Positions 1 through 64,000 are shown, counted from the first letter of the stretch. The stretch is DNA of 64,000 bases from an uncultured delta proteobacterium (GCA_963766175.1 CAVXZE010000001.1:257555-321554); one strand, 5' to 3'. The notes: generated by a model not told the origin, from the sequence alone. Numbers and translations are program-made.

Positions 1-52
1 TCTCCTCGTCGGCGTCTTCGGACTCGGCGCGGGGCATTTCCCGGACAGCGGA

Positions 53-2539
53 TTGGTGGCCACCGGAAGGGACCTGCTCGCGGCAATCAGCGGTCCCCTG
101 TCCGGGCTTCTGGGGGACGGCCTCAGCGCCGATTCCATCGAGAGAATGCTCGGCGGGCTACCGGCGTTCGCGCTACTTGGCGCCGGGTTGGCGGCGCTGC
201 TGCTCTCGGTACGGCGAGGCGCCAGCCCGAAAGCCGAGGAGGAGGCTCCCGAAACCCAGGAGAACCCCGAACCGATAGCGGTGGACAAGCGCCTGGCCAA
301 GCAGGTCCTGAAGCAGGCCGCGGTGCTGGCAAAGAAGGGCAAGGTCTCCGAGGCCGCGGAACTCTGTCTGAACAGCGGCCTGCTCGATCCGGCCGCAGAG
401 TACTTCGAGCAGAGCGAGGATCTGGTGCGCGCCGCCGAGGTGCGCCACGACCAGAACCGCTTCACGGAGGCCGCGGAGTTCTACATCCGCGCGGGCCAGC
501 ACGAGACCGCGGGCACCATCTTCGCCTCGACGAACGAGTTCGCTCAGGCGGCGGACAGCTACCTCAAGGCCGGCCGTATCAGTGTTGCAGCGGAGATGTA
601 CGAGAAGGCGGGCAGCTATGTGCAGGCCGGCGACTGCTACGCCCGGTGTGAATTTCACCGTCACGCAGCCCAGGCCTTCCTCGAGGCCAAGGAGTGGGCC
701 CGCGCCGCCCAGGCTCTGGAAGCAGTGATCCTGGAGGAGGGGGCGCGGGTCGGAAGCGGACAGGATCCGGCCAAGGAGAGGGAGCTTCGGAAGCTGGTGC
801 TTCAGGCCGGGAAGCTCCACGAGCACGCCGGGGATCTGGAAGCGGCGGAGCGGATTCTCGAGAAGGGGGGCTGCTTCAGCGCCGCCGCCGATGTGGCCCT
901 TCGCCTCGAGCACTTCTCCAAGGCGTCCGATCTCTTCTTGCGCGGAGGCGATCCGGTCAAGGCCGCCGACGCGCTCAAACAGGTCGGGGAGGAGCAGGCG
1001 GCTGCACAGATCCTGGGCGATTACCACCGGGACCGGGGCGACGACGAAGAGGCTGCGCGACTGCTCATTCAAGCCGGCGATTTCCTCGCCGCCGGTGACC
1101 TGTACCGCAAGCTCGAGGATCTCAACAAGGCGGCTGAGTGCTACGAGCAGCAAGGCGACGCGGCCCAGGCCGCGGAGATGTTCCAACTGGGGGGGGACTA
1201 CGCCCGGGCTGCCAAGAACTACGAGCGGATCAGCCAATACGAGGATGCAGCCGCGTGTTGCGCGCAGCTGGGGGACGTCCCGAGGCAATCCTCCAACCTC
1301 GCCAAAGCGGGCCGGATGCTCGAGGCGGGGGAGGTCCTTCACCGCGAGGGAATGGAGGACGAGGCCATCAAGCTGCTCCAGCAAGTGAAGTCCAGTGAGC
1401 CCGGGTTTGGAGCGGCTTCCTCCCTGCTCGGAGAAATCTTCTGCGCCAGAGGCAAATACACACTCGCGATCAAGAAGCTCCGCCAGGCGATTGGAAATCT
1501 GGATCTCGACACCGAGAACAGGGATGCCTACTACCGCCTCGCCACCGCTCACGAGGCCGCCGACGAGTTCCAGGAGGCCGTGGATCTCTACGAGAAGATC
1601 CTGACCTTCGATTACCACTACAAAGACGTAGAGAAGCGCCTGGAGCTCGCCCGGGCCAAGGTCGCTCAGAATCGGCCCACGGAGTCGCTGGCCAGGACCC
1701 AGGAGGCAGTCGGTCCTCCGAGTGGTCGCCCCGGCCGCTACAAGATCGAAGGTGAGCTGGGACGCGGGGGCATGGGAATCGTCTACAAGGCCCATGACAC
1801 CGTCCTCGATCGCCCCGTCGCCCTCAAGGTGCTCCCGGATGCCCTCAAGGACAATCCCGAGGCCCTTAAGAACTTCCTCCGGGAGGCGAAGAGCGCTGCC
1901 AAGCTGAACCACCCAAACATCGTGACGGTCTACGATGCGGGGGAGCAGGACGGCCGTTACTACATCGCAATGGAGTACGTCGACGGCACGACCCTCAAGG
2001 AGATCGTCCGCAGGCGTGGCGTCATCTCACCGAACGGTGTGCTCCACGTGCTCCTCCAGATGTGCGAGGCACTCGCCTTCGCCCACGATCAGAAGGTCGT
2101 TCACCGCGACGTCAAGACCGCGAACACCATGTGGACCCGCGACAAGAAGGCCAAGATCATGGACTTCGGACTCGCCAAGGTCATCGAAGAGGTGCGCAAC
2201 CACACCACGCTGGTTTCGGGCACTCCCTATTACATGAGCCCAGAGCAGACCCTGGGCAAGAACGTGGATCACCGGACCGACATCTACAGCCTGGGGGTGA
2301 CCCTCTTCGAGCTGGCCACCGGCTCGCTTCCCTTCCAGGAGGGCAACGTTCCCTACCATCACGTCCACACGCCGCCGCCAGATCCGCGGGAGGCGAATCC
2401 CAAGCTTCCCACGCTTCTCGCCGAGATCATCACCTCGTGCATGAAGAAGAATCCCGAAGAGCGCCCCCAGAGCGCAGAGGAGATCGTCACCCAGGTGAAG
2501 GCCAAGCTCTCCAAGAGCTCGAGCCAGAGCAGCGGCTGA
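53..2539 (+). CDS. Membrane-anchored Ser/Thr protein kinase (N-terminal TM helix, 13-residue Ala-rich repeat array, TPRs, C-terminal Hanks-type kinase domain)
   Basis: 828-aa ORF with a TTG start at 53; it may extend upstream of the window. The C-terminal ~270 aa carry kinase motifs GELGRGGMGIVYKA, VALK, HRDVKTAN, DFGLAK and SGTPYYMSPE. A hydrophobic segment LPAFALLGAGLAALLLSV lies near the N-terminus. Confidence 0.88.
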   Translation: MVATGRDLLAAISGPLSGLLGDGLSADSIERMLGGLPAFALLGAGLAALLLSVRRGASPKAEEEAPETQENPEPIAVDKRLAKQVLKQAAVLAKKGKVSEAAELCLNSGLLDPAAEYFEQSEDLVRAAEVRHDQNRFTEAAEFYIRAGQHETAGTIFASTNEFAQAADSYLKAGRISVAAEMYEKAGSYVQAGDCYARCEFHRHAAQAFLEAKEWARAAQALEAVILEEGARVGSGQDPAKERELRKLVLQAGKLHEHAGDLEAAERILEKGGCFSAAADVALRLEHFSKASDLFLRGGDPVKAADALKQVGEEQAAAQILGDYHRDRGDDEEAARLLIQAGDFLAAGDLYRKLEDLNKAAECYEQQGDAAQAAEMFQLGGDYARAAKNYERISQYEDAAACCAQLGDVPRQSSNLAKAGRMLEAGEVLHREGMEDEAIKLLQQVKSSEPGFGAASSLLGEIFCARGKYTLAIKKLRQAIGNLDLDTENRDAYYRLATAHEAADEFQEAVDLYEKILTFDYHYKDVEKRLELARAKVAQNRPTESLARTQEAVGPPSGRPGRYKIEGELGRGGMGIVYKAHDTVLDRPVALKVLPDALKDNPEALKNFLREAKSAAKLNHPNIVTVYDAGEQDGRYYIAMEYVDGTTLKEIVRRRGVISPNGVLHVLLQMCEALAFAHDQKVVHRDVKTANTMWTRDKKAKIMDFGLAKVIEEVRNHTTLVSGTPYYMSPEQTLGKNVDHRTDIYSLGVTLFELATGSLPFQEGNVPYHHVHTPPPDPREANPKLPTLLAEIITSCMKKNPEERPQSAEEIVTQVKAKLSKSSSQSSG
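353..1387 (+). repeat. In-frame array of ~23 thirteen-residue (39-nt) repeats, consensus AAExYxxxGxxxx, inside the kinase gene
   Basis: Nine consecutive exact-length 13-mers: AAELCLNSGLLDP, AAEYFEQSEDLVR, AAEVRHDQNRFTE, AAEFYIRAGQHET, AGTIFASTNEFAQ, AADSYLKAGRISV, AAEMYEKAGSYVQ, AGDCYARCEFHRH, AAQAFLEAKEWAR. After a ~25-aa spacer, about 14 more follow (e.g. AAECYEQQGDAAQ, AAEMFQLGGDYAR, AAKNYERISQYED). Confidence 0.8.
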
Positions 2540-2719
2540 GCAACGCCGTCCCTGCCGTGATGGGTTCGTCACAGCCGTAACGCAAACGTCACTTTCATTG
2601 GGCCTTCATCTGGGCTGTTCCCAAGGGGATATTTGGTTTGTGTGAGCTGCATCACGCTAAGCACTCGAATCGCCGGCGTAATCTCCGCTTCATCTTCGCG
2701 ATCCCGGCTCGCCCTGTTT

Positions 2720-2735
2720 TGGCACGAACCTTGCT
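2720..2735 (+). promoter_or_regulatory. Candidate sigma-54 (-24/-12) promoter upstream of lpxC
   Basis: TGGCACgaaccTTGCt fully matches TGGCAC-N5-TTGCW. It lies in the lower-GC 260-bp intergenic region, in the same orientation as lpxC and ~95 nt upstream of the proposed start. Confidence 0.45.
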
Positions 2736-2831
2736 AGATCTTTCTCTCCGAAGCCTGTGGAGCCAAAAAATCTCGATTTCATAGGTGGTTAGAAGCCCGC
2801 GGTGAGACGGTCCAAGGGGGGGAGACGGGCG

Positions 2832-3749
2832 GTGAATCAGCGTACAATTGCGGAAAAGATCTCGTGTACCGGGATCGGGCTTCACACCGGTGAGCCCGTT
2901 CAGCTGACTCTGTATCCGGCGCGTTCGGATTCGGGAATCGTCTTCGCGCGCACGGACCTGAGGCATCCGGTCGAGATTCCGGCGAAGCCCCGGTCCGTGG
3001 CGTCGACGTCGCACGCCACCACGCTTGGCTGCGGCGACGCGACGGTCGGAACGGTCGAGCATCTGCTCGCCGCTCTCTACAGCCTGGGCATCGACAACGT
3101 CCGCGTCGAGGTCGACGGGCCCGAGATTCCGGTAATGGACGGCAGCTCCGCGTCCTTCGTCTTCTTGATCCGCGCCGCCGGCATCTTTGACCAGAGCTCC
3201 GAACGCCGGCGGATGCGCATCCGCAAGCCGATCGAGGTGCGCGATGGCGAGCGGTCGATCCGCATCGATCCCGGTCGCTCGCTCCGGGTCAGCTACTCCG
3301 TCGACTACACCCATCCCGCCATCGGTCGCCAGACGCTCAAGGGATTCACCCTGAGCGGAAAGAGCTTCGAGCGCGAGATCTGTCGGGCGCGCACCTTCGG
3401 CTTCCTTCACGAGGTCGAGGCCCTCTGGCGCAACGGCCTCGCCCGCGGCGGCAATCTCGACAACACGGTGGTGATGGACGAGCGCCGCGTGCTCAACCGT
3501 GACGGGCTCCGCTGGTCTGACGAGTTCGTGCGGCACAAGGTTCTCGACCTGATCGGTGATCTCGCGCTGATCGGCATGCCCATCGAGGGTCATATCGTCG
3601 TCGAGCGCGGGGGGCACGCCCTTCATCAGCAGCTCGTCAGCGAGATCCTGAACACGCCCGAAGCCTGGAGGATCGAGGGTCCCGTGCCGCAGGCCCGCGT
3701 TGCGTCGGACTTCCTTTCGCTGCGGACGCCGGCCGAGGCTTCAGCTTAG
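2832..3749 (+). CDS. lpxC: UDP-3-O-acyl-N-acetylglucosamine deacetylase
   Basis: ORF 2802-3749. N-terminus NQRTIAEKISCTGIGLHTGEPVQLTLYPA, then TTLG...VGTVEHLLAAL and GGHALH are typical LpxC. GTG at 2832 (MNQRT...) is preferred over the ORF-maximal GTG at 2802 because of the upstream G-rich RBS. Confidence 0.92.
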   Translation: MNQRTIAEKISCTGIGLHTGEPVQLTLYPARSDSGIVFARTDLRHPVEIPAKPRSVASTSHATTLGCGDATVGTVEHLLAALYSLGIDNVRVEVDGPEIPVMDGSSASFVFLIRAAGIFDQSSERRRMRIRKPIEVRDGERSIRIDPGRSLRVSYSVDYTHPAIGRQTLKGFTLSGKSFEREICRARTFGFLHEVEALWRNGLARGGNLDNTVVMDERRVLNRDGLRWSDEFVRHKVLDLIGDLALIGMPIEGHIVVERGGHALHQQLVSEILNTPEAWRIEGPVPQARVASDFLSLRTPAEASA

Positions 3750-4096
3750 GCTGACCCGTCTAGATCGCGCGCCACTGTAGCGGCCGCCGCCGCGTCCAGA
3801 AACTCGATCCCCATTCCGGGCGCCCGAGTGGTGGGTGCTCCGGATCCGGCCTGCTGGTGCCAGGCGACGCGTCCCTCGATCTGGTGGACCCGATCGGATT
3901 CCGGCAGCCGGAATCGAACCCTGATCGGCGAGCCGATATCGATCGGCTCCTCCGTCTCGATGAACAGACCGCCGGCGCCGAGGGTCGTCGCGTACTCGTA
4001 GCGGATACCCGTACTGCCCTGGAAGTCGACGAGAACGCGGACCTTCCTGCGACGGAATCGGCGTTCCCGCCTTCGAGAGCGGAAGCTAGGGGACAT
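3746..4096 (-). CDS. Small PilZ-domain protein
   Basis: 116 aa. An Arg-rich RRERRFRRRKVR stretch is followed by TLGAGGLFIETEEPIDIGSPIRVRFRLP...EGRVAWH, a PilZ beta-barrel pattern. It sits 35 bp downstream of the giant TPR gene on the same strand. Confidence 0.72.
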   Translation of the reverse strand: MSPSFRSRRRERRFRRRKVRVLVDFQGSTGIRYEYATTLGAGGLFIETEEPIDIGSPIRVRFRLPESDRVHQIEGRVAWHQQAGSGAPTTRAPGMGIEFLDAAAAATVARDLDGSA

Positions 4097-4131
4097 CCGA
4101 GGCCTCCTCTCCGCTCAGGCTCTCCCGAGCC

Positions 4132-7100
4132 TCATAGCGCCTCGACCCACGCATTGATGACGCTTCGCAGCAGGGCGAGGGCTTCGGGGCGATCGGCGAC
4201 GAGCTGGCTCAGGTCCGCCTCGGGCGGGATCGCCTCGGCATTGTCGCCGTGACCGCCATCACCGGACTGGAGCCAGGCGGTGAGAGCGAGTCGGAACTCG
4301 AAATCGCTGGATTCCAGGACGCGCGCGCTGGCCAGCCCGCGGAGCTCGGCGCGCCACGCCTCGAAATCGATCGAGGCGATGGCCACCGCGTCGATTTCTC
4401 CGAGGGCCTTGCGCACACGGCGCCTGGCGCGTCGGCCCAGGCTCGAGGAGAGGGCGTTCACCCGGTCGCCTTCCGCACCGACGCGGGGGACCTCCAGCAC
4501 CAGCTGGGCGACGAGCGTGATGACGGAGCCGAGCTCGGGGGTGGACAGCGGCGCGAGCGCCGGTGCCGACAGCTCTCCCTCGGCAGCGAGTACTGCGGCG
4601 CGGAAGCGCGCCATGGGCTCCGAGGCCTCGCTCGCACTGCTCTCGGGTCTGCTTCCCGCGCCGAGGGCCTCACCGATCTCCTGGGCGGCTTCCTGCCCAA
4701 TCCGACGCGCGGCCTCCCATACCGGGTCGCTCATGGAGGGGGGGTTCGCGGGAGTTACGGGCGGCTGTGCGGGAGACTGGATCCGTTCTTCGGGCGTCGC
4801 AGCACCGAGGGCGCGCAGAACGGCGAGCCCCGTCGCCACGCCCCGATCCGAACCGCGTCCGTGGGAAATGCGAAGCAGCGCTCGGATGGAGCCGAGTCGA
4901 GTCGGCTCCTCCCGAAGCAGGTCGCGGTGTTGTTCGATCGCCTCGGTCCAGCACTCCGGACGGTGTGCCAGCAGCTCCGCTAGGGCGACTCGTGCATCGC
5001 GAAGTTCCGAATCGGCGTCGATGGCCCGACGGTAGGCAGCGACGGCGCCTTCCACGTCCTCGAGCGGGCCGGCCAGGAGCCGCCCCAGCTGGTGAAGGGC
5101 GGGCGCGATCTGCGGAGATTCAGCGTCGGGATGCGCGTCCACGAAGCCGGTGAGCACATCGGCCGCTTCACGCCATTCACCAAGGCAACGCAATAGACGC
5201 GCACCCGCCAGAGCGCCCTCCTGACAGGTGCTCTCGATCCGTGTGGCCTCGCGGTAGGAAGCGGCAGCCTCGCGCCGATCCCCCTGCCGTTCCAGGGCTC
5301 GGGCGCGGATCAGGGCGATTCCCGAGCGCTCGGGCACGTCTCCGATTGCATCGAGAGCGCGTGTCGAGAGGTCGAGGGCCTCGGCGTTCCGCCCTCGGGA
5401 CCAGAGCAGATCCGCCAGGAGCAGCCACGCCCGCGCGACCTGCGGGCATACCGCCGTGGCCTCGCGCAGCAGCACCTCGGCGGGCTCTTCGCGTCCCTCC
5501 CGTCCCATCTCCAGCTCGCCAGCGCGGACCAGGCGCTCGGCCCGCTCCTTGCTGTCGCTCGCCCGGGCTGCCCAGCCCTGGAGTGCGTTCACCGCCTCGT
5601 CGATCCGGGAGAGGCTCTCGTAAATCGCGACGAGACCGCCGTGTGCCTGGTCGAGGCCCGGATCCAGCTCGATCGCGTCGGTGTAGCGTTCCAGGGCGGC
5701 CTGAGGGTCGTCGGCCTCGAGGCTCGCCCCGAGCAGGCACAGGTGGCTGGCTCGCTCGGGGTCGGGAGTGTCGAGGCCGAGGCGTGCCTCCAGCGCCAGC
5801 CGGGCGCCCTCCCGGTCGCCGAGGTCGAAGAGGATCTCGCCCCTCGCGGCGAGCGCCTCGGCGTGGAGCGGGGAGATCTCGAGGGCAGTGCCGTAGAGGC
5901 GCGCCGCAGGCTCCAGGCACTCCAGGGATCGTGCAGCCTGTCCGCCGATCAAGGCGGTCTCCAGGCGAGTCGCATCGTCGAGCTCCGCACCGCCGTCCGC
6001 CAGCTCGAGAGCGAGCTCGGCCGCCCGCTTGGCCTGGGCTCGTCTCCCCAGAGCGAAGGCAACCCGGGTGAGCATCGCCTCTGCCACCGCAAGCGCCGGA
6101 TCGGCGGTGACGGCGCGTTCCAGTAGCGTTGCTGCCCACTCGGCATCGCTGGCTTCGATCAGCGTCGCTGCCCGGTAGCGACGCGTGGCAGACTCCCCTC
6201 CAGCCAGACAGTCGGCGGCCTTCTCCAGGGCTTCGGCAGCCGAGTGCGCCTCTCCACGCGCCTCCCAGAGCCGCGCCGCCGTGTCCCAGGCATTCGCGTT
6301 CTCGGGCTCCGCGTCCAGAGCGCGCTGCACGCGCGCCAGGGCCTCGTCGGGCTGATCCAGCTCTTCGAGCGTGCGGGCCAGGAGCAGGTGATCGCCACCT
6401 GTCGCACCGGATTCGGAGTCATCGCACCAGCCCGCGAAGACCTCGGCGAAGCGATCGGGTCGATCCAGGCGCTGGTAGAGGTCCGCCCACTCGCGACGGC
6501 TGTTCACGGGCAGCTCGCCGATCTCAGCGGCGGCCTGGTAGTTGCGGGCAGCTCGTTCGATTTCGCCCGTATGGGTGCGGGCCAGCTCGCCGGCGCGAAG
6601 CCAGGCGGTCTTGCGGCGTTCGGGCTCGGCGTCGCCGAGGATCTCGACCTCACTCTCGTAGAGATCCAGCGCGCCGCGCCAGTCCTCCATCATCTCGAAG
6701 AGCGATTCGAGGGAGCGGAGCGAGACGAGATCGCTCGGCTCCGCCTCCAGAGCTGCAACGAAGGCGCGGCTCGCCCTCGTCGTCGAGTCGAGCTGCTCCC
6801 AGGCGACCCGACCGAGTCGCCGGTAGAGTGCGGCCCGTTCCCGATTCGAGAGCGACTGCGCCCGCTCGAGCTCTGTTTCGAGGGTTCGCGCCACTTCCTC
6901 GTGGTCGCCCACCTGGTCGCTGACGCCGCGCAGACCGCGGATCGCATCGAGGTTCTGCGGATCTCGGGCGAGCACCTCACGGAAGGCGTCGGCTGCCTTG
7001 CAGGGTCGGTGAAGACGTTCGCGGCGCAGCCGCGCCAGCTCGAGCCAGAGGTCCGCCTCCTCACGCTGCCCCTCGACCGTCTGGCGGCGCTCGTCGCCCT

Positions 7101-10100
7101 CTTCGCCGAGATCGAGCGCGGGTGCGCTCCGAGCCAGGCGTTGGCTCAGCCGCTGCTCGAGCTCGATGTCGTTGCGCCCGGCGCGGAGCAGGCTGAGCAG
7201 GGCTTTCTCGGCCTCTTCGAAGCGGCTCGGATCTTGGCTGTCTTCGGCCGCGATGCCGCCGTCCACGAGCTTGCGAAGGTGCCGGAGCGCGGCGTCTGGA
7301 CGACCGAGCTCGGCGTTGTAGACCCGAGCCAGCTCGAGCTGGAGCTCTCGTCTCCGCTCGTCGAACACCTCTGCCCCGGGGTCGAAGGAGGCGAGCTCCT
7401 CCTCCGCCGTGCGAGTCCAGAGATCCCTTCGTCCAAGCGACAGAAAGACCGAGCTCAGGCGGCCCAGTAGCTCGACCCGATCGACGCCGGAACTCGGTGC
7501 CTCGCACAGGGCTGCCCACAGCTGGTCCGCGGCAGACGAGGGTTGGCCCAGGACAACGGCGTAGAGCTCCGCTGCGGTGCGTCGCAGATCGAGGCGCTCT
7601 TCGGCGTTGGCCCCTTCGATCAGGAGCTCGAGGATTTTGGCCTGGTCTCGCGGGCGACGGGTATCGCGGTAGAGCTGTTCGAGCCGTTCCAGCACGGCCC
7701 GGGACGCCGGGTCTGCGACGCGGGCGGCTTCGAGAGCGCCGATCGCACGCCCCGGCGCACCCATCTGCTGCTCCAGAATGTCGGCCCGCTCGAGCTCGAG
7801 GGCACAGAGGCGGCCCGGATCCGGAGATAGGGCAATCTCGTCCTCCAGGGCGCGCAGCACCGCCTCCCGGCGGCCAGCCTGCCTGTGAACGTCGGCGATC
7901 CGGGCCACCAAGGAAGCGTCCTCGCTGCGGAGGGCGCGGAGGCGCTCGAGCCAGGGGAGGGCGGCATCGCTGGAGAGATGGGTGGCGGCGATCTCGGCGG
8001 CCTCCGCGCAGATCGCGGCCTTGCCGTTCTGGTCCTCGCTGGCCGCACAACGCAGCTCGAGCTCGAGGGATTCCAACACCGCCGGCCAATCGCCCAGGCT
8101 TTCGAGAAGATCTCGAAGCTCGCTTCTCGCCTCATCTGAGCTCGCGTCCAGTGCGATGGCGCTCCGGAAGGATTCCGCCGCCTCCTCGGGGCGGGCGAGT
8201 TCGCCGGCCAGGATTCGCCCGCGCCGGGTCAGAAGTCGGGCGCGCTCGATGGGGCTTCGGGTCCTCTCGAGCGCGATCCCCAGCAGCTCGAGCCATTCGG
8301 CCGTTCGGCCCATCTGCTCGGCGAGCTGCATTGCCCGCCCGAGCGCCAGGACGTGGCTGGGTTCGATCTGGAGAACACGGCGAAGATGCCGCAGGGCGTC
8401 CCCGGGCCGGGATAGCGAGCCCTCCAGCAGCGTCGCCAGCTCCATCCGGATCGGCACCTCCTCGGTGCCGCCGATCCGGGAGAGCTCTGCTTCGAGCAGT
8501 TGTACGAGGGGCTCGGTTTCTCCGAGGCGCCGGTATATGTCCCGCAATGCGCTCGGGGCACTCCGGTCATCGGGTCGTTCCGCCAGCACCTGCCGGTACG
8601 ATCCGGCGGCGGAGGCGAGGTCGCCACGCCTGCGCAGGGCGTCGCCCATCCGGAGGTACCAGTCGCTTCGCTCCAGGGCATCCTCGCAGTTGACGGCTGC
8701 ACGTTCGCAGAGCTGGATCAGGTCGCCGTCGCGACCGGCGCGCTGGTAGAGATCGGCCAACGGCTCGCCGACGACCGACAGGGCGTCGTCTTCCCCGGCC
8801 GTGGGCGCGAGCATTTCGATCGCTCCGTCCACGTCGTCCAGGGGGCCCGAGCGCAGAGCAGCGATGCGGATCCGCAAGGAGATCTCTGGCCCGCGGCGGT
8901 CCAGCTCGCCCGAGTCGGCTCCGTCGGCTGTCTCCGGCTCGGCTTGGAGAGCTGTGAGTCGCGTCTCGAGAACGCGCGCCAGGTCGGCGTGGCGTTCCTC
9001 GACGCTCAGCTGCTCGACCAGGAACTCGCTGGCCAGTGCGTGGGTTGGATCCAGGGAGAGGACCTTCTCGTAGTGGACAGCTGCCCGCACCGGATCGGCG
9101 CAAGCTCCGACGCAGAGCTCCGCTGCTCTCGCGTGAAGGGCCAGGGCCCGCTCCGGGTCCGGCCCGGTCTCGAGCTCGGATTCCAGCGCAGTCAGCAGAT
9201 CCTGGGGCCGGTCCTCCTCCTGGTAGAGTCGGGCCAGGGTCTGCCAGACATCGGCGCGGTCGGCGCGCAGAGCAGCGGCGGCCTCCAGGTGCGCGATGGC
9301 GTCGTCGGGATCGACCAGGCGATCGCGACACAGAGTTCCGAGCCGTTGTCGGATCTCGAAGTCGTCCTCGGGAGATCCGTGGCCGAGCTTTGCCAACAGG
9401 CGATCGCGCGCGGTCTCCCACTCGCCGAGCCGCTCCAGGAGCGCGTCGAGTCGGCGTTCGGCTTCCGCCGCCACCGCGCTTTCGCCGTCGGCGATAGCGG
9501 TGAGCAGCTGTCTGGCTTCGTCCTCCCGGTGCAGCGTCTGTTCGAGAATCGTCGCCCGCTCGAGTTCCATGGGCGCTCGGGCTTCATCGTCCTGCTCCTC
9601 GGCCGCGCGCGCCTCGAGCAATTCACAAAGACCCGCTAGATCGTTCGACTCACGGAGCGCCCGCTCGAGGCTGGCACGGACCGTCGCGCACCCCGGCTCC
9701 CGCTCGTAGACCTCTCGGAACAGGGCCGCCGCCTGGGCGGGGAGACCCAGCCGATGCTGCAGGATCTCGGCGCGGCGCAGATCGAGATCGCGGGCCTCGG
9801 GGGACTGCGAGTCTAGCTCTCGGCGTCGCTCCAAGAGCCGTTCGCTGAGTGCTTCGAAGCGCCCCGTTCGCTCCAGGACGTTCTCGAGTCGCTCCCCCGA
9901 GTCCTGCGGAGCATCGGGGGTTCGCGCCAGCTCCGCGAAGACGGGAATCGCCGACTCGGCGTCGTCGAGTCGGTCCGAGAGGATCACACCCAGGGCGTGG
10001 AGGCATTCGATGCGCTCTTCGGGAGAGACGAGCTCCGCCAGGTGGCGGCGCACCTCGACCGCCTCCCGCAGGCGCTCGCTGTCCTCCAGGAGAGGCTGCA

Positions 10101-12159
10101 GAGCGCGAAGACTCAGAAGATCGCCCGGGTCTGCTTCGAGAGCGCTCCGGTAGGCGTCGATGGCGGCTTCGACCTCGCCATCGGCGGCCTGCAGCTCCGC
10201 CAGGCGTCGGCGATTCGCCGCCTGTTCCTCGCCCTGGAGCAGCCCGTCCAGGTGCTCCAGGGTCTCGCGCAGCTCGCTCGAGTGGTGCAGGACTTCCTGG
10301 AGCCGGGCGCAGGTCTGGAGTGCCTGCTGGTCCTCGGGCATCGCGATCACCAGACGCTCGACCCAGAGCAGTGCCTCGTCGAGCTGATCCCGCTCCTCGA
10401 AGATTCGCGCCAGCTCCCAGACCAGAAAGGAGAGACGGCTTCGGTCGGTGGTGACGCTGGCCTCCCGCTCGAACGCCTCGACGATGGCGTCCTCGTCCCC
10501 GCTTTCCAGCGCGATTCGCTCGATTCCCTGGAGGGCTGGCCGAGCGGTCGGATCGATGCCGATGGCCGCCTCGAAGGACCGGCGGGCCGCCTCGACATCC
10601 TGGAACTGCTCGAGCATCAGCTCGCCGAGGGCGCAGTGAAGCTCGACCGAGCGCCTGCCCGTCGTCCTCTCGAGGCCGTTTTCCAGGTGCCTGCGAAGCT
10701 TCTCCCAGCTCTCCGTCTTGCGATAGAGCCGTTCCAGGGCGTCGACGATCAGCTTCTGTTCCGGATCCTCAGCGCTGGCGCGCTCGAAGGCGTCGATGGC
10801 GGCCTCGGTATCGGCCAGCTGCTCTTCGTGGAGGGAGCCGAGCCGGGCCAGGGCCAGGGCGCGAGCGCTCGGGTTGCCTGCGGCCAGGGTGGCCTGCTGT
10901 TCGAGAATCTCCACGAGCTCCTCGTCACGCCCCAGGCGCGTGAGGTCGTCGGCGAGCTCGTGGAGCAGCTGGGCGTTTCCCGGATCATGCTCCAGAGCGC
11001 GACGGAGCTCCGACACGGCCTCGGAGCGATCTCCCTGCTCCCGCGAGAGCGTCGCGAGCTCGCGCAGGATCTCCGCTGGCATCGGGCCCTTGGCGAGATC
11101 GGATGCGCGTCGCAGGTGGTCGGTCAGGGCCTCCCGGTTTCCCGCGAGCCGCTCGACGTCCGCCAGCGCAAGGTGGTTCTCCGGATCGTCCGGGAAGAGC
11201 TCGAGGGCGCGGGAGAACCAGAGACGTGCACCCTGGGGATTTCTCAATCGTTCCAGATGCAGGCGTCCCCCCTCATGGGCGATGGTGGCCCGTCGCTGCG
11301 CTCCCGAGGCCAGGTCGAAGCGCCTCTCGTAGAGCTCGGCGACCTGCTCCCATCGCTCGTCCGCGGCGGCGCGTTCGAGCAAGGCTTCGAGGGCGATCTC
11401 GCAGCGGGGATCGTCGGTGAGGGCCTGGCGGAAGAGCTTCTCGGCGCCATCGGCGTCTTCGAGAGGCCCATCGAGGAGGCGGGCCAGCTGCACAACCGCA
11501 GGTGCGCGGTCCGGCCCCCGCAGGTGTTCGATGGCGCGCTCCAGAGCTTGCGCCGCAGCCGGCGCTTCGCCCAGCTCCTCCCTGGCCTGCGCCAGCCCGA
11601 GCAGGGCGGTCACGTAATCCGGGTCGCTCTCGAGCGCTCGCTCGAACAAGGTCGCTCCCTGTGCCGCGTCGCCGAGCTTCAGGTGCCAGATCTCGCCCAT
11701 CTCGGTCGAGAAGGCGGCCTGCTCGAAGGGGCGCATCGGCAGCTGAGCCTGAACCTCGGCGACCTGGAGGGCGAGCTCCCATTTCTCCTGCGCCGCGTAG
11801 ATCTTTCGCAGCTGCACCAGCGCCGGCTGGTAGCCCGGGTCCAGACGAACGACGCTCTCGTAGGCCTCTGCCGCTCGGTCGACCTGCAGACAGCGCTCCT
11901 CGAGAACCTGGGCCAGCCGGAAGGCGACCCTCGCACGCTTTTTGGGGCTCTTCTCCGGGTCCAGGTCGGTCGATCCGAGTCTGCGCTCGTACAGGGTGAC
12001 GAGATCGTTCCATTCGCCGTTCACGAAGTGATGCTCTTCGAGAGCTTCGAAGGCGGCGGCAACCGAAGGATCGGATTCGAATTGATTCCTCAGCCGCTGC
12101 AGATTGGCATCCACAGGTATTCCCCCCCGGGATTCATCGATGAGTCCCCGATCACCCAT
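4132..12159 (-). CDS. Giant TPR-repeat protein (2675 aa) with a non-TPR C-terminal ~300 aa
   Basis: One uninterrupted 8-kb ORF. It shows pervasive 34-residue TPR-like periodicity (e.g. AxxxYxxALxxDPxxxxAL motifs repeated throughout). The last ~300 aa lack this pattern. Confidence 0.85.
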   Translation of the reverse strand: MGDRGLIDESRGGIPVDANLQRLRNQFESDPSVAAAFEALEEHHFVNGEWNDLVTLYERRLGSTDLDPEKSPKKRARVAFRLAQVLEERCLQVDRAAEAYESVVRLDPGYQPALVQLRKIYAAQEKWELALQVAEVQAQLPMRPFEQAAFSTEMGEIWHLKLGDAAQGATLFERALESDPDYVTALLGLAQAREELGEAPAAAQALERAIEHLRGPDRAPAVVQLARLLDGPLEDADGAEKLFRQALTDDPRCEIALEALLERAAADERWEQVAELYERRFDLASGAQRRATIAHEGGRLHLERLRNPQGARLWFSRALELFPDDPENHLALADVERLAGNREALTDHLRRASDLAKGPMPAEILRELATLSREQGDRSEAVSELRRALEHDPGNAQLLHELADDLTRLGRDEELVEILEQQATLAAGNPSARALALARLGSLHEEQLADTEAAIDAFERASAEDPEQKLIVDALERLYRKTESWEKLRRHLENGLERTTGRRSVELHCALGELMLEQFQDVEAARRSFEAAIGIDPTARPALQGIERIALESGDEDAIVEAFEREASVTTDRSRLSFLVWELARIFEERDQLDEALLWVERLVIAMPEDQQALQTCARLQEVLHHSSELRETLEHLDGLLQGEEQAANRRRLAELQAADGEVEAAIDAYRSALEADPGDLLSLRALQPLLEDSERLREAVEVRRHLAELVSPEERIECLHALGVILSDRLDDAESAIPVFAELARTPDAPQDSGERLENVLERTGRFEALSERLLERRRELDSQSPEARDLDLRRAEILQHRLGLPAQAAALFREVYEREPGCATVRASLERALRESNDLAGLCELLEARAAEEQDDEARAPMELERATILEQTLHREDEARQLLTAIADGESAVAAEAERRLDALLERLGEWETARDRLLAKLGHGSPEDDFEIRQRLGTLCRDRLVDPDDAIAHLEAAAALRADRADVWQTLARLYQEEDRPQDLLTALESELETGPDPERALALHARAAELCVGACADPVRAAVHYEKVLSLDPTHALASEFLVEQLSVEERHADLARVLETRLTALQAEPETADGADSGELDRRGPEISLRIRIAALRSGPLDDVDGAIEMLAPTAGEDDALSVVGEPLADLYQRAGRDGDLIQLCERAAVNCEDALERSDWYLRMGDALRRRGDLASAAGSYRQVLAERPDDRSAPSALRDIYRRLGETEPLVQLLEAELSRIGGTEEVPIRMELATLLEGSLSRPGDALRHLRRVLQIEPSHVLALGRAMQLAEQMGRTAEWLELLGIALERTRSPIERARLLTRRGRILAGELARPEEAAESFRSAIALDASSDEARSELRDLLESLGDWPAVLESLELELRCAASEDQNGKAAICAEAAEIAATHLSSDAALPWLERLRALRSEDASLVARIADVHRQAGRREAVLRALEDEIALSPDPGRLCALELERADILEQQMGAPGRAIGALEAARVADPASRAVLERLEQLYRDTRRPRDQAKILELLIEGANAEERLDLRRTAAELYAVVLGQPSSAADQLWAALCEAPSSGVDRVELLGRLSSVFLSLGRRDLWTRTAEEELASFDPGAEVFDERRRELQLELARVYNAELGRPDAALRHLRKLVDGGIAAEDSQDPSRFEEAEKALLSLLRAGRNDIELEQRLSQRLARSAPALDLGEEGDERRQTVEGQREEADLWLELARLRRERLHRPCKAADAFREVLARDPQNLDAIRGLRGVSDQVGDHEEVARTLETELERAQSLSNRERAALYRRLGRVAWEQLDSTTRASRAFVAALEAEPSDLVSLRSLESLFEMMEDWRGALDLYESEVEILGDAEPERRKTAWLRAGELARTHTGEIERAARNYQAAAEIGELPVNSRREWADLYQRLDRPDRFAEVFAGWCDDSESGATGGDHLLLARTLEELDQPDEALARVQRALDAEPENANAWDTAARLWEARGEAHSAAEALEKAADCLAGGESATRRYRAATLIEASDAEWAATLLERAVTADPALAVAEAMLTRVAFALGRRAQAKRAAELALELADGGAELDDATRLETALIGGQAARSLECLEPAARLYGTALEISPLHAEALAARGEILFDLGDREGARLALEARLGLDTPDPERASHLCLLGASLEADDPQAALERYTDAIELDPGLDQAHGGLVAIYESLSRIDEAVNALQGWAARASDSKERAERLVRAGELEMGREGREEPAEVLLREATAVCPQVARAWLLLADLLWSRGRNAEALDLSTRALDAIGDVPERSGIALIRARALERQGDRREAAASYREATRIESTCQEGALAGARLLRCLGEWREAADVLTGFVDAHPDAESPQIAPALHQLGRLLAGPLEDVEGAVAAYRRAIDADSELRDARVALAELLAHRPECWTEAIEQHRDLLREEPTRLGSIRALLRISHGRGSDRGVATGLAVLRALGAATPEERIQSPAQPPVTPANPPSMSDPVWEAARRIGQEAAQEIGEALGAGSRPESSASEASEPMARFRAAVLAAEGELSAPALAPLSTPELGSVITLVAQLVLEVPRVGAEGDRVNALSSSLGRRARRRVRKALGEIDAVAIASIDFEAWRAELRGLASARVLESSDFEFRLALTAWLQSGDGGHGDNAEAIPPEADLSQLVADRPEALALLRSVINAWVEAL

Positions 12160-12236
12160 CGGCGCTTCGACCCGTCATCTTGAACTGATTCGGTTGCAGC
12201 GGGTTCTTCGTTTGATTAGATTTTTCAAGGGCTTAC

Positions 12237-14528
12237 ATGAGTACCATGCCGTCCGACCCAGCTCCCGAAAGGCTCGCCGAGACGAGCGACCTGCCGGCTG
12301 CCGAGCGTCGCCGCCGCCGCCGCGATCTGGTCATCACCGCAGCAGTGATTGCGGCGATCACCGCTGTGGTGTTGGTCGAGCGTCGGATTACCAGCCTGCC
12401 CCGCGCGCTCCCCTTCGGCGACAGTCTGCTCTTTCTGTTCTTGAACGCCTTGAACGTGATTCTGATCGTCCTGCTGATCTACCTGATCTCGAGAAGCTTC
12501 GTGAAGCTCATCTTCGAGCGGCGTTCCGGAGCCCTGGGCTCGCACCTGAATCTGAAGTTCGCACTGGCCCTCTTCCTGGTGGCGGCGGTGCCGATGGGGC
12601 TCCAGTACGTGGTCTCCTCCTCGTTCATCACCGCTTCCATCGATACCTGGTTCAGCCTCCAGATGGACCGGGCCATCGAAGACAGCCGAGAGGTGGCCGA
12701 TGCCTACTACGACGCCTGGACGGGCAACGCCCTGCATTTCGGTACGCAGATCTCCGAGGAGATCCGCGCTCAGAGACTGCTCCGCGAGGGGAACAACGAA
12801 GAGCTGGCCGCCTTCGTCCAGGTCAAGCAGCGGGAGTACAACCTCGGCGTGGTCCAGATCTTTCCCTTCGCCGAGGCCGAGCCCATCGCCACGCTGGTGA
12901 ACCCGGAGATCCCGACGGCGGCCTTCGTGAAGCGGGACAGCCGGATCGTCGCCTCTGCGCTCGAGGGAGAGCGGGCTTCCGTCGTCGAGGGCACCGGCAC
13001 CGAAATCGGCGACGTGATCCGAGGCGCCGTGCCGATCTACTCGTCGGATCCCGCCCGCCCAGAAGAGGTGGTGGGCGCGGTGGTCGTGAACCACCTGGTG
13101 CCCCACCCTCTGGTGTACAAGGTCGGCGTGATCCGCGCAGCCATCGAGGAATACCGCGCGATTCAGCCCTTCGCGGGCCGGATCGCCGGTGTCTATCAGC
13201 TGGTCCTGCTGCTCTTTTCCCTGATGATCGTGCTCTTCGCCGTGTGGTGGGGGCTGCGGATGGCGAAGGGCGTGACGGATCCCATCAACGCCTTGGTAGA
13301 GGGGACCGAGAAGGTCGCGGGGGGGGATCTGAATGTCGTCGTCCAGGCCAGCTCCAACGACGAGATCGGTTTCCTGGTCCGCTCCTTCAATCAGATGACC
13401 CGCGACCTCCGCGAGGCCCTCTCGGGCCTGGAGCTCTCCAATACCGAGCTCGACCAGCGCCGCCGATACATGGAGATCGTGCTGCGCAACGTGGACGCCG
13501 GGGTGGTCTCCGTCGACGCCGAGGGCCGCATCGGCACCATCAACCCCTCGGCCCAGCGCCTGCTCGGCATCGCACCCGGCACGGGCGTGATCGGCAGCAA
13601 GCTCGAGGAGGTGCTGACCCGGACCGAGTACCTGGACGTGGTCCGCGAGCTCAGCAGTCAGACCCGCCCGGGCATGCGCGAGAGTGTCCGCCAGCAGGTG
13701 CAGGTACCGAGCGGCGACGAGATGCTCACCCTGCTGGTGACACTGACACTGCTTCAGGACTACGACGGAAGGCCGATCGGCTCGGTGTTGGTCTTCGACG
13801 ACTACACCCAGGAGGTGAGGGCGCAGCGCATGGCGGCCTGGCGGGAGGTGGCGCGGCGGATCGCCCACGAGATCAAGAACCCGCTTACGCCGATCCAGCT
13901 CTCCGCGCAGAGAATCCGCCGCCGCTTCCGCGACCGCCTGGACGGGTCGCCCGAAGATGCCCAGGTCTTCGACGAGTGCGTGGACACCATCACCAGCCAG
14001 GTCGAGGGCCTGAAGGTGCTGGTCAACGAGTTCTCCAACTTCGCGCGCCTGCCCGCGGCGAATCCCAAGCCCGACGATCTCAATCAGCTGGTCCAGGAGG
14101 CGATCTCCAGCTACGCGGGAACCGACGGTGTGAGGTTCGAGACGGACCTGGCTCCGCAGCTTCCGCGCGTGGATCTCGACCGCGAGCAGATCCGCCGGGT
14201 GCTCACCAACATGATCGACAACGCCACCGCCGCCGTGCTCGAGGGCGCCGCGGAGCCGGGAGGGACCGGCTGCATCGAGGTGCGCACCGTTCACGATGCC
14301 CCGCTGCAGACGGTGAGGCTCGAGATCGCCGATGACGGCATCGGCATTTCGCCGGGGGATCGCAGGCGGATCTTCGAGCCCTATTTCTCTACCAAGGATC
14401 ACGGATCGGGTCTCGGCCTGGCGATCGTCTCTCGTATCATCGCGGACCATCACGGCTATATTCGTGTACACGGGAATCGGCCCCGCGGAACCCGCTTCAT
14501 TGTCGAGCTTCCCGTACGGAGCATCTGA
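12237..14528 (+). CDS. ntrY: NtrY-like sensor histidine kinase (TM-HAMP-PAS-HisKA-HATPase)
   Basis: 763 aa. N-terminal TM helices, a HAMP-like DEIGFLVRSFNQMTRDL, H-box HEIKNPLTPIQLSAQR, N-box NMIDNATAA, and G-boxes DDGIGI and GSGLGLAI. Confidence 0.85.
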   Translation: MSTMPSDPAPERLAETSDLPAAERRRRRRDLVITAAVIAAITAVVLVERRITSLPRALPFGDSLLFLFLNALNVILIVLLIYLISRSFVKLIFERRSGALGSHLNLKFALALFLVAAVPMGLQYVVSSSFITASIDTWFSLQMDRAIEDSREVADAYYDAWTGNALHFGTQISEEIRAQRLLREGNNEELAAFVQVKQREYNLGVVQIFPFAEAEPIATLVNPEIPTAAFVKRDSRIVASALEGERASVVEGTGTEIGDVIRGAVPIYSSDPARPEEVVGAVVVNHLVPHPLVYKVGVIRAAIEEYRAIQPFAGRIAGVYQLVLLLFSLMIVLFAVWWGLRMAKGVTDPINALVEGTEKVAGGDLNVVVQASSNDEIGFLVRSFNQMTRDLREALSGLELSNTELDQRRRYMEIVLRNVDAGVVSVDAEGRIGTINPSAQRLLGIAPGTGVIGSKLEEVLTRTEYLDVVRELSSQTRPGMRESVRQQVQVPSGDEMLTLLVTLTLLQDYDGRPIGSVLVFDDYTQEVRAQRMAAWREVARRIAHEIKNPLTPIQLSAQRIRRRFRDRLDGSPEDAQVFDECVDTITSQVEGLKVLVNEFSNFARLPAANPKPDDLNQLVQEAISSYAGTDGVRFETDLAPQLPRVDLDREQIRRVLTNMIDNATAAVLEGAAEPGGTGCIEVRTVHDAPLQTVRLEIADDGIGISPGDRRRIFEPYFSTKDHGSGLGLAIVSRIIADHHGYIRVHGNRPRGTRFIVELPVRSI

Positions 14529-14531
14529 GGC

Positions 14532-15887
14532 TTGAATCGTATCCTGATCGTCGACGACGAGGAGAGCATCCGGCGTTCGCTGGCGGGAATCCTCTCCGAT
14601 GAGGGCTTCGAAACCGACTCCGTTGCGGACGGTGAGAGTGCGCTGACCGCGCTGCGGCAAGGGGAGGAGGTTCCGGACCTGGTGCTCCTCGACATCGCCA
14701 TGCCCGGTCGCGACGGCGTCGAGATCCTGGCGGAGATTCGCCAGGCCTGGCCGGCCCTGCCGGTGGTGATGATGAGCGGCCACGGGACGATCGAGACCGC
14801 CGTACGCGCCACACAGCTCGGCGCCTTCGACTTCATCGAGAAGCCACTCTCCATCGAGAAGCTGCTTCTGACCCTGCGCCATGCCCTGGATCGCACCCGC
14901 CTCGAGCGCGAAAACCAGCAGCTCCGGTCCGAGAACATTCGAGCCCACCAGATTCTCGGGAAATCGGCGCCCATCAAGAAGCTGAAGGAGCAGATCCAGG
15001 TCGCCGCACCGACCAACGGCTGGGTGTTGATCACAGGCGAGAACGGGACCGGAAAGGAGATGGTGGCGAAGCAGATCCACCTCCAGAGCAAGCGCGCGGA
15101 GAAGCCTTTCGTGGAGGTGAACTGCGCCGCCATTCCCGAGGAGTTGATCGAGTCCGAGCTCTTTGGCCACGAGAAGGGGGCGTTCACCGGGGCGATCGCC
15201 CAGAAGCGCGGCAAGTTCGAACTCGCCAACGAGGGGACGATCTTTCTCGACGAGATCGGGGACATGAGCCTGCGTACGCAGGCCAAGATTCTGCGCATCC
15301 TTCAAGAGCACAAGTTCGAGCGGGTGGGTGGCACCGACACCATCGACGTGGACGTTCGCGTGATCGCCGCGAGCAACAAGAGTCTGGAGAAGGAGATCCA
15401 GGAGGGGCACTTCCGGGAGGACCTGTACTACCGACTCAACGTGATCCCCTTCCACGTTCCGCCGCTGCGGGAACGCCGCGAGGATCTGCCGATACTGGCC
15501 AAGTCTTTCGTGGAGGAGTTCTGCGCGGAATCCGGAGCCCGGCGCAAGCAGATCGCCCCCAGGGCCATGAGCCGGCTCCAGTCCTACGCGTGGCCCGGCA
15601 ACGTCCGCGAGCTCCGCAACCTGATGGAGCGTCTGGTGCTGATGACTCCGGGGCCCAAGATCCGCGCCGAGGATCTGCCTCCGGATCTCGGGGACCGCGA
15701 GCAGCGCGAGGATCTCGAGGGAATCACCCTCGGAGAGGCCCGCAAGGATTTCGAGCGGGAGTTCCTGATCGCCCGCCTCCGGGAGAACGACTGGAACATC
15801 TCCCGCACTGCCGAGGGGATCGGGATCGCCCGGGAGAGCCTGTCGAGAAAGGTGCGCAGCCTCGAAATCAAGGTGCCGCGTGATTGA
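14532..15887 (+). CDS. ntrX: Sigma-54-dependent response regulator (REC-AAA+-Fis HTH), NtrX/NtrC-like
   Basis: 451 aa. REC domain (ILIVDDE...DLVLLDIAMPGRDG), Walker A GENGTGKE, the GAFTGA sigma-54 contact motif, and a C-terminal Fis-type HTH (NISRTAEGIGIARESLSRKV). It starts 4 nt after the kinase gene. Confidence 0.9.
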   Translation: MNRILIVDDEESIRRSLAGILSDEGFETDSVADGESALTALRQGEEVPDLVLLDIAMPGRDGVEILAEIRQAWPALPVVMMSGHGTIETAVRATQLGAFDFIEKPLSIEKLLLTLRHALDRTRLERENQQLRSENIRAHQILGKSAPIKKLKEQIQVAAPTNGWVLITGENGTGKEMVAKQIHLQSKRAEKPFVEVNCAAIPEELIESELFGHEKGAFTGAIAQKRGKFELANEGTIFLDEIGDMSLRTQAKILRILQEHKFERVGGTDTIDVDVRVIAASNKSLEKEIQEGHFREDLYYRLNVIPFHVPPLRERREDLPILAKSFVEEFCAESGARRKQIAPRAMSRLQSYAWPGNVRELRNLMERLVLMTPGPKIRAEDLPPDLGDREQREDLEGITLGEARKDFEREFLIARLRENDWNISRTAEGIGIARESLSRKVRSLEIKVPRD

Positions 15888-16021
15888 GGTCTCGAGCGCC
15901 GCCCCGGCCGACATCCAACGGCGAAGACGCCTTGCTGATGACGAGGTCGACTTGAAGCGGCGCGCCAGGAGTCGAGGAAGCTACCGCGCGGCGGAAGGTC
16001 GAAGGGGGACGGATTTCCAGA

Positions 16022-16852
16022 ATGGTTTCCAAGATGGATAAGCCCCTGCGAGTGGATTCGGAGGTCCTGGCCAACTCCGCCGAAGGCGGGGCGAACTGGC
16101 GACTGGTGCTCCGCGTCGCGGAGGGCTGGCCCGAGGTCCAGCCGGGCCAGTTTCTGATGCTCTCGCCGGGCACGCGGGGCCGGGTCGAGCGCTACGACCC
16201 CCTCCTGCCGCGACCCATGGCGATCTTCCGCACGCGCCGGACGGGAGGAGAGGCAGCGGTCGAGGTTCTCTACAAGGTCGTGGGGCGGGGGACGAGCCTC
16301 CTCGCCGATGCCCGTCCCGGCGACGAGGTGCGTCTGGTCGGCCCTCTCGGCAGGGGATTCCCCGAGCCCTCCCCCGGTGAGCGCATCATCCTGGTGGGCG
16401 GTGGAACCGGTGTCGCGTCGCTCTTCGAGCTGGCGCGGCGTTCGTCGTCGCGGGCCCGGGTTTCGGTGCTCCTCGGCGCGCGCACGGCCGCCGACCTGAT
16501 GGGCCGGGCCGATTTCGAGAGCCTCGACGGGGATCTCCAGGTGGCCACCGACGACGGTAGCGAGGGATCCGAGGGCTTCGTGACAGACCTGCTGGAGCGG
16601 GAGCTCGCGGCCGAGGGAGCGGCGCGAGTCTACGCCTGCGGTCCGACCCCCATGATGCGCCGGGCCGCGGAGATCGCCGAGGCGGCTGGTCTGCCCTGCA
16701 TGGTTTCTCTCGAGAACCGCATGGCCTGTGGTTTCGGCGTCTGTCTCGGGTGTGCGGTGCCCCGCTCGGAATCGGACGAGGGTTACCACCTGGTCTGCCG
16801 GGACGGTCCCGTCTTCGAATCCGGGGACCTCTCCTGGGAGGGGCTCCCATGA
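16022..16852 (+). CDS. pyrK: Dihydroorotate dehydrogenase B electron-transfer subunit
   Basis: 276 aa. FAD/NAD-binding fold (RPMAIF, GGGTGVASL) and a C-terminal 2Fe-2S Cys cluster MACGFGVCLGCAV. The stop overlaps the pyrD ATG (ATGA). Confidence 0.88.
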   Translation: MVSKMDKPLRVDSEVLANSAEGGANWRLVLRVAEGWPEVQPGQFLMLSPGTRGRVERYDPLLPRPMAIFRTRRTGGEAAVEVLYKVVGRGTSLLADARPGDEVRLVGPLGRGFPEPSPGERIILVGGGTGVASLFELARRSSSRARVSVLLGARTAADLMGRADFESLDGDLQVATDDGSEGSEGFVTDLLERELAAEGAARVYACGPTPMMRRAAEIAEAAGLPCMVSLENRMACGFGVCLGCAVPRSESDEGYHLVCRDGPVFESGDLSWEGLP

Positions 16853-17776
16853 GCACGGCGCCGGACCTCTCGACCAACCTCGGCGGAATCCAGCTCCGCA
16901 ACCCGGTCCTCACTGCCTCGGGCACCTTCGGTTACGGGACGGAGTTTGCCCCGTTCATGGATCTGCGCAGGATCGGCGGCTTCGTCGCCAAGAGCCTCAC
17001 TCTCGAGCCTCGTCACGGGAATCCGCCGCCGCGCATCGTGGAGACGCCGGCGGGCATGCTGAACGCCATCAGTCTCGAGAACGTCGGTGTCCATGCCTTC
17101 GTCGAAGAGAAGCTCCCGGAGATCCCCGAGGGCGTGCCGGTGATTGCCAGCGTCTTCGGCACCGAGATCGGACTCTACGCCGAGGTTTGCAGGTGTCTGA
17201 CCGGTGCGCCGAAGGTGGTGGGGATCGAGGTCAACGCCTCCTGTCCACACGTGAAGAGCGGGGGGGGGGGAGTTTGGCCAGAATTCCGCCGTTCTGGCGC
17301 AGTTGGTTCGCGCCGTGCGGAGCGCGACCTCGCTTCCCCTGCTGGTAAAGCTCTCGCCCAATGTGACGGATATCGCGGAAATGGCCCGGGTCTGTGAGGG
17401 CGAGGGGGCGGATGGGATCTCGGCCATCAACACTCTGAGGGCCCTGGTCGTGGACGTCGAGACCCGTAGGCCGAGCCTCTCCAACGGCCTCGGCGGCCTC
17501 TCGGGCCCGGCGATTCGGCCGGTCGCGCTGCGGATGGTCTGGGAGTGCGCCCATGCGGTCGAGATCCCGGTCTGCGGGATCGGGGGGATCTGCACCGCCG
17601 AGGATGCCATCCAGTTTCTGCTCTGTGGGGCGGCGGCGGTCCAGGTGGGCACCGCCAACTTCTTGAATCCGACGGCGGCGGTCGAGGTGGCCGAAGGGGT
17701 CGCGGAGTACTGCGTCCGCCACGGTGTGGATCGGGTCTCCGACCTGGTCGGTGCGGTGGAGTTTCCGGGTCGCTAA
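16849..17776 (+). pseudogene. pyrD: Dihydroorotate dehydrogenase B catalytic subunit, reading frame broken in a G11 homopolymer
   Basis: The N-terminal part (ATG 16849, LRNPVLTASGTFGYG...NASCPHVKSGGG) and the C-terminal part (FGQNSAVLAQLVRAVRSATSLPLLVKLSPN...GGLSGPAIRPVAL...) lie in frames offset by +1. The switch falls within the G run at 17260-17270. Removing one G gives a continuous PyrD. Confidence 0.85.
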
Positions 17777-17806
17777 CCCCCCTCTCCAGTTCCCCGGGGC
17801 AGGGCC

Positions 17807-17828
17807 CCGGCGGGCGTCCGCCGGTCTT
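17807..17828 (+). terminator. Candidate hairpin terminator after pyrD
   Basis: CCGGCGG-gcgt-CCGCCGG forms a 7-bp GC stem followed by tcttgc. There is no strong U-tract. Confidence 0.35.
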
Positions 17829-17948
17829 GCAAACCCCCTGTAACTTGGATAGGTTACGCTGGATTTGTACGCGGGAGAAGGTGGGCGAATCGTCCACCTT
17901 TTTGTTTTCAGGCGAAATTGCCGGGGGCGCGTTTGGAGCGGACCGATT

Positions 17949-18449
17949 GTGTACCGGGACATCCCGGAAGAGATGCGGGCGTTGATCGAGCCGATCGTCG
18001 ATGACCACGGTCTCGAGTTGGTTGACGTCGACCTCAAGCGGGGCGGGGTGCCGTGGACGCTGCGTGTCATCGTGGACACGCCGGCGGGTGACGGACTCGT
18101 GCCCGTGGACGGGTGCGCACAGGTCTCTCGGGAAATCGGCAGCCACCTGGATGCGAGCGATCTGATCCCGGCCCGCTACACCCTGGAAGTCTCGTCGCCT
18201 GGGCTCAACCGGGTGCTGGCACGCGAAAAGGACTTCCGAGCGGCCTGTGGCCGTGAGGTGAAGCTCGAAATTCGTGCGCCCCGCGACGGGCGACGGCGTT
18301 TCCGGGGGCGCCTGGTCGGCTTCGAGGACGAGGTGGCTCGTCTTCTTGTCGATGGGAAAGAGGTCGATATCGCATTTGCCGACGTCGCCAGTGCGAACGC
18401 GGTTTACGAGTTTACTCGCGAGGATTTCGCAAGGCGCGCGAGCCGCTAG
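17949..18449 (+). CDS. rimP: Ribosome maturation factor RimP
   Basis: EEMRALIEPIVDDHGLELVDVDL...YTLEVSSPGLNRVL pattern, located immediately upstream of nusA. The start is uncertain: the ORF is open from 17865 and GTG 17949 was chosen. Confidence 0.85.
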   Translation: MYRDIPEEMRALIEPIVDDHGLELVDVDLKRGGVPWTLRVIVDTPAGDGLVPVDGCAQVSREIGSHLDASDLIPARYTLEVSSPGLNRVLAREKDFRAACGREVKLEIRAPRDGRRRFRGRLVGFEDEVARLLVDGKEVDIAFADVASANAVYEFTREDFARRASR

Positions 18450-18482
18450 GCGGCGTACGCGCAACAGCGAGATGGAGTTCAG

Positions 18483-19931
18483 ATGAACATCGCTCCGCTC
18501 AAGCGAGAGATCGATCAGATCGCCAAGGACAAAGGCATCGACCGGGACACCATCATCGGTGCTCTCGAAGAGGCGATGCGTCAGGCGGCGCGGAAGAAGT
18601 TCGGCCTGGAACGGGAAATCGAGGCGCGCTTCAACACCGAGACCGGTGAGATCGAGCTTTTCGAGTTCCGCGAGGTCGTGGAGGAGACCGCGGACGAAAC
18701 GATTCAGATAGCCTTGACCGAGGCGCGCGAATACGATCCGGAGGCCCAGATCGGCGACGAGATCGGCGTCAAGCTCGATACCACCGGATTCGGCCGGATC
18801 CTCGCCCAGACCGCCAAGCAGGTGATCATCCAGCGCGTTCGCGACGCCGAGCGGGACATCGTCTACGACGAGTACAAGGACCGCAAGGGAGAGGTCCTGA
18901 ACGGAATCGTCCGCCGCTTCGAAAAGGGATCGATCATCGTGGATCTCGGGCGCGCCGAGGCGATTCTCCCGCCCAAGGAGCAGGTGCCGCGGGAGAACTA
19001 CCGGCCGGGAGATCGGATTCGAGCCTACGTTCTCGATGTGAACCACGCTTCCAAGGGCGCTCAGATCATCCTCTCGCGGGCGTGCATGGAAATGCTGACG
19101 AAGCTCTTTGCCCAGGAGGTGCCGGAAATCTACGAAGGCATCGTGACCATCGAGTCCGCGGCGCGGGAGCCCGGCGGTCGCTCCAAGATCGCGGTGGCGT
19201 CCCGGGACGGCGACGTGGATCCGGTGGGAGCCTGCGTGGGCATGAAGGGAAGCCGGGTTCAGGCCGTGGTCCAGGAGCTTCGAGGGGAGCGCATCGACAT
19301 CGTTCCCTGGAGCCCCGACCCGGCCCGATACGTGTGCAGCGCACTGTCGCCGGCACAGGTCTCCAAGGTGATCATCGACGAGGGAGAGAACTCGATGGAC
19401 GTGATCGTCCCCGATGACCAACTCTCTCTCGCGATCGGACGAAAGGGGCAGAACGTTCGCCTCGCCGTCCAGCTCACCGGCTGGCGGATCGACATCAAGA
19501 GTGAAGCCAAGATGCGAGAAGCCGCGCGCTGGTTCGCCGAGGCCGTCTCCATCGTCGAGGGTTGCGGGGAGCCCGAGGCCGAGCTCCTGCTCCAGCGCGG
19601 GATCACCTCGCTGGAAGATCTGGCAGACTGCGAGTCGGAACTGCTGGCTTCGCTGCCCGGAATCGACGAGGCCGGCGCCGAGGCGATCAAGCAGCGGGCC
19701 GCTGAGCTCGCGGTCGAGAAGGCGGAGGAGGCGGCGCGGGCCGCGGCCGAGGCGGCTGCGGCGGAAGCGGCTGCGGCGGAAGCGGCTGCGGCGGAAGCGG
19801 CTGCGGCGGAAGCAGCGGCTGCGTCCGAGACAGCCGCGGAAGAGGTGGCGACCGAAGACCAGGCGGCGGAGACGGAGTCGGCCGATCCCGTGCCTGCCGA
19901 TCAGCCCATCCCGGATGGGGAGCGGAGTTAA
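18483..19931 (+). CDS. nusA: Transcription termination/antitermination factor NusA with Ala/Glu-rich C-terminal tail
   Basis: 482 aa. S1 and KH regions are present ([42 protein letters not shown]). Confidence 0.95.
19752..19811 (+). repeat. 15-bp tandem repeat x4 (gcggctgcggcggaa; AAAAE) within nusA
   Basis: Four perfect consecutive units, read directly from the sequence, in-frame. Confidence 0.9.
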
Positions 19932-19940
19932 GCGGCGCGA

Positions 19941-22445
19941 ATGGCAAACGTCAGGGCCTACAAGATCGCGGAAGAGCTCGGCATCGATCGGGTCGAGTTC
20001 GTCGAGAGGGCGCGCGCGATCGGCGTCGAGCTCAAGAGCGCGATGGCCTCCGTCGACGACGAGGAGGCTGCGCTGCTTCGCGAGAAGCTCGGAGTGAAGC
20101 TTCGCCAGGGACCCGTGACCGAGGCGCGTGTCACCCGCAAGGGGGCCAGTGCGGTGATTCGCCGGCGCAAGCGGGTGGCCCCGGAGCCCGAGCCGGAGCC
20201 TCCGGCTCCGGTGGAGCCCGAGGTCCCCGCAGAGGTGCAAGTCGAGCCTCCGGCTCCGGTGGAGCCCGAGGTCCCCGCAGAGGTGCAAGTCGAGCCGCTG
20301 GCCCCGGAAGAGCCCGCACCGGTGGCGCCCACGATCGCGGAGCCCGAGCCGGAGCTCCCCGTGCAGGTCCCGCTGGCAGCGGCTCCAGAAGCTCCGGCGC
20401 CCGTCGCGGCCCGCAGCGAGACTGGCGCGCCCGTGCGTGCCAAGCCGGGTCCGCCGCCCCCGGAGGGCGTCCGTCCGCCCCAGGAGGCGCCGGAGCGCAA
20501 GGGGCGACAGCGCCAGCAGTTCCGGGAAGTCGTGAACCTCCGCGAGCAGGAGCAGATCGCGCGGCAGGTCACGAGTCGGACGACCGGTCGGCCCCAGGTC
20601 ACGATGGATCCGCGAGCCTTCACATCGCCGCGACGCCGGCGAAGGGATGCCGTATCCAAGAAGCCGGCAGTCGCTGCGCCCAAGGCGCAAAAGCGCGTCG
20701 TTCGCGTCGAGGGCGACATCAGTGTGGCCGAGCTCGCCAGGCAGCTCGGCTCCAAGGCGGCGGAGGTCCAGGGCAAGCTCATGGCGCTCGGCACGATGGT
20801 GTCGATCCACCAGATCGTGCCCCTGGAGACCGCCGAGCAGGTCGCGAAAGAGTTCGGCTACGAGGTCCAGGACGTGGGCTTTCAGGAGGCCGAGTACCTG
20901 GCGGGCTCCGACGACGCATCCGAGCAGGAGAGTCTCCAGCCGCGCCCCGCGGTCGTCACTGTGATGGGTCACGTCGACCACGGCAAGACATCGCTCCTCG
21001 ACGCCCTGCGCCAGACCGACGTCGTGGCCAGCGAGGCCGGAGGCATCACGCAGCACATCGGCGCCTACCAGGTCACCGTCGATGACCACACACTCACCTT
21101 CATCGACACACCGGGTCACGCCGCCTTCACCGCCATGCGGGCCCGCGGCGCGCAGGTCACCGACCTGGTGGTTCTGGTGATTGCGGTGAGCGAGGGCATC
21201 ATGCCCCAGACCGTCGAAGCGATCGATCACGCCAAGGCCGCGGGAGTGCCGATCGTGGTGGCCTTGAACAAGTGCGATCTCCCCGACGCCAATCCGCAGA
21301 TCACGCGGCAGCGGCTGATGGAGCACGGCCTGGTCACGGAGGACTTCGGGGGCGACGTGCTCGCCGTGGAGGTCTCGGCGATCAAGAAGACCGGCCTCGA
21401 CAAGCTTCTCGAGGCGGTGGCCCTCCAGGCGGAGCTCAACGAGCCCAAAGCCGACCCGAACCGTCGTGCGGAGGGTGTGGTGCTGGAGTCACAGCTCGAC
21501 AGGGGTCGCGGCCCGGTGGCGACGGTCCTGGTGAAGGAGGGAACGCTGCGGCGCGGCGACGCGGTCGTGATGGGAACGATCTACGGGCGCGTTCGCACCA
21601 TGTTGGACGAGCACGGCAAGGTCGTGAAGGAGGCCGGCCCCTCGGTTCCCGTGCAGGTCGTCGGATTCTCGGGTCTCCCCGAGGCGGGCGACCTCCTGAA
21701 CGTCGTCGAGAGTGAGCGCATCGCCAAGGACATCGCCACCCACCGCGGGAGCAAGCTCCGCGGCCGGATGCAGGCGCCCAAGCCGCGGGTCACTCTCGAG
21801 GATCTCTTCGCAGAGGCCGGCGGGAGCGGCGTCAAGGAGCTCAACGTCATCGTCAAGGCCGACACCCAGGGTTCCGCCGAGGCGCTGCGCGATTCGCTCC
21901 TGCAGCTGCCCACGGACAAGGTGAAGTTGAGCGTGATCCACACCGCGGTGGGTGCGGTCACCGAGAGTGACGTGCAGCTCGCCGCGGCCAGCGCCGCCAT
22001 CGTGGTGGGCTTCCACGTCCGGCCCGATCCCAGCACGCGAATGGCCGCCGAGAGCCAGGGCGTCGACGTCCGCCTCTACCAGGTCATCTACGAAGTGATC
22101 GATGAGATTCGCGCCGCCATGGTGGGTCTGCTCCCGCCGACCGTGAAGGAGCTGGTCGTCGGGCAGGCCGAGGTGCGGAAGACCTTCACGATCCCCAGGA
22201 TCGGCACCATCGGGGGCTGCTACGTGACCGACGGCACGATGCGACGCAACCTCGGTTGTCGGCTGGTTCGCGACGGTGTTCAGGTCTACCAGGGCAAGTT
22301 CGGATCACTGAAGCGCTTCAAGGAAGACGTCCGCGAGGTCCAGTCGGGTTTCGAGTGCGGCATTGGCATCGAAGGCTTCAACGACTTGAAGATCGGTGAC
22401 GTGATCGAGAGTTTCGAGCACGAGGAACAGCCGGCCGAGCTCTGA
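19941..22445 (+). CDS. infB: Translation initiation factor IF-2
   Basis: 834 aa. GTPase motifs [19 protein letters not shown] and NKCD, with a Pro/Glu/Ala-rich N-terminal region. Confidence 0.96.
20196..20291 (+). repeat. 48-bp perfect tandem duplication ([16 protein letters not shown] x2) in the infB N-terminal region
   Basis: Units 20196-20243 and 20244-20291 are identical. A degenerate third unit follows. Confidence 0.9.
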
Positions 22446-22726
22446 TGGTGATCGGGGCAGCCCGCGTCGAGTTGCATGTTCACGGCTCCCAGTCCCTCAA
22501 ACAGAAGAGAGGCGTGGTGCGCGCGATCAGCCAGCGGGTGCGGAATCGCTTCAACGTCGCCGTCGCGGAGGTGGGTGGGCAGGGAACCTGGCAGTGCGTC
22601 GTTCTCGGGATCTGTACCGTTTCCGGTGACGGCCAGAGCGCGCGAAGAAGGCTCGAGAAGACGATTGATTTCATCGAGGACCTGCATCTGGCCGAGGTGA
22701 CCGGCCAGGAAGTGGAAATCCTATGA
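22445..22726 (+). CDS. DUF503 (YlxP-like) protein
   Basis: 93 aa in the conserved position between infB and rbfA. The sequence ARVELHVHGSQSLKQKRGVVRAI is typical of DUF503. Start and stop overlap both neighbouring genes. Confidence 0.8.
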   Translation: MVIGAARVELHVHGSQSLKQKRGVVRAISQRVRNRFNVAVAEVGGQGTWQCVVLGICTVSGDGQSARRRLEKTIDFIEDLHLAEVTGQEVEIL

Positions 22727-23079
22727 GTCGCCGTACCGAACGGATTGGTGAGCAGATCCGGGCCGAGCTGGCGCGACTGCTGCACGAAGAGATTACCGAT
22801 CCGCGCATCGGTTTCGTGACCCTGACCCAGGTGGATGTCGCTCCGGATCTCTCCAACGCGCGCGTCTACTGGAGCGCGGTGAAGTCGAAGGATTCCGATG
22901 ATCTATCCAGCAGCGAGGCGGGGCTCGAGAGCGCCGCTGGATTTCTGCGCCATCGGCTCGCCCGGGTCCTCGGCTTGAAGAGGGTTCCCGAACTTCGCTT
23001 CCGCTACGACGCCTCTCTGGCGCAGGGTGACGCCACCCTCTCTCTGTTGCGAGAGATCCAAGATGGCGCGCAGAAGTAG
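22723..23079 (+). CDS. rbfA: Ribosome-binding factor A
   Basis: 118 aa. RTERIGEQIRAELARLLHEEITDPRIGFVTLT is a typical RbfA N-terminus. Confidence 0.9.
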   Translation: MSRRTERIGEQIRAELARLLHEEITDPRIGFVTLTQVDVAPDLSNARVYWSAVKSKDSDDLSSSEAGLESAAGFLRHRLARVLGLKRVPELRFRYDASLAQGDATLSLLREIQDGAQK

Positions 23080-24022
23080 CCGGAAGCGCAGCGATCCGCC
23101 CGGTCCCAGCGGCTTCCTCGTCGTCGACAAGCCGGTGGGCTGGACTTCTCACGAAGTCGTCGATGCCGCTCGTCGCTGGTTCGGGATCCGCCGGGTAGGG
23201 CATCTCGGCACTCTCGATCCGCTGGCGACGGGGCTGCTTCCGCTCGCCATCCGCGAGGCGACGAAGCTGGCGCCCTTCGTCGCCCAGGGCTCCAGGGTCT
23301 ACGTGGGGAGCATTCGACTCGGTGTCGCTACGGATACCTTCGACGCCGAGGGCCGGGTGCTGTACCGACACGACGGTCCCCTTCCCTCCGAGGAGATGGT
23401 CCGGGAGGCACTGGCGGGTTTTCTCGGCGAGACCCTGCAGATCCCGCCCATGTTCAGCTCCGTCAAGAAGGGCGGGGTGCCCCTGTATCGTCTGGCCCGC
23501 CGGGGCGAGGAGGTGGAGCGCGCCCCGCGCCCGATACGGATCGAATCCCTGGAGATGCATCACTATGTGCCACCCGAGATCGGAATCGAGATCGCCTGCT
23601 CCCCGGGCACCTACGTTCGGACGCTGGCCTCGGATCTGGGTGAGCAGCTGGGCTGCGGCGCGCACCTGTCCGGGCTCCGGCGCACTTCCAGCGGGCCCTT
23701 TCTCCTGGATCAGGCGGCCTCGGTGGAGGATCTCGAAGCGGCGGCGGGGCGGGGGGACTGCGAGAGCTGGCTGATCGCCCCGGAACGGGCCCTCGGTCTC
23801 CCCGTGGTGGCGCTCCGGGTGGACCAGGCCCGGCGTATCACCCATGGCGGTGACATTCCCGTCGCCGAGGCCTCCGGTCCCTTCGAGTCGGGTACGCCAC
23901 CGCGTCCCGGCGACAGATTGGCTGCTCTGGCCCCCTCGGGTACACTGCTAGCGGTGATGGAGCTTCGCCCGGATCGGCTACTGCACCCGCTTCGGGTGCT
24001 GGCGGCGTCGGGGCGGCTTTGA
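23063..24022 (+). CDS. truB: tRNA pseudouridine-55 synthase
   Basis: [17 protein letters not shown] and [14 protein letters not shown] (catalytic Asp) motifs. ATG 23063 was chosen inside ORF 23027-24022. Confidence 0.9.
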
Positions 24023-24122
24023 TAAACCTTGCGGCCACTTACAGCGATCTCATGCTCTGCGTCGGGTCACCCGAGGAACTTTGAGCCGATGCGATTCGAG
24101 AAGCGCGAAGGGACACACGACC

Positions 24123-24389
24123 TTGATTGCCGCTGAACGCAAGCGAGAGGTCATCCAGAACTTCCGGACCCACGAGACGGATACCGGCTCGCCGGAGGTC
24201 CAGGTCGCGATCTTGACCGAACGGATCAACGAACTCACCGAGCATTTCAAGACGCACAAGAAGGATCATCACTCGCGTCGTGGCCTGCTCAAGCTGGTGA
24301 GCCAGCGGCGAAGGCTGCTGAATTATCTCCGGGGTTACGACTCCGGGCGTTACCAGGCCCTGATCAAGCAGTTGGGTCTGCGCCGCTAG
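24123..24389 (+). CDS. rpsO: 30S ribosomal protein S15
   Basis: [59 protein letters not shown] start at 24123 gives the canonical 88 aa; the ORF is open from 24081. Confidence 0.93.
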
Positions 24390-24632
24390 AAGGAGAGAGC
24401 GGCACCCCGCCTGAGGGACAGGCGGACTTACCTGAAAGCACCTGATAGAGGTGGGCGCGCGGGTCGCGCCGACGCGGAATGTGGGAGTCCGTGATTCGCG
24501 AAGCCGGATCCTGCCAGCCATCTTCGCCGATCCCAGATCCCGCATTCCGTCTCCCCTCGATCCCCGTAATCCACCGCCTCATGACTCCGAAGCCCGATCT
24601 CCACGATCGGGACGGGGAGGAGACTATTTTTC

Positions 24633-26816
24633 ATGCCCTATTGGTTTGAACCCACCACCGTGTCCACCCAGATCGGCGGCCGTACGCTGTCGATCGAGAC
24701 CGGCCGCGTGGCCAAGCAGGCGGCCGGGGCCGCCGTCGTGAGCTACGGCGACACCGTCGTGCTCGTCGCCGCAACATCCGGCACGCCGCGGGAAGGAATC
24801 GATTTCTTTCCCCTTACCGTGGATTTCGTGGAGAAGACCTCCGCGGCCGGCAAGATTCCCGGGGGCTTCTTCAAGCGCGAGGGGCGGCTGGCGGATCGCG
24901 AGATCATCGTCTGTCGCTTCATCGACCGCTCCATTCGCCCGCTCTTTGCCGACGGCTACAAAGACGAGACCCAGATTCTCGCGACCGTGCTCGCCGCCGA
25001 CGGCGCCACCCATCCGGACATTCCCGCCTTGATCGGCGCCTCTGCGGCGCTCGGCATCTCCGATCTTCCGTTTCTGGGGCCGATTGCGGCCGTGCGGGTC
25101 GGGAAGCTCGAGGGCGAGCTCGTGGTCAACCCCGAGAATGCCCAGCTGGCGGAATCCGAGATGGACCTGATCGTCGCGGGAAGCCGGGACGCGCTGGTGA
25201 TGGTCGAGGGAAGCGCCAAGGAGGCGACGGAGGCGGACGTGCTCGCGGCTCTCCAGTTCGCCCACCAACAGATCCAGCCCCTGATCGACATCCAGGCTGA
25301 TCTGGCGGCGAAGGTCGGAAGACCCAAGCGCGAGATCCCGGCTCCGGAGACCCGCACCGAGCTCGACGCGCAGGTGCGACACGCGGCCGAGGCGGATCTC
25401 CGCGAGGCCGTGGCGATTCGAGCCAAGGCCGAGCGCTACGACAGGGTCGCCGCCGTCGAGAAGGCCGTGGTGAACCGGTTCAGAGACGAGTACCGGAAGC
25501 AGAAGGTGGCGCTCGACTCCCTGGAGGCCGTCGAGGAACGCCAGGCAGGGCTCCGCAAGCTCCTCGCCGACGTGAAGGGGAGTCTCCACGACCTGCGTTC
25601 CCAGCTGGTGCGCGAAAAGATTCTCACCGACGGGGTCCGGATCGACGGACGTTCACCCAAGGACATCCGGCAGATCGCCTGTGAGGTGCGGGCGGTGCCG
25701 CGCGCTCACGGCGCGGCGCTCTTCACCCGGGGCGAAACCCAGGCCCTGGTCTATACCACGCTCGGCAGCTCCGCCGATGCCCAGACCATCGATGCCCTCA
25801 CCGAGCGCTCCAGCAAGCACTTCATGCTCCACTACAATTTCCCGCCCTTCTCGGTGGGCGAGGCGAGGTTCTTGCGCGGTCCGTCGCGCCGCGACGTCGG
25901 CCACGGAAACCTCGCCGAACGCGCGGTCCAGGCGGTGCTGCCTCCCCAGGAGGACTTCCCCTACACGGTTCGCGTGGTGTCCGAGGTGCTCGAGTCGAAC
26001 GGTTCCTCGTCCATGGCGACCGTCTGCGGTGCGACCCTGTCCTTGATGGACGCCGGCGTCGAGCTGAAGGCGCCGGTGGCTGGAATCGCCATGGGGCTGA
26101 TCGAAGACGGAGAGCGCCACGCGATACTCTCGGACATCCTCGGCGACGAGGACCACCTCGGCGACATGGACTTCAAGGTCGCCGGTAGCCGCGAGGGCAT
26201 CACCGCCCTCCAGATGGACATCAAGATCGAGAGTGTCGACTGGAAGGTGATGGAGGAGGCCCTCGAGCAGGCTCGCGAGGGCCGCATCCACATCCTCGAT
26301 TGCATGGAGTCCGAGACCCAGGCGGAGCTCCAGGGATTCAAGGCACGGGTCGACCTCTCGAAGTGGGCTCCGCGTCTCGAGGTGATCCGCATCAAGCCGG
26401 ACCGGATCCGTGACATCATCGGGCCCGGTGGGCGCGTCATCCGCGGTATCCAGGAGATGAGCGGCGCCAAGATCGACGTCGACGACAATGGCGAGGTGGG
26501 AATCTTCGCGCCGGACCTCGAATCCCTGGAACGGGCCCGAGCGATGGTGGACGAACTCACCCAGGACGCCGAGATCGACAAGATCTATCTGGGCAAGGTC
26601 AAGCGGATCACCGATTTCGGCGCCTTCGTCGAGATCTTCCCGGGAACCGACGGGCTGATCCACATCAGTCACCTCGCCGAGGGCCGGGTGGATTCGGTGA
26701 CCGATGTCCTGGCCGAGGGCGACGAGGTTCTCGCCAAGTGCATCGACATCGACCCGAGCGGCAGGATCCGCCTCTCCCGCAAGGAGGCGCTGGCCGACGC
26801 CATCGCCCAGGACTGA
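24633..26816 (+). CDS. pnp: Polyribonucleotide nucleotidyltransferase (PNPase)
   Basis: 727 aa with two RNase PH domains plus KH and S1 (GKVKRITDFGAFVEI). It follows rpsO after a structured 243-nt leader. Confidence 0.96.
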   Translation: MPYWFEPTTVSTQIGGRTLSIETGRVAKQAAGAAVVSYGDTVVLVAATSGTPREGIDFFPLTVDFVEKTSAAGKIPGGFFKREGRLADREIIVCRFIDRSIRPLFADGYKDETQILATVLAADGATHPDIPALIGASAALGISDLPFLGPIAAVRVGKLEGELVVNPENAQLAESEMDLIVAGSRDALVMVEGSAKEATEADVLAALQFAHQQIQPLIDIQADLAAKVGRPKREIPAPETRTELDAQVRHAAEADLREAVAIRAKAERYDRVAAVEKAVVNRFRDEYRKQKVALDSLEAVEERQAGLRKLLADVKGSLHDLRSQLVREKILTDGVRIDGRSPKDIRQIACEVRAVPRAHGAALFTRGETQALVYTTLGSSADAQTIDALTERSSKHFMLHYNFPPFSVGEARFLRGPSRRDVGHGNLAERAVQAVLPPQEDFPYTVRVVSEVLESNGSSSMATVCGATLSLMDAGVELKAPVAGIAMGLIEDGERHAILSDILGDEDHLGDMDFKVAGSREGITALQMDIKIESVDWKVMEEALEQAREGRIHILDCMESETQAELQGFKARVDLSKWAPRLEVIRIKPDRIRDIIGPGGRVIRGIQEMSGAKIDVDDNGEVGIFAPDLESLERARAMVDELTQDAEIDKIYLGKVKRITDFGAFVEIFPGTDGLIHISHLAEGRVDSVTDVLAEGDEVLAKCIDIDPSGRIRLSRKEALADAIAQD

Positions 26817-26820
26817 GGTC

Positions 26821-27267
26821 GTGGCGGTTCGGGTCGCGATCGCTCGCCTTCCGGGCGCCGGGGATCTACCGCTTCCGACCTACGCGACCGAGGGGTCGGC
26901 GGGCTGCGATCTCCACGCGTCGGTCGAGGGCGAGCGGGTGCTGGCGCCCGGGGAGCGGGGCCTGATCGGGACCGGGCTGAGGATCGCCCTGCCACCGGGC
27001 TACGAGGCGCAGGTGCGGCCGCGCAGCGGGCTGGCCCTCGAGCACGGCCTGATGCTCCCAAACGCCCCCGGTACGGTAGACTCGGACTACCGCGGAGAGC
27101 TGAAGGTCATCGTCTGGAATTCGGGCACCGAGCCCTACGTCATCCGGCGGGGCGATCGCATCGCCCAGCTCGTCGTCGCACCGGTGACGCAGGTCGAGTG
27201 GGACGAGCAGCCGGATCTCGAGGCGACACGCCGGGGTCCCGGCGGTTTCGGGCACACGGGGGACTGA
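26821..27267 (+). CDS. dut: dUTP diphosphatase
   Basis: GSAGCDLHA, RPRSGLA and GTVDSDYRGEL motifs. The GTG at 26821 lies 4 nt after the pnp stop; the ORF-maximal start at 26704 overlaps pnp. Confidence 0.92.
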   Translation: MAVRVAIARLPGAGDLPLPTYATEGSAGCDLHASVEGERVLAPGERGLIGTGLRIALPPGYEAQVRPRSGLALEHGLMLPNAPGTVDSDYRGELKVIVWNSGTEPYVIRRGDRIAQLVVAPVTQVEWDEQPDLEATRRGPGGFGHTGD

Positions 27268-27270
27268 AGG

Positions 27271-28242
27271 TTGACGGAAACGACGCCCGCCCGCGAGGAG
27301 CCGATTCACCCGAAGCCCTCGACGCCCATCGAACAGCGGCGCCCCAGGTGGGTTGCCACCAATCTGCAGCTTCGTCTGTTGACTGCGGCCGTGCTGATTC
27401 CGTCGGTCACCTACATGATCTTCAAGGGTGGCTACTGGGTGCTCGCCACCGTCGTGGTCGTCACGGCGGTGGGGCTGAGCGAGTTCTATCAGCTGATCGA
27501 AGCGAAGGGCGCCCATCCGCTCCGCGGCTTCGGAATCATCGCCGGCGCCTCTCTGCCGGTGGTGGCCTTCGTGGGGAGCGAGTACCACGCCACCATCCTG
27601 ATGAGCGCCGTCCTGCTCGGCGTGATGGTCGCCCAGCTCGGCAAGGCGCGGATCGCCGACTCGCTCGCCAGCATTTCCGGCACCTTCTTCGGCGTCTTCT
27701 ACGTGGGCTGGCTGCTCTCGCATGCGGTCGTTCTTCGCGACTTCCACCGGGTGGTGGAGGGGAAGTGGGGGGAGATCGCGGCGGCCGGAATGCTCCCCGA
27801 GATCGGAATCTTCTATCTGCTATTCAGCATCGCCATCGTGATCGGGGGCGATGCCGGCGCCTACTTCGCCGGGCGCGCCTACGGGAGACACAAGCTCGCG
27901 CCCAAGATCAGTCCGGCGAAGACGGTGGAGGGGGCCATTGGAGCTGTGATCGCGGGGATTGGCGTCGGCCTCGCCTGCAAGGCGATCTTCGAGGTATTGA
28001 TTCCCGGTGTGACCGCCCCGATCAGCTGGGTGGTCTGCGGGGTGCTCGCGACGATCCTCGCCGTGGTCGGGATCATCGGAGACCTGGTGGAGTCGCTCCT
28101 CAAGCGCGACGCCGCCGTCAAGGATACGGGTATGCTGCTGCCGGGGACCGGCGGTGTTCTCGACCGGATCGACTCCAGTCTCCTCGCGATTCCCGTGATG
28201 TACTATCTGATGCTCGCCTACACCTACTTCTGGGTCGGCTAG
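27271..28242 (+). CDS. cdsA: Phosphatidate cytidylyltransferase
   Basis: Polytopic membrane protein carrying the CdsA signature GDLVESLLKRDAAVKDTGMLLPGTGGVLDRIDS. Confidence 0.87.
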   Translation: MTETTPAREEPIHPKPSTPIEQRRPRWVATNLQLRLLTAAVLIPSVTYMIFKGGYWVLATVVVVTAVGLSEFYQLIEAKGAHPLRGFGIIAGASLPVVAFVGSEYHATILMSAVLLGVMVAQLGKARIADSLASISGTFFGVFYVGWLLSHAVVLRDFHRVVEGKWGEIAAAGMLPEIGIFYLLFSIAIVIGGDAGAYFAGRAYGRHKLAPKISPAKTVEGAIGAVIAGIGVGLACKAIFEVLIPGVTAPISWVVCGVLATILAVVGIIGDLVESLLKRDAAVKDTGMLLPGTGGVLDRIDSSLLAIPVMYYLMLAYTYFWVG

Positions 28243-28263
28243 CGCACGGATCGGAGTCCGCCG

Positions 28264-29790
28264 ATGAGCCGAAGCCATTCACGATCGCTATCGAGGCAGG
28301 CGGAAGCACTGCGTGACCTGGCTCGCGAGCGCGACGGGGATCGGATCAAGGACGAGTGCGGAGTTTTCGGCATCCACGGGCACCCTGAGGCCGCGAAAAT
28401 TGCCTACCTGGGCCTCTACGCGCTCCAGCACCGGGGGCAGGAGAGCGCCGGAATCTGCGCCACTCAGGGTGGTGAGCACACCGTTCACCGCGCCATGGGT
28501 CTCGTCTCGGAAGTGTTCAACGAGAGGAATCTCGCCAAGCTTCCCGGCCGTCACGCGATCGGCCACGTTCGCTATTCCACCTCCGGGGGGAGTCTGCTCC
28601 GAAACGCCCAGCCCTTCTGCGCCAACACGGACGCCGGCCCGGTCGCCCTCGCCCACAACGGAAACCTGGTGAACGCCGGGGCGGTTCGCAAAGAGCTCGA
28701 AGGCCGCGGCGCGATCTTCAGCACCAGCTGCGACAGCGAGGTGATGGTGCACCTGCTGGCGCGCTCCCGTGAGGCGAGTCTGGAGGAGCGACTGATCGAT
28801 GCGCTCTCCCGGGTCAAGGGCGGCTTCGCCGTGGTCATGCTCAGTCACGACTCCCTGGTCGCGGCGCGCGATCCGAACGGCTTTCGGCCCCTGGTCCTGG
28901 GCCGCCTCGACGGGAGCTGGGTGGTCGCTAGCGAGACCTGCGCCCTGGATCTGATCGACGGCAGGGTCGAGCGGCATCTGGATCCCGGCGAGGTGGTAGT
29001 GATCCGGCGCGGACGGCTGCGCTCGCTGCGTCCCTTCCCGAAACCCGAGCGGGAATCGTTCTGCATCTTCGAGTACATCTACTTCGCGCGGCCCGATTCG
29101 AATCTGCCCGGCGGGAACGTCTATGCCTTTCGCAAGGACCTCGGCCGCGCGCTCGCCCGGGAGCATCCGGTCGAAGCGGACATGGTGGTGCCGTTGCTCG
29201 ATTCCGGAAGCGCGGCGGCGCTGGGCTACGCGGAGGAATCGGGGATTCCCTTCGAGACGGCCATCATTCGCAACCACTTCGTCGGGCGTACCTTCATCGA
29301 GCCGACCCAGTCGATTCGCGACTTCGGTGTGAAGATCAAGCACAATGCGGTGCGCGGGATTCTCGGTGGCAAGCGGGTGGTGCTGGTGGACGACTCCATC
29401 GTGCGCGGAACCACTTTGCTGAAGATCTCGGGGATGATTCGCAACGCCGGTGCGCGGGAGGTCCACATCCGCATCTCGGCTCCACCGACGATTGGATCCT
29501 GTCACTACGGCATCGACATGCCCACCCGCAGCGAACTCATCGCCTATCGCCTTTCGGTCGAGGAAATCCGCGAGAGCATCGGAGCCGATTCCCTCGGCTA
29601 TCTCTCCCTGGAGGGACTCCATAGGGTCTCCGAGCAGCTCAAACACGGTCATTGCGATGCCTGCTTCTCGGCTGAGTACCCCGTGCGGATCGATCTGGCG
29701 GAGTCTGCGCCCCAGCTCTCCCTCTTCCACCTGGTCGGCGAGCACGACGACGAGGAGGCCGAGGTGGACGGATCGGTGCCGGACGCGTGA
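28264..29790 (+). CDS. purF: Amidophosphoribosyltransferase
   Basis: Propeptide followed by CGVFGIHG (Cys1), the PRPP loop VVLVDDSIVRGTT, and Fe-S Cys residues (SCHYGIDMP, GHCDACF). Confidence 0.95.
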   Translation: MSRSHSRSLSRQAEALRDLARERDGDRIKDECGVFGIHGHPEAAKIAYLGLYALQHRGQESAGICATQGGEHTVHRAMGLVSEVFNERNLAKLPGRHAIGHVRYSTSGGSLLRNAQPFCANTDAGPVALAHNGNLVNAGAVRKELEGRGAIFSTSCDSEVMVHLLARSREASLEERLIDALSRVKGGFAVVMLSHDSLVAARDPNGFRPLVLGRLDGSWVVASETCALDLIDGRVERHLDPGEVVVIRRGRLRSLRPFPKPERESFCIFEYIYFARPDSNLPGGNVYAFRKDLGRALAREHPVEADMVVPLLDSGSAAALGYAEESGIPFETAIIRNHFVGRTFIEPTQSIRDFGVKIKHNAVRGILGGKRVVLVDDSIVRGTTLLKISGMIRNAGAREVHIRISAPPTIGSCHYGIDMPTRSELIAYRLSVEEIRESIGADSLGYLSLEGLHRVSEQLKHGHCDACFSAEYPVRIDLAESAPQLSLFHLVGEHDDEEAEVDGSVPDA

Positions 29791-31190
29791 CCGGCGTCGG
29801 ATCCTCGGATTCGGGTCGGCTCGACCTCACGGCACTCGAAGAGCGGGTGGCGGCGGGGGAGATCGACACCGTCATCACCGCCATTCCGGATCTCTACGGG
29901 CGGCTGGTCGGCAAGCGCAACACCGGGCGCTTCTTCCTCGACGAGGTGGCTCGGAAGGGAATGCACGTCTGTGACTATCTCCTGGCCTGCGACATGGAGA
30001 TGGATCCGACGCCCGGATACGCCTTCACGAGCTGGGAGACCGGCTACGGCGACCTGCACGGCATTCCCGACCTCTCGACTCTTCGCGAGGCCTCCTGGCT
30101 CGATCGCACGGCGATCGTGATCTGCGACGCACGACGTGACGACCCGGTGGGTCTCGTCTCCGTCGCGCCGCGCTCGATCCTGATCCGCCAGCTCGAGCGC
30201 GCCGCCTCTCTGGGCTTCGTTCCCAAGATGGGGAGTGAGCTCGAGTTCTTCCTGTTCCGGGACGGCTTCGAAGGAGCCCGGGCCAAGGGCTATCGCGATC
30301 TTGCGACCACGCAGTCGTACATCGAGGATTATCACGTTCTCTCCGGCACCTTCGTCGAGTCGGTGATCGGGGAGATTCGCCGGCAGATGGACGCCTCTGG
30401 CATCCCAGTGGAGTTCAGCAAGGGCGAATGGGGCCCGGGCCAGCACGAGATCAACCTCTGCTACGCGCCGGCTCTCGAGATGGCCGATCGCCACGTGATC
30501 TACAAGCTCGGGGCGAAGGAGATCGCGCATCGGGCGGGATGTGCACTCACCTTCATGGCCAAGTGGGACGAGCGGCTGGCGGGAAACAGCCTTCACGTGC
30601 ACAGCAGCCTGTGGACCGAGATGGACGAGCCGCTCTTTGGCGGGGAGCCGCCCCCCCTTGCCGGCAGCCCGGTTTGCGCGTCCGACACGTTTCGCTGGTA
30701 TCTCGGGGGCCTCCTGGCCCACTCTCGTGAGCTCGCCTGGTTCTTCGCACCGACGGTGAACTCCTACAAGCGCTACCGCCCGGGCACCTTCGCCCCCACG
30801 GCGATCGGTTGGAGCTACGACAACCGCACCGCGGGGTTTCGGGTCGTGGGCAGCGGCCCGTCGCTTCGCGTCGAGTGTCGCATCCCCGGTGCCGACGCGA
30901 ATCCCTACCTGGTCTACGCCGCGCTTCTGTCCGCGGGGCTCGATGGCATCGAGCAGAAGCTCGATCCAGGGCCGGTCTTCGCGGGCGACCTCTACAAGGC
31001 AGAGGAACTGCCGCAGGTGCCCCATTCCCTCCCGGAGGCGATCGCGGAGCTGGAGCGCAGCGCCTTCGCCCGCCAGAGTTTCGGTGATGAGGTGATCGAC
31101 CACCTGCTCCACTTCGCCCGGACCGAGCAGGCTTGCTTCGAAACGGCGGTGACGGATTTCGAGCGCGAACGCTACTTCGAGCGGGTTTGA
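29787..31190 (+). CDS. Glutamine synthetase family protein (gamma-glutamyl-polyamine synthetase-like)
   Basis: 467 aa. EFSKGEWGPGQHEINLCY, GNSLHVHSSLW and NRTAGFRV are GS catalytic-domain motifs. The GTGA start overlaps the purF stop. Confidence 0.82.
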   Translation: MTGVGSSDSGRLDLTALEERVAAGEIDTVITAIPDLYGRLVGKRNTGRFFLDEVARKGMHVCDYLLACDMEMDPTPGYAFTSWETGYGDLHGIPDLSTLREASWLDRTAIVICDARRDDPVGLVSVAPRSILIRQLERAASLGFVPKMGSELEFFLFRDGFEGARAKGYRDLATTQSYIEDYHVLSGTFVESVIGEIRRQMDASGIPVEFSKGEWGPGQHEINLCYAPALEMADRHVIYKLGAKEIAHRAGCALTFMAKWDERLAGNSLHVHSSLWTEMDEPLFGGEPPPLAGSPVCASDTFRWYLGGLLAHSRELAWFFAPTVNSYKRYRPGTFAPTAIGWSYDNRTAGFRVVGSGPSLRVECRIPGADANPYLVYAALLSAGLDGIEQKLDPGPVFAGDLYKAEELPQVPHSLPEAIAELERSAFARQSFGDEVIDHLLHFARTEQACFETAVTDFERERYFERV

Positions 31191-31903
31191 TGGGCCGACC
31201 GCTCGTGGGTGTCACCACCTACCACCGGGAGCTCGAGGAGCGCCCGCGTTTCTATCTCCCGAGCGCCTACGTGGATGCGGTCCGCATCGGGGGAGGGCTC
31301 CCGGTACTGCTCACGCCCGGAGAGGAACGTCCGGCCGAGCTGCTCGAGAGCTTGGACGCGCTGGTCTTCTCGGGAGGTGGCGACCTGGACCCGGCGCACT
31401 TCGGGGGAGACACCCATCCGCGCTCCTACTTCATCTGTGAGGAGCGCGACGCCTTCGAGCTGCAGCTGATATGCGCCGCCCTGGAGAGGGAAACTCCAGT
31501 GCTCGCCATCTGCAGGGGAGTCCAGGTGTTGAACGTCGCGCTGGGTGGCAGTCTCCATTCCGATCTCGAGGACGTGGTCGGTGACGCGATCCCTCACCGC
31601 GAGAGCCAGACCTGCCACACCTATCACGCGGTCAAGCTCGAACCCGGCTCCCGGCTTGCCGCCCTGATGGGCGCGACGGAGCTCGCCGAGGTCGCATCCT
31701 GGCACCACCAGGCGGTGGATCGGCTCGGTGTGGGCCTTCGGGCCGTCGCCTGGGCACCCGACGGGACGGTAGAGGCTCTGGAGCTTTCCGAGGCCCCCCA
31801 GCTCTTGGCCGTCCAGTGGCACCCCGAACTCCAGATCGAGCGGGGATCGCTCCACCGGAGGCTCTTCGAGGCGATCGTCCGAATGGCGAACGAGAAGCCC
31901 TGA
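31190..31903 (+). CDS. Class-I glutamine amidotransferase / gamma-glutamyl-GABA hydrolase-like (peptidase C26)
   Basis: GVTTY..., AICRGVQVLNVALGG (nucleophile Cys) and WHHQAV (His) motifs. The ATG overlaps the upstream stop. Confidence 0.82.
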   Translation: MGRPLVGVTTYHRELEERPRFYLPSAYVDAVRIGGGLPVLLTPGEERPAELLESLDALVFSGGGDLDPAHFGGDTHPRSYFICEERDAFELQLICAALERETPVLAICRGVQVLNVALGGSLHSDLEDVVGDAIPHRESQTCHTYHAVKLEPGSRLAALMGATELAEVASWHHQAVDRLGVGLRAVAWAPDGTVEALELSEAPQLLAVQWHPELQIERGSLHRRLFEAIVRMANEKP

Positions 31904-32034
31904 TTCCCCGCGGGGCAAGGCGTTTCATTTTTGACTGAACAACTTTCACCAGAATCGTCAGGCAGATAGGAGGTGCCACCGATAAGCGGGTCAGGAGGAA
32001 GCCGAGATCCCCCGGGACGATTTTCTGTTCCGGA

Positions 32035-33420
32035 ATGGCTCGCTGTGTACCCAGAATGGCCCGTCGTCTACGCCTTCCGTTCGCAGACGCCGCCGAATTC
32101 CGAGAGGAATACGAGCGGAACATCGTCAATGGGGGTGCCTTCATCCGCACGGCCGAGGAGTTCGAGGTGCGTGAGCTGGCCGAGGTCGAGCTCGAACTCG
32201 GCTTCTGCGGCGACTCGGTCGTTCTGGAGGCGGAGATCGTTCACTCCGTCCGGGCGGGGCAGGCGGGCTCGGAGGCTGCAGTCGGTGTCGCGGTCCAGTT
32301 CCTCGAGCCTGCGCCACTGCTGCGCGAAACGCTGCAGCGCTTCATTGGCGGGAATTCGTCCGCTGAAACGGACGTCGCCGAGCTCGCAGAAGGGGATCCC
32401 CCTGGCCATGACGACGTCACGTCCATCGAGTTCGAGGAATTGCCCGAGGAAGGCCACCTCGAAGAGGTGGGCGAGGCGCCCGTCTTCGATCCCTCCGAGG
32501 TGGACCTCCCCCAGATTCGCGAGGAGGAAGATCCCCTCGCAGCGGCGCTGGACCGGCGCAAGGCGCCCCGGGTTCGGACCCGGGTTCAGGCCCGGGTGGG
32601 TGCCAAGAGCATGTCGCTGGAAGGTCACACACGGGACCTGAGCAGGACCGGAGCCCTGATCTCGGCCGATGCAAGCGACCTGCCGATCGGGAAGGCCGTA
32701 AAGCTGGAGCTCGTCCATCCCGTCACCGGCGAGGAGTTCGAGGTCGAGGGAGCGGTTTCCCGCCACGTCGAGACAGAGGGCACTGTTGCTGCCGTGGGGA
32801 TCGAGTTCGGTCCGGAGACCAGCGATGAAGGAGTCGCTGCATTCGTGGAGGACGCGAGTCAGGCGGAGACGGAGCGGCAGCGCTCCGGGATCTACGGCGC
32901 GATCGGGGAACTCGGGATGGCTGCTCTGCTGCGGATGTTCGCCTTGAACGCGAGGCGGGGAACGCTCACGGTCAGCTCGGGCGTCGAGGACGGCTCGATC
33001 GGCTTCGAGAACGGAATCTTGCGGCAGGTTCAGCTAGGTGAGGTGCGCGGGGTAAAGGCGCTCTCGCGGTTTCTCTCCTGGGATCAGGGCAACTTCGAGT
33101 TCCACGCCCGGCTCGACTCCACGGATGCCGAGCCGCTGTCCGTCGCTGTCGAGGAGGCGATCCAGGAGGCGATTCGCCAGCGCGAAGACATGATCCGGGC
33201 CGAGCTCACCGACATGCTGGACCCCGCTGCCTGTTTCGCGATCGACGGAGAAAGGCTTCGTGGCGAGAACGGTCTGAGCAAGACCGAAGAAGCCGTGCTG
33301 GATCTCGTGGCTGCGCGCTTCAGCGTCCGTCGCATCCTGGACGTGATCCCGCAGCCCGACGCCGAGGTGATCGAGGCGCTGAAGAGCCTCCTGGATGGGG
33401 AGATCATCCGGCCCGTCTGA
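32035..33420 (+). CDS. Dual PilZ-domain protein with C-terminal DUF4388-like domain
   Basis: The N-terminal region RLRLPFADAAEFREEYERNIVNGGAFIRT is PilZ-like. A second PilZ-like region is RKAPRVRTRVQARV...DLSRTGALISA...VEGAVSRHV. The C-terminal region LGMAALLRMFALNARRGTLTV...GVKALSRFLSWDQGNFEFH is DUF4388-like. Confidence 0.7.
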   Translation: MARCVPRMARRLRLPFADAAEFREEYERNIVNGGAFIRTAEEFEVRELAEVELELGFCGDSVVLEAEIVHSVRAGQAGSEAAVGVAVQFLEPAPLLRETLQRFIGGNSSAETDVAELAEGDPPGHDDVTSIEFEELPEEGHLEEVGEAPVFDPSEVDLPQIREEEDPLAAALDRRKAPRVRTRVQARVGAKSMSLEGHTRDLSRTGALISADASDLPIGKAVKLELVHPVTGEEFEVEGAVSRHVETEGTVAAVGIEFGPETSDEGVAAFVEDASQAETERQRSGIYGAIGELGMAALLRMFALNARRGTLTVSSGVEDGSIGFENGILRQVQLGEVRGVKALSRFLSWDQGNFEFHARLDSTDAEPLSVAVEEAIQEAIRQREDMIRAELTDMLDPAACFAIDGERLRGENGLSKTEEAVLDLVAARFSVRRILDVIPQPDAEVIEALKSLLDGEIIRPV

Positions 33421-33451
33421 AGGTGCCTCGCCTCCGCCTCGCTGCGCTTGC

Positions 33452-35065
33452 TTAGAGACGTCGGACGACGGTGTCCTCGAGGAAGTTCTCGTCGTCGCGT
33501 TCGGGGTAGTCGAGGGTGTAGTGGAGGCCGCGGCTCTCCTTGCGGCGCGAGGCGCACTCGATCACCAGCTCGGCGATGGTGACGAGATTGCGCAGCTCGA
33601 TCAGGTCCGGGGTGACCCGGAAGTCCCAGTAGTACTGGTTGATCTCTTCCTTGAGCAGGACGATCCGCCGCCGCGCGCGGGTGAGACGCTTGTTGGTGCG
33701 TACGATTCCCACGTAGTTCCACATCAGGCGCCGGATCTCGTCCCAGTTCTGGGTGATCACCACCGCCTCGGAGCTCTCGGTGGCGCTTCCCTCCATCCAA
33801 GGCTCCACCGGGACGTCGCCGAGGGGTAGACCCGGGAGCCTCTGGATTCCCTCCTCCGCCGCCGCCTGGGCGAAGACCACGCCCTCCAGCAACGAGTTGG
33901 AGGCCAGCCGGTTCGCGCCGTGAAGCCCGGTACAGGTCACCTCGCCAGCGGCGAACAGGTTCTTGACCTCGGTTTCACCGTGGAGATCCGTCACCACCCC
34001 GCCGCAGCAGTAGTGAGCCGCCGGAACCACCGGAATCGGCTGCCGGGTCATGTCGATTCCGAACTCCAGACAGGCATCGTGGATGTTCGGGAAGCGCTCG
34101 CGCAGGTACTCCGCGTCGCGGTGGGTGATGTCCAGGAACGCCGAGTCCTTGCCGCTCCGCTTCAGCTCGTCGTCGATGGCGCGCGCCACGATATCGCGGG
34201 GAGCGAGGTCCTTCATGGGGTGGTGATGCTCCATGAAGGCGTCGCCCGCCTCGTTGCGCAGGACGGCGCCCTCTCCTCGGAGCGCCTCACTGATCAGGTA
34301 GGACTTCGCCTGGGGGTGGTACAGGCAGGTGGGGTGGAATTGAAAGAACTCCATGTTTGCAAGCGCGGCGCCGGCCCGGTAGGCCATCGCCATGCCGTCT
34401 CCCGTCGCGATGTCGGGATTGCTGGTATAGAGGTAGACCTTGCCCGCACCTCCCGTGGCGAGGAACGTGACACGCGCGCGGTAGCGCTCCACATTCCCGG
34501 TCTTCGCGTCGAGCACATAGGCGCCGAGTGCGCGGTTCGGGCCCGGCAACCCTGCGCGGTGGGTGGTCAGCAGATCGATGGCGCAGTGGTCTTCGAGCAA
34601 GGTGATACTCGGATGTGCGCGGGCCCGGGCCAGCAGCGCCCGCTCGATCTCCCGCCCCGTGGCATCCCTGTGGTGAAGGACCCGGCGCACGGTGTGGCCG
34701 CCCTCACGCCCCAGCTCGTACACAGCCTTGCCCTGGCTTTCGTCGTTGCCCTCTCGGTCGAACTCGACGCCCAGCTTTCCCAAAGCTTCGATGGCGGCGC
34801 CGCCTCGCTCCACCACGAAGCGCACCACGTTCTCACGGCAGATGCCGGCGCCGGCAGTCATGGTGTCCTGGGTGTGCGACTCGAAGGAATCCTCATCGGA
34901 GACCACTGCCGCGATGCCACCCTGGGCGAAGTTCGTCGCCGACTGGACGGCCTCCTTCTTGGTGACCACTGTGACTCGCCCGTGTTCGGCGACGCGGAGG
35001 GCGTAGAAGAGGCCGGCGACGCCGCTGCCCAGTACCAGAAAGTCGGAATCGTTGTTTTGTGACAT
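33452..35065 (-). CDS. nadB: L-aspartate oxidase
   Basis: 537 aa. FAD motif DFLVLGSGVAGL, plus NFAQGGIAAV, AAHYCCGGV and RLASNSLLEG. Confidence 0.95.
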   Translation of the reverse strand: MSQNNDSDFLVLGSGVAGLFYALRVAEHGRVTVVTKKEAVQSATNFAQGGIAAVVSDEDSFESHTQDTMTAGAGICRENVVRFVVERGGAAIEALGKLGVEFDREGNDESQGKAVYELGREGGHTVRRVLHHRDATGREIERALLARARAHPSITLLEDHCAIDLLTTHRAGLPGPNRALGAYVLDAKTGNVERYRARVTFLATGGAGKVYLYTSNPDIATGDGMAMAYRAGAALANMEFFQFHPTCLYHPQAKSYLISEALRGEGAVLRNEAGDAFMEHHHPMKDLAPRDIVARAIDDELKRSGKDSAFLDITHRDAEYLRERFPNIHDACLEFGIDMTRQPIPVVPAAHYCCGGVVTDLHGETEVKNLFAAGEVTCTGLHGANRLASNSLLEGVVFAQAAAEEGIQRLPGLPLGDVPVEPWMEGSATESSEAVVITQNWDEIRRLMWNYVGIVRTNKRLTRARRRIVLLKEEINQYYWDFRVTPDLIELRNLVTIAELVIECASRRKESRGLHYTLDYPERDDENFLEDTVVRRL

Positions 35066-35239
35066 TGGTTCCCCCTGGGGCGTATACGACTGGAGGAGTC
35101 TCGTGGTGATGCATCCACCTAAGGCGGCGGTCCTGGCGTTCCGATAACAGTCACACGAGGTGGAATCGAGCCGAGTCTATCCGTTGGAACGGATTGACGA
35201 CAGTGCTTCCCCTAGGGGAATCTCTTTGAGGGTACGAGG

Positions 35240-35845
35240 GTGCTGAGAGCCCTGCGAGTGATACTGGTGCTGGCGTTGCCGGTCGGGATCCTTGCCGTCG
35301 GCGAGACGGCGGGGGCAGGGACCGGTCTCTACCGGTACGTGGACGAGAGGGGCGTGGTCCACTTCACCAACGCTCCCAGCGATCGCCGCTACTCCCGCAT
35401 CACCGTTCTACGTTCCCTCGCCACTCGCCCGCGCGTCACCTACTTCACGCCGGTCCGCACCTACGACGATCTCATCGAGAGCGCCTCCAGGCGCCACGGG
35501 GTTCCCGCGGCGCTGGTGAAGGCCGTGATTCACGCCGAGTCCGCCTTCAATCCGCGGGCGGTTTCGGCCAAGGGCGCCATGGGCCTGATGCAGCTCATGC
35601 CCGCCACCGCGCAGCAGTTGGGCGTCGCGAAGCCCTTCCACGCCAGCCAGAACGTCCAGGGTGGCACCCGCTACCTGCGCTCACTGCACGAGCGCTACGG
35701 AAACTGGACCCATACCCTGGCGGCCTACAATGCGGGGCCAACGGCTGTGGACCACTACCGCGGCGTTCCTCCCTATACCGAGACGCGTCAGTATGTGAAG
35801 CGGGTTCTTTCGTACTATCGTCGATACCATGGTGACTTCCCTTAG
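35240..35845 (+). CDS. Lytic transglycosylase (SLT domain) with DUF4124-like N-terminus
   Basis: Signal-like N-terminus, YRYVDERGVVHFTN, and the SLT motif AVIHAESAFNPRAVSAKGAMGLMQLMPATA. Confidence 0.85.
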   Translation: MLRALRVILVLALPVGILAVGETAGAGTGLYRYVDERGVVHFTNAPSDRRYSRITVLRSLATRPRVTYFTPVRTYDDLIESASRRHGVPAALVKAVIHAESAFNPRAVSAKGAMGLMQLMPATAQQLGVAKPFHASQNVQGGTRYLRSLHERYGNWTHTLAAYNAGPTAVDHYRGVPPYTETRQYVKRVLSYYRRYHGDFP

Positions 35846-36473
35846 TGGCTCAGGGCCCGTGAAGACGGAGCTGGTCCGTGAGCGTTTCTGGAATCTTCCC
35901 AACACCATCACCGTGGTGCGGCTCGCCGTCGTTCCCGTCCTGCTTGCGTTTCCCCTCTTCGACGGGCCAGTGGGAAGCAGAGTCGTCGCCTGGCTCTTCA
36001 TCATCTCCGCGCTCGGCGACATCCTCGACGGTGTGGCCGCCCGCTGGGGCCAGCAGGTCACCCGGATCGGCAAGCTCCTGGATCCCTTGGCCGACAAGCT
36101 CACGGTGGCGACCGCACTCATCATTCTCCTCAACATCGATCGGATTCCGGCGTGGGCCACTTCCCTGGTGGTGGTGATCATCGGGCGCGAGCTGGCGGTG
36201 ACGGGCCTGCGTGGAATCGCATCCGCCGGGGGCCAGGTGGTGGCCGCGACCTGGCCCGGCAAGGTGAAAGCCTTGGTGCAGAACGTGGCAATCGGGGCTC
36301 TGCTCTTTCCGGATCCGACCCTCGGCCTGCCGGCCCATCGCATCGGCCTGGTGCTCCTGGGTGCGGCGACCGCACTCACCCTGTGGTCGGGCTACGTCTA
36401 CTTCGCCGACTATTTCGGCTCTGACTCCTCCGCTTCGGCGGAGAAGCCACCGCCCGAGGAGAACATCGCATGA
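35829..36473 (+). CDS. pgsA: CDP-diacylglycerol--glycerol-3-phosphate 3-phosphatidyltransferase
   Basis: CDP-alcohol phosphatidyltransferase motif DILDGVAARWGQQVTRIGKLLDPLADK on a multi-TM protein. Confidence 0.87.
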   Translation: MVTSLSGSGPVKTELVRERFWNLPNTITVVRLAVVPVLLAFPLFDGPVGSRVVAWLFIISALGDILDGVAARWGQQVTRIGKLLDPLADKLTVATALIILLNIDRIPAWATSLVVVIIGRELAVTGLRGIASAGGQVVAATWPGKVKALVQNVAIGALLFPDPTLGLPAHRIGLVLLGAATALTLWSGYVYFADYFGSDSSASAEKPPPEENIA

Positions 36474-37783
36474 CTCGGCTCGCGGAGTTGGGCAAACGAA
36501 TCGATTCCCGCCAGGCGCAGATCGGTGTCATCGGTCTCGGCTACGTGGGGCTGCCCCTGGCGCTGGAGTTCGCCAAGGCAGGGTTCCGGGTCACCGGCTT
36601 CGAGTTGGACGAAGAGAAGGTCCGGACCATCCACGAGGGCGGATCCTACCTCGAGGACATCACCGCGGAGGAGGTGAAGTCGGCGCGGGACGCGGGCAAG
36701 CTCGAGGCCACCCTCGACTACGGAACGCTATCCAAGGCCGATGTGATCAACGTCTGCGTGCCGACTCCCCTCACCAAGACCAAGGATCCCGATGTCTCCC
36801 ACATCGTGAAGGCGGTGGAGGAGATCCGAAAGCGCCTCAGGAGCGGACAGCTGGTCATTCTCGGCAGTACGACCTATCCGGGCACCACTCACGACCTCTT
36901 CATCCCCCTGCTCGAGGAGTCGGGCCTGGAGGTGGGGGTCGACTTCTCGGTGGCCTTTTCCCCCGAACGCATCGACCCGGGCAACAAGGAGTTCCCGCTC
37001 CACCGGGTGCCCAAGGTCGTCGGCGGCGAGACTCCTCACTGCACGGCGCTGTGCGCGAAGGTCTTCGAGGCGATCTTCGACAGTGTGGTCACGGTCTCCT
37101 CGACCCAGAGCGCTGAGATGGTGAAGCTGCTCGAGAACACCTTCCGAGCCATCAACATCGGTCTCGCCAACGAGATCGCCCTGATGTGCAACCGCCTGGG
37201 CCTCGACGTCTGGGAGGTCATCGAGGCGGCGGCGAGCAAGCCGTACGGCTTCATGAAGTTCGAGCCAGGGCCGGGTCTCGGAGGCCACTGCATCCCGGTG
37301 GATCCCACCTACCTGGCCTGGAAGATGAAGTCGCTCAATTTTCCGGCGCGCTTCATCGACACCGCGACCGAGATCAACGGCCACATGCCCGAGCATGTGG
37401 CCAGGACGGTGGGGGATCTTCTCAACGAGGAGCGCATCGCGGTGAATGGCGCCCGGATCCTGATCCTCGGTGTGGCCTACAAGGGAGACGTCTCGGACAT
37501 GCGTGAATCCCCGGCCCTGGACATCATCGCGTTGCTCGAGGCCAAGGGCGCCGAGATCCGCTACCACGACCCTCATGTTCCCGAGGTTCGACTGGAGAAC
37601 CGCACGGCCAAGAGCGTCGACCTGACGGACGAAGTCATCGGCTCGGCTGACCTGGTCGTCATCGTCACGAACCACAGCTGTGTGGACTACGAGCGCCTGG
37701 TCGCCGGCGCCCACCGCGTCTACGACACCCGGAACGCCACCCGGAACCTCACAGTGGGAAAGGAGAAAGTCCGAAAACTCTAG
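36470..37783 (+). CDS. Nucleotide-sugar (UDP-N-acetyl-hexosamine) dehydrogenase family protein
   Basis: Rossmann motif IGVIGLGYVGLPLALEFA, catalytic GGHCIPVDP, 437 aa. Confidence 0.85.
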   Translation: MTRLAELGKRIDSRQAQIGVIGLGYVGLPLALEFAKAGFRVTGFELDEEKVRTIHEGGSYLEDITAEEVKSARDAGKLEATLDYGTLSKADVINVCVPTPLTKTKDPDVSHIVKAVEEIRKRLRSGQLVILGSTTYPGTTHDLFIPLLEESGLEVGVDFSVAFSPERIDPGNKEFPLHRVPKVVGGETPHCTALCAKVFEAIFDSVVTVSSTQSAEMVKLLENTFRAINIGLANEIALMCNRLGLDVWEVIEAAASKPYGFMKFEPGPGLGGHCIPVDPTYLAWKMKSLNFPARFIDTATEINGHMPEHVARTVGDLLNEERIAVNGARILILGVAYKGDVSDMRESPALDIIALLEAKGAEIRYHDPHVPEVRLENRTAKSVDLTDEVIGSADLVVIVTNHSCVDYERLVAGAHRVYDTRNATRNLTVGKEKVRKL

Positions 37784-37854
37784 GAACGGCGGGGGGTTTG
37801 GCCCGATTCCCCTCGACGGTCGGCGCTACTTTCCCTATCTTTTGCTGAACACGG

Positions 37855-37930
37855 GCACGAGTAGCTCAGCTGGTAGAGCACCACGTTGCCAACGTGGAAG
37901 TCGCCGGTTCGAACCCGGTCTCGTGCTCCA
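37855..37930 (+). tRNA. tRNA-Gly (anticodon GCC), CCA encoded
   Basis: Manual cloverleaf. Acceptor GCACGAG/CTCGTGC, D arm GCTC-AGCTGGTA-GAGC, anticodon stem CCACG/CGTGG with loop TTGCCAA, and T arm GCCGG-TTCGAAC-CCGGT region. Discriminator T plus CCA. Confidence 0.93.
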
Positions 37931-37932
37931 GG
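37883..37932 (+). repeat. attL-type direct repeat (3' part of tRNA-Gly)
   Basis: acgttgccaacgtggaagtcgccggttcgaacccggtctcgtgctccagg, identical to 58500-58549. Confidence 0.85.
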
Positions 37933-37941
37933 GTTTTCGTA

Positions 37942-37979
37942 ACGCCCTCGCGGATTTGCCGCGGGGGCGTTCCGGTTTT
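37942..37979 (+). terminator. Rho-independent terminator after tRNA-Gly
   Basis: A 12-bp stem (acgccctcgcgg / ccgcgggggcgt) with loop atttg, followed by tccggtttt. Confidence 0.7.
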
Positions 37980-38310
37980 GGTCGTGTTTGGCGTCACGTG
38001 ACATCCCCAGTGCACGTGTAGCCGATTCCCGAATGAGGACGGGGAGCTAGCCGATCACGTACTGTGGGCACGCAATGGGCACGCAGTCCGGCAGAGTCGC
38101 ACTGCCGGGCCCACAATCGAACCATGCTCGAGGGTTGCTCCGGGGTTGGTGTCAGGGCTTCGCGTTCGTGCCGAGCCCCTAGGCGATGGCTGGCGTCGCG
38201 GACGCCCATGCCGCCCGCCAGCCAACGTATCCCGCGGCTGATCACGCACCTCGATAAGTGGCCGTGATTCGGAGGAAATCCAGTTATTGGGATGGACCCG
38301 GTCTGTCAAT

Positions 38311-38428
38311 CCAAAGTAGAAATGTCGGGATTCCAGCAAGTTAGAGATGTCGGGCGGGCCCCGGTTCAGGGATTGGCCGGAGCATCAGCCCGGGCCCTGG
38401 CGGTACGGATCTGGCGCTTCTCGCGAAG
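38311..38428 (+). mobile_element. Solo terminal fragment of the rve-transposase IS (end distal to the transposase gene)
   Basis: It starts with ccaaagtagaaatgtcggg...ttagagatgtcggg, an inverted match to the other IS terminus at 43270-43320. Positions 38340-38428 are 100% identical to 41891-41979, then homology stops abruptly. Confidence 0.65.
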
Positions 38429-38824
38429 ATGTCGCTGAGATCGTCTTTCCGCCCGTCTGACCCAGTCCCGGGTGCGCGAAGCTCGCTCTCTTCTCGAGTC
38501 CGAGAACGAGTGTTCGCTGGCTGTACCACCTGGGCACGTCCAGGTGCGTGCTCCGTAGCTCGCAATTCTGTGAACCCCCCAATCGGCAGAGAGGCTGACG
38601 GGGCAAGGTGGATCGAATGGGTGTACCTGCTCGTCCGTCACCATCCACGCCGCCCCCTCCCCGAAGGGTGAGGCAGCAGGAACTACAGCAACAAACCGGC
38701 AGTTCTAGTTGTCGTTGGGTGGCAAAAGTAATTGTCGTTGATCAACCGGCAGTGGTACTACAACCGCGGGCAGGTCAGCGCTGGATCACGACTGCTGGAT
38801 CAATGTCGACCTGACCGAGAAGGC

Positions 38825-39415
38825 TCAACCATCCTTCACCTTCCACTCGAGCATCAAGTCGACGTCGCACATCGACAGAGACCGGACCAGGACTCGGCCG
38901 CTTTTGTTGAAGGCCCGTAGGACGCCTTCGAAGACTCCGATCTCGTGCACGTCGGGAAAATTTCAGACGCCTCGCAGCGCGACGATCGCCCGACCCTCCC
39001 GGAATTCGAGCACCTCGGCTGAGGCCCCCTCCCCGGCGAGGAAATACGCCTTCGGCAGCAAGTGAAGGCCACGCTCGAACTCGGTGCCGAAGGCCATCAC
39101 GACCCTGCCGATATGTGTCTCCATGAAGGCGGGATACTGCAGCTGGCCGAGCCGGCGCACGCCCTCTCTCGGAGCTGCCTCGGGAGACGCGAGCGACGCC
39201 GACTCAGCGGCGACCTCGAGAAACTCCGGCACGGGGTAGTCCCGAAAGGCGAGATACCTCCCACGACCCGGACGCGTGCCAGAGCGCTTCTCTGCAGCGT
39301 CGATCATCGCCTGAAAGAACATGCCCTTGATTCGCACGTGTTGGGGCAGGCGGGCCAGTCGCTCCGGCAGGTCCAGCGGGCCGTCGAATCGAGGCACCTC
39401 GAACTCAGGGCTCAT
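38825..39415 (-). pseudogene. DUF2378/TIGR02265-like protein interrupted by an in-frame TGA
   Basis: ORF 38963-39415 (150 aa, ...FFQAMIDAAEKRSG...YLAFRDYPVPEFLEVAAESA...) ends at a TGA at 38963-38965. The same frame continues for 45 more sensible codons (NFPDVHEIGVFEGVLRAFNKSGRVLVRSLSMCDVDLMLEWKVKDG) to a TGA at 38825. Total 196 codons, the size of the two paralogs. Confidence 0.6.
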
Positions 39416-39526
39416 CGCCGCTTCTCCATCCCTCCCGCTATTCGAGCTGGGGCAGGATCCGCTTTAGCCTCCAGCGAGGGCTTTAACTGGACACGAGGGC
39501 AAGTCCCCATATTCCAGGGAGATGAC

Positions 39527-40826
39527 CTAGCAGGCTGCGGAAAAACCCCGTGCATAGCGTGCAATTCGATGATACGCGGTTGATAGGGGGTAGGGAGATG
39601 CGCGGAACCGATCAACCGCAGTCCACGATGTTCAGCTACGTGTCGCCGGAAGCCCGGATTCCGGACGATCACCCGCTCCGCGCGACGCGGGAGATGGCCA
39701 ATCGGGCTCTCGGGCGTCTGGACCGCAAGTTCCGCAGCCTGTACTCGCGGACGGGGCGTCCGTCGATTCCGCCGGAGCAGCTGCTGCGCGCGCTGCTCCT
39801 GCAGGTGCTCTATTCGGTTCGAAGCGAGCGGCTGCTGATGGAGCAGCTCGAGTACAACCTGCTGTTCCGCTGGTTCGTGGGGCTCGAGATGGATGATCGC
39901 GTCTGGGACGTGACGGTGTTCACGAAGAATCGGGATCGGCTGCTGCGGGGAGAGATCGCGGAGGCGTTCTTTCAGGCGGTGTTGGAGGAGGCGCGAGAGC
40001 ACGGCCTTCTCTCTGACGAGCATTTCACGGTAGACGGCACGTTGATCGAGGCGTGGGCGGGTCACAAGAGCTTTCGGCCCAAGGACGAGGGTAAGGGTGG
40101 CCGCGGTGGCGGACGGAAGGCAACGGAACGGGACTTCCACGGTGAGCGTCGGAAGAACGACACGCACGCTTCGACGACAGACCCGGAGTCCCGGCTGTTC
40201 CGCAAAGGGAAGGGGAAGGAAGCGAAGCTGTGCTTTATGGGCCACGTCGTGACGGAGAACCGGCATGGCTTGGTGGTGGCTGCGCGAACCACGCTGGCGA
40301 CGGGTACCGCAGAGCGTGAGGCTTCGGTGGCGATGATGAAGAGGCTACCGCGAGGCCGTCGATCGACGCTGGGCGGAGACAAGGGCTACGACACCCAGGC
40401 CCAGGTTCGGGATCTTCGAAAGCTGGGTGTCACGCCGCACGTGGCACAGAACGACAAGGGTCGGAGCAGCGCCGTCGACGATCGAACCACGACGCACGTG
40501 GGCTACGAGATCAGCCAGCGGAAGCGCAAGGCGATCGAGCAGGTCTTCGGTTGGGGCAAGACGGTGGGCCCGATCCGCAAGACGAAACATCGGGGCAGGG
40601 ACCGCGTGGGCTGGATGTTCACGTTCACCCAGGCGGCCTACAACCTCGTGCGAATGAGGAACCTGCTATGCCCGACGTAGCCAACCCGCCCGAGTGGAGC
40701 GCGAAACCGATGACGAGCCGGACAACAAGAGCGCACGAAACGCCGATTCCGCGCTCATGTACGAGCGAAAGCCCCTCGAACCCCCGGGTTTCCCTCCCTG
40801 TCCGGCGTTCTTCCGCAGCCTGCTAG
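39527..40826 (+). mobile_element. IS5-family insertion sequence (~1.3 kb)
   Basis: 20-bp terminal inverted repeats ctagcaggctgcggaaaaac (39527-) and gttcttccgcagcctgctag (-40826) match at 19/20. The CTAG-type ends are typical of IS5-group targets. The element carries a single transposase ORF. Confidence 0.8.
39598..40680 (+). CDS. IS5-family DDE transposase
   Basis: 360 aa. The N-terminal region (MFSYVSPEARIPDDHPLR...LLFRWFVGL) and the DDE_Tnp_1 region (HFTVDGTLIEAWA...GGDKGYD...RKAIEQVFGWGK) are typical of IS5/IS1182-type transposases. Confidence 0.9.
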   Translation: MRGTDQPQSTMFSYVSPEARIPDDHPLRATREMANRALGRLDRKFRSLYSRTGRPSIPPEQLLRALLLQVLYSVRSERLLMEQLEYNLLFRWFVGLEMDDRVWDVTVFTKNRDRLLRGEIAEAFFQAVLEEAREHGLLSDEHFTVDGTLIEAWAGHKSFRPKDEGKGGRGGGRKATERDFHGERRKNDTHASTTDPESRLFRKGKGKEAKLCFMGHVVTENRHGLVVAARTTLATGTAEREASVAMMKRLPRGRRSTLGGDKGYDTQAQVRDLRKLGVTPHVAQNDKGRSSAVDDRTTTHVGYEISQRKRKAIEQVFGWGKTVGPIRKTKHRGRDRVGWMFTFTQAAYNLVRMRNLLCPT

Positions 40827-41129
40827 GGCTTTCCCAGGAGCCCCCGACCCCCACAGGCCCGACAGAAGGCCCGGAGGGCGCCAGAGCGCTCCAACTCGGT
40901 CCGGGTGGTGTGAGGGTGGACCAGTCGGGCCGAGAAGATCCCAGGCACCGCCCCCGAGCGTGGGTCTGTGGGCGCAGAATCAGATTCCTGGGCGCTCTCG
41001 ACCCGTTGCGAAGGGGCACCATGCGTGAGGATCACCGGATCCCGAAACCCAACCCGCTAGGGCGCTTCTTCCCCGTGGTGAGCGATCCGGAGGAGGATCT
41101 CTGGAAAGGAGTCGATCGCGGCTGCGCGC

Positions 41130-41714
41130 TCAGCTTCGCTCGTAGCGCCAGTGCGAATCGGAGACCCGGATCAGCCGGTAGGGGGGCAGATACGGATGGA
41201 TGCGCTCCGACGTGTGCTGGATCATCCCCAGGATGACGTCGCCCAGCAGAGGCGGCAGCTCCTGCGCGCCGTTGACGTCCAGGACGATCATATCCTTCGC
41301 TTCCTCGCGAGCACGCAGGTCGCCCACCGTAAACATCGAGCCGAAAATGCTCACGATGAGATTCACGTACTTGAGCAGGTGCTGATTCTGCGCTGCCACA
41401 TCCACGCGGTCCACCACCGCCATCTGAGGATGGAGCCCGCTCTCGGCGAAGCGCTGCGCGACGGTTCGCCCTCGCTTCTGCAGATAGGCGGCGTCTCCCT
41501 GCCCCTCGATCTCGAAGAGAAGCTCGAGCATGCGCCCGTAGGAGGCGAGCGAGTACCAGGCCGTGGGCTCCAGCTCGCTGCGAAGGAGTTCCATGTCCTC
41601 CGGCTGGAGATGGTCTTCCAGAGTGGCAGGACTGATCCCGCCCCGTGACTCCAGGGAGCGCACGTCCCCGACGATCGAGGCCATAGCGGATCCCTTGATC
41701 GCAGCCGATGCCAT
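41130..41714 (-). CDS. Hypothetical protein, distant DUF2378-like paralog (194 aa)
   Basis: Same size, strand and general pattern as 38825-39415 and 45813-46391: a helical N-terminal half and a C-terminal half ending ...SHWRYERS. The family assignment is an inference from a weak resemblance. Confidence 0.5.
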   Translation of the reverse strand: MASAAIKGSAMASIVGDVRSLESRGGISPATLEDHLQPEDMELLRSELEPTAWYSLASYGRMLELLFEIEGQGDAAYLQKRGRTVAQRFAESGLHPQMAVVDRVDVAAQNQHLLKYVNLIVSIFGSMFTVGDLRAREEAKDMIVLDVNGAQELPPLLGDVILGMIQHTSERIHPYLPPYRLIRVSDSHWRYERS

Positions 41715-41877
41715 AGAGACCTCTCTTTTGGGCGCGGGACCCCGCCCGCTCCGTATTCCCCATATCGGGAATGGGGGGAATCCGCTTTAGACTGTGCGGG
41801 AAGAGTCTCAGCCGCGGAATAGGCTCGCGTTCACTCCATGGCGTTGGGGGACCGGTGGATGAGTTCTGAGAACAGAC

Positions 41878-43320
41878 AGGATTCCCGCGAGTTAGAGATG
41901 TCGGGCGGGCCCCGGTTCAGGGATTGGCCGGAGCATCAGCCCGGGCCCTGGCGGTACGGATCTGGCGCTTCTCGCGAAGGGTGACCTTCGGGCTGGAGAG
42001 GCGCTGTTAGTCCCGCTCTCGCTGATCGGCCTGGATCTTGGCCAGGACGGCTCCTAGGCGCTTGTTGGACACGATGTCGGCCTGCGTCACACGCCGGAGC
42101 TTGTGGAAAGCCCGGAACGGGAGACTCCGGCCCTCGCGTCGGATTTCGACGCGGCCACCTGCGTCCGCGTACACCCGGCACATGCGGCCCCGAAGGCGTA
42201 GGGTCTCCGGGCTGGGGTCGATCAAGTATACGCCGCCCCGGTAGTGAAGGGTCAGCTCTTTGGAGATCTTCCGATCTTCCTGCAAGGTGAAGATCCGCGC
42301 GAGGTCCTCGTCGTCGCGAACCGGGCGGTGGACGTCGTGATCGCTCAAGGGCTCTCTGCCGAATCGCTCGTTGTAGGCCGCCATGAACTCCGGCGCGTAG
42401 GCATTGGCTGCCTCCGTCGTAGAGATGCTCTGGAGACGGAGCTCCTTCACGAGTCGATCCTGCAGCGTGAGGTGCGCACGCTCGACACGCCCCTTTGCCT
42501 GCGGCGTGCTGGCGCAGATGATGTCGATGTTCAGTTCCGACAAGGCTCGACTGAACTGCGTCATCCCCACTGTCTTGCGTGGCTCGGTGGCGTTGATCCG
42601 AAAGATGCTGGCTTGGTCGCTGTAGAACGCGACGGGCTTGCCATGGCGTTCGAGGTACGTCCTCGTCGCCGCGAAGTAGCTGAACGTCGACTCCGAAGGG
42701 ACGAATCGAAGTTCCATCAGGCGACTCGTCGCATCATCCACGTAGACGAGGAGCGTGCACCGTGGGGCTCGGTCCTCGAACCACTCGTGATCGCAGCCAT
42801 CGATCTGGATCAGCTCCCCCAGGCAGGAACGACGGCGGCGAGGTTGGTGAATGCGTTGCCGCTGAGAACGGGGCACCCAAAGCTTGGCCTCGATCATCCA
42901 GCGCCGGAGGGTCTCGACCGACACCGCGACGCCGTGAACCGCTCGGAGCTTCTCGGCCGCGAGCGTCGGTCCGAAGTCGCTGTAACGCGACACGATCAAG
43001 TCCAGAGCGCGACGCCGCAGATCGTCAGGCAACTTCCGGTTGCTGGTCCGCCCACGCTTCCTCGAGACCAATCCCCGAGGACCTTCGATGCGGAGCCTCC
43101 TGCACAGGCGTTCGACCTGGCGGATCCCCAGGCCCAGTTGCTCGGCCGCCTGCGTTTGAGTCAGCCGGCGATCCAGGACGCGACCCAGAACCTCCAGCCG
43201 GTTCAGCTCCCTGCCACTGATCGTCAGGTACCCCGGGTCGTCCATGTCGGCCTCCCAGCACGACACGGTGCCCGAGACCCGACATTTCTAATGGGGAGAA
43301 ACTCGACATTTGCACTTTGG
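41878..43320 (-). mobile_element. Insertion sequence with a single HTH-rve transposase (ISNCY/IS1202-like architecture; family tentative)
   Basis: The termini carry duplicated AATGTCG(G/A)G motifs in inverted orientation: 41892 ttagagatgtcggg, and 43279-43319 cccgacatttctaa...ctcgacatttgcactttgg. Confidence 0.65.
42007..43266 (-). CDS. DDE (rve/integrase-core) transposase with N-terminal HTH
   Basis: 419 aa. HTH (TQTQAAEQLGLGIRQVERL) and rve core LIQIDGCDHEWFEDRAPRCTLLVYVDDATSR...FYSDQASIF...AKGRVERAH. Confidence 0.88.
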   Translation of the reverse strand: MSCWEADMDDPGYLTISGRELNRLEVLGRVLDRRLTQTQAAEQLGLGIRQVERLCRRLRIEGPRGLVSRKRGRTSNRKLPDDLRRRALDLIVSRYSDFGPTLAAEKLRAVHGVAVSVETLRRWMIEAKLWVPRSQRQRIHQPRRRRSCLGELIQIDGCDHEWFEDRAPRCTLLVYVDDATSRLMELRFVPSESTFSYFAATRTYLERHGKPVAFYSDQASIFRINATEPRKTVGMTQFSRALSELNIDIICASTPQAKGRVERAHLTLQDRLVKELRLQSISTTEAANAYAPEFMAAYNERFGREPLSDHDVHRPVRDDEDLARIFTLQEDRKISKELTLHYRGGVYLIDPSPETLRLRGRMCRVYADAGGRVEIRREGRSLPFRAFHKLRRVTQADIVSNKRLGAVLAKIQADQRERD

Positions 43321-43349
43321 GCTTACCCGGTCATCGATCTTGCCGCCGC

Positions 43350-43526
43350 CCGGTTCGCCTCCATTCGCTTCTCGTGCGCCCCCACTCGCGCGGCGGCGAG
43401 ATTGATGACCACCGTGTCCCCGTTGCCGAAGTAACACTCGACGGGCGTCTGACCGTTGGAGGCCGCATGGACACGGACAAAACCACGACCTCACGGACCA
43501 CCGCGCCAGCCCTCGACCCTACCAGC
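43350..43526 (-). pseudogene. Decayed 3' fragment of an IS3/IS481-like transposase gene
   Basis: The reverse strand reads ...HAASNGQTPVECYFGNGDTVVINLAAARVGAHEKRMEANR. This parallels ...HAAFNGQTPDEMYFGHGDAVVIDLSAARVRVRQERMKANR of the intact copy at 44816-45793. Confidence 0.6.
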
Positions 43527-43582
43527 TCTACATGAACGGGAGACACCTTCTGGCTGGCACGCTCCTTGCTGTGAACGATCGA

Positions 43583-43996
43583 TCAACAAGCGGCGGTATT
43601 GCCCTCTCGTGGTCGAACCTGCGCCAGAAGCGCCTCGAGTATGGACGCGAGTTGGCCGGGCGCTGCGCCCTTCTCGACGGCGCCGAGGGCTCCCGTCTCC
43701 TCGACCAGTCGCTCGAGTTCGGCCCGCTCCAACCCAGAGTAGAAGATGAACGCGGTGGGCTGTGCGCCGCGTGCAAGGTCTTGAACTCGAAGCACCTTCA
43801 GAAGCTCGTGACCGGAGATCCCCGGCATCTTGACGTCCAACACAACCACGTCGGGGCATTCGCGGAGTACCGCGACCGCGGTTCCCAGTGCTGTCGCCCG
43901 CGCAAGTACTTCGTGGCCTTGGCTCTCGAGGATCGCGCTGGCGATCTCTAGCGCCACCGGGTCATCGTCAACGACCATTACCTTCAACCGGGCCAT
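43583..43996 (-). CDS. Single-domain response regulator (CheY-like receiver)
   Basis: MARLKVMVVDDDPVALE...DVVVLDVKMPGISG...FIFYSG...VEKG. The acidic pocket, phospho-acceptor Asp, Ser/Thr and Lys are all in place. Confidence 0.85.
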   Translation of the reverse strand: MARLKVMVVDDDPVALEIASAILESQGHEVLARATALGTAVAVLRECPDVVVLDVKMPGISGHELLKVLRVQDLARGAQPTAFIFYSGLERAELERLVEETGALGAVEKGAAPGQLASILEALLAQVRPREGNTAAC

Positions 43997-44093
43997 GCGT
44001 GTCCCCAAGGGTGCCCTGCTTATCGGCAGGCCGGGGTCGGCTGTGAAGTGTCTCCCTGTCCGTCCCAAGAACCCTGCCGGCGCCTCTGGGCGC

Positions 44094-44363
44094 TCCCTTC
44101 GGTCCCACGGATGCCCTGCTCGGCACTGTCACGAGCTCCGGGGTCAACGCCGAGGGCAATCCGCTCAAGTGGACCGATACCACCGCGGCCAGCACTCTCG
44201 TGAACGTCACGGAGAGTCCCACCCGCGGCGATACCGAGGGCTGGGAGATCTACAACTTCACCGCGGACGCCCACCCGATCCATCTGCACCTGGCTGCGCT
44301 TGGAGGTGATCGGCCGGACCCTCTTCGACAGGAGTCCGAGTCCGAACGGGAACCCCCAGCCCT
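44094..44363 (+). pseudogene. Multicopper oxidase (CotA/bilirubin-oxidase-like) C-terminal fragment, frameshifted and truncated by IS insertion
   Basis: PFGPTDALLGTVTSSGVNAEGNP / (frame change) PLKWTDTTAASTLVNVTESPTRGDTEGWEIYNFTADAHPIHLHL / (frame change) RLEVIGRTLFD. The fragment ends at the IS terminus at 44364. Confidence 0.6.
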
Positions 44364-44421
44364 GCTGCGTTTCAGGACATTCTGAAGTGGAGGCGTTGCA
44401 GTTGCGACGCCCCTGAATTCA

Positions 44422-44814
44422 TTGAGCTTTTCTGTGGAGTGCCGCGGCTGTTGGGCCTGCCGATACGGGGGTAATGACGACCCTCCGCACTCGACGCTCC
44501 TACGACCACACCGCATTCGAGAAATGATCTGCGAGACCGGCGATCCAGACCTGTTCCCCGAGCTGAAGATCCCTCGGTCCACGATTCGAAACTGGTTTCA
44601 CTGGGGTATTCCTGACGTCGTCACGTGTGATCTGCTGTCAGTTGAAAACGCCGAGCTTCTGGCCGAAATACAGAAACTGCGTCATCGAGCGGCTGTGCTC
44701 GGAGCGATCGTCGGCCTGTTGATTGCAACGCTTCGCGTATCGGCGCGCCAACTGGACCGCGAGAGGCTTCCCGAAGGCAACGGGAAACGAGCACTGCTTC
44801 GGGCGAGCGAGTAG
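44422..44814 (+). CDS. IS orfA (small HTH/leucine-zipper-like protein)
   Basis: 130-aa ORF with an uncertain start; ATG at 44524 gives MICETGDPDL.... The coiled-coil-like AELLAEIQKLRHRAAVLGAIVGLL is typical of IS3-type OrfA. A TAG stop lies 1 nt before the orfB ATG. Confidence 0.55.
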   Translation: MSFSVECRGCWACRYGGNDDPPHSTLLRPHRIREMICETGDPDLFPELKIPRSTIRNWFHWGIPDVVTCDLLSVENAELLAEIQKLRHRAAVLGAIVGLLIATLRVSARQLDRERLPEGNGKRALLRASE

Positions 44815-44815
44815 G

Positions 44816-45793
44816 ATGCTACCGCTACGTGTGGCACTGCGGATCGCGCGGCTGTCGCCGTCTCGCTACCACGGCTGGCGACGCGCCGAGATCCGGTGCG
44901 AGCTTGACGATCGATCCAGCTGTCCGCGAAGCAAGCCGACACGACTGACAGCCGCTGAGGTGCGATCCGTGAAGCAAATGGTCGAGAGCGATGACCATCG
45001 CCACTTCTCGCTCCGAGGACTCGCACTCCGCGCGCAACGTATCGGAAGAGTGGTCGCGTCGCCGTCGCCGTGGTCTCGGCTGGCGCGAGAGGGCGGGTGG
45101 CGAAGGCCGCGCCGCCGTCTGTATCCAGCCAAGCCCAAGGTGGGCATCCGTGCCGAGGCCCCGAACGAGCTGTGGCACATTGACGTCACCATCATCAAGT
45201 TGCTCGATGGCACCAGGGTCTACCTCCACGCGGTGATCGACAGCTTCTCGCGGCGGATCCTGGCGTGGACCCTAGAGGAGCGGCTGGGGGCCGGTGGGAC
45301 ATGCCGGATTCTCTTGGAGGCCGGTCGTCGCCTGGGCACGCGTCCGGTCGAGACCACCGTGATGGCTGACTCGGGTACGGAGAATGTGAACGGGAATGTC
45401 AACGATCTGCTCGACCGCGAGGGGTTGAGGCGTGTCCTGGCACAGGTGGAAGGGAGCTTCTCCAACTCCATGATCGAGGCCTTCTGGCGATCCTTGAGGC
45501 ACGCATGGTTGTATCTGCACAACCTGGACGATACGGCAACGCTACGGCGCCTCATCGCGTTCTACGTGAGAGCGCACAATGAGACGATTCCCCATGCGGC
45601 ATTCAATGGTCAGACGCCTGATGAGATGTACTTCGGCCATGGGGACGCGGTGGTCATCGATCTTTCCGCCGCGCGTGTGAGGGTGCGCCAGGAGCGAATG
45701 AAGGCGAACCGGATGGCGACCTGCGGAGTCTGCGCAGGAGGGCATGATTTCGGTGCGTCGCAATTGCATCGGGCGGAGTGCAGAATGCCCTGA
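44816..45793 (+). CDS. IS orfB, DDE (rve) transposase
   Basis: DDE triad context LWHIDVT, MADSGTENV and NSMIEAFWRSL. ATG at 44816 lies inside ORF 44723-45793. Confidence 0.85.
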   Translation: MLPLRVALRIARLSPSRYHGWRRAEIRCELDDRSSCPRSKPTRLTAAEVRSVKQMVESDDHRHFSLRGLALRAQRIGRVVASPSPWSRLAREGGWRRPRRRLYPAKPKVGIRAEAPNELWHIDVTIIKLLDGTRVYLHAVIDSFSRRILAWTLEERLGAGGTCRILLEAGRRLGTRPVETTVMADSGTENVNGNVNDLLDREGLRRVLAQVEGSFSNSMIEAFWRSLRHAWLYLHNLDDTATLRRLIAFYVRAHNETIPHAAFNGQTPDEMYFGHGDAVVIDLSAARVRVRQERMKANRMATCGVCAGGHDFGASQLHRAECRMP

Positions 45794-45812
45794 GATGCAG
45801 CAGCGCGAGAAA

Positions 45813-46391
45813 CTAGGAAGTATCCCACGTGAACCGGAAATCGATCACATCACCCCGGACCTGCGGGACGATACGCCCCCTCGTGCCGGCCAGATCGAAG
45901 AGGGGGTAGAACGAGGCGGCGACGGCGCGCGGATAGATGGGACTTTCAAATGCGGATCGCGGTGCGCCCTCCCACTGCAGGCAGCCCGAGGCCTCTCCTT
46001 CGGTGGACCACTCCAGCTTGCCTGCGTCACGGGTCACCGCCTTCCACGCGGTGGGGAGCCAGCGGGCGAGCCGGTCGGGCGAGCGACCCAGGACCGCGAG
46101 GCCGCCGCTGATGATGGGTCGGAAGAACGGCTCATCAAATGTGGATGCGAGCGAGCGGCGCGCCAGCTTGATCACCCCCTCCTCAGAACCCGCCGCCCGG
46201 AAGAGCGCTTCGGCGGCCTCCACCACGTAGGCCCACTGCAGCCATTCGAGTCGGCCAGACGAGCGAATGGCCTGAAGCGTCGCCTCGGACATCAGCCTCA
46301 GAGCGCGCGAACCGAGCTCCGGATCTGCCTCGAGGAAACGCAGGTTGGCCTTGCAGTATGCAGCCAGAATCGCGGCGGAGGAGTCTTTCAT
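45813..46391 (-). CDS. Hypothetical protein, distant DUF2378-like paralog (192 aa)
   Basis: The size and C-terminal pattern (...VIDFRFTWDTS) parallel the other two island paralogs. It lies directly between two IS elements. Confidence 0.5.
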   Translation of the reverse strand: MKDSSAAILAAYCKANLRFLEADPELGSRALRLMSEATLQAIRSSGRLEWLQWAYVVEAAEALFRAAGSEEGVIKLARRSLASTFDEPFFRPIISGGLAVLGRSPDRLARWLPTAWKAVTRDAGKLEWSTEGEASGCLQWEGAPRSAFESPIYPRAVAASFYPLFDLAGTRGRIVPQVRGDVIDFRFTWDTS

Positions 46392-46450
46392 CGGAGCTCC
46401 CGCTCAGTGTCGCCTTGATCGGCAGATCCGGCCGGCTGCTTGACATCGAG

Positions 46451-47559
46451 CTAGAGAGTTTCGCGTAATACAGTGACATTCAAGGCAAGGAAAGACCGCT
46501 CTTGTGGAGGAAGCCGAGCAGGAGCGATCGCCGGCGGTTGAGTCGCCGGCGGGCGAGACGGAGGGTGCGGCGGAGCGGTCTGTGGCCTTCGGGGCAGAAG
46601 TTGCCGGCAACGGTTCGCTTGTACCAGGACCAGGCCCCTTCGACCGGATTGAGGTCAGGGGCGTAGGCCAGCAGCCGGATGAGCGTGAGCCAGTGCGTTT
46701 CTTGTGCGACGAACCGGCGGGTGGCGATGCTTCGGTGAGGGTTGACACCATCCCAGATCACGATGACGGGTCCGGGCAGGTGCTGGTGAAGCTGCTTGAG
46801 GAACTGGATGACGTGCTCGGAGCGAACGGCCCCGGGGACCAGGCGGAGGAAGAAGCGGGCTCGACGACCGTGAGGGGAGTAGGCCGTTCCTCCAATCGCC
46901 GAGAGGTGCTTCCAGTGGCCGAAGCGATGTTCTAGGACCGGGGTTTGTCCCCGCGGCGCCCACGTGCACTGGACCGAGGGCCGCTCCGAGAATCCGCTCT
47001 CGTCGACGAAGACGATCGTTGCGCCTTGGCGTGCGGCGTTTTTTTGCCGCCGGCCAAGTCGTCTTGACCCAGCGTTCGATCGCCGCCTCGTCGCGCTCAC
47101 GTGCCCGCGTCGTGGGCTTCTGCCGCGACCACCCCAGCTTGCGGAGCACGCGCCACACGTGGCCCGGGTGGTAGCGAACCCCCGCGAGTTGTTCGATGAT
47201 CTCCGCCACCCGAGAAAGCGTCCAGTATTCGGTGGGGTAGCCCGATCCGCGAGGGCCCCCGAGCAACACCTCCTCGACCTGCTGGAGCTGCTCTTCCGAA
47301 AGCCGAGGCTTCCGCCCAGCCCGCCCGGCCCCTCGCAAGCCTTCCGGGCCCTGCTGCTCCCATGCCTGGGCCCACCGCATCGCGGTCGTGCGGCTTACCT
47401 CCAGGCGCCGCGCCACCGACGACTGCGTCTCGCCTTGCTCGAACAATCGCACCGCTCGCATGCGGCGCCGCTCAAGACCCTCGAAGTCGCGACGTGCCAT
47501 TCCCTGTCCCCCCGCGCAGGAGTGTAGCGAATGTCACTGTATTACGCGAGATTCTCTAG
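46451..47559 (-). mobile_element. IS630-family (Tc1/mariner-type) insertion sequence (~1.1 kb)
   Basis: ~30-bp inverted repeats ctagagagtttcgcgtaatacagtgacatt (46451-) and aatgtcactgtattacgcgagattctctag (-47559) with 2 mismatches, flanked by TA dinucleotides. Confidence 0.82.
46480..47500 (-). CDS. IS630-family transposase, two frames joined at an A7 run
   Basis: The HTH part (MARRDFEGLERRRMRAVRLFEQGETQSSVARRLEVSRTTAMRW...) and the DDE part (IVFVDESGFS...VIWDGVNPHRS...YAPDLNPVE) are in frames offset by +1. They overlap at the T7 run 47039-47045, which is A7 on the coding strand. Confidence 0.8.
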
Positions 47560-47876
47560 CCAAGGAGTTTGCCAGCGTACTACTGGGATTGGGCTCAGGG
47601 CACTCCGTCGCGAGGGGCTGATGGAAGCTCCGCTAGACGGAAGGGCTTTCGCAGCTTGCCAACGCGCGACTTCCCGAGCAGCCGGCTCTGGATGTCCCGC
47701 GAGAGTGACCGCTCATGAAGAGCACTCGCACGTAGCTGCATCGGGTGCGGAGACTCGTCATCGCACCCGTATCGGCAGGGCCGGCAATCGGGGAGTCTAT
47801 CGGAGAGGCTCAACGGATCCCGGGCCATCGCAGCCGGCAAAATGCCCGTTTCAGGACGCCTTGAAGCGCAGCACCA

Positions 47877-49622
47877 CTATGACTCGGAGTGCTCCCGCGC
47901 CCGGGGACCTTTCGAGGCGCGCTTGGACACCGCGAGCGTGTGGTCTGATTCCGGTGAAGCCTCGCCCGCAGGGAACCAGAGCGTGAAGACCGCGCCGCCT
48001 TCCGGGCGGTTTTCCGCTTCGATCCAGCCCCCGTTCTGGCGAGCCAACTCCCAGCTGAGGCTGAGGCCCAGGCCGAAACGTCCAGGGCGGCCCGTCGTGA
48101 AGAAGGGGTCGAAGATGTGCGGCAGATGGGCTGCGGGGATGCCGGGACCTCGGTCGGACACGCTCACGACGGCGCCGCCCTCCCGATTGCCCAGCTCGAC
48201 CTCGATGACGGCGTCCTCCTCGCTCGCCTGGAACGCGTTCAGCAGCAGGTGAAAGACGATGTGCACCACCTCCGACTCGGCCGCGTAGATGGTCGGCACG
48301 CTCCCGGTGCGCTTCAGTCGGACCGCGATCTCCTTCCGACCGAAGCGCGCCATTGCCACGGCCCTCTCAGTCGGCCTTGAGAGATCGACAGGGTGTCGTA
48401 CCGATTCGTCGTCGCGTTTCTCGGCAAACATCCTGAGCTGCTCTACGATGAGCCGGATCCGTTCAACTCCTTCCCGGGATTCGGAGATCATCGTTTCGGC
48501 GTCTTCTGCCACCGAGTGGACCTCGGCCGGTAGGGCTCCGCGGCGGGTGGGATCCGCGGCCTCCTGGACGAAGGGCTCCAGGAGAGCCAGGTTGGCCGAG
48601 AGGTACGTCAGGGGGTTGTTCACTTCATGCGCAACGCCCGCGGCGAGGTGCCCAACTGCCGCCTGGCGATTCGTCATCTCGATTTCGCGCTCGCTCCGCC
48701 TCACCGCCGTGCGATCCGCGATCACCGCTCCGACACCTACGACCTGCCCTCGCCGCTTGAGCCAGAATCCCTCCGTTTCGAACTCCAGGGAGGTTCGGGC
48801 TCGCATCTCCTCGAGAACTTCGCCAATCGGGCGACCTTCCGGGTTTCCGCCCTCGAACCAGGTCTTCGCCGCGGCGTTGCAGTCCACCACCTGGCCGCGC
48901 CGGTCGGCAACGAGGAATCCCGTCTCCATCTGCTCGACGGCTTCACCTCGCGAGAACGGCAGGTAGTGAGCAGCCCACGTGAGGTCGAGCACGACGGTGC
49001 GGACGGCGACCGCTGACGCACCGAGCACGATCGGTGTAGGATCCAGATGCGGCACGCCGAGCCCCACGTAGGCCACGTTCGCGAGGAGGGGTCCCAGCAC
49101 TGCAACCGTGATCAGCCAGCGATCACTTCCGCTGCGAGGGACGCCGATGTCGGCGAGCGAGCGCAGGAAAACGTGCAGGCCGAGGAGAACCAGACTCCAC
49201 GCGTAGGCACCGTGGACAAAGAACAGCGGACCGTGCGTCGCCGGCTTGGCATACCAATCGAGAAAGAGCGTCGCCCGATCCCAGTAGAGCGCGGAGTAGC
49301 TCGCGAGCGGCAGGAGTGCGATCGCACCCAGGACCCACCACCGCTTCCGGACCCATCCCGGGGATCGCGCTTCCAGCGCACTCCAGAGCCACGCCGGCCC
49401 AAGCGCGCTCACGCCCAGAAAGAGAAGACGCCGAGCGGCAACTACATCGGATGGCGCCTCTGCGTGCCGAACGAAGAGCTCGCCCGCAGCCCAGCAAAGC
49501 GCGGCGACGGCGAGGGTCGCAACGCTCGCAATCCGGTGGCGCCATGCCGCTGCGACCAGGAGGTCGAGCGCGATCCACCCACAAACGCCAATCGTCCCGA
49601 CGAGAGCCAGCTCGTAGAGCAC
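47877..49622 (-). CDS. Sensor histidine kinase with N-terminal 7TM domain (7TM-PAS-HisKA-HATPase), copy 1
   Basis: 581 aa. Seven hydrophobic segments in the first ~215 aa, a PAS-like region, H-box HEVNNPLTYLSANL, and G-boxes DRGPGI and GLGLSLS. Confidence 0.85.
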   Translation of the reverse strand: MLYELALVGTIGVCGWIALDLLVAAAWRHRIASVATLAVAALCWAAGELFVRHAEAPSDVVAARRLLFLGVSALGPAWLWSALEARSPGWVRKRWWVLGAIALLPLASYSALYWDRATLFLDWYAKPATHGPLFFVHGAYAWSLVLLGLHVFLRSLADIGVPRSGSDRWLITVAVLGPLLANVAYVGLGVPHLDPTPIVLGASAVAVRTVVLDLTWAAHYLPFSRGEAVEQMETGFLVADRRGQVVDCNAAAKTWFEGGNPEGRPIGEVLEEMRARTSLEFETEGFWLKRRGQVVGVGAVIADRTAVRRSEREIEMTNRQAAVGHLAAGVAHEVNNPLTYLSANLALLEPFVQEAADPTRRGALPAEVHSVAEDAETMISESREGVERIRLIVEQLRMFAEKRDDESVRHPVDLSRPTERAVAMARFGRKEIAVRLKRTGSVPTIYAAESEVVHIVFHLLLNAFQASEEDAVIEVELGNREGGAVVSVSDRGPGIPAAHLPHIFDPFFTTGRPGRFGLGLSLSWELARQNGGWIEAENRPEGGAVFTLWFPAGEASPESDHTLAVSKRASKGPRAREHSES

Positions 49623-49984
49623 CGCCGCACCCCTTCAAGTGGGGCCTAGCGCGGACTCGCCCGCGAGGCGGTGTGCAGCATCACACCTATCGCTTCCACA
49701 TCGCGCAGCAGTACGGGTTCCGAGCCTGCGACCGCAGTGTGTCCGCGAGGCGTACTCCCTTGGATCGTGATGACCGCTACGGCTCCAGCGTGATCCAGCT
49801 CACGGTGTCCGCTGCGGTTCTGGGCGGAGGCGGCGAACGGCACCGTCACCTTCACTCGAAGATGTGGATGAGACTCCGGATGAGTTCAGCGAACAGACGG
49901 GTACAGCAGCTGTTGTGCGATCGATCACGCCGAGCTCTTCGCCGCGCACCGACCTCTCAGGGTGGGACTACAGAAGGGGGTTTC

Positions 49985-50716
49985 GTGGCCGGCCGAAAGC
50001 TGCTGCTCCTCATCGATGCGGGCGGCGAGTCGATGCACGTGCTCGCCTCGCGTGTCCGTCGCCTGGGCTACCTGGCGGTTCGTGCCAAGACCACGGAAGA
50101 AGCGAAGCAGTTCCTGTGTGATCCCCGCTACACCGTGAGCGCTGCGGTGATCCCACCGGACCTCCCCGCTGCGAACCTACGGTCCGCGCTCGAGGCGTTG
50201 CAGAAAATCTCCGCCGCTCGGCACCTCGTTTTCCTGGTGAGCGGGAGCTGGCCGCCATCCCGTACGCGCAGGGAGTTGGCGCACTCGGGCGTAGAGTTCG
50301 CGCTGTGGGAGCCGGTCGATGCTCACACACTTCGCTTTCAAATCAACCGCGCGATGGCTGGGCACATCCCCCGCGCCTCGCGGCGACGCGCGCTGCGGGC
50401 ACCCGCCTCCTGGTCCGTCGACCTCCGCGTGGGAAAGCGCCCCAAGGAGGCACGGGTCTATTCGATCTCCGCCAAGGGCGCCTTCCTGGCGACTCCCGCT
50501 CCCGCCCTGCGCCGCACGGTCGTAGCGGCGAAGATTCCCCTTCCCATGGCAACCGTGCGCACAATGGGACGTGTCGTCTTCACCAACGTTCCGGGCAACC
50601 TGATGAAGCGCAATCTACCCATCGGCATGGCCGTCCGCTTCGAGGGAACGCCTCCCGAGACGGAGGCGCTTCTTCAGGTCTACGCTGAGGAACGTCAGCG
50701 CGCGTTGGAGGTCTAG
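49985..50716 (+). CDS. Receiver-like domain fused to PilZ domain
   Basis: GTG 49985 was chosen inside ORF 49316-50716, because the upstream part is antisense to the kinase gene. The N-terminal fold KLLLLIDAGGE...VIPPDLP...FLVSG is receiver-like with a degenerate acidic pocket. The C-terminal PilZ motifs are RRRALR and SISAKGAF. Confidence 0.65.
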   Translation: MAGRKLLLLIDAGGESMHVLASRVRRLGYLAVRAKTTEEAKQFLCDPRYTVSAAVIPPDLPAANLRSALEALQKISAARHLVFLVSGSWPPSRTRRELAHSGVEFALWEPVDAHTLRFQINRAMAGHIPRASRRRALRAPASWSVDLRVGKRPKEARVYSISAKGAFLATPAPALRRTVVAAKIPLPMATVRTMGRVVFTNVPGNLMKRNLPIGMAVRFEGTPPETEALLQVYAEERQRALEV

Positions 50717-50937
50717 GGCCGGGCGTTCGGGCCGCCACGGTTGGTAGGGTCGGGGGCGGGCGCGGTAGCCCGTAGGATATCCCTTGGCCGTTGTGCGTCC
50801 TCACAATCGGTACTTCCCGAAATTGCTGGGCTTTTCTCCTCCTCGCTCTCGCCCGCCCAGCCACTCAGGGTACGGCAAGATCGAGGAAAGAATCAACCTG
50901 TGCCTGAGCGCGGGAATGGCGCAGCATCGCGCTCACC

Positions 50938-51078
50938 GTGCAGGCTTTGCTCGATCTCATGACCATGCTCCTTCGCTCTATGCTCGCCTTCTTCCGAAGC
51001 CGCAATCAGCAAGCAATCGTCGAACTGGCCCTGCGGCAGCAACTCGCAACCTACGCCCAGACGCGACCGAAGCCCAGC
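50938..51078 (+). pseudogene. N-terminal stub of a transposase-like gene truncated by the mini-IS
   Basis: LLRSMLAFFRSRNQQAIVELALRQQLATYAQTRPKP resembles the conserved N-termini (..ENLALRQQL..) of some rve transposases. The ORF runs directly into the mini-IS terminus at ~51078. Confidence 0.35.
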
Positions 51079-51348
51079 TGTGTTTCAGGACATTCTGGAG
51101 CGGAAGCGTTGCAGTTGCGATGCCCCTGAATTGATTGAGCTCTTCTATGATAGGCCTCGATTGCTGACTGAGATGTACTTCGGCAACGCGGACAGGGTGG
51201 TCATCGATCTTGCCGCCGCGCGGGTGAGGGCGAGCCAGGAGCGAATGAAGGCGAACCGGATGGCGACCTGTGGCGTCTGTGCAGGAGGTCATGATTTTGG
51301 GACGTCGCAATTCCAGCGGGGGGAGTGCGGAAGTTTCTGAGATGCAAC
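51077..51348 (+). mobile_element. 268-272-bp internal-deletion (MITE-like) derivative of the IS at 44364-45801
   Basis: The left ~75 bp parallels 44364-44437, including the IR tgtgtttcaggacattctgg. The right ~180 bp parallels 45623-45801, with the coding remnant EMYFGNADRVVIDLAAARVRASQERMKANRMATCGVCAGGHDFG and the right IR. Confidence 0.72.
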
Positions 51349-51363
51349 AGGGTGAGAAGTGGA

Positions 51364-53112
51364 TCAGGCCTCTCCGCGCAGTTCCGGCAACGCGACCCGG
51401 AAGGTCGTGCCAGCGCCGGGCTGCGAGTCGACGGTGATCTGGCCGCCATGGTTTCGGACGATCTGGTACGAGATGGAGAGGCCCAGGCCGGTCCCCTGCC
51501 CGACCGGCTTGGTCGTGAAGAAGGGATCGAAGATGTGCTCGATGGCGTCGTCCGGAATCCCGCAGCCCTCGTCCTCGATGGACACAATGACACAACCCGC
51601 TTCATACGCAGTACCTATGCGGATCGCGCCTTGCCGATCGATGGACTGGGAGGCGTTGATGAGAAGGTTGAGAAAGACCTGCTTGAGTTCCTGGGAACAG
51701 CCACCGACTTCGGGGATTTCCGCGTAGTAGCGCTCGATGCGACAGCCGGCCGGAAGCTGTGGCTTTGCCACCCGCAGCACCGCGTCGAGTAGGGGCTGCA
51801 AGGCGATGCGCTCGTGATCTCCGCCGTCGGCGCGGGAGAAGTCCTTGACGTCGCGAACGATGGTGGCGACCCGGTCCACACCCTCGACGCTCTCGTTCAT
51901 GAGCTCGCGCCCCTCTTCGATCTCCGCGTTGAGCTCGTGGACAAGCCTCGCGGAGAGCTTCGCGTGTACTGTGTCGAGGAGATTCACCATGGCACACAGG
52001 TTGGCGCGCACGTAGGCCATCGGGTTGTTGATCTCGTGGGCGATCCCGGCTGCGAGCTGGCCCACAGCGGCGAGGCGGTCGGATACGATGAGGCGACTGC
52101 GCAGGTTCGCGATTTCTCGCAGATCGCGCGCCACCAGGACTAGGCCGATCTGGTTCTGCTGTCTGTCGTAGAGTTGCGACATGGAGACCGATACCGGCAC
52201 TAGATCGCCGGCCAAGGAGCGCAAGAGGGTCTCTTGCTCGCGAAGCCCGTCCGAAGGATCGATCTCGGCCTCCTCCAGCAAGTCCGCCATGGTGCGACCC
52301 TCCAGGGTCCCAGGCTCGGCTCCGAGCAGCCGTTCCATTCCCGGATTGGCGATGCGGATGCGTCCGTCGAGGCGCAGCAGCGCGACGCCATCCGGTAGCG
52401 TCGTCAGGATCTTGGACGCGAAGGCTCCGGGCGCCATCAACGAGTAGCCGTAGCGGTAGAAGCTCCACGCCATCGCACCTACCAGCAGGGTGATAGCGGT
52501 TGTCCCCAGGCGGGGCGCGACATGCCCCATCGCAGGAAGCACACCGTCCGTCCACGTTCCGATCACCAGCGGTAGCGCGACCCCGGCGAACAGCATGTAG
52601 GCCTGGCGCCGCTCGGCCGATGGCGTCGTGGAGCGGAAGTCGCGAAGAGCGAGGAAAGCGCCCGCAAATAGCGTGCACGAGGTCAGGAGGTAGGCCGCCG
52701 GGAAGAGCGGGCCGACGGTGTAGCCCCAACCCCAATCGGTCTGCACGACGGAGGGGTGTAGCCAGGGCGTCGCGAGATCGAGCAGCACGAACGCGCCGGC
52801 AAGGCCGTAGAGCGAGGGAAGCAGCGGTCGCCAGCGAAGGGCTGGGTGACTCGTCAGAATGAGAAACAGATGCAGCGCGATCGGACCGATCGTTACCCAG
52901 CCCAACGAAGAGAGCTTGACGAGAAGAAGAACCGCCTGGGCGTCGTGGGCCGAATTCCAAAGCGCCTCACACAGCGCCCAGTGGGCGCCCGCCGCGCAGA
53001 GAAAGGCCCCCGTGCGGTTAGCGGGGTGGCGGGAATCGCGGACCAGGATCGCAGTCGCCAGGACGCAGTAGGCAACACAAGAAAGGATTGGCAGCAGGAC
53101 GAAGACCTTCAA
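51364..53112 (-). CDS. Sensor histidine kinase with N-terminal 7TM domain, copy 2 (paralog of 47877-49622)
   Basis: ORF open to 53292. A TTG at 53112 preceded by GGAG gives 582 aa, matching the 581 aa of the paralog. H-box HEINNPMAYVRANL, G-boxes DEGCGI and GTGLGLSIS. Confidence 0.85.
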   Translation of the reverse strand: MKVFVLLPILSCVAYCVLATAILVRDSRHPANRTGAFLCAAGAHWALCEALWNSAHDAQAVLLLVKLSSLGWVTIGPIALHLFLILTSHPALRWRPLLPSLYGLAGAFVLLDLATPWLHPSVVQTDWGWGYTVGPLFPAAYLLTSCTLFAGAFLALRDFRSTTPSAERRQAYMLFAGVALPLVIGTWTDGVLPAMGHVAPRLGTTAITLLVGAMAWSFYRYGYSLMAPGAFASKILTTLPDGVALLRLDGRIRIANPGMERLLGAEPGTLEGRTMADLLEEAEIDPSDGLREQETLLRSLAGDLVPVSVSMSQLYDRQQNQIGLVLVARDLREIANLRSRLIVSDRLAAVGQLAAGIAHEINNPMAYVRANLCAMVNLLDTVHAKLSARLVHELNAEIEEGRELMNESVEGVDRVATIVRDVKDFSRADGGDHERIALQPLLDAVLRVAKPQLPAGCRIERYYAEIPEVGGCSQELKQVFLNLLINASQSIDRQGAIRIGTAYEAGCVIVSIEDEGCGIPDDAIEHIFDPFFTTKPVGQGTGLGLSISYQIVRNHGGQITVDSQPGAGTTFRVALPELRGEA

Positions 53113-53319
53113 GACGGAGCTCCGAACTCTGACATCGGAGCCCCGGCGCCGCGCCTTGAAGTATCGGAGGCCGGAGGGCCAGACCGATCGGCTTGGGCGC
53201 CGGCCACATTGGGAGGGGACCCGGTGTGCCGGAGGGAGGGCGCTGCAACCGCCTGAAAAGGCTGGAGAAGACGAGCGAACTCGAACCGCCAACCTGTCGG
53301 TGAGAAAGGAACGTCAGCG

Positions 53320-54471
53320 GTGAAGGAATCCGCGAGCTTGCAGGCTCCCACATGGCAGGAGCCTGCAAGCGGGCCACTGAGCTGCACCGAGGGTGGCCTG
53401 CGGCCCCGGACGGTGGCCTACTCCGAGCTGATCTTCATGCTCTGCCATCTGTACTTCGAAGGAGAGGAAGCGAAGCGCTGCTGGGAGGAGATCGTCGCGC
53501 ACCGCGAAACCATGCAGGAGCGGTTGGGCTCGCCCGTCGACCTCCGCGTCGCACTCGCCAGCTACTTTCTGCAGGTCAATCGCAAGCTCGAGAACCCGAA
53601 GCTCATCGAGCTGAAGCTGTTTGAGGAGACCCGGGCTTCCGCCTACCGGGACGAGCTCACCGGCTTGTACAACTACCGTTTCTTCAGCGAGTTCCTGCGC
53701 TACGAGATCTCGAGAGCCGAGCGCACCAATACTCCGCTGTCCCTCGCCATGCTCGATGTGGACGACTTCAAGCACTACAACGATGAGAATGGTCACGAAA
53801 TCGGGAACGTGGCTCTACGGGAAATCGCCGGCTTGTTGACGGCGACCTTGCACAGGGCGGACATCGCGGCGCGCTATGGCGGAGAGGAGTTCGCCTTGAT
53901 CCTGCCCGCGACTCCCAAGAAGGGCGCTCAGGTCGTGGCCGAGCGGATCCGCGCGAAGATCGACGAGTACGGCTTCCCCAACCAGCAGACGCAGCCTGGA
54001 GGTAGGCTCACGGCCAGCGTGGGTGTGGCGACGCTTCCGGGCGACGCGCGAGAGACAGGCGAGCTGGTTGGCTGTGCGGACCGGGCGATGTATGCCGCAA
54101 AGGCCGAGGGGAAGAACCAGGTCCGCCTCTTCGGAAAAAGTTGCCGTTCCTACCATCGGGTCGGCGCCGATGTCGAGGGCTCCGTGCAGATCCTTGGGAG
54201 CGAGTTGATGCCCCTGACCTGCGTGGAGCTCAGCATGGGCGGGCTGCGCTTTCTCACGGATCGGAGGCCACCGCCAGGCGCCCTGATCGAGGTGACACTG
54301 AAATTGCCCGGGCCGCACGGGACGATCTCCGTGACGGGTCGGGTCGTTCAGGCGAGCTCGACCGACTCAGGCCGATTCGCAATCGGATCGCGGATACTGA
54401 GCATGGATGCAACGGATCAGCAGCGACTCACCAGCTACGTGAACCAGCTCACCGCACGCTCCGCCCAGTAA
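53320..54471 (+). CDS. Diguanylate cyclase (GGDEF, active-site GGEEF) fused to C-terminal PilZ domain
   Basis: DELTGLYNYRFF...LAMLDVDDFKHYNDENGH...RYGGEEFALILP. The C-terminal PilZ motifs are RSYHR and ELSMGGLRF. The start is uncertain: GTG 53320 or ATG 53437. Confidence 0.85.
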   Translation: MKESASLQAPTWQEPASGPLSCTEGGLRPRTVAYSELIFMLCHLYFEGEEAKRCWEEIVAHRETMQERLGSPVDLRVALASYFLQVNRKLENPKLIELKLFEETRASAYRDELTGLYNYRFFSEFLRYEISRAERTNTPLSLAMLDVDDFKHYNDENGHEIGNVALREIAGLLTATLHRADIAARYGGEEFALILPATPKKGAQVVAERIRAKIDEYGFPNQQTQPGGRLTASVGVATLPGDARETGELVGCADRAMYAAKAEGKNQVRLFGKSCRSYHRVGADVEGSVQILGSELMPLTCVELSMGGLRFLTDRRPPPGALIEVTLKLPGPHGTISVTGRVVQASSTDSGRFAIGSRILSMDATDQQRLTSYVNQLTARSAQ

Positions 54472-54691
54472 GATTGCAGGCAGCCGACTGCTGCCGGCGG
54501 AGGGCGGTGACGTGGTGTAGTGCGCCCATTGAGGCTCCCGTGTGATAGGAATGTCTCAAGCGTACCGCGTAGACTCATCTGCCCCTACGGTCAGAGAACG
54601 CAAGCAGTGGCGGGAAGCTCCGAGTATTTGACCGGGACAGTTGAGTGGAGGCTCCTCCTCTCTCAGCCATATCACCCATTAGAGTAGGGAA

Positions 54692-55519
54692 TTGTCACCC
54701 GCGCCGATCCAAAGGCTCCATGCCCTCCTCAAGCCCTACGCCAGTCGTGCCGAAATCAGGATTGCCATGGAAGCTCTCTCGGACTGGGTCCTGTGGCTCG
54801 GCAAGCTCTTCTTCGCGGTGGGCGGACTCGCCGCGGGCGTTGCCGTGCTGCGAGCGGCCCCGCCCGGCACGCGAGTGGGGTCTCACGCTCTCGGGGTCGG
54901 GGCCATCTTCATCGGCGGAATCGGCGTGGGGCTCTTCCCGATTGCCTCCAAATTCCCCGATTCACTCGCGGGTTACTCGATCTGGCTCATTGCGGAGAGC
55001 TTGATGCGTGCGGGGCTCGCGCTTCTGGGGTTCTTTCTGTGGCGTGTCTTTCGTCCCCGGAGCGCCGCAGCGCTGGCCGGCGCGGTGGGGTGCGTCGCGC
55101 CCCTGTTCGCGACTCTGGCTTGGGACCGGGTCGCCCAGCCGCGGTGGTGGGAGTACGACTACGCCCTCGCCAGTGCCTGCGCGGCACAGCTCGCCTTCGC
55201 CGTGCCCTTCGCGTGGTCCGCCGTCGAGACCGCGCTCGAGTGGCGGCGTTCGCAGAGGCGGGCGGCGCTCGGGCTGGCCGATCGCCAGGTCTCGCATCGT
55301 TTCCTTCTCTGGTGCGTCGCCACCAGCGCCTTCGTCGGGATCTGTCTCCTCGCCGTCTTGGTCGGCTGGCTCGGAGCCCACGGTTGGGCGGAGCCCGCCG
55401 CCGCGGCGAGGCTCGTGCGCGGCCTGCTCTATTTCGCCATCGTGGGCTCGCTCTGGCTCGGACTGAGCCCGCCCGCCTTCTACCGGCGTCGCTTCTTCGC
55501 CAGCGCTCCGGCAGCCTGA
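54692..55519 (+). CDS. Polytopic membrane protein, unknown function (~7 predicted TM segments)
   Basis: 275-aa ORF with repeated hydrophobic stretches (WVLWLGKLFFAVGGLAAGVAVL, LGVGAIFIGGIGVGLFPI, etc.). I recognise no motif. The start is uncertain. Confidence 0.55.
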   Translation: MSPAPIQRLHALLKPYASRAEIRIAMEALSDWVLWLGKLFFAVGGLAAGVAVLRAAPPGTRVGSHALGVGAIFIGGIGVGLFPIASKFPDSLAGYSIWLIAESLMRAGLALLGFFLWRVFRPRSAAALAGAVGCVAPLFATLAWDRVAQPRWWEYDYALASACAAQLAFAVPFAWSAVETALEWRRSQRRAALGLADRQVSHRFLLWCVATSAFVGICLLAVLVGWLGAHGWAEPAAAARLVRGLLYFAIVGSLWLGLSPPAFYRRRFFASAPAA

Positions 55520-55682
55520 CGCCGGTAGGGTCGAGGGCTGGCGCGGTGGTCCGTGAGGTCTAGGTCTTGTCTGTATCCCGGGTTTCCCCGCTCATGCCCG
55601 TGTAGACCCAACCGTGACTCCGTTTCCAGCCCAGCTGCGACTCAATAACTGGCCGTGATTCCACCAGAATCGCGTTTTCGGG

Positions 55683-56840
55683 ATGGACAGGTCGCAGGAT
55701 CCCGATCTGGTTCCGATGGTCTTGGAAGCGATGCGACGCTACGGGCCTCACGAGGTCCGAGCCGGGCTCGTGGCCTGCCAGCGCTTCCGGCTCACCGAAA
55801 GATCGCTGGATGGCGTGCTCATGTCGCTCAGCGATATCGAGGACGATGTCGCCGCATTTCATCTGAACGCGCTCATCGGGCGTGCTCCGGCCGATCTCCT
55901 GAATCGGCATGAAGCGCCCATCCTCGATGCACCGAACCTCCTTGCCGAGACCGCGGAGCGGCTTCATCGACGCCGCGAGCTCTACACTTGGCCTGCAGAG
56001 AAGCTCTGGAGTGAGCTCGAGGACCTCGCGGACCGATCGAGGGACCGATACGTCGGGGAGATCGATCACAGCTATGCCGAAGACCTGATCGACACACTCA
56101 GCGGCCACGCTGAGCCGGGCATCGCCAAGATCTGTGAGCTGCTGACGGCGGATGGCGCCTCGGATTGGCAGGAGATCTTCGTGGTCGAGCTCGCCGGGGC
56201 TCGAGGCATCCACGAAGCGATTCCCCGGCTCGTCGACAAGTTCCGCATCGACACGGACTACTTGCTGGAGTGCGCGGTACGAGCGCTCGCCCGCATCGGG
56301 GACCCGAGCGCCTCGCGTCTCATCCAGTCGGTGTTCTCTGCGGAGGACTGGAACTTCCGCAACTATGCCTCCGGCGTGTTGGCGGTCATCAAATCGGAAG
56401 CCTCCGAGGAGGCGCTCCTGGATCTGCTCGGCACCGAGCGCGACAGCGGCATCCGCGTTTGGCTCTGCCTGGGCCTCTGCCAGCAGTTCTCCCTGCGAGG
56501 CCTGCCGGTGATCCTGGAGGAGATCGATCGCGGCTACGATGAGAGCGCCGCCTCGTTGGAGCAGGAGGTGCTCCCCGTGGCCGGGTTGCTCGGTGTGGAG
56601 CTTCCGGAGGCCGACGCCTGGCGGCAGCGTGCGGAGGAGAGACGCGCCCGCTTCGAATCCCGGAAACTCGAGCTGGACACGCTGGCGTCCCGGATGAAGC
56701 CGGACGAAGACGAATTCGACCTCTTCGGCGAGTCTCCGGACACCTACCGCAGAACACAGCCGAAAACCGGACGCAACGCGCCCTGTCCTTGTGGGAGCGG
56801 TCGGAAGTTCAAGAAGTGCTGCGGTAGCCCCACAGGCTGA
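55683..56840 (+). CDS. HEAT-repeat protein with C-terminal SEC-C metal-binding motif
   Basis: PBS-lyase/HEAT-like repeats (AIPRLVDKF...[17 protein letters not shown]) and a C-terminal [19 protein letters not shown]. Confidence 0.7.
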
Positions 56841-56915
56841 AGGCGATCCAGTCGCACGCGCGTGCGAGTTCCGCCGATCGAGAAACCGCTGTGGATGAAA
56901 CCGGAGAGCGCGAGA

Positions 56916-58187
56916 TCAGAGGAACCGTGATAGCGGGAGCCCGATCACGCGGCGCGTGATCACATGGGCTCGATCCGTGTCGTAGAGAACGGCTCCCCAC
57001 GGCGCCTGCTTGCCGTAGTCGTCGAGAAAGATCTCCAAGTGCCGAATGTCGCTGATTCGGATTCGGCGCGCCGTCTTGATCTCGAGCGGAATCAGCCTGG
57101 GTCCGCGCTCCACCACGAAGTCGACCTCTGCTCCGCCGGCCGTTCTCCAGTAGTGGATCTCCGACCGAGGATGGGTTGCCTCGCGCCAGGTGAGGAGTCC
57201 AGAGAGCACGGCGTTTTCTGCAAACGCACCGAGGAGAGGGCTGGAGCGCAACGCATTGACGCTGCTTACTCCCGCGAGATGTGCCGCGAGACCCGAGTCC
57301 GCCCAGTAGAGCTTCGGCGCTTTGATGAGTCGCTTCGAGGGATTGACGGAGTAGGGTGTCACCTTGTGGACCTGGAACGTGGTCTCCAACAGACCGAGGT
57401 AGCGATGCGTCGTCGCTTGGGAGATCCCCGCATCACGACCGAGTTCGCTCTGGTTCAAGAGCTGCCCGAGCCGATGCACGGCGAGACCCATCAGACGGCG
57501 GAAATCCGGCAGGGAGGCGATCTGTGAGAGATCCCGCAGATCTCGCTCGAGATAGGTCTGTACGTACCCGTCGAACCACTGGGCGCGCTCGCGGGCGGAG
57601 CGGGCGAGCGATGCGGGCGGCATCCCCCCTCTCAGGATCTCGCGCTGCCAGTTGCAGTCGGCGGCAGGGAGTTCGTTGATGCGTTGGGCGACCTCCGCTC
57701 CCCGACGGCAGGACGCGACCTCTGACCACGGTGGCAGGCGGCCCTCGCCCTGTCTCTCGCCGGCCGTGAACGGCGCAAGCAGGAGATAGACCGCACGGCC
57801 GGCCAGCGAGTCGGCGACCTGACGCATCAGCAGCAGGTTCGCAGATCCGGTGAGAAGAAAGCGCCCGCGCTGGCGCCGGGCGTCGACGTCCCGTTTGATG
57901 GCGAGGAGCAGTTCGGGGACGCGCTGGACCTCGTCGAGGGTCAGTCGTCTACCCCGGGCGAGAAGGTCCTCGGGACGGTCCCGAGCGAGTTCCAGGACGT
58001 CGAAGTCATCGAGGCTCTGGAGGCTTCGGTTGGCAGCGGAGGGTAGGTTGCGAACCAGAGTGGTCTTCCCGGTCTGTCGAGCTCCGGAGAGCACGACGAC
58101 CGGGTGAGTCTCGAGAGCGCGTTCGACGGCGGGCGCGAGCGCCCGCGGACGATAAGTGGGCTCTTTCATGTAGTGAATGATAATCAT
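56916..58187 (-). CDS. AAA+ ATPase with DUF4143-type C-terminal domain
   Basis: Walker A LSGARQTGKTTL and Walker B RLTLDEVQ. The C-terminal half is typical of the AAA_14/DUF4143 family. An alternative start is ATG at 58169 (MKEPTYRP...). Confidence 0.85.
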   Translation of the reverse strand: MIIIHYMKEPTYRPRALAPAVERALETHPVVVLSGARQTGKTTLVRNLPSAANRSLQSLDDFDVLELARDRPEDLLARGRRLTLDEVQRVPELLLAIKRDVDARRQRGRFLLTGSANLLLMRQVADSLAGRAVYLLLAPFTAGERQGEGRLPPWSEVASCRRGAEVAQRINELPAADCNWQREILRGGMPPASLARSARERAQWFDGYVQTYLERDLRDLSQIASLPDFRRLMGLAVHRLGQLLNQSELGRDAGISQATTHRYLGLLETTFQVHKVTPYSVNPSKRLIKAPKLYWADSGLAAHLAGVSSVNALRSSPLLGAFAENAVLSGLLTWREATHPRSEIHYWRTAGGAEVDFVVERGPRLIPLEIKTARRIRISDIRHLEIFLDDYGKQAPWGAVLYDTDRAHVITRRVIGLPLSRFL

Positions 58188-58201
58188 TCACTACATGAAA
58201 G
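58163..58201. repeat. 39-bp perfect palindrome overlapping the ATPase start codon
   Basis: ctttcatgtagtgaatgat-a-atcattcactacatgaaag has 19-bp arms with no mismatch. It is AT-rich in a GC-rich context. Confidence 0.9.
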
Positions 58202-58499
58202 ACCAGCACGACTGAGCGGTGGGGAAGAGCGGGCTTCTGACGAGAACGCTGCACCCGGCGAACACGCAGTTCTCGAGCCGCAACTAATGCATTTAAGTAT
58301 TTGTAATGAAAACAGTTTCAAAGATCGCGGCTGGATTCGAGTCCGGCTCGCCCCATCGAGCGTAGTGAGAATCGAGGTCACCCCGGAACTGCTCGAACCG
58401 CGTGCCCACTGCGTGCCCAAACGGGCACGCTGCTGCGGCTTGGTGCGGCTCCTTGCGGCTTCCTAGCTGGAATCCTCAGGCTTTTCGGGCTCTTCGGGA

Positions 58500-58549
58500 A
58501 CGTTGCCAACGTGGAAGTCGCCGGTTCGAACCCGGTCTCGTGCTCCAGG
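58500..58549 (+). repeat. attR-type direct repeat (displaced 3' tRNA-Gly fragment)
   Basis: Identical 50-mer with no 5' half of a tRNA upstream. It is followed by its own terminator-like hairpin at 58558-58586. Confidence 0.85.
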
Positions 58550-58557
58550 TTTTGTGA

Positions 58558-58590
58558 ACGTCCTCGGCTAGTTAGGCCGGGGGCGTTTTC
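58558..58590 (+). terminator. Terminator-like hairpin after the displaced tRNA 3' fragment
   Basis: An 11-bp stem acgtcctcggc / gccgggggcgt (two G-U pairs) with loop tagttag, followed by ttttc. Confidence 0.6.
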
Positions 58591-58805
58591 GTTGCTGGCT
58601 CACGGGACTCCTCCGGCCGCCTCAATCCTAGCCTCTGAGGTGTCCACGAGACCGGGTGAAGTCCAACCTCCATCCGAAGAGGTCGAGCGTAGTATCGGAG
58701 TTTTCGCCTCCGAATTTCGGAGTAGAGGAGCTCCGAGCTCACCACAGAAAGCTTTGCCTGCGGCACGACTCTTGCTTCGAGAAGGAGCCGCCACCTGAGG
58801 ACTCG

Positions 58806-59366
58806 ATGGGTCTTGAAAATGGCTATGGGAAGCTTGGCGCCTCTTACACGAAGGGGCTCGGAGAAGTGAAGGTTCTTCTAACAGAAAGCGATGGGCTTAC
58901 GCGCGCCGCGGCGAAGGCCGTCTTGGAGAACATGGGCATAGGAGTGATCTCAGCTCGATCCGCCGCGCGCGCTCTGGATCTCTGCAATGCCCCACACCTA
59001 CGGTTCGATGTCCTGGTCCTCGGACCATCGCTGCTCGACCCTGGACTGGACATGTCCCTTAAGCGCGTCCTCTCTCTGCAGCCGGGCCTCCGAGTCCTCG
59101 CGTTAACTGCAGGCAACCGTGACCCAGCTGCTGGGTCAAGAATGACACCCCTTGCGGTCTGCTGGGCTCTGGAACGCATCGGCTGCGAGTATTCCTTGCT
59201 GGACGATCCGTGGACTGGCCCGCGGCTGCTCCAATGCCTGCAGGAGCTCTTGGCGCGTTCCTGTGAACCAGTCGCTTACGAGCACGCCTCGCAGGGAGCC
59301 GAGGATGATCGCTTTCCGGGGGGGACGCAACGTCCCTCTCGTATGCGAACGAGGGTGAAGTTGTGA
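58806..59366 (+). CDS. Receiver-like (pseudo-receiver) domain protein
   Basis: VKVLLTESDGLTRAAAKAVLENMGIGVISARSAARALDL...FDVLVLGPSLL...VLALTAG has receiver topology, but Gly sits at the expected phospho-Asp position. The start is uncertain: ORF open from 58656, ATG at 58806, GTG at 58866. Confidence 0.5.
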   Translation: MGLENGYGKLGASYTKGLGEVKVLLTESDGLTRAAAKAVLENMGIGVISARSAARALDLCNAPHLRFDVLVLGPSLLDPGLDMSLKRVLSLQPGLRVLALTAGNRDPAAGSRMTPLAVCWALERIGCEYSLLDDPWTGPRLLQCLQELLARSCEPVAYEHASQGAEDDRFPGGTQRPSRMRTRVKL

Positions 59367-59776
59367 GTGGGCGGAAGATGGTGAACGTGATCGACGAACT
59401 CCGGGACAACTTCGAGGAACTCAAGCAGACGAGGAGGGAACTCTTGCCTCGACTGCAGTTCCATGACCCGGAGGTGAGAGATCGTCGCGAGCGGCTCGAG
59501 AACCTCTGGAAGCGGCTTCGTCGCAGAATGCGCCGCTTGGTCCCAGTTGCGGAGGCAAAGGTGTCCGCGGACGTCGAGGAGGCAGAGTTGCTCCAAGAGG
59601 AGCTTCGCGACCGCTACCAAGAGCTGCGCCAGTTCCTTGACGCCCCTGAGAGGCCTACCGGTGGAAGCCGGTGCCCTTCGCGTCGCTCTTTTCGACCCAG
59701 TGGCCGCCGTCCGTCATCACCTCACGATCCCGAGTCGCGCGGACAGCGCCGCGATCGAGGAGCGGCGAGCTGGTGA
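59363..59776 (+). CDS. Hypothetical charged coiled-coil protein
   Basis: The GTGA start overlaps the upstream stop. The first ~90 aa (VIDELRDNFEELKQTRRELLPRL...EEAELLQEELRDRYQELRQFL) look protein-like. The Arg/Ser/Pro-rich tail is suspect. Confidence 0.35.
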   Translation: MSGRKMVNVIDELRDNFEELKQTRRELLPRLQFHDPEVRDRRERLENLWKRLRRRMRRLVPVAEAKVSADVEEAELLQEELRDRYQELRQFLDAPERPTGGSRCPSRRSFRPSGRRPSSPHDPESRGQRRDRGAASW

Positions 59777-61069
59777 GAAAAGCGGGCTAGCCGCTGGCAT
59801 CATCAAGGCCCAAACGCAGGCTTGGAGGAGGGAGGTGCCGCCGATGACGGCGGGCCAACCCCTCCCGCCCCCATTTCAGGCCTTGACCGGGGTTTCGGTC
59901 AGAGGCGCAGAAACGCGGAGCGGGCGATGGAAGAAGTAGATAGGGGTCCCCCCAGTCGCGGACGCACCGCCGTGAGTTCCTCCTCCACTTCCCTCCTAAG
60001 GCCAGTGTGACATCATCGCCAACCGTACAGGCCGACGGATCCATGCGGAGCCAGGAGTGTGGTGGTTGTTACGCGATCGGGGGTAGGGAATCCGACGCGC
60101 TCAGGTTCTCGGGCCTCTAGACTCCGATGCTTGGCGAGACACCCATTCGATTCGTAAAAGCGATCCCCTCCCAATGGTGTCGTCGGTTTCCGCAGTTGTC
60201 TCGTCGCCCTGGGGCTTCGACCGGCTGGCTGTGCGCCGGCTCAAGGGTGGGCTCGACCTCTCTGATGGAGGGGCCAGGCTCGAAGAGCTGGTTGTTTGTC
60301 AGAGCAATCACACGGATCGATAGGAAACCGCCGCTTTCTGATCAAGTTCGGCGATGGGACTACTCCGGATCGGATGACTCCCGCGGTGGAGCTGGGAGAT
60401 TCACCCGGCCGATGGTCGCTACGGTCCTCCGGCGTAACCTTCAGCGCCCCTGTGCCCCAGGGCCTAGCCCCGCGAGATCCCCGCTCAGGGGCGGGGAGTG
60501 GGCTTTGGGGCGCCCCCGTTACCTCCCGAGGACCAAACATCATCTGGGGCTCCCATGCACCCATTCGAGTGAGTTGACGGTGCGCCACGCGTGCGGACTG
60601 CAGCGAGCCAGGTAGCCCCACCGGAGCACCTGGAAGCGTTCGCGAAAAGAGGCACCAAAGTGAGGCACGGCATCGGGTGCTGTGAGAACGCTGGTTGCGA
60701 ACGCAGCGACCGGATAATTCTCCCGAACCAGGAAGAAGTCTTCTCCTGCGGCCGACCTGGGAAGGTCGAGATGGAACGCGGCTTTCTCACTGGGAAGACC
60801 GGCATCATCAGAGAAGTTCGCGTCGAGTACCACTTCGACCCTAGAAAGAGACGCTGTCGGGCGACCGCGATCGTGCGGGATGAGAGCCTCCCTGGCGGTT
60901 TGGACCTCTACACGCGCCTCTCGCCCCCCACCAGAAGCGAGGAGAGTGCTCTTAGCCTTGCCGAGGCGCTCTGCGAGCAGCAGCGGTAGAGAAATGGGTA
61001 TGGCGCCGACCCTCAACAGAGAAGGACGCAAGAGCCGGCGGTGGCGGTGCGCCGGGAGCCCAGCCAACC

Positions 61070-61657
61070 TCAAGGGAGTAGAGAGACGGCTCCGGTCGAG
61101 AGGTCGAAGACGCCGCCGACCACCCGAAATGCACCTGAACGAACGCCGCTTGCGATCACTGGCTCCGCAGCCGCCAAGTGCTCCACCGTCATTCGCACGT
61201 TTTCGCGCACCGCATTCGAGAGCAGGTCTCCGTCCAGCTCTTGGCAGCGGATCACCGGCTCCCGAAGGGCACTCACCAGGTCCGGGAGGTGCCCCGGGAG
61301 TTTGGCGCCCTCTCGCAGGCTTTCGATGGCTGCGGAGACAGCCCCGCACGAAGAGTGGCCCAGGACGAGAACTACCTGCACACCGAGGACGTCCACCGCG
61401 AACTCGATCGACGCGAGACCGTCGGCGTTCAGGAAGTTCCCCGCCACCCGCACGACGAAGAGCTTGCCCGGACCCTGGTCGAACAGCTCTTCGCACACGA
61501 CCCGGGAGTCTGAGCAGCTCAGCACCGCAGCGATCGGATGCTGTTCCCCCACGAGCGCGTCGCGGTCGATGTGATGGCCGTATTTGCGCGTCACCCCGTG
61601 GCGGTAGCGTTCGTTGCCTTCGAGGAGCTCGCGGATTGCTTCGTCGCACTGGGGCAT
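61070..61657 (-). CDS. Beta-class carbonic anhydrase
   Basis: 195 aa with zinc ligand motifs CSDSRV and HSSCGAV, and an N-terminal LLEGNERY. Confidence 0.9.
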   Translation of the reverse strand: MPQCDEAIRELLEGNERYRHGVTRKYGHHIDRDALVGEQHPIAAVLSCSDSRVVCEELFDQGPGKLFVVRVAGNFLNADGLASIEFAVDVLGVQVVLVLGHSSCGAVSAAIESLREGAKLPGHLPDLVSALREPVIRCQELDGDLLSNAVRENVRMTVEHLAAAEPVIASGVRSGAFRVVGGVFDLSTGAVSLLP

Positions 61658-61843
61658 GTCTGTCGCGCACTTCGAGTAGCGCGCCCGGCTCGCGCTCCCT
61701 GCGGAGCGGGCGCCAGCGGAAGCCTACCAGATCAGAGCCCCTTTTGGCGCGCAGAACACAGGGAGACTGGAATCGGCGTATGTTGATTGCTTATCTTGTC
61801 GCTTGCGGGTCGGGCACCCGATGAAGCGGTGGAGGAAAGGACG

Positions 61844-64000
61844 ATGATACGTCGGCTCGAATCACTTGACTATCACTCCAGGGAACGGCCGGGGAAGATC
61901 GAAGTGACCGTGACCAAGCCGGTCTTGACGCAGCGCGATCTCATGTGCGCCTACATGCCCGGCGTGACCGAGCCGTGTCATCTCATCGCCGAGAATCCAG
62001 ACAAGGTTTATGAATACACGGCCAAGCAGAACCTGGTCGCGGTGATTACGGATGGGAGTGCAGTCCTTACTCTAGGTGACATTGGCCCGTTGGCCGCCAA
62101 GCCGATGATGGAAGGCAAGAGCGTTCTCTTCAAGCGCTTCGCCGACATCGATGGCTTCGATCTCGAGCTCGACACTCAGAATCCCGAGGAATTCATCTCC
62201 GCGGTCCGGCTTCTCGAGCCCACTTTCGGGGCGATCTGTCTCGAGGACATCGTCTCCCCCAAGTGCTTCTTCATCGAGGAGGAGCTGCGGAGCCAGATGC
62301 GGATCCCAGTCTTCCACGACAAGCAGCATGGGGCGGCGACCGTCTGTGTGGCGGCGCTTCTCAATGCTCTCGAGCTGCAGCGAAAGAGGGTCGAGGATAT
62401 CCGTCTGGTGATCGCCGGCACCGGACCTTCTGGCATAGGCTGCGGCAACCTCCTGCTCGAGCTGGGTGCGGGTCTCGAGAACGTTCTGATGATCGATGAC
62501 CGGGGCGTGCTCTACGAGGGTCGCAAGGGGGAAATGAATCCCTACGAGGCTCGTTTTTCGCGAGAGACAGAGGCGCGAACGCTCGCCGACGCGATGCAGG
62601 GGGCAGACGTCCTGGTGGGCTGCTCCGTAGGGGGGTTGGTGACCCCGAAGATGGTTGCCTCCATGGCAGAAAGACCAGTCATTCTTGCGCTGGCCAGCCC
62701 GGACCCGGAGATCTCGTACCACGAGGCCCGCTCGGTGCGGGACGATCTGATCATGGCGACCAGGCGAACCGACTGCCCCAACGAGGTCAGCAACAGCCTG
62801 GCTTTCCCCTTCATTCTCAGGGGGGCCCTGGATGTGCGTGCGACGACGATCAACAGCGAGATGATGCTCGCAGCCGCCCGAGCGCTCGCCGAACTGGCGC
62901 GGGAAGATCTGCCGAAGGAGTTGTCCGAGGAGTATGGCGAACAGGTCACGCGCTTTGGGATGGAGCACATCCTGCCCAAGCCCCTCGACCAGCGCATCCT
63001 GTTTCGGGTGCCGCCGGCCGTGGCTCAGGCTGCCGTGGAGACCGGGGTCGCCCGCCGGCAGCTCGATCCAGACCAGCACCGAGAGCGCCTGCAGCGGATC
63101 TTGAGTCCCGCGCAACAGATCGTAAGAGTCTTCATCCAGAAGGCCCAGGCGAGTCCGAGGCGCATTGTCTTCCCGGAGGGCAATGACGAGCGGATTCTCA
63201 GAGCCTGCCAGATCGCCGTAGATGAGGGCATCGCCCGGCCTGTGCTTCTCGGATCCACACAGGTCATCGAGGACTGTTTCCGTGTCCTGGATCTCGATCT
63301 CCGGGACCGAGTCGAGATCATCGATCCAACCGGGAGCCCGGATTTCGGGCGCTACTGCGAGCTGGTCCTCCAGAGGCGGAGCCGTCGCGGCCTGACGCTT
63401 CCGGACGCTCGCAACCTTCTGCGCGGCCGCAATTATTTTGCCATGGCGATGCTCGTCGCGGGTGATGTCGACGGAGCCGTGACCGGTCAGACCAGGAACT
63501 ATGCCGACGCGATCAGGCCCGCCCTAGAGATCGTCGGGCTCCGGGAAGGGGTCGAACGCGCCGCCGGGATGTACATGGTGATCTCGAAGAACAGCGTCAA
63601 GTTCTTTGCCGATACGACCGTGAATCTGGAACCGGACGAGAAGACGATCGCCGAGGTCGCCATCGTCTGTGCCGACTCGGTGCGCGAGCTCGGGGTGGAG
63701 CCTCGCATCGCGCTCCTCAGCTTCTCCAACTTCGGCTCAGTCCGCCATCCCCACGCCGAGAAGATGGCGCGAGCCACGGAAATCGTGCGGTCCTTGAGAC
63801 CTGACCTGGAGATCGACGGGGAGATGCAGGCGAACGTGGCCCTCGACGGAGATCTGCTCAAGGATCTCTATCCCTTCTGCCACTTGAAGGGTGAGGCGAA
63901 CGTACTGATCTTTCCCAACCTCGATGCGGGCAACATCGCCTACAAGCTGATGGAACGATTCGGCGGAGCCGAGGTGATTGGCCCGATCTTGATGGGCCTG
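61844..64000 (+). CDS. maeB: NADP-malic-enzyme-like protein with C-terminal phosphotransacetylase-like domain (MaeB type), 3' end beyond window
   Basis: Self-translated; it is absent from the ORF track because no stop lies in the window. LAVITDGSAVLTLGDIGPLAAKPMMEGKSVLFKRFADID, ICLEDI, PVFHDKQHGAAT, then the PTA-like domain RIVFPEGNDERILRA...GEMQANVAL...NLDAGNIAYKL. 719 codons remain open to position 64000. Confidence 0.92.
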   Translation, partial: MIRRLESLDYHSRERPGKIEVTVTKPVLTQRDLMCAYMPGVTEPCHLIAENPDKVYEYTAKQNLVAVITDGSAVLTLGDIGPLAAKPMMEGKSVLFKRFADIDGFDLELDTQNPEEFISAVRLLEPTFGAICLEDIVSPKCFFIEEELRSQMRIPVFHDKQHGAATVCVAALLNALELQRKRVEDIRLVIAGTGPSGIGCGNLLLELGAGLENVLMIDDRGVLYEGRKGEMNPYEARFSRETEARTLADAMQGADVLVGCSVGGLVTPKMVASMAERPVILALASPDPEISYHEARSVRDDLIMATRRTDCPNEVSNSLAFPFILRGALDVRATTINSEMMLAAARALAELAREDLPKELSEEYGEQVTRFGMEHILPKPLDQRILFRVPPAVAQAAVETGVARRQLDPDQHRERLQRILSPAQQIVRVFIQKAQASPRRIVFPEGNDERILRACQIAVDEGIARPVLLGSTQVIEDCFRVLDLDLRDRVEIIDPTGSPDFGRYCELVLQRRSRRGLTLPDARNLLRGRNYFAMAMLVAGDVDGAVTGQTRNYADAIRPALEIVGLREGVERAAGMYMVISKNSVKFFADTTVNLEPDEKTIAEVAIVCADSVRELGVEPRIALLSFSNFGSVRHPHAEKMARATEIVRSLRPDLEIDGEMQANVALDGDLLKDLYPFCHLKGEANVLIFPNLDAGNIAYKLMERFGGAEVIGPILMGL

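Follow-up and report, generated by a model that had tools for sequence, protein, structure and literature searches.

The locus considered here raises the question of what occupies the 20.6 kb between a tRNA gene and a second copy of its 3' end, and of how this DNA could have arrived there without an integrase. It lies in a 64-kb stretch from an uncultured member of the Myxococcota, referred to below as the window, across which ARAGORN calls a single tRNA, the intact tRNA-Gly(GCC) at 37855-37930 on the plus strand (Rfam RF00005, 69 bits). Regenerated tRNA genes and displaced tRNA fragments are known to mark the ends of genomic islands, whose integration sites are classed as anticodon-centred or T-stem (PMC4383910). 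The segment 37883-58549 is very probably a degenerate, non-autonomous island at the 3' end of tRNA-Gly(GCC), made of at least two stacked elements, deprived of its integrase and scrambled by insertion sequences (IS).

The tRNA-Gly gene and its displaced 3' end

The boundaries of the segment are two identical copies of a 50-bp direct repeat, at 37883-37932 and 58500-58549 (both on the plus strand); when extended, the match covers 54 nt with one mismatch. Its first base is position 29 of the tRNA, on the 5' strand of the anticodon stem, and its last lies 2 nt beyond the CCA; the left copy corresponds to tRNA positions 29-76 followed by GG. Such a starting point agrees with a site of the anticodon-centred class. 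Upstream of 58500, no tRNA 5' half was found by alignment, and neither ARAGORN nor Rfam calls a tRNA there. The first-pass annotation, made from the sequence alone, had reported both the position of the tRNA and the exact 3' copy lacking a 5' half, and this is borne out. It had also stated that membership of the repeat in a tRNA pseudogene family dispersed elsewhere in the genome would speak against an island. Within the 64 kb, a 25-mer taken from the repeat has just two matches when up to 3 mismatches are tolerated, for a chance expectation of 0.

Each copy is followed by a stem-loop and a U-run typical of terminators, hairpin A at 37941-37971 (-29.4 kcal/mol, z -3.4) and hairpin B at 58556-58588 (-26.1 kcal/mol, z -4.3), both on the plus strand and both within 1-2 nt of where they had been placed initially. 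Hairpin A is also present 3' of the tRNA or of a tRNA fragment at three other loci (L082, L086/L087, and L094) and is read as borne by the element. Hairpins of type B lie directly 3' of intact tRNA-Gly genes at many Myxococcota loci, and hairpin B thus reads as the native-type terminator. This distribution supports the earlier proposal that an element supplied the tRNA 3' end and terminator now found on the left, and displaced the native ones to the right. The left copy of the repeat would then be the core of attL, with the tRNA sequence from 37883 onward being of element origin, and the right copy the core of attR, i.e., the displaced native 3' part of tRNA-Gly.

Relatives and the insertion site

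Comparison with relatives places a border precisely at the tRNA. Collinearity with the two closest relatives, L001 (96.7%) and L085 (99.0% nucleotide identity in the left flank), breaks immediately after base 37930, and both genomes carry a tyrosine integrase straight after tRNA-Gly; the same 20 kb with the same borders in all relatives, which would have spoken against an island, is thus not what is seen. Content accordingly varies among close relatives from the tRNA end, next to an intact tRNA with a fragment displaced on the same strand, two of the features on which the Islander approach relies.

A strain of the same species (L082) is particularly informative. It shows, in order, the tRNA, an 18.85-kb integrase/Prim-Pol element, a tRNA fragment, a 3.4-kb unit, a tRNA fragment, and the same right-hand chromosome as the window. 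The larger element, designated C-type, encodes an integrase (L085 11485-12813), Prim-Pol/DUF3987, HTH_17, and resolvase proteins, with no conjugation genes in the approximately 15 kb seen. The 3.4-kb unit consists of a HEAT/SEC-C gene and an AAA_14 gene that are 99.76% identical to those of the window, and it has a tRNA fragment and a left arm of its own. L082 has DNA in common with the window only from 55690 onward, and identity is likewise 99.76% over the chromosomal sequence that follows 58549. In a more distant relative, this right-hand chromosome is 81-90% conserved, without a tRNA fragment.

More broadly, an integrase ORF is found within 3 kb downstream of tRNA-Gly in 16 of 71 Myxococcota species loci. 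Judging from these sequences, tRNA-Gly is an integration hotspot and a recurrent landing pad. The first-pass annotation had suggested aligning relatives for an empty site, that is, the tRNA followed directly by sequence from 58550 onward; none was found in the relatives or metagenome contigs examined, and no right-flank gene lies within 10 kb of the tRNA in any of 80 genome loci. MaeB relatives (87-90% identity) have other left neighbours and no tRNA fragment, the contig of an 86%-identity relative terminates at the tRNA, and the contigs of numerous relatives stop within a few hundred bases of tRNA-Gly. A profile across the borders, also suggested at the outset, reveals a weak break (GC 0.646 versus 0.667, and only a slight dip in tetranucleotide composition); the composition is hardly distinct from that of the flanks, which counts against the island reading.

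Attachment arms

Both repeat copies are flanked by conserved sequences with the appearance of attachment arms. The left arm, A1 (37931-38297, plus strand), is non-coding, 76-89% identical to the arms of L082, L086, and L094, and contains a tandem 11-mer, TGGGCACGCAaTGGGCACGCAg, at 38065-38086, the units of which are putative arm-type recombinase-binding sites. The right arm (58396-58499, plus strand) carries two inverted copies of TGGGCACGC at 58400-58419 and three copies of TGCGGCT with a 10-nt period at 58434-58460; it is identical in L082 and conserved in L086 and L094. TGGGCACGC is present twice per arm, and four of its five matches in the window fall inside the two arms (0.9 expected). 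Conserved arms with periodic repeats are present in the window, L082, L086/L087, and L094.

The interior holds the end of a second A-type left arm, A2 (55641-55690, plus strand; repeat D6), of which the last 50-70 nt or so are left (the arm alignment spans about 70 nt). A2 is fused to the 5'-truncated HEAT/SEC-C gene at a joint located at 55688/55690, approximately 166 nt shorter than in L082, and the 99.76% identical block that the window shares with L082 begins at 55690. We read this as a deletion joint, marking the place where an internal attachment site was lost. The three left arms, A1, A2, and that of L082, resemble one another at no more than 74-76%, although the adjoining DNA is 99.76% identical.

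A search for an intact A-type element with a 22-mer of the arm returned one viral and 12 metagenome matches, L094 being the sole A-type locus among them and lacking an integrase. Overall, neither the arm-bearing loci nor the 22-mer matches included an A-type element that encodes an integrase or transfer genes, which, like the missing empty site, weighs against the island reading. The possibility that the left arm is the remnant of an integrase 3' end was also considered and is unsupported, as the integrases of L104-type contigs have only the 22-mer in common with it.

Gene content of the island

Recombinase, phage, and transfer genes were sought with Pfam between 37.6 and 64 kb, both in the annotated genes and in every remaining six-frame ORF, taken from stop to stop with a minimum length of 60 aa. 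No Phage_integrase, Resolvase, Recombinase, HTH_17/excisionase, relaxase, coupling-protein, conjugation, or phage family was detected, and PHROGs gave nothing relevant for the hypothetical proteins; with neither phage families nor an integrase, the segment does not qualify as a prophage, Mx8/Mx9-like ones included. A custom HMM, built from the integrases that relatives carry at this same tRNA-Gly, produced significant matches at 37869-38054 and 58381-58599 (minus strand), but both correspond to the translated tRNA core and were rejected as integrase remnants. In tblastn searches of the window with the L001 integrase and island proteins, matches were at chance level, except for one IS in common. 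The absence of tyrosine and serine recombinases, excisionases, and conjugation genes claimed in the first-pass annotation is thus upheld by these searches.

What is present is, as initially described, a mosaic of four IS families, gene fragments, and signalling genes, which NCBIfam and Pfam now allow to be typed. From left to right, arm A1 is truncated by a solo ISNCY end fragment (38310-38428, plus strand; repeat D2, 95% to 41869-41979, and inverted repeat I7 with 43269-43297), followed by a fragment of a DUF2378 gene (38963-39415, minus strand) covering only positions 8-132 of the 177 of the Pfam profile PF09536. An IS5-family element with terminal inverted repeats (39526-40827, plus strand; I4) encodes a transposase at 39550-40680 (transpos_IS5_4, 282 bits), and an ISNCY-family element (41869-43297, minus strand; D2, I7) encodes one at 42007-43266 (transpos_ISNCY_2, 479 bits). 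The third element (44358-45811, plus strand; repeats D1 and D3), with an rve transposase at 44723-45793 (Pfam rve), is described only as IS3/IS481-like, its NCBIfam IS3/IS481 matches being under the cut-off; a partial second copy lies at 51071-51358, and it is 88% identical to a copy in the L001 island. The fourth is an IS630-family element (46450-47560, minus strand; transpos_IS630, 114 bits) with 32-nt terminal inverted repeats that are 94% complementary (I5), whose listed ORF aligns with no more than the N-terminal half (positions 1-140) of the 299-position transposase profile. A pair of 58-nt inverted repeats, 43469-43526 and 55521-55578, was considered as the ends of a 12-kb composite transposon and set aside, no target-site duplication being evident.

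The cargo consists, according to domain content, of two-component and c-di-GMP signalling genes together with a candidate defence ATPase. The signalling genes encode a response-regulator receiver protein (43586-44128, minus strand; Response_reg, E 2e-13 in the six-frame scan), a 7TM sensor histidine kinase (47877-49622, minus strand; HisKA_7TM, HisKA, HATPase_c), a PilZ-domain protein (Pfam PilZ; longest ORF 49316-50716, plus strand, with a true start probably downstream of 49622), a 7TM-PAS sensor histidine kinase (51364-53292, minus strand; Pfam), and a GGDEF-PilZ diguanylate cyclase (53320-54471, plus strand; GGDEF, E 1e-45, and PilZ). On the right lie the HEAT-repeat/SEC-C-motif protein (55683-56840, plus strand; Pfam), of 385 aa versus 425 aa in L082, and the AAA_14/DUF4143 ATPase (56916-58187, minus strand; Pfam), a candidate defence protein by its match to PADLOC PDLC04790 (PDC-S01, E 2.7e-119).

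A probable collapsed array of stacked elements

The anatomy of the locus and the standard model of tDNA islands suggest the following history. A tyrosine integrase would have catalysed site-specific recombination between the tRNA gene and the attP of an element, this attP bringing with it a duplicate of the tRNA sequence between the anticodon stem and the 3' end, together with a terminator hairpin of its own. At least two A-type elements would have integrated in tandem; a deletion would later have removed the internal attachment site and any integrase, and the four IS families would have rearranged the interior. The residue would be attL (regenerated tRNA, hairpin A, and left arm) and attR (right arm, tRNA 3' fragment, and native hairpin B). 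A collapsed tandem array is proposed because of the second, truncated left arm at 55641-55688 and of the middle tRNA fragment of the same-species strain. Of the original island reading, tRNA 3' displacement, lack of an integrase, and erosion by IS all stand, whereas the treatment of the 20.6 kb as one element does not, given the A2 arm. Since an integrase is absent, the island should be incapable of autonomous movement, and would be mobile only through a compatible integrase acting in trans or through accretion with an incoming element. Such an accretion structure is visible in the same-species strain and might permit mobilisation in cis.

A different view of the same arms, which we consider unlikely, is that A-type units are by nature integrase-less cargo cassettes, i.e., satellites that are still mobile and are swapped and stacked at tRNA-Gly by an integrase provided in trans, for instance that of C-type elements. 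The four independent A-type units combine conserved arms with wholly different cargo and contain no integrase or integrase remnant, and L094 displays a right arm, a tRNA fragment, and a left arm in tandem. Moreover, the C-type arm repeat TGGGTGCCC is, once reverse-complemented, one base away from the A-type repeat, and an A-type unit and a C-type element are found in accretion within the same species. However, the A-type units are all confined to a single narrow clade, and vertical inheritance of old arms with turnover of cargo hence explains the data equally well. In addition, the arm repeats of the two types are oppositely oriented, their proximal repeats differ (TGCGGCT in A-type, TGCAG-type in C-type), and neither evidence of excision nor an empty site was found. 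If true, this reading would describe a tRNA-anchored cassette array in Myxococcota.

Still less probable is a history in which one 20.6-kb element entered the site in a single event and IS insertions later cost it the integrase. The single repeat pair, with one left arm beside the tRNA and one right arm, and the four IS families inside would be accounted for, but not the second left-arm remnant joined to a truncated gene, nor the existence in the same species of the HEAT/SEC-C and AAA_14 block as a separate 3.4-kb unit, tRNA fragment and left arm included. Finally, the view that the repeat has no connection with site-specific integration, being an incidental duplication or part of a dispersed tRNA-pseudogene family, has the absence of an integrase and nothing further in its favour, and is almost certainly wrong given the mere two copies in 64 kb, the repeat boundary inside the anticodon stem, the conserved arm repeats flanking both copies, and the integrases at the same junction in relatives.

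Relation to known elements

As a collapsed island, the segment matches the structural definition of a cis-mobilizable element (CIME), in which attL and attR are kept while integration genes are lost, and for which an accretion model has been put forward; CIME19258 and CIME302, for instance, adjoin ICESt1 and ICESt3 in Streptococcus thermophilus (PMC5704250). Identical 50-bp cores are retained here with arms common to three other loci, the segment sits at the 3' end of a target gene, no recombinase, excisionase, relaxase, or coupling-protein domains are present, and the related strain shows tandem accretion with an integrase-bearing element at the same site. The likeness is structural, and in contrast to the S. 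thermophilus CIMEs, the host is an uncultured member of the Myxococcota and the partner element encodes Prim-Pol/DUF3987, HTH_17, and resolvase proteins.

With the anticodon-centred islands of Islander, the segment shares a regenerated tRNA, a 3' fragment on the same strand, and a repeat that opens in the anticodon stem and extends to the tRNA 3' end. It differs from them by having no tyrosine integrase gene, which Islander demands within the island, so that this one would be filtered out. Integrase-dependent island finders would thus miss this island, a point of use for the annotation of metagenome-assembled genomes. The island itself is real but ordinary and reveals no new mechanism; it illustrates how stacked elements may decay into integrase-less islands with signalling and candidate defence genes in uncultured Myxococcota.

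Another parallel, from the same phylum, is offered by the myxophage Mx8, in which attP lies inside the int coding sequence (PMC6070905). In several relatives (L022, L042, L048, and L070), the integrase frame beside tRNA-Gly runs into the tRNA core, placing the core inside the 3' end of the frame, a likeness to Mx8 that concerns the position of the core; unlike Mx8, the window shows no integrase or phage genes in the 37.6-64 kb scanned. Possibly related to the cassette reading, the same tandem 22-mer (TGGGCACGCAATGGGCACGCAG) adjoins further tRNA genes, as well as the 3' ends of integrases, in metagenome contigs that are otherwise unrelated; an arm or regulatory site in wide use is one hint that this gives.

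The tRNA-Gly Gene and Its Displaced 3' Part

The sole tRNA found in the window by ARAGORN is an intact tRNA-Gly(GCC) gene at 37855-37930, in agreement with Rfam, which called nothing else over 37-61 kb. A repeat finder and direct reading both show that 37883-37932 and 58500-58549 are identical, the match reaching 54 nt at one mismatch. The repeat spans the tRNA from position 29, on the 5' strand of the anticodon stem, to CCA and continues for two more bases. The DNA preceding 58500 bears no resemblance to the tRNA 5' half. With three mismatches allowed, a 25-mer derived from the repeat has only two sites in the 64-kb window (0 expected by chance). Each copy is followed by a strong stem-loop with a U-run, at 37941-37971 (-29.4 kcal/mol) and 58556-58588 (hairpin B, -26.1 kcal/mol). 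The first-pass annotation, which had described the intact tRNA gene, a perfect 50-bp direct repeat without a 5' half at its right copy, and a terminator-type hairpin after each copy, is thereby confirmed in all particulars. Because B-type hairpins (AACGCCCTCGG...CCGGGGGCGTTTTCGTT) lie 3' of intact tRNA-Gly genes in many Myxococcota loci, the right-hand fragment and hairpin B are likely the displaced native ones; this falls short of proof, since some elements also carry B-like hairpins.

A Recurrent Integration Site

The left flank carries housekeeping genes (a succinate-dehydrogenase-type flavoprotein, a CDP-alcohol phosphatidyltransferase and a UDP-sugar dehydrogenase), and a genome scan with the last of these matched only Myxococcota or "delta proteobacterium" MAGs. 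Among these relatives, L001 matches 11.4 kb of the window at 96.7% identity up to 37930, the last base of the tRNA; directly past its own tRNA, the opposite strand encodes a 498-aa tyrosine integrase. L085, from the same species, is 99.03% identical over 11.46 kb and likewise ends at 37930, followed by genes for an integrase (442 aa), a Prim-Pol/DUF3987 primase-helicase, an HTH_17 protein and a small resolvase. The tRNA-Gly gene is present in 71 of 80 species-level loci, with an integrase ORF within 3 kb downstream in 16 of the 71, and is thus a recurrent integration hotspot. About one in three of the relatives' contigs stops no more than some 260 nt past tRNA-Gly (L005, L007, L009, L010, L012, L014, L020, L028, L039, L044, L045, L047, L055, L060, L062-L064, L071-L073, L078 and L105); assemblies may break there owing to variation of the downstream DNA within populations.

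In four relatives the integrase ORF runs on into the tRNA-Gly 3' end (L022 11508-12857, L042 13554-15011, L048 10159-11451 and L070 11628-12887; minus strand), the tails reading ...LEHETGFEPATPTLAT. These integrase frames therefore have the attachment core inside their 3' ends, which recalls myxophage Mx8, whose attP is inside int.

On the right, L083, a more distant relative about 90% identical in the MaeB region, keeps the 236-aa ORF region (82%) and MaeB, has different left neighbours and is without the tRNA fragment; chromosomal DNA therefore resumes just past 58549. The right flank includes a beta-carbonic anhydrase (61070-61723, minus strand) and the NADP-malic enzyme MaeB (from 61787). 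GC falls to the window's minimum (0.59-0.63) in its first 2.5 kb (58550-61000), where Pfam, NCBIfam and PHROGs gave no matches; since L083 conserves this stretch at 81-82%, it seems to belong to the lineage-specific core and not to the island. A 60-nt stretch at 60298-60357 (8455-8514 in L082, the same-species right-flank locus) recurs at 93% identity inside an island of metagenome contig L094 (reverse complement 59-118), and may be a small dispersed repeat.

Content and Composition of the Island

Coding ORFs, chosen by third-position GC, were scanned against Pfam, NCBIfam, PADLOC and PHROGs; for 37.6-64 kb, Pfam was also run on a concatenation of every other stop-to-stop ORF, in all six frames, with a length of 60 aa or more. 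From left to right, a DUF2378 fragment comes first, followed by an IS5 element (39526-40827) and an ISNCY element (about 41869-43297), of which a solo end fragment also lies at 38310-38428. Next are a minus-strand receiver protein (43586-44128), an IS3/IS481-like element (44358-45811; part of a second copy is at 51071-51358) and an IS630-like element with 32-nt inverted repeats (46450-47560). The island then holds two 7TM histidine kinases, a PilZ protein, a GGDEF-PilZ cyclase, a membrane protein, a HEAT/SEC-C protein and an AAA_14/DUF4143 ATPase matching the PADLOC candidate PDC-S01 (E 2.7e-119). The six-frame scan added only Response_reg and PilZ domains within the island, and no integrase, resolvase, large serine recombinase, excisionase, relaxase or phage domain was found in these ORFs over 37.6-64 kb. 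Both the inventory of four IS families and the lack of a recombinase had been correctly read at first pass.

Between two 58-nt inverted repeats (43469-43526 and 55521-55578, 90% complementary) lie 12 kb with two ISs, both kinase genes and the genes for the receiver and GGDEF-PilZ proteins. The pair may mark the termini of a composite or unit transposon; no evident target duplication accompanies it. A 41-nt palindrome at 58162-58202, in which one central base separates 20-nt arms of perfect complementarity (TCTTTCATGTAGTGAATGAT / ATCATTCACTACATGAAAGA), overlaps the ATPase start codon, is conserved in L082 and looks like an operator.

Profiles run across the borders revealed a slight shift. GC is 0.646 in the island, 0.667 in the left flank and 0.628 in the right flank, and the tetranucleotide correlation to the left 38 kb drops from about 0.95-0.98 only to about 0.93-0.96. 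Since neither profile has a sharp break, the cargo probably came from related genomes or has been resident for long.

Probable Remains of a Tandem Array

L082 and L085 belong to one contig, and L082 is 99.76% identical to 55690-64000, a block covering the HEAT/SEC-C and AAA_14 genes, the tRNA fragment, hairpin B, the 236-aa ORF, carbonic anhydrase and MaeB. L082 contains no intact tRNA and two tRNA 3' fragments: one is the counterpart of the right-hand copy in the window, and the other (3266-3312) begins at the anticodon loop. Past the latter come a near-identical version of the window's left hairpin and a 365-nt arm that shares 76% identity with 37931-38297. By contig coordinates, this same-species strain therefore has, in order, the tRNA, an 18.85-kb integrase element, a tRNA fragment, a 3.4-kb unit (arm, HEAT/SEC-C, AAA_14), a further tRNA fragment and the chromosome. 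The window is without the 18.85-kb element and has in its stead 17.3 kb (38298-55640) absent from the L082 and L085 parts of the same-species contig.

A scar of a second left arm is present at 55641-55688, where its last 50-70 nt or so are joined straight to the HEAT/SEC-C gene. This joint is about 166 nt short relative to L082, and the HEAT/SEC-C protein has 385 aa versus 425 aa in L082. The 58-nt repeat at 55521-55578, of IS type, abuts the scar. Identity among the three arm variants is only 74-76%, versus 99.76% for adjacent DNA. On the simplest reading, a tandem array was once present in the window's lineage too and later lost its internal attachment site by deletion.

Arms Shared by Integrase-Less Units

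The left arm comprises about 205 nt common to all examples and about 365 nt in three, and positions 38065-38086 of the window copy read TGGGCACGCAaTGGGCACGCAg. In the right arm (about 100 nt), the left arm's 9-mer occurs twice, inverted (58400-58419), and TGCGGCT three times with 10-nt periodicity (58434-58460). Of five matches to TGGGCACGC in the 64 kb, four fall within the two arms (0.9 expected). Lambda-type attP arms have periodic short repeats on both sides, and by this resemblance the window's arms would have a similar function.

Such arms, here called A-type, also flank the 3.4-kb unit of L082 and a 4.8-kb unit with unrelated cargo in L086/L087, a relative with 89% flank identity. In L094, an A-type unit has right arm, tRNA fragment and left arm in tandem, then UPF0014 and ABC-ATPase genes. 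None of these three units contains an integrase; the residual novelty is this family of integrase-less units with conserved arms. Integrase-bearing (C-type) elements have other arms with TGGGTGCCC repeats, the reverse complement of which equals the A-type repeat but for one base.

The tRNA fragment ending the A-type unit of L086 (16213-16260, and its equivalent in L087) has three mismatches and is followed by a C-type hairpin with no integrase, and then by an AAA_14/DUF4143 ATPase (region 16541-17758 in L086) and a MazE/PIN pair. This stretch looks like another decayed unit, with the same ATPase family again at an island end.

Proposed Origin

Islander (PMC4383910) tabulates two classes of tDNA site, and a tyrosine integrase would have acted here on one of the anticodon-centred class. 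A-type elements would have integrated at least twice, after which the integrase and the internal site would have been lost, leaving the island presumably immobile unless an integrase comes in trans or by accretion. The island matches the three-step model of integration, decay and accretion (PMC5704250). The first-pass reading of an immobilised island is supported by the regenerated tRNA, the displaced fragment, the relatives breaking at 37930 and the lack of a recombinase, and is refined here to a collapsed array: the evidence supports a real, CIME-like remnant of a tDNA island, i.e., one that keeps both attachment sites.

A separate and unexplained point concerns the exact 22-mer TGGGCACGCAATGGGCACGCAG (38065-38086), which has 1 viral and 12 metagenome matches, including L092, L095, L098, L100, L102, L103 and L104. 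In at least six of these unrelated contigs it lies 20-40 nt past the 3' end of a different tRNA and/or within the 3' end of a tyrosine-integrase frame. L092 and L104 differ in how it is oriented to the integrase; its behaviour is thus like that of a DNA site, not of a coding constraint.
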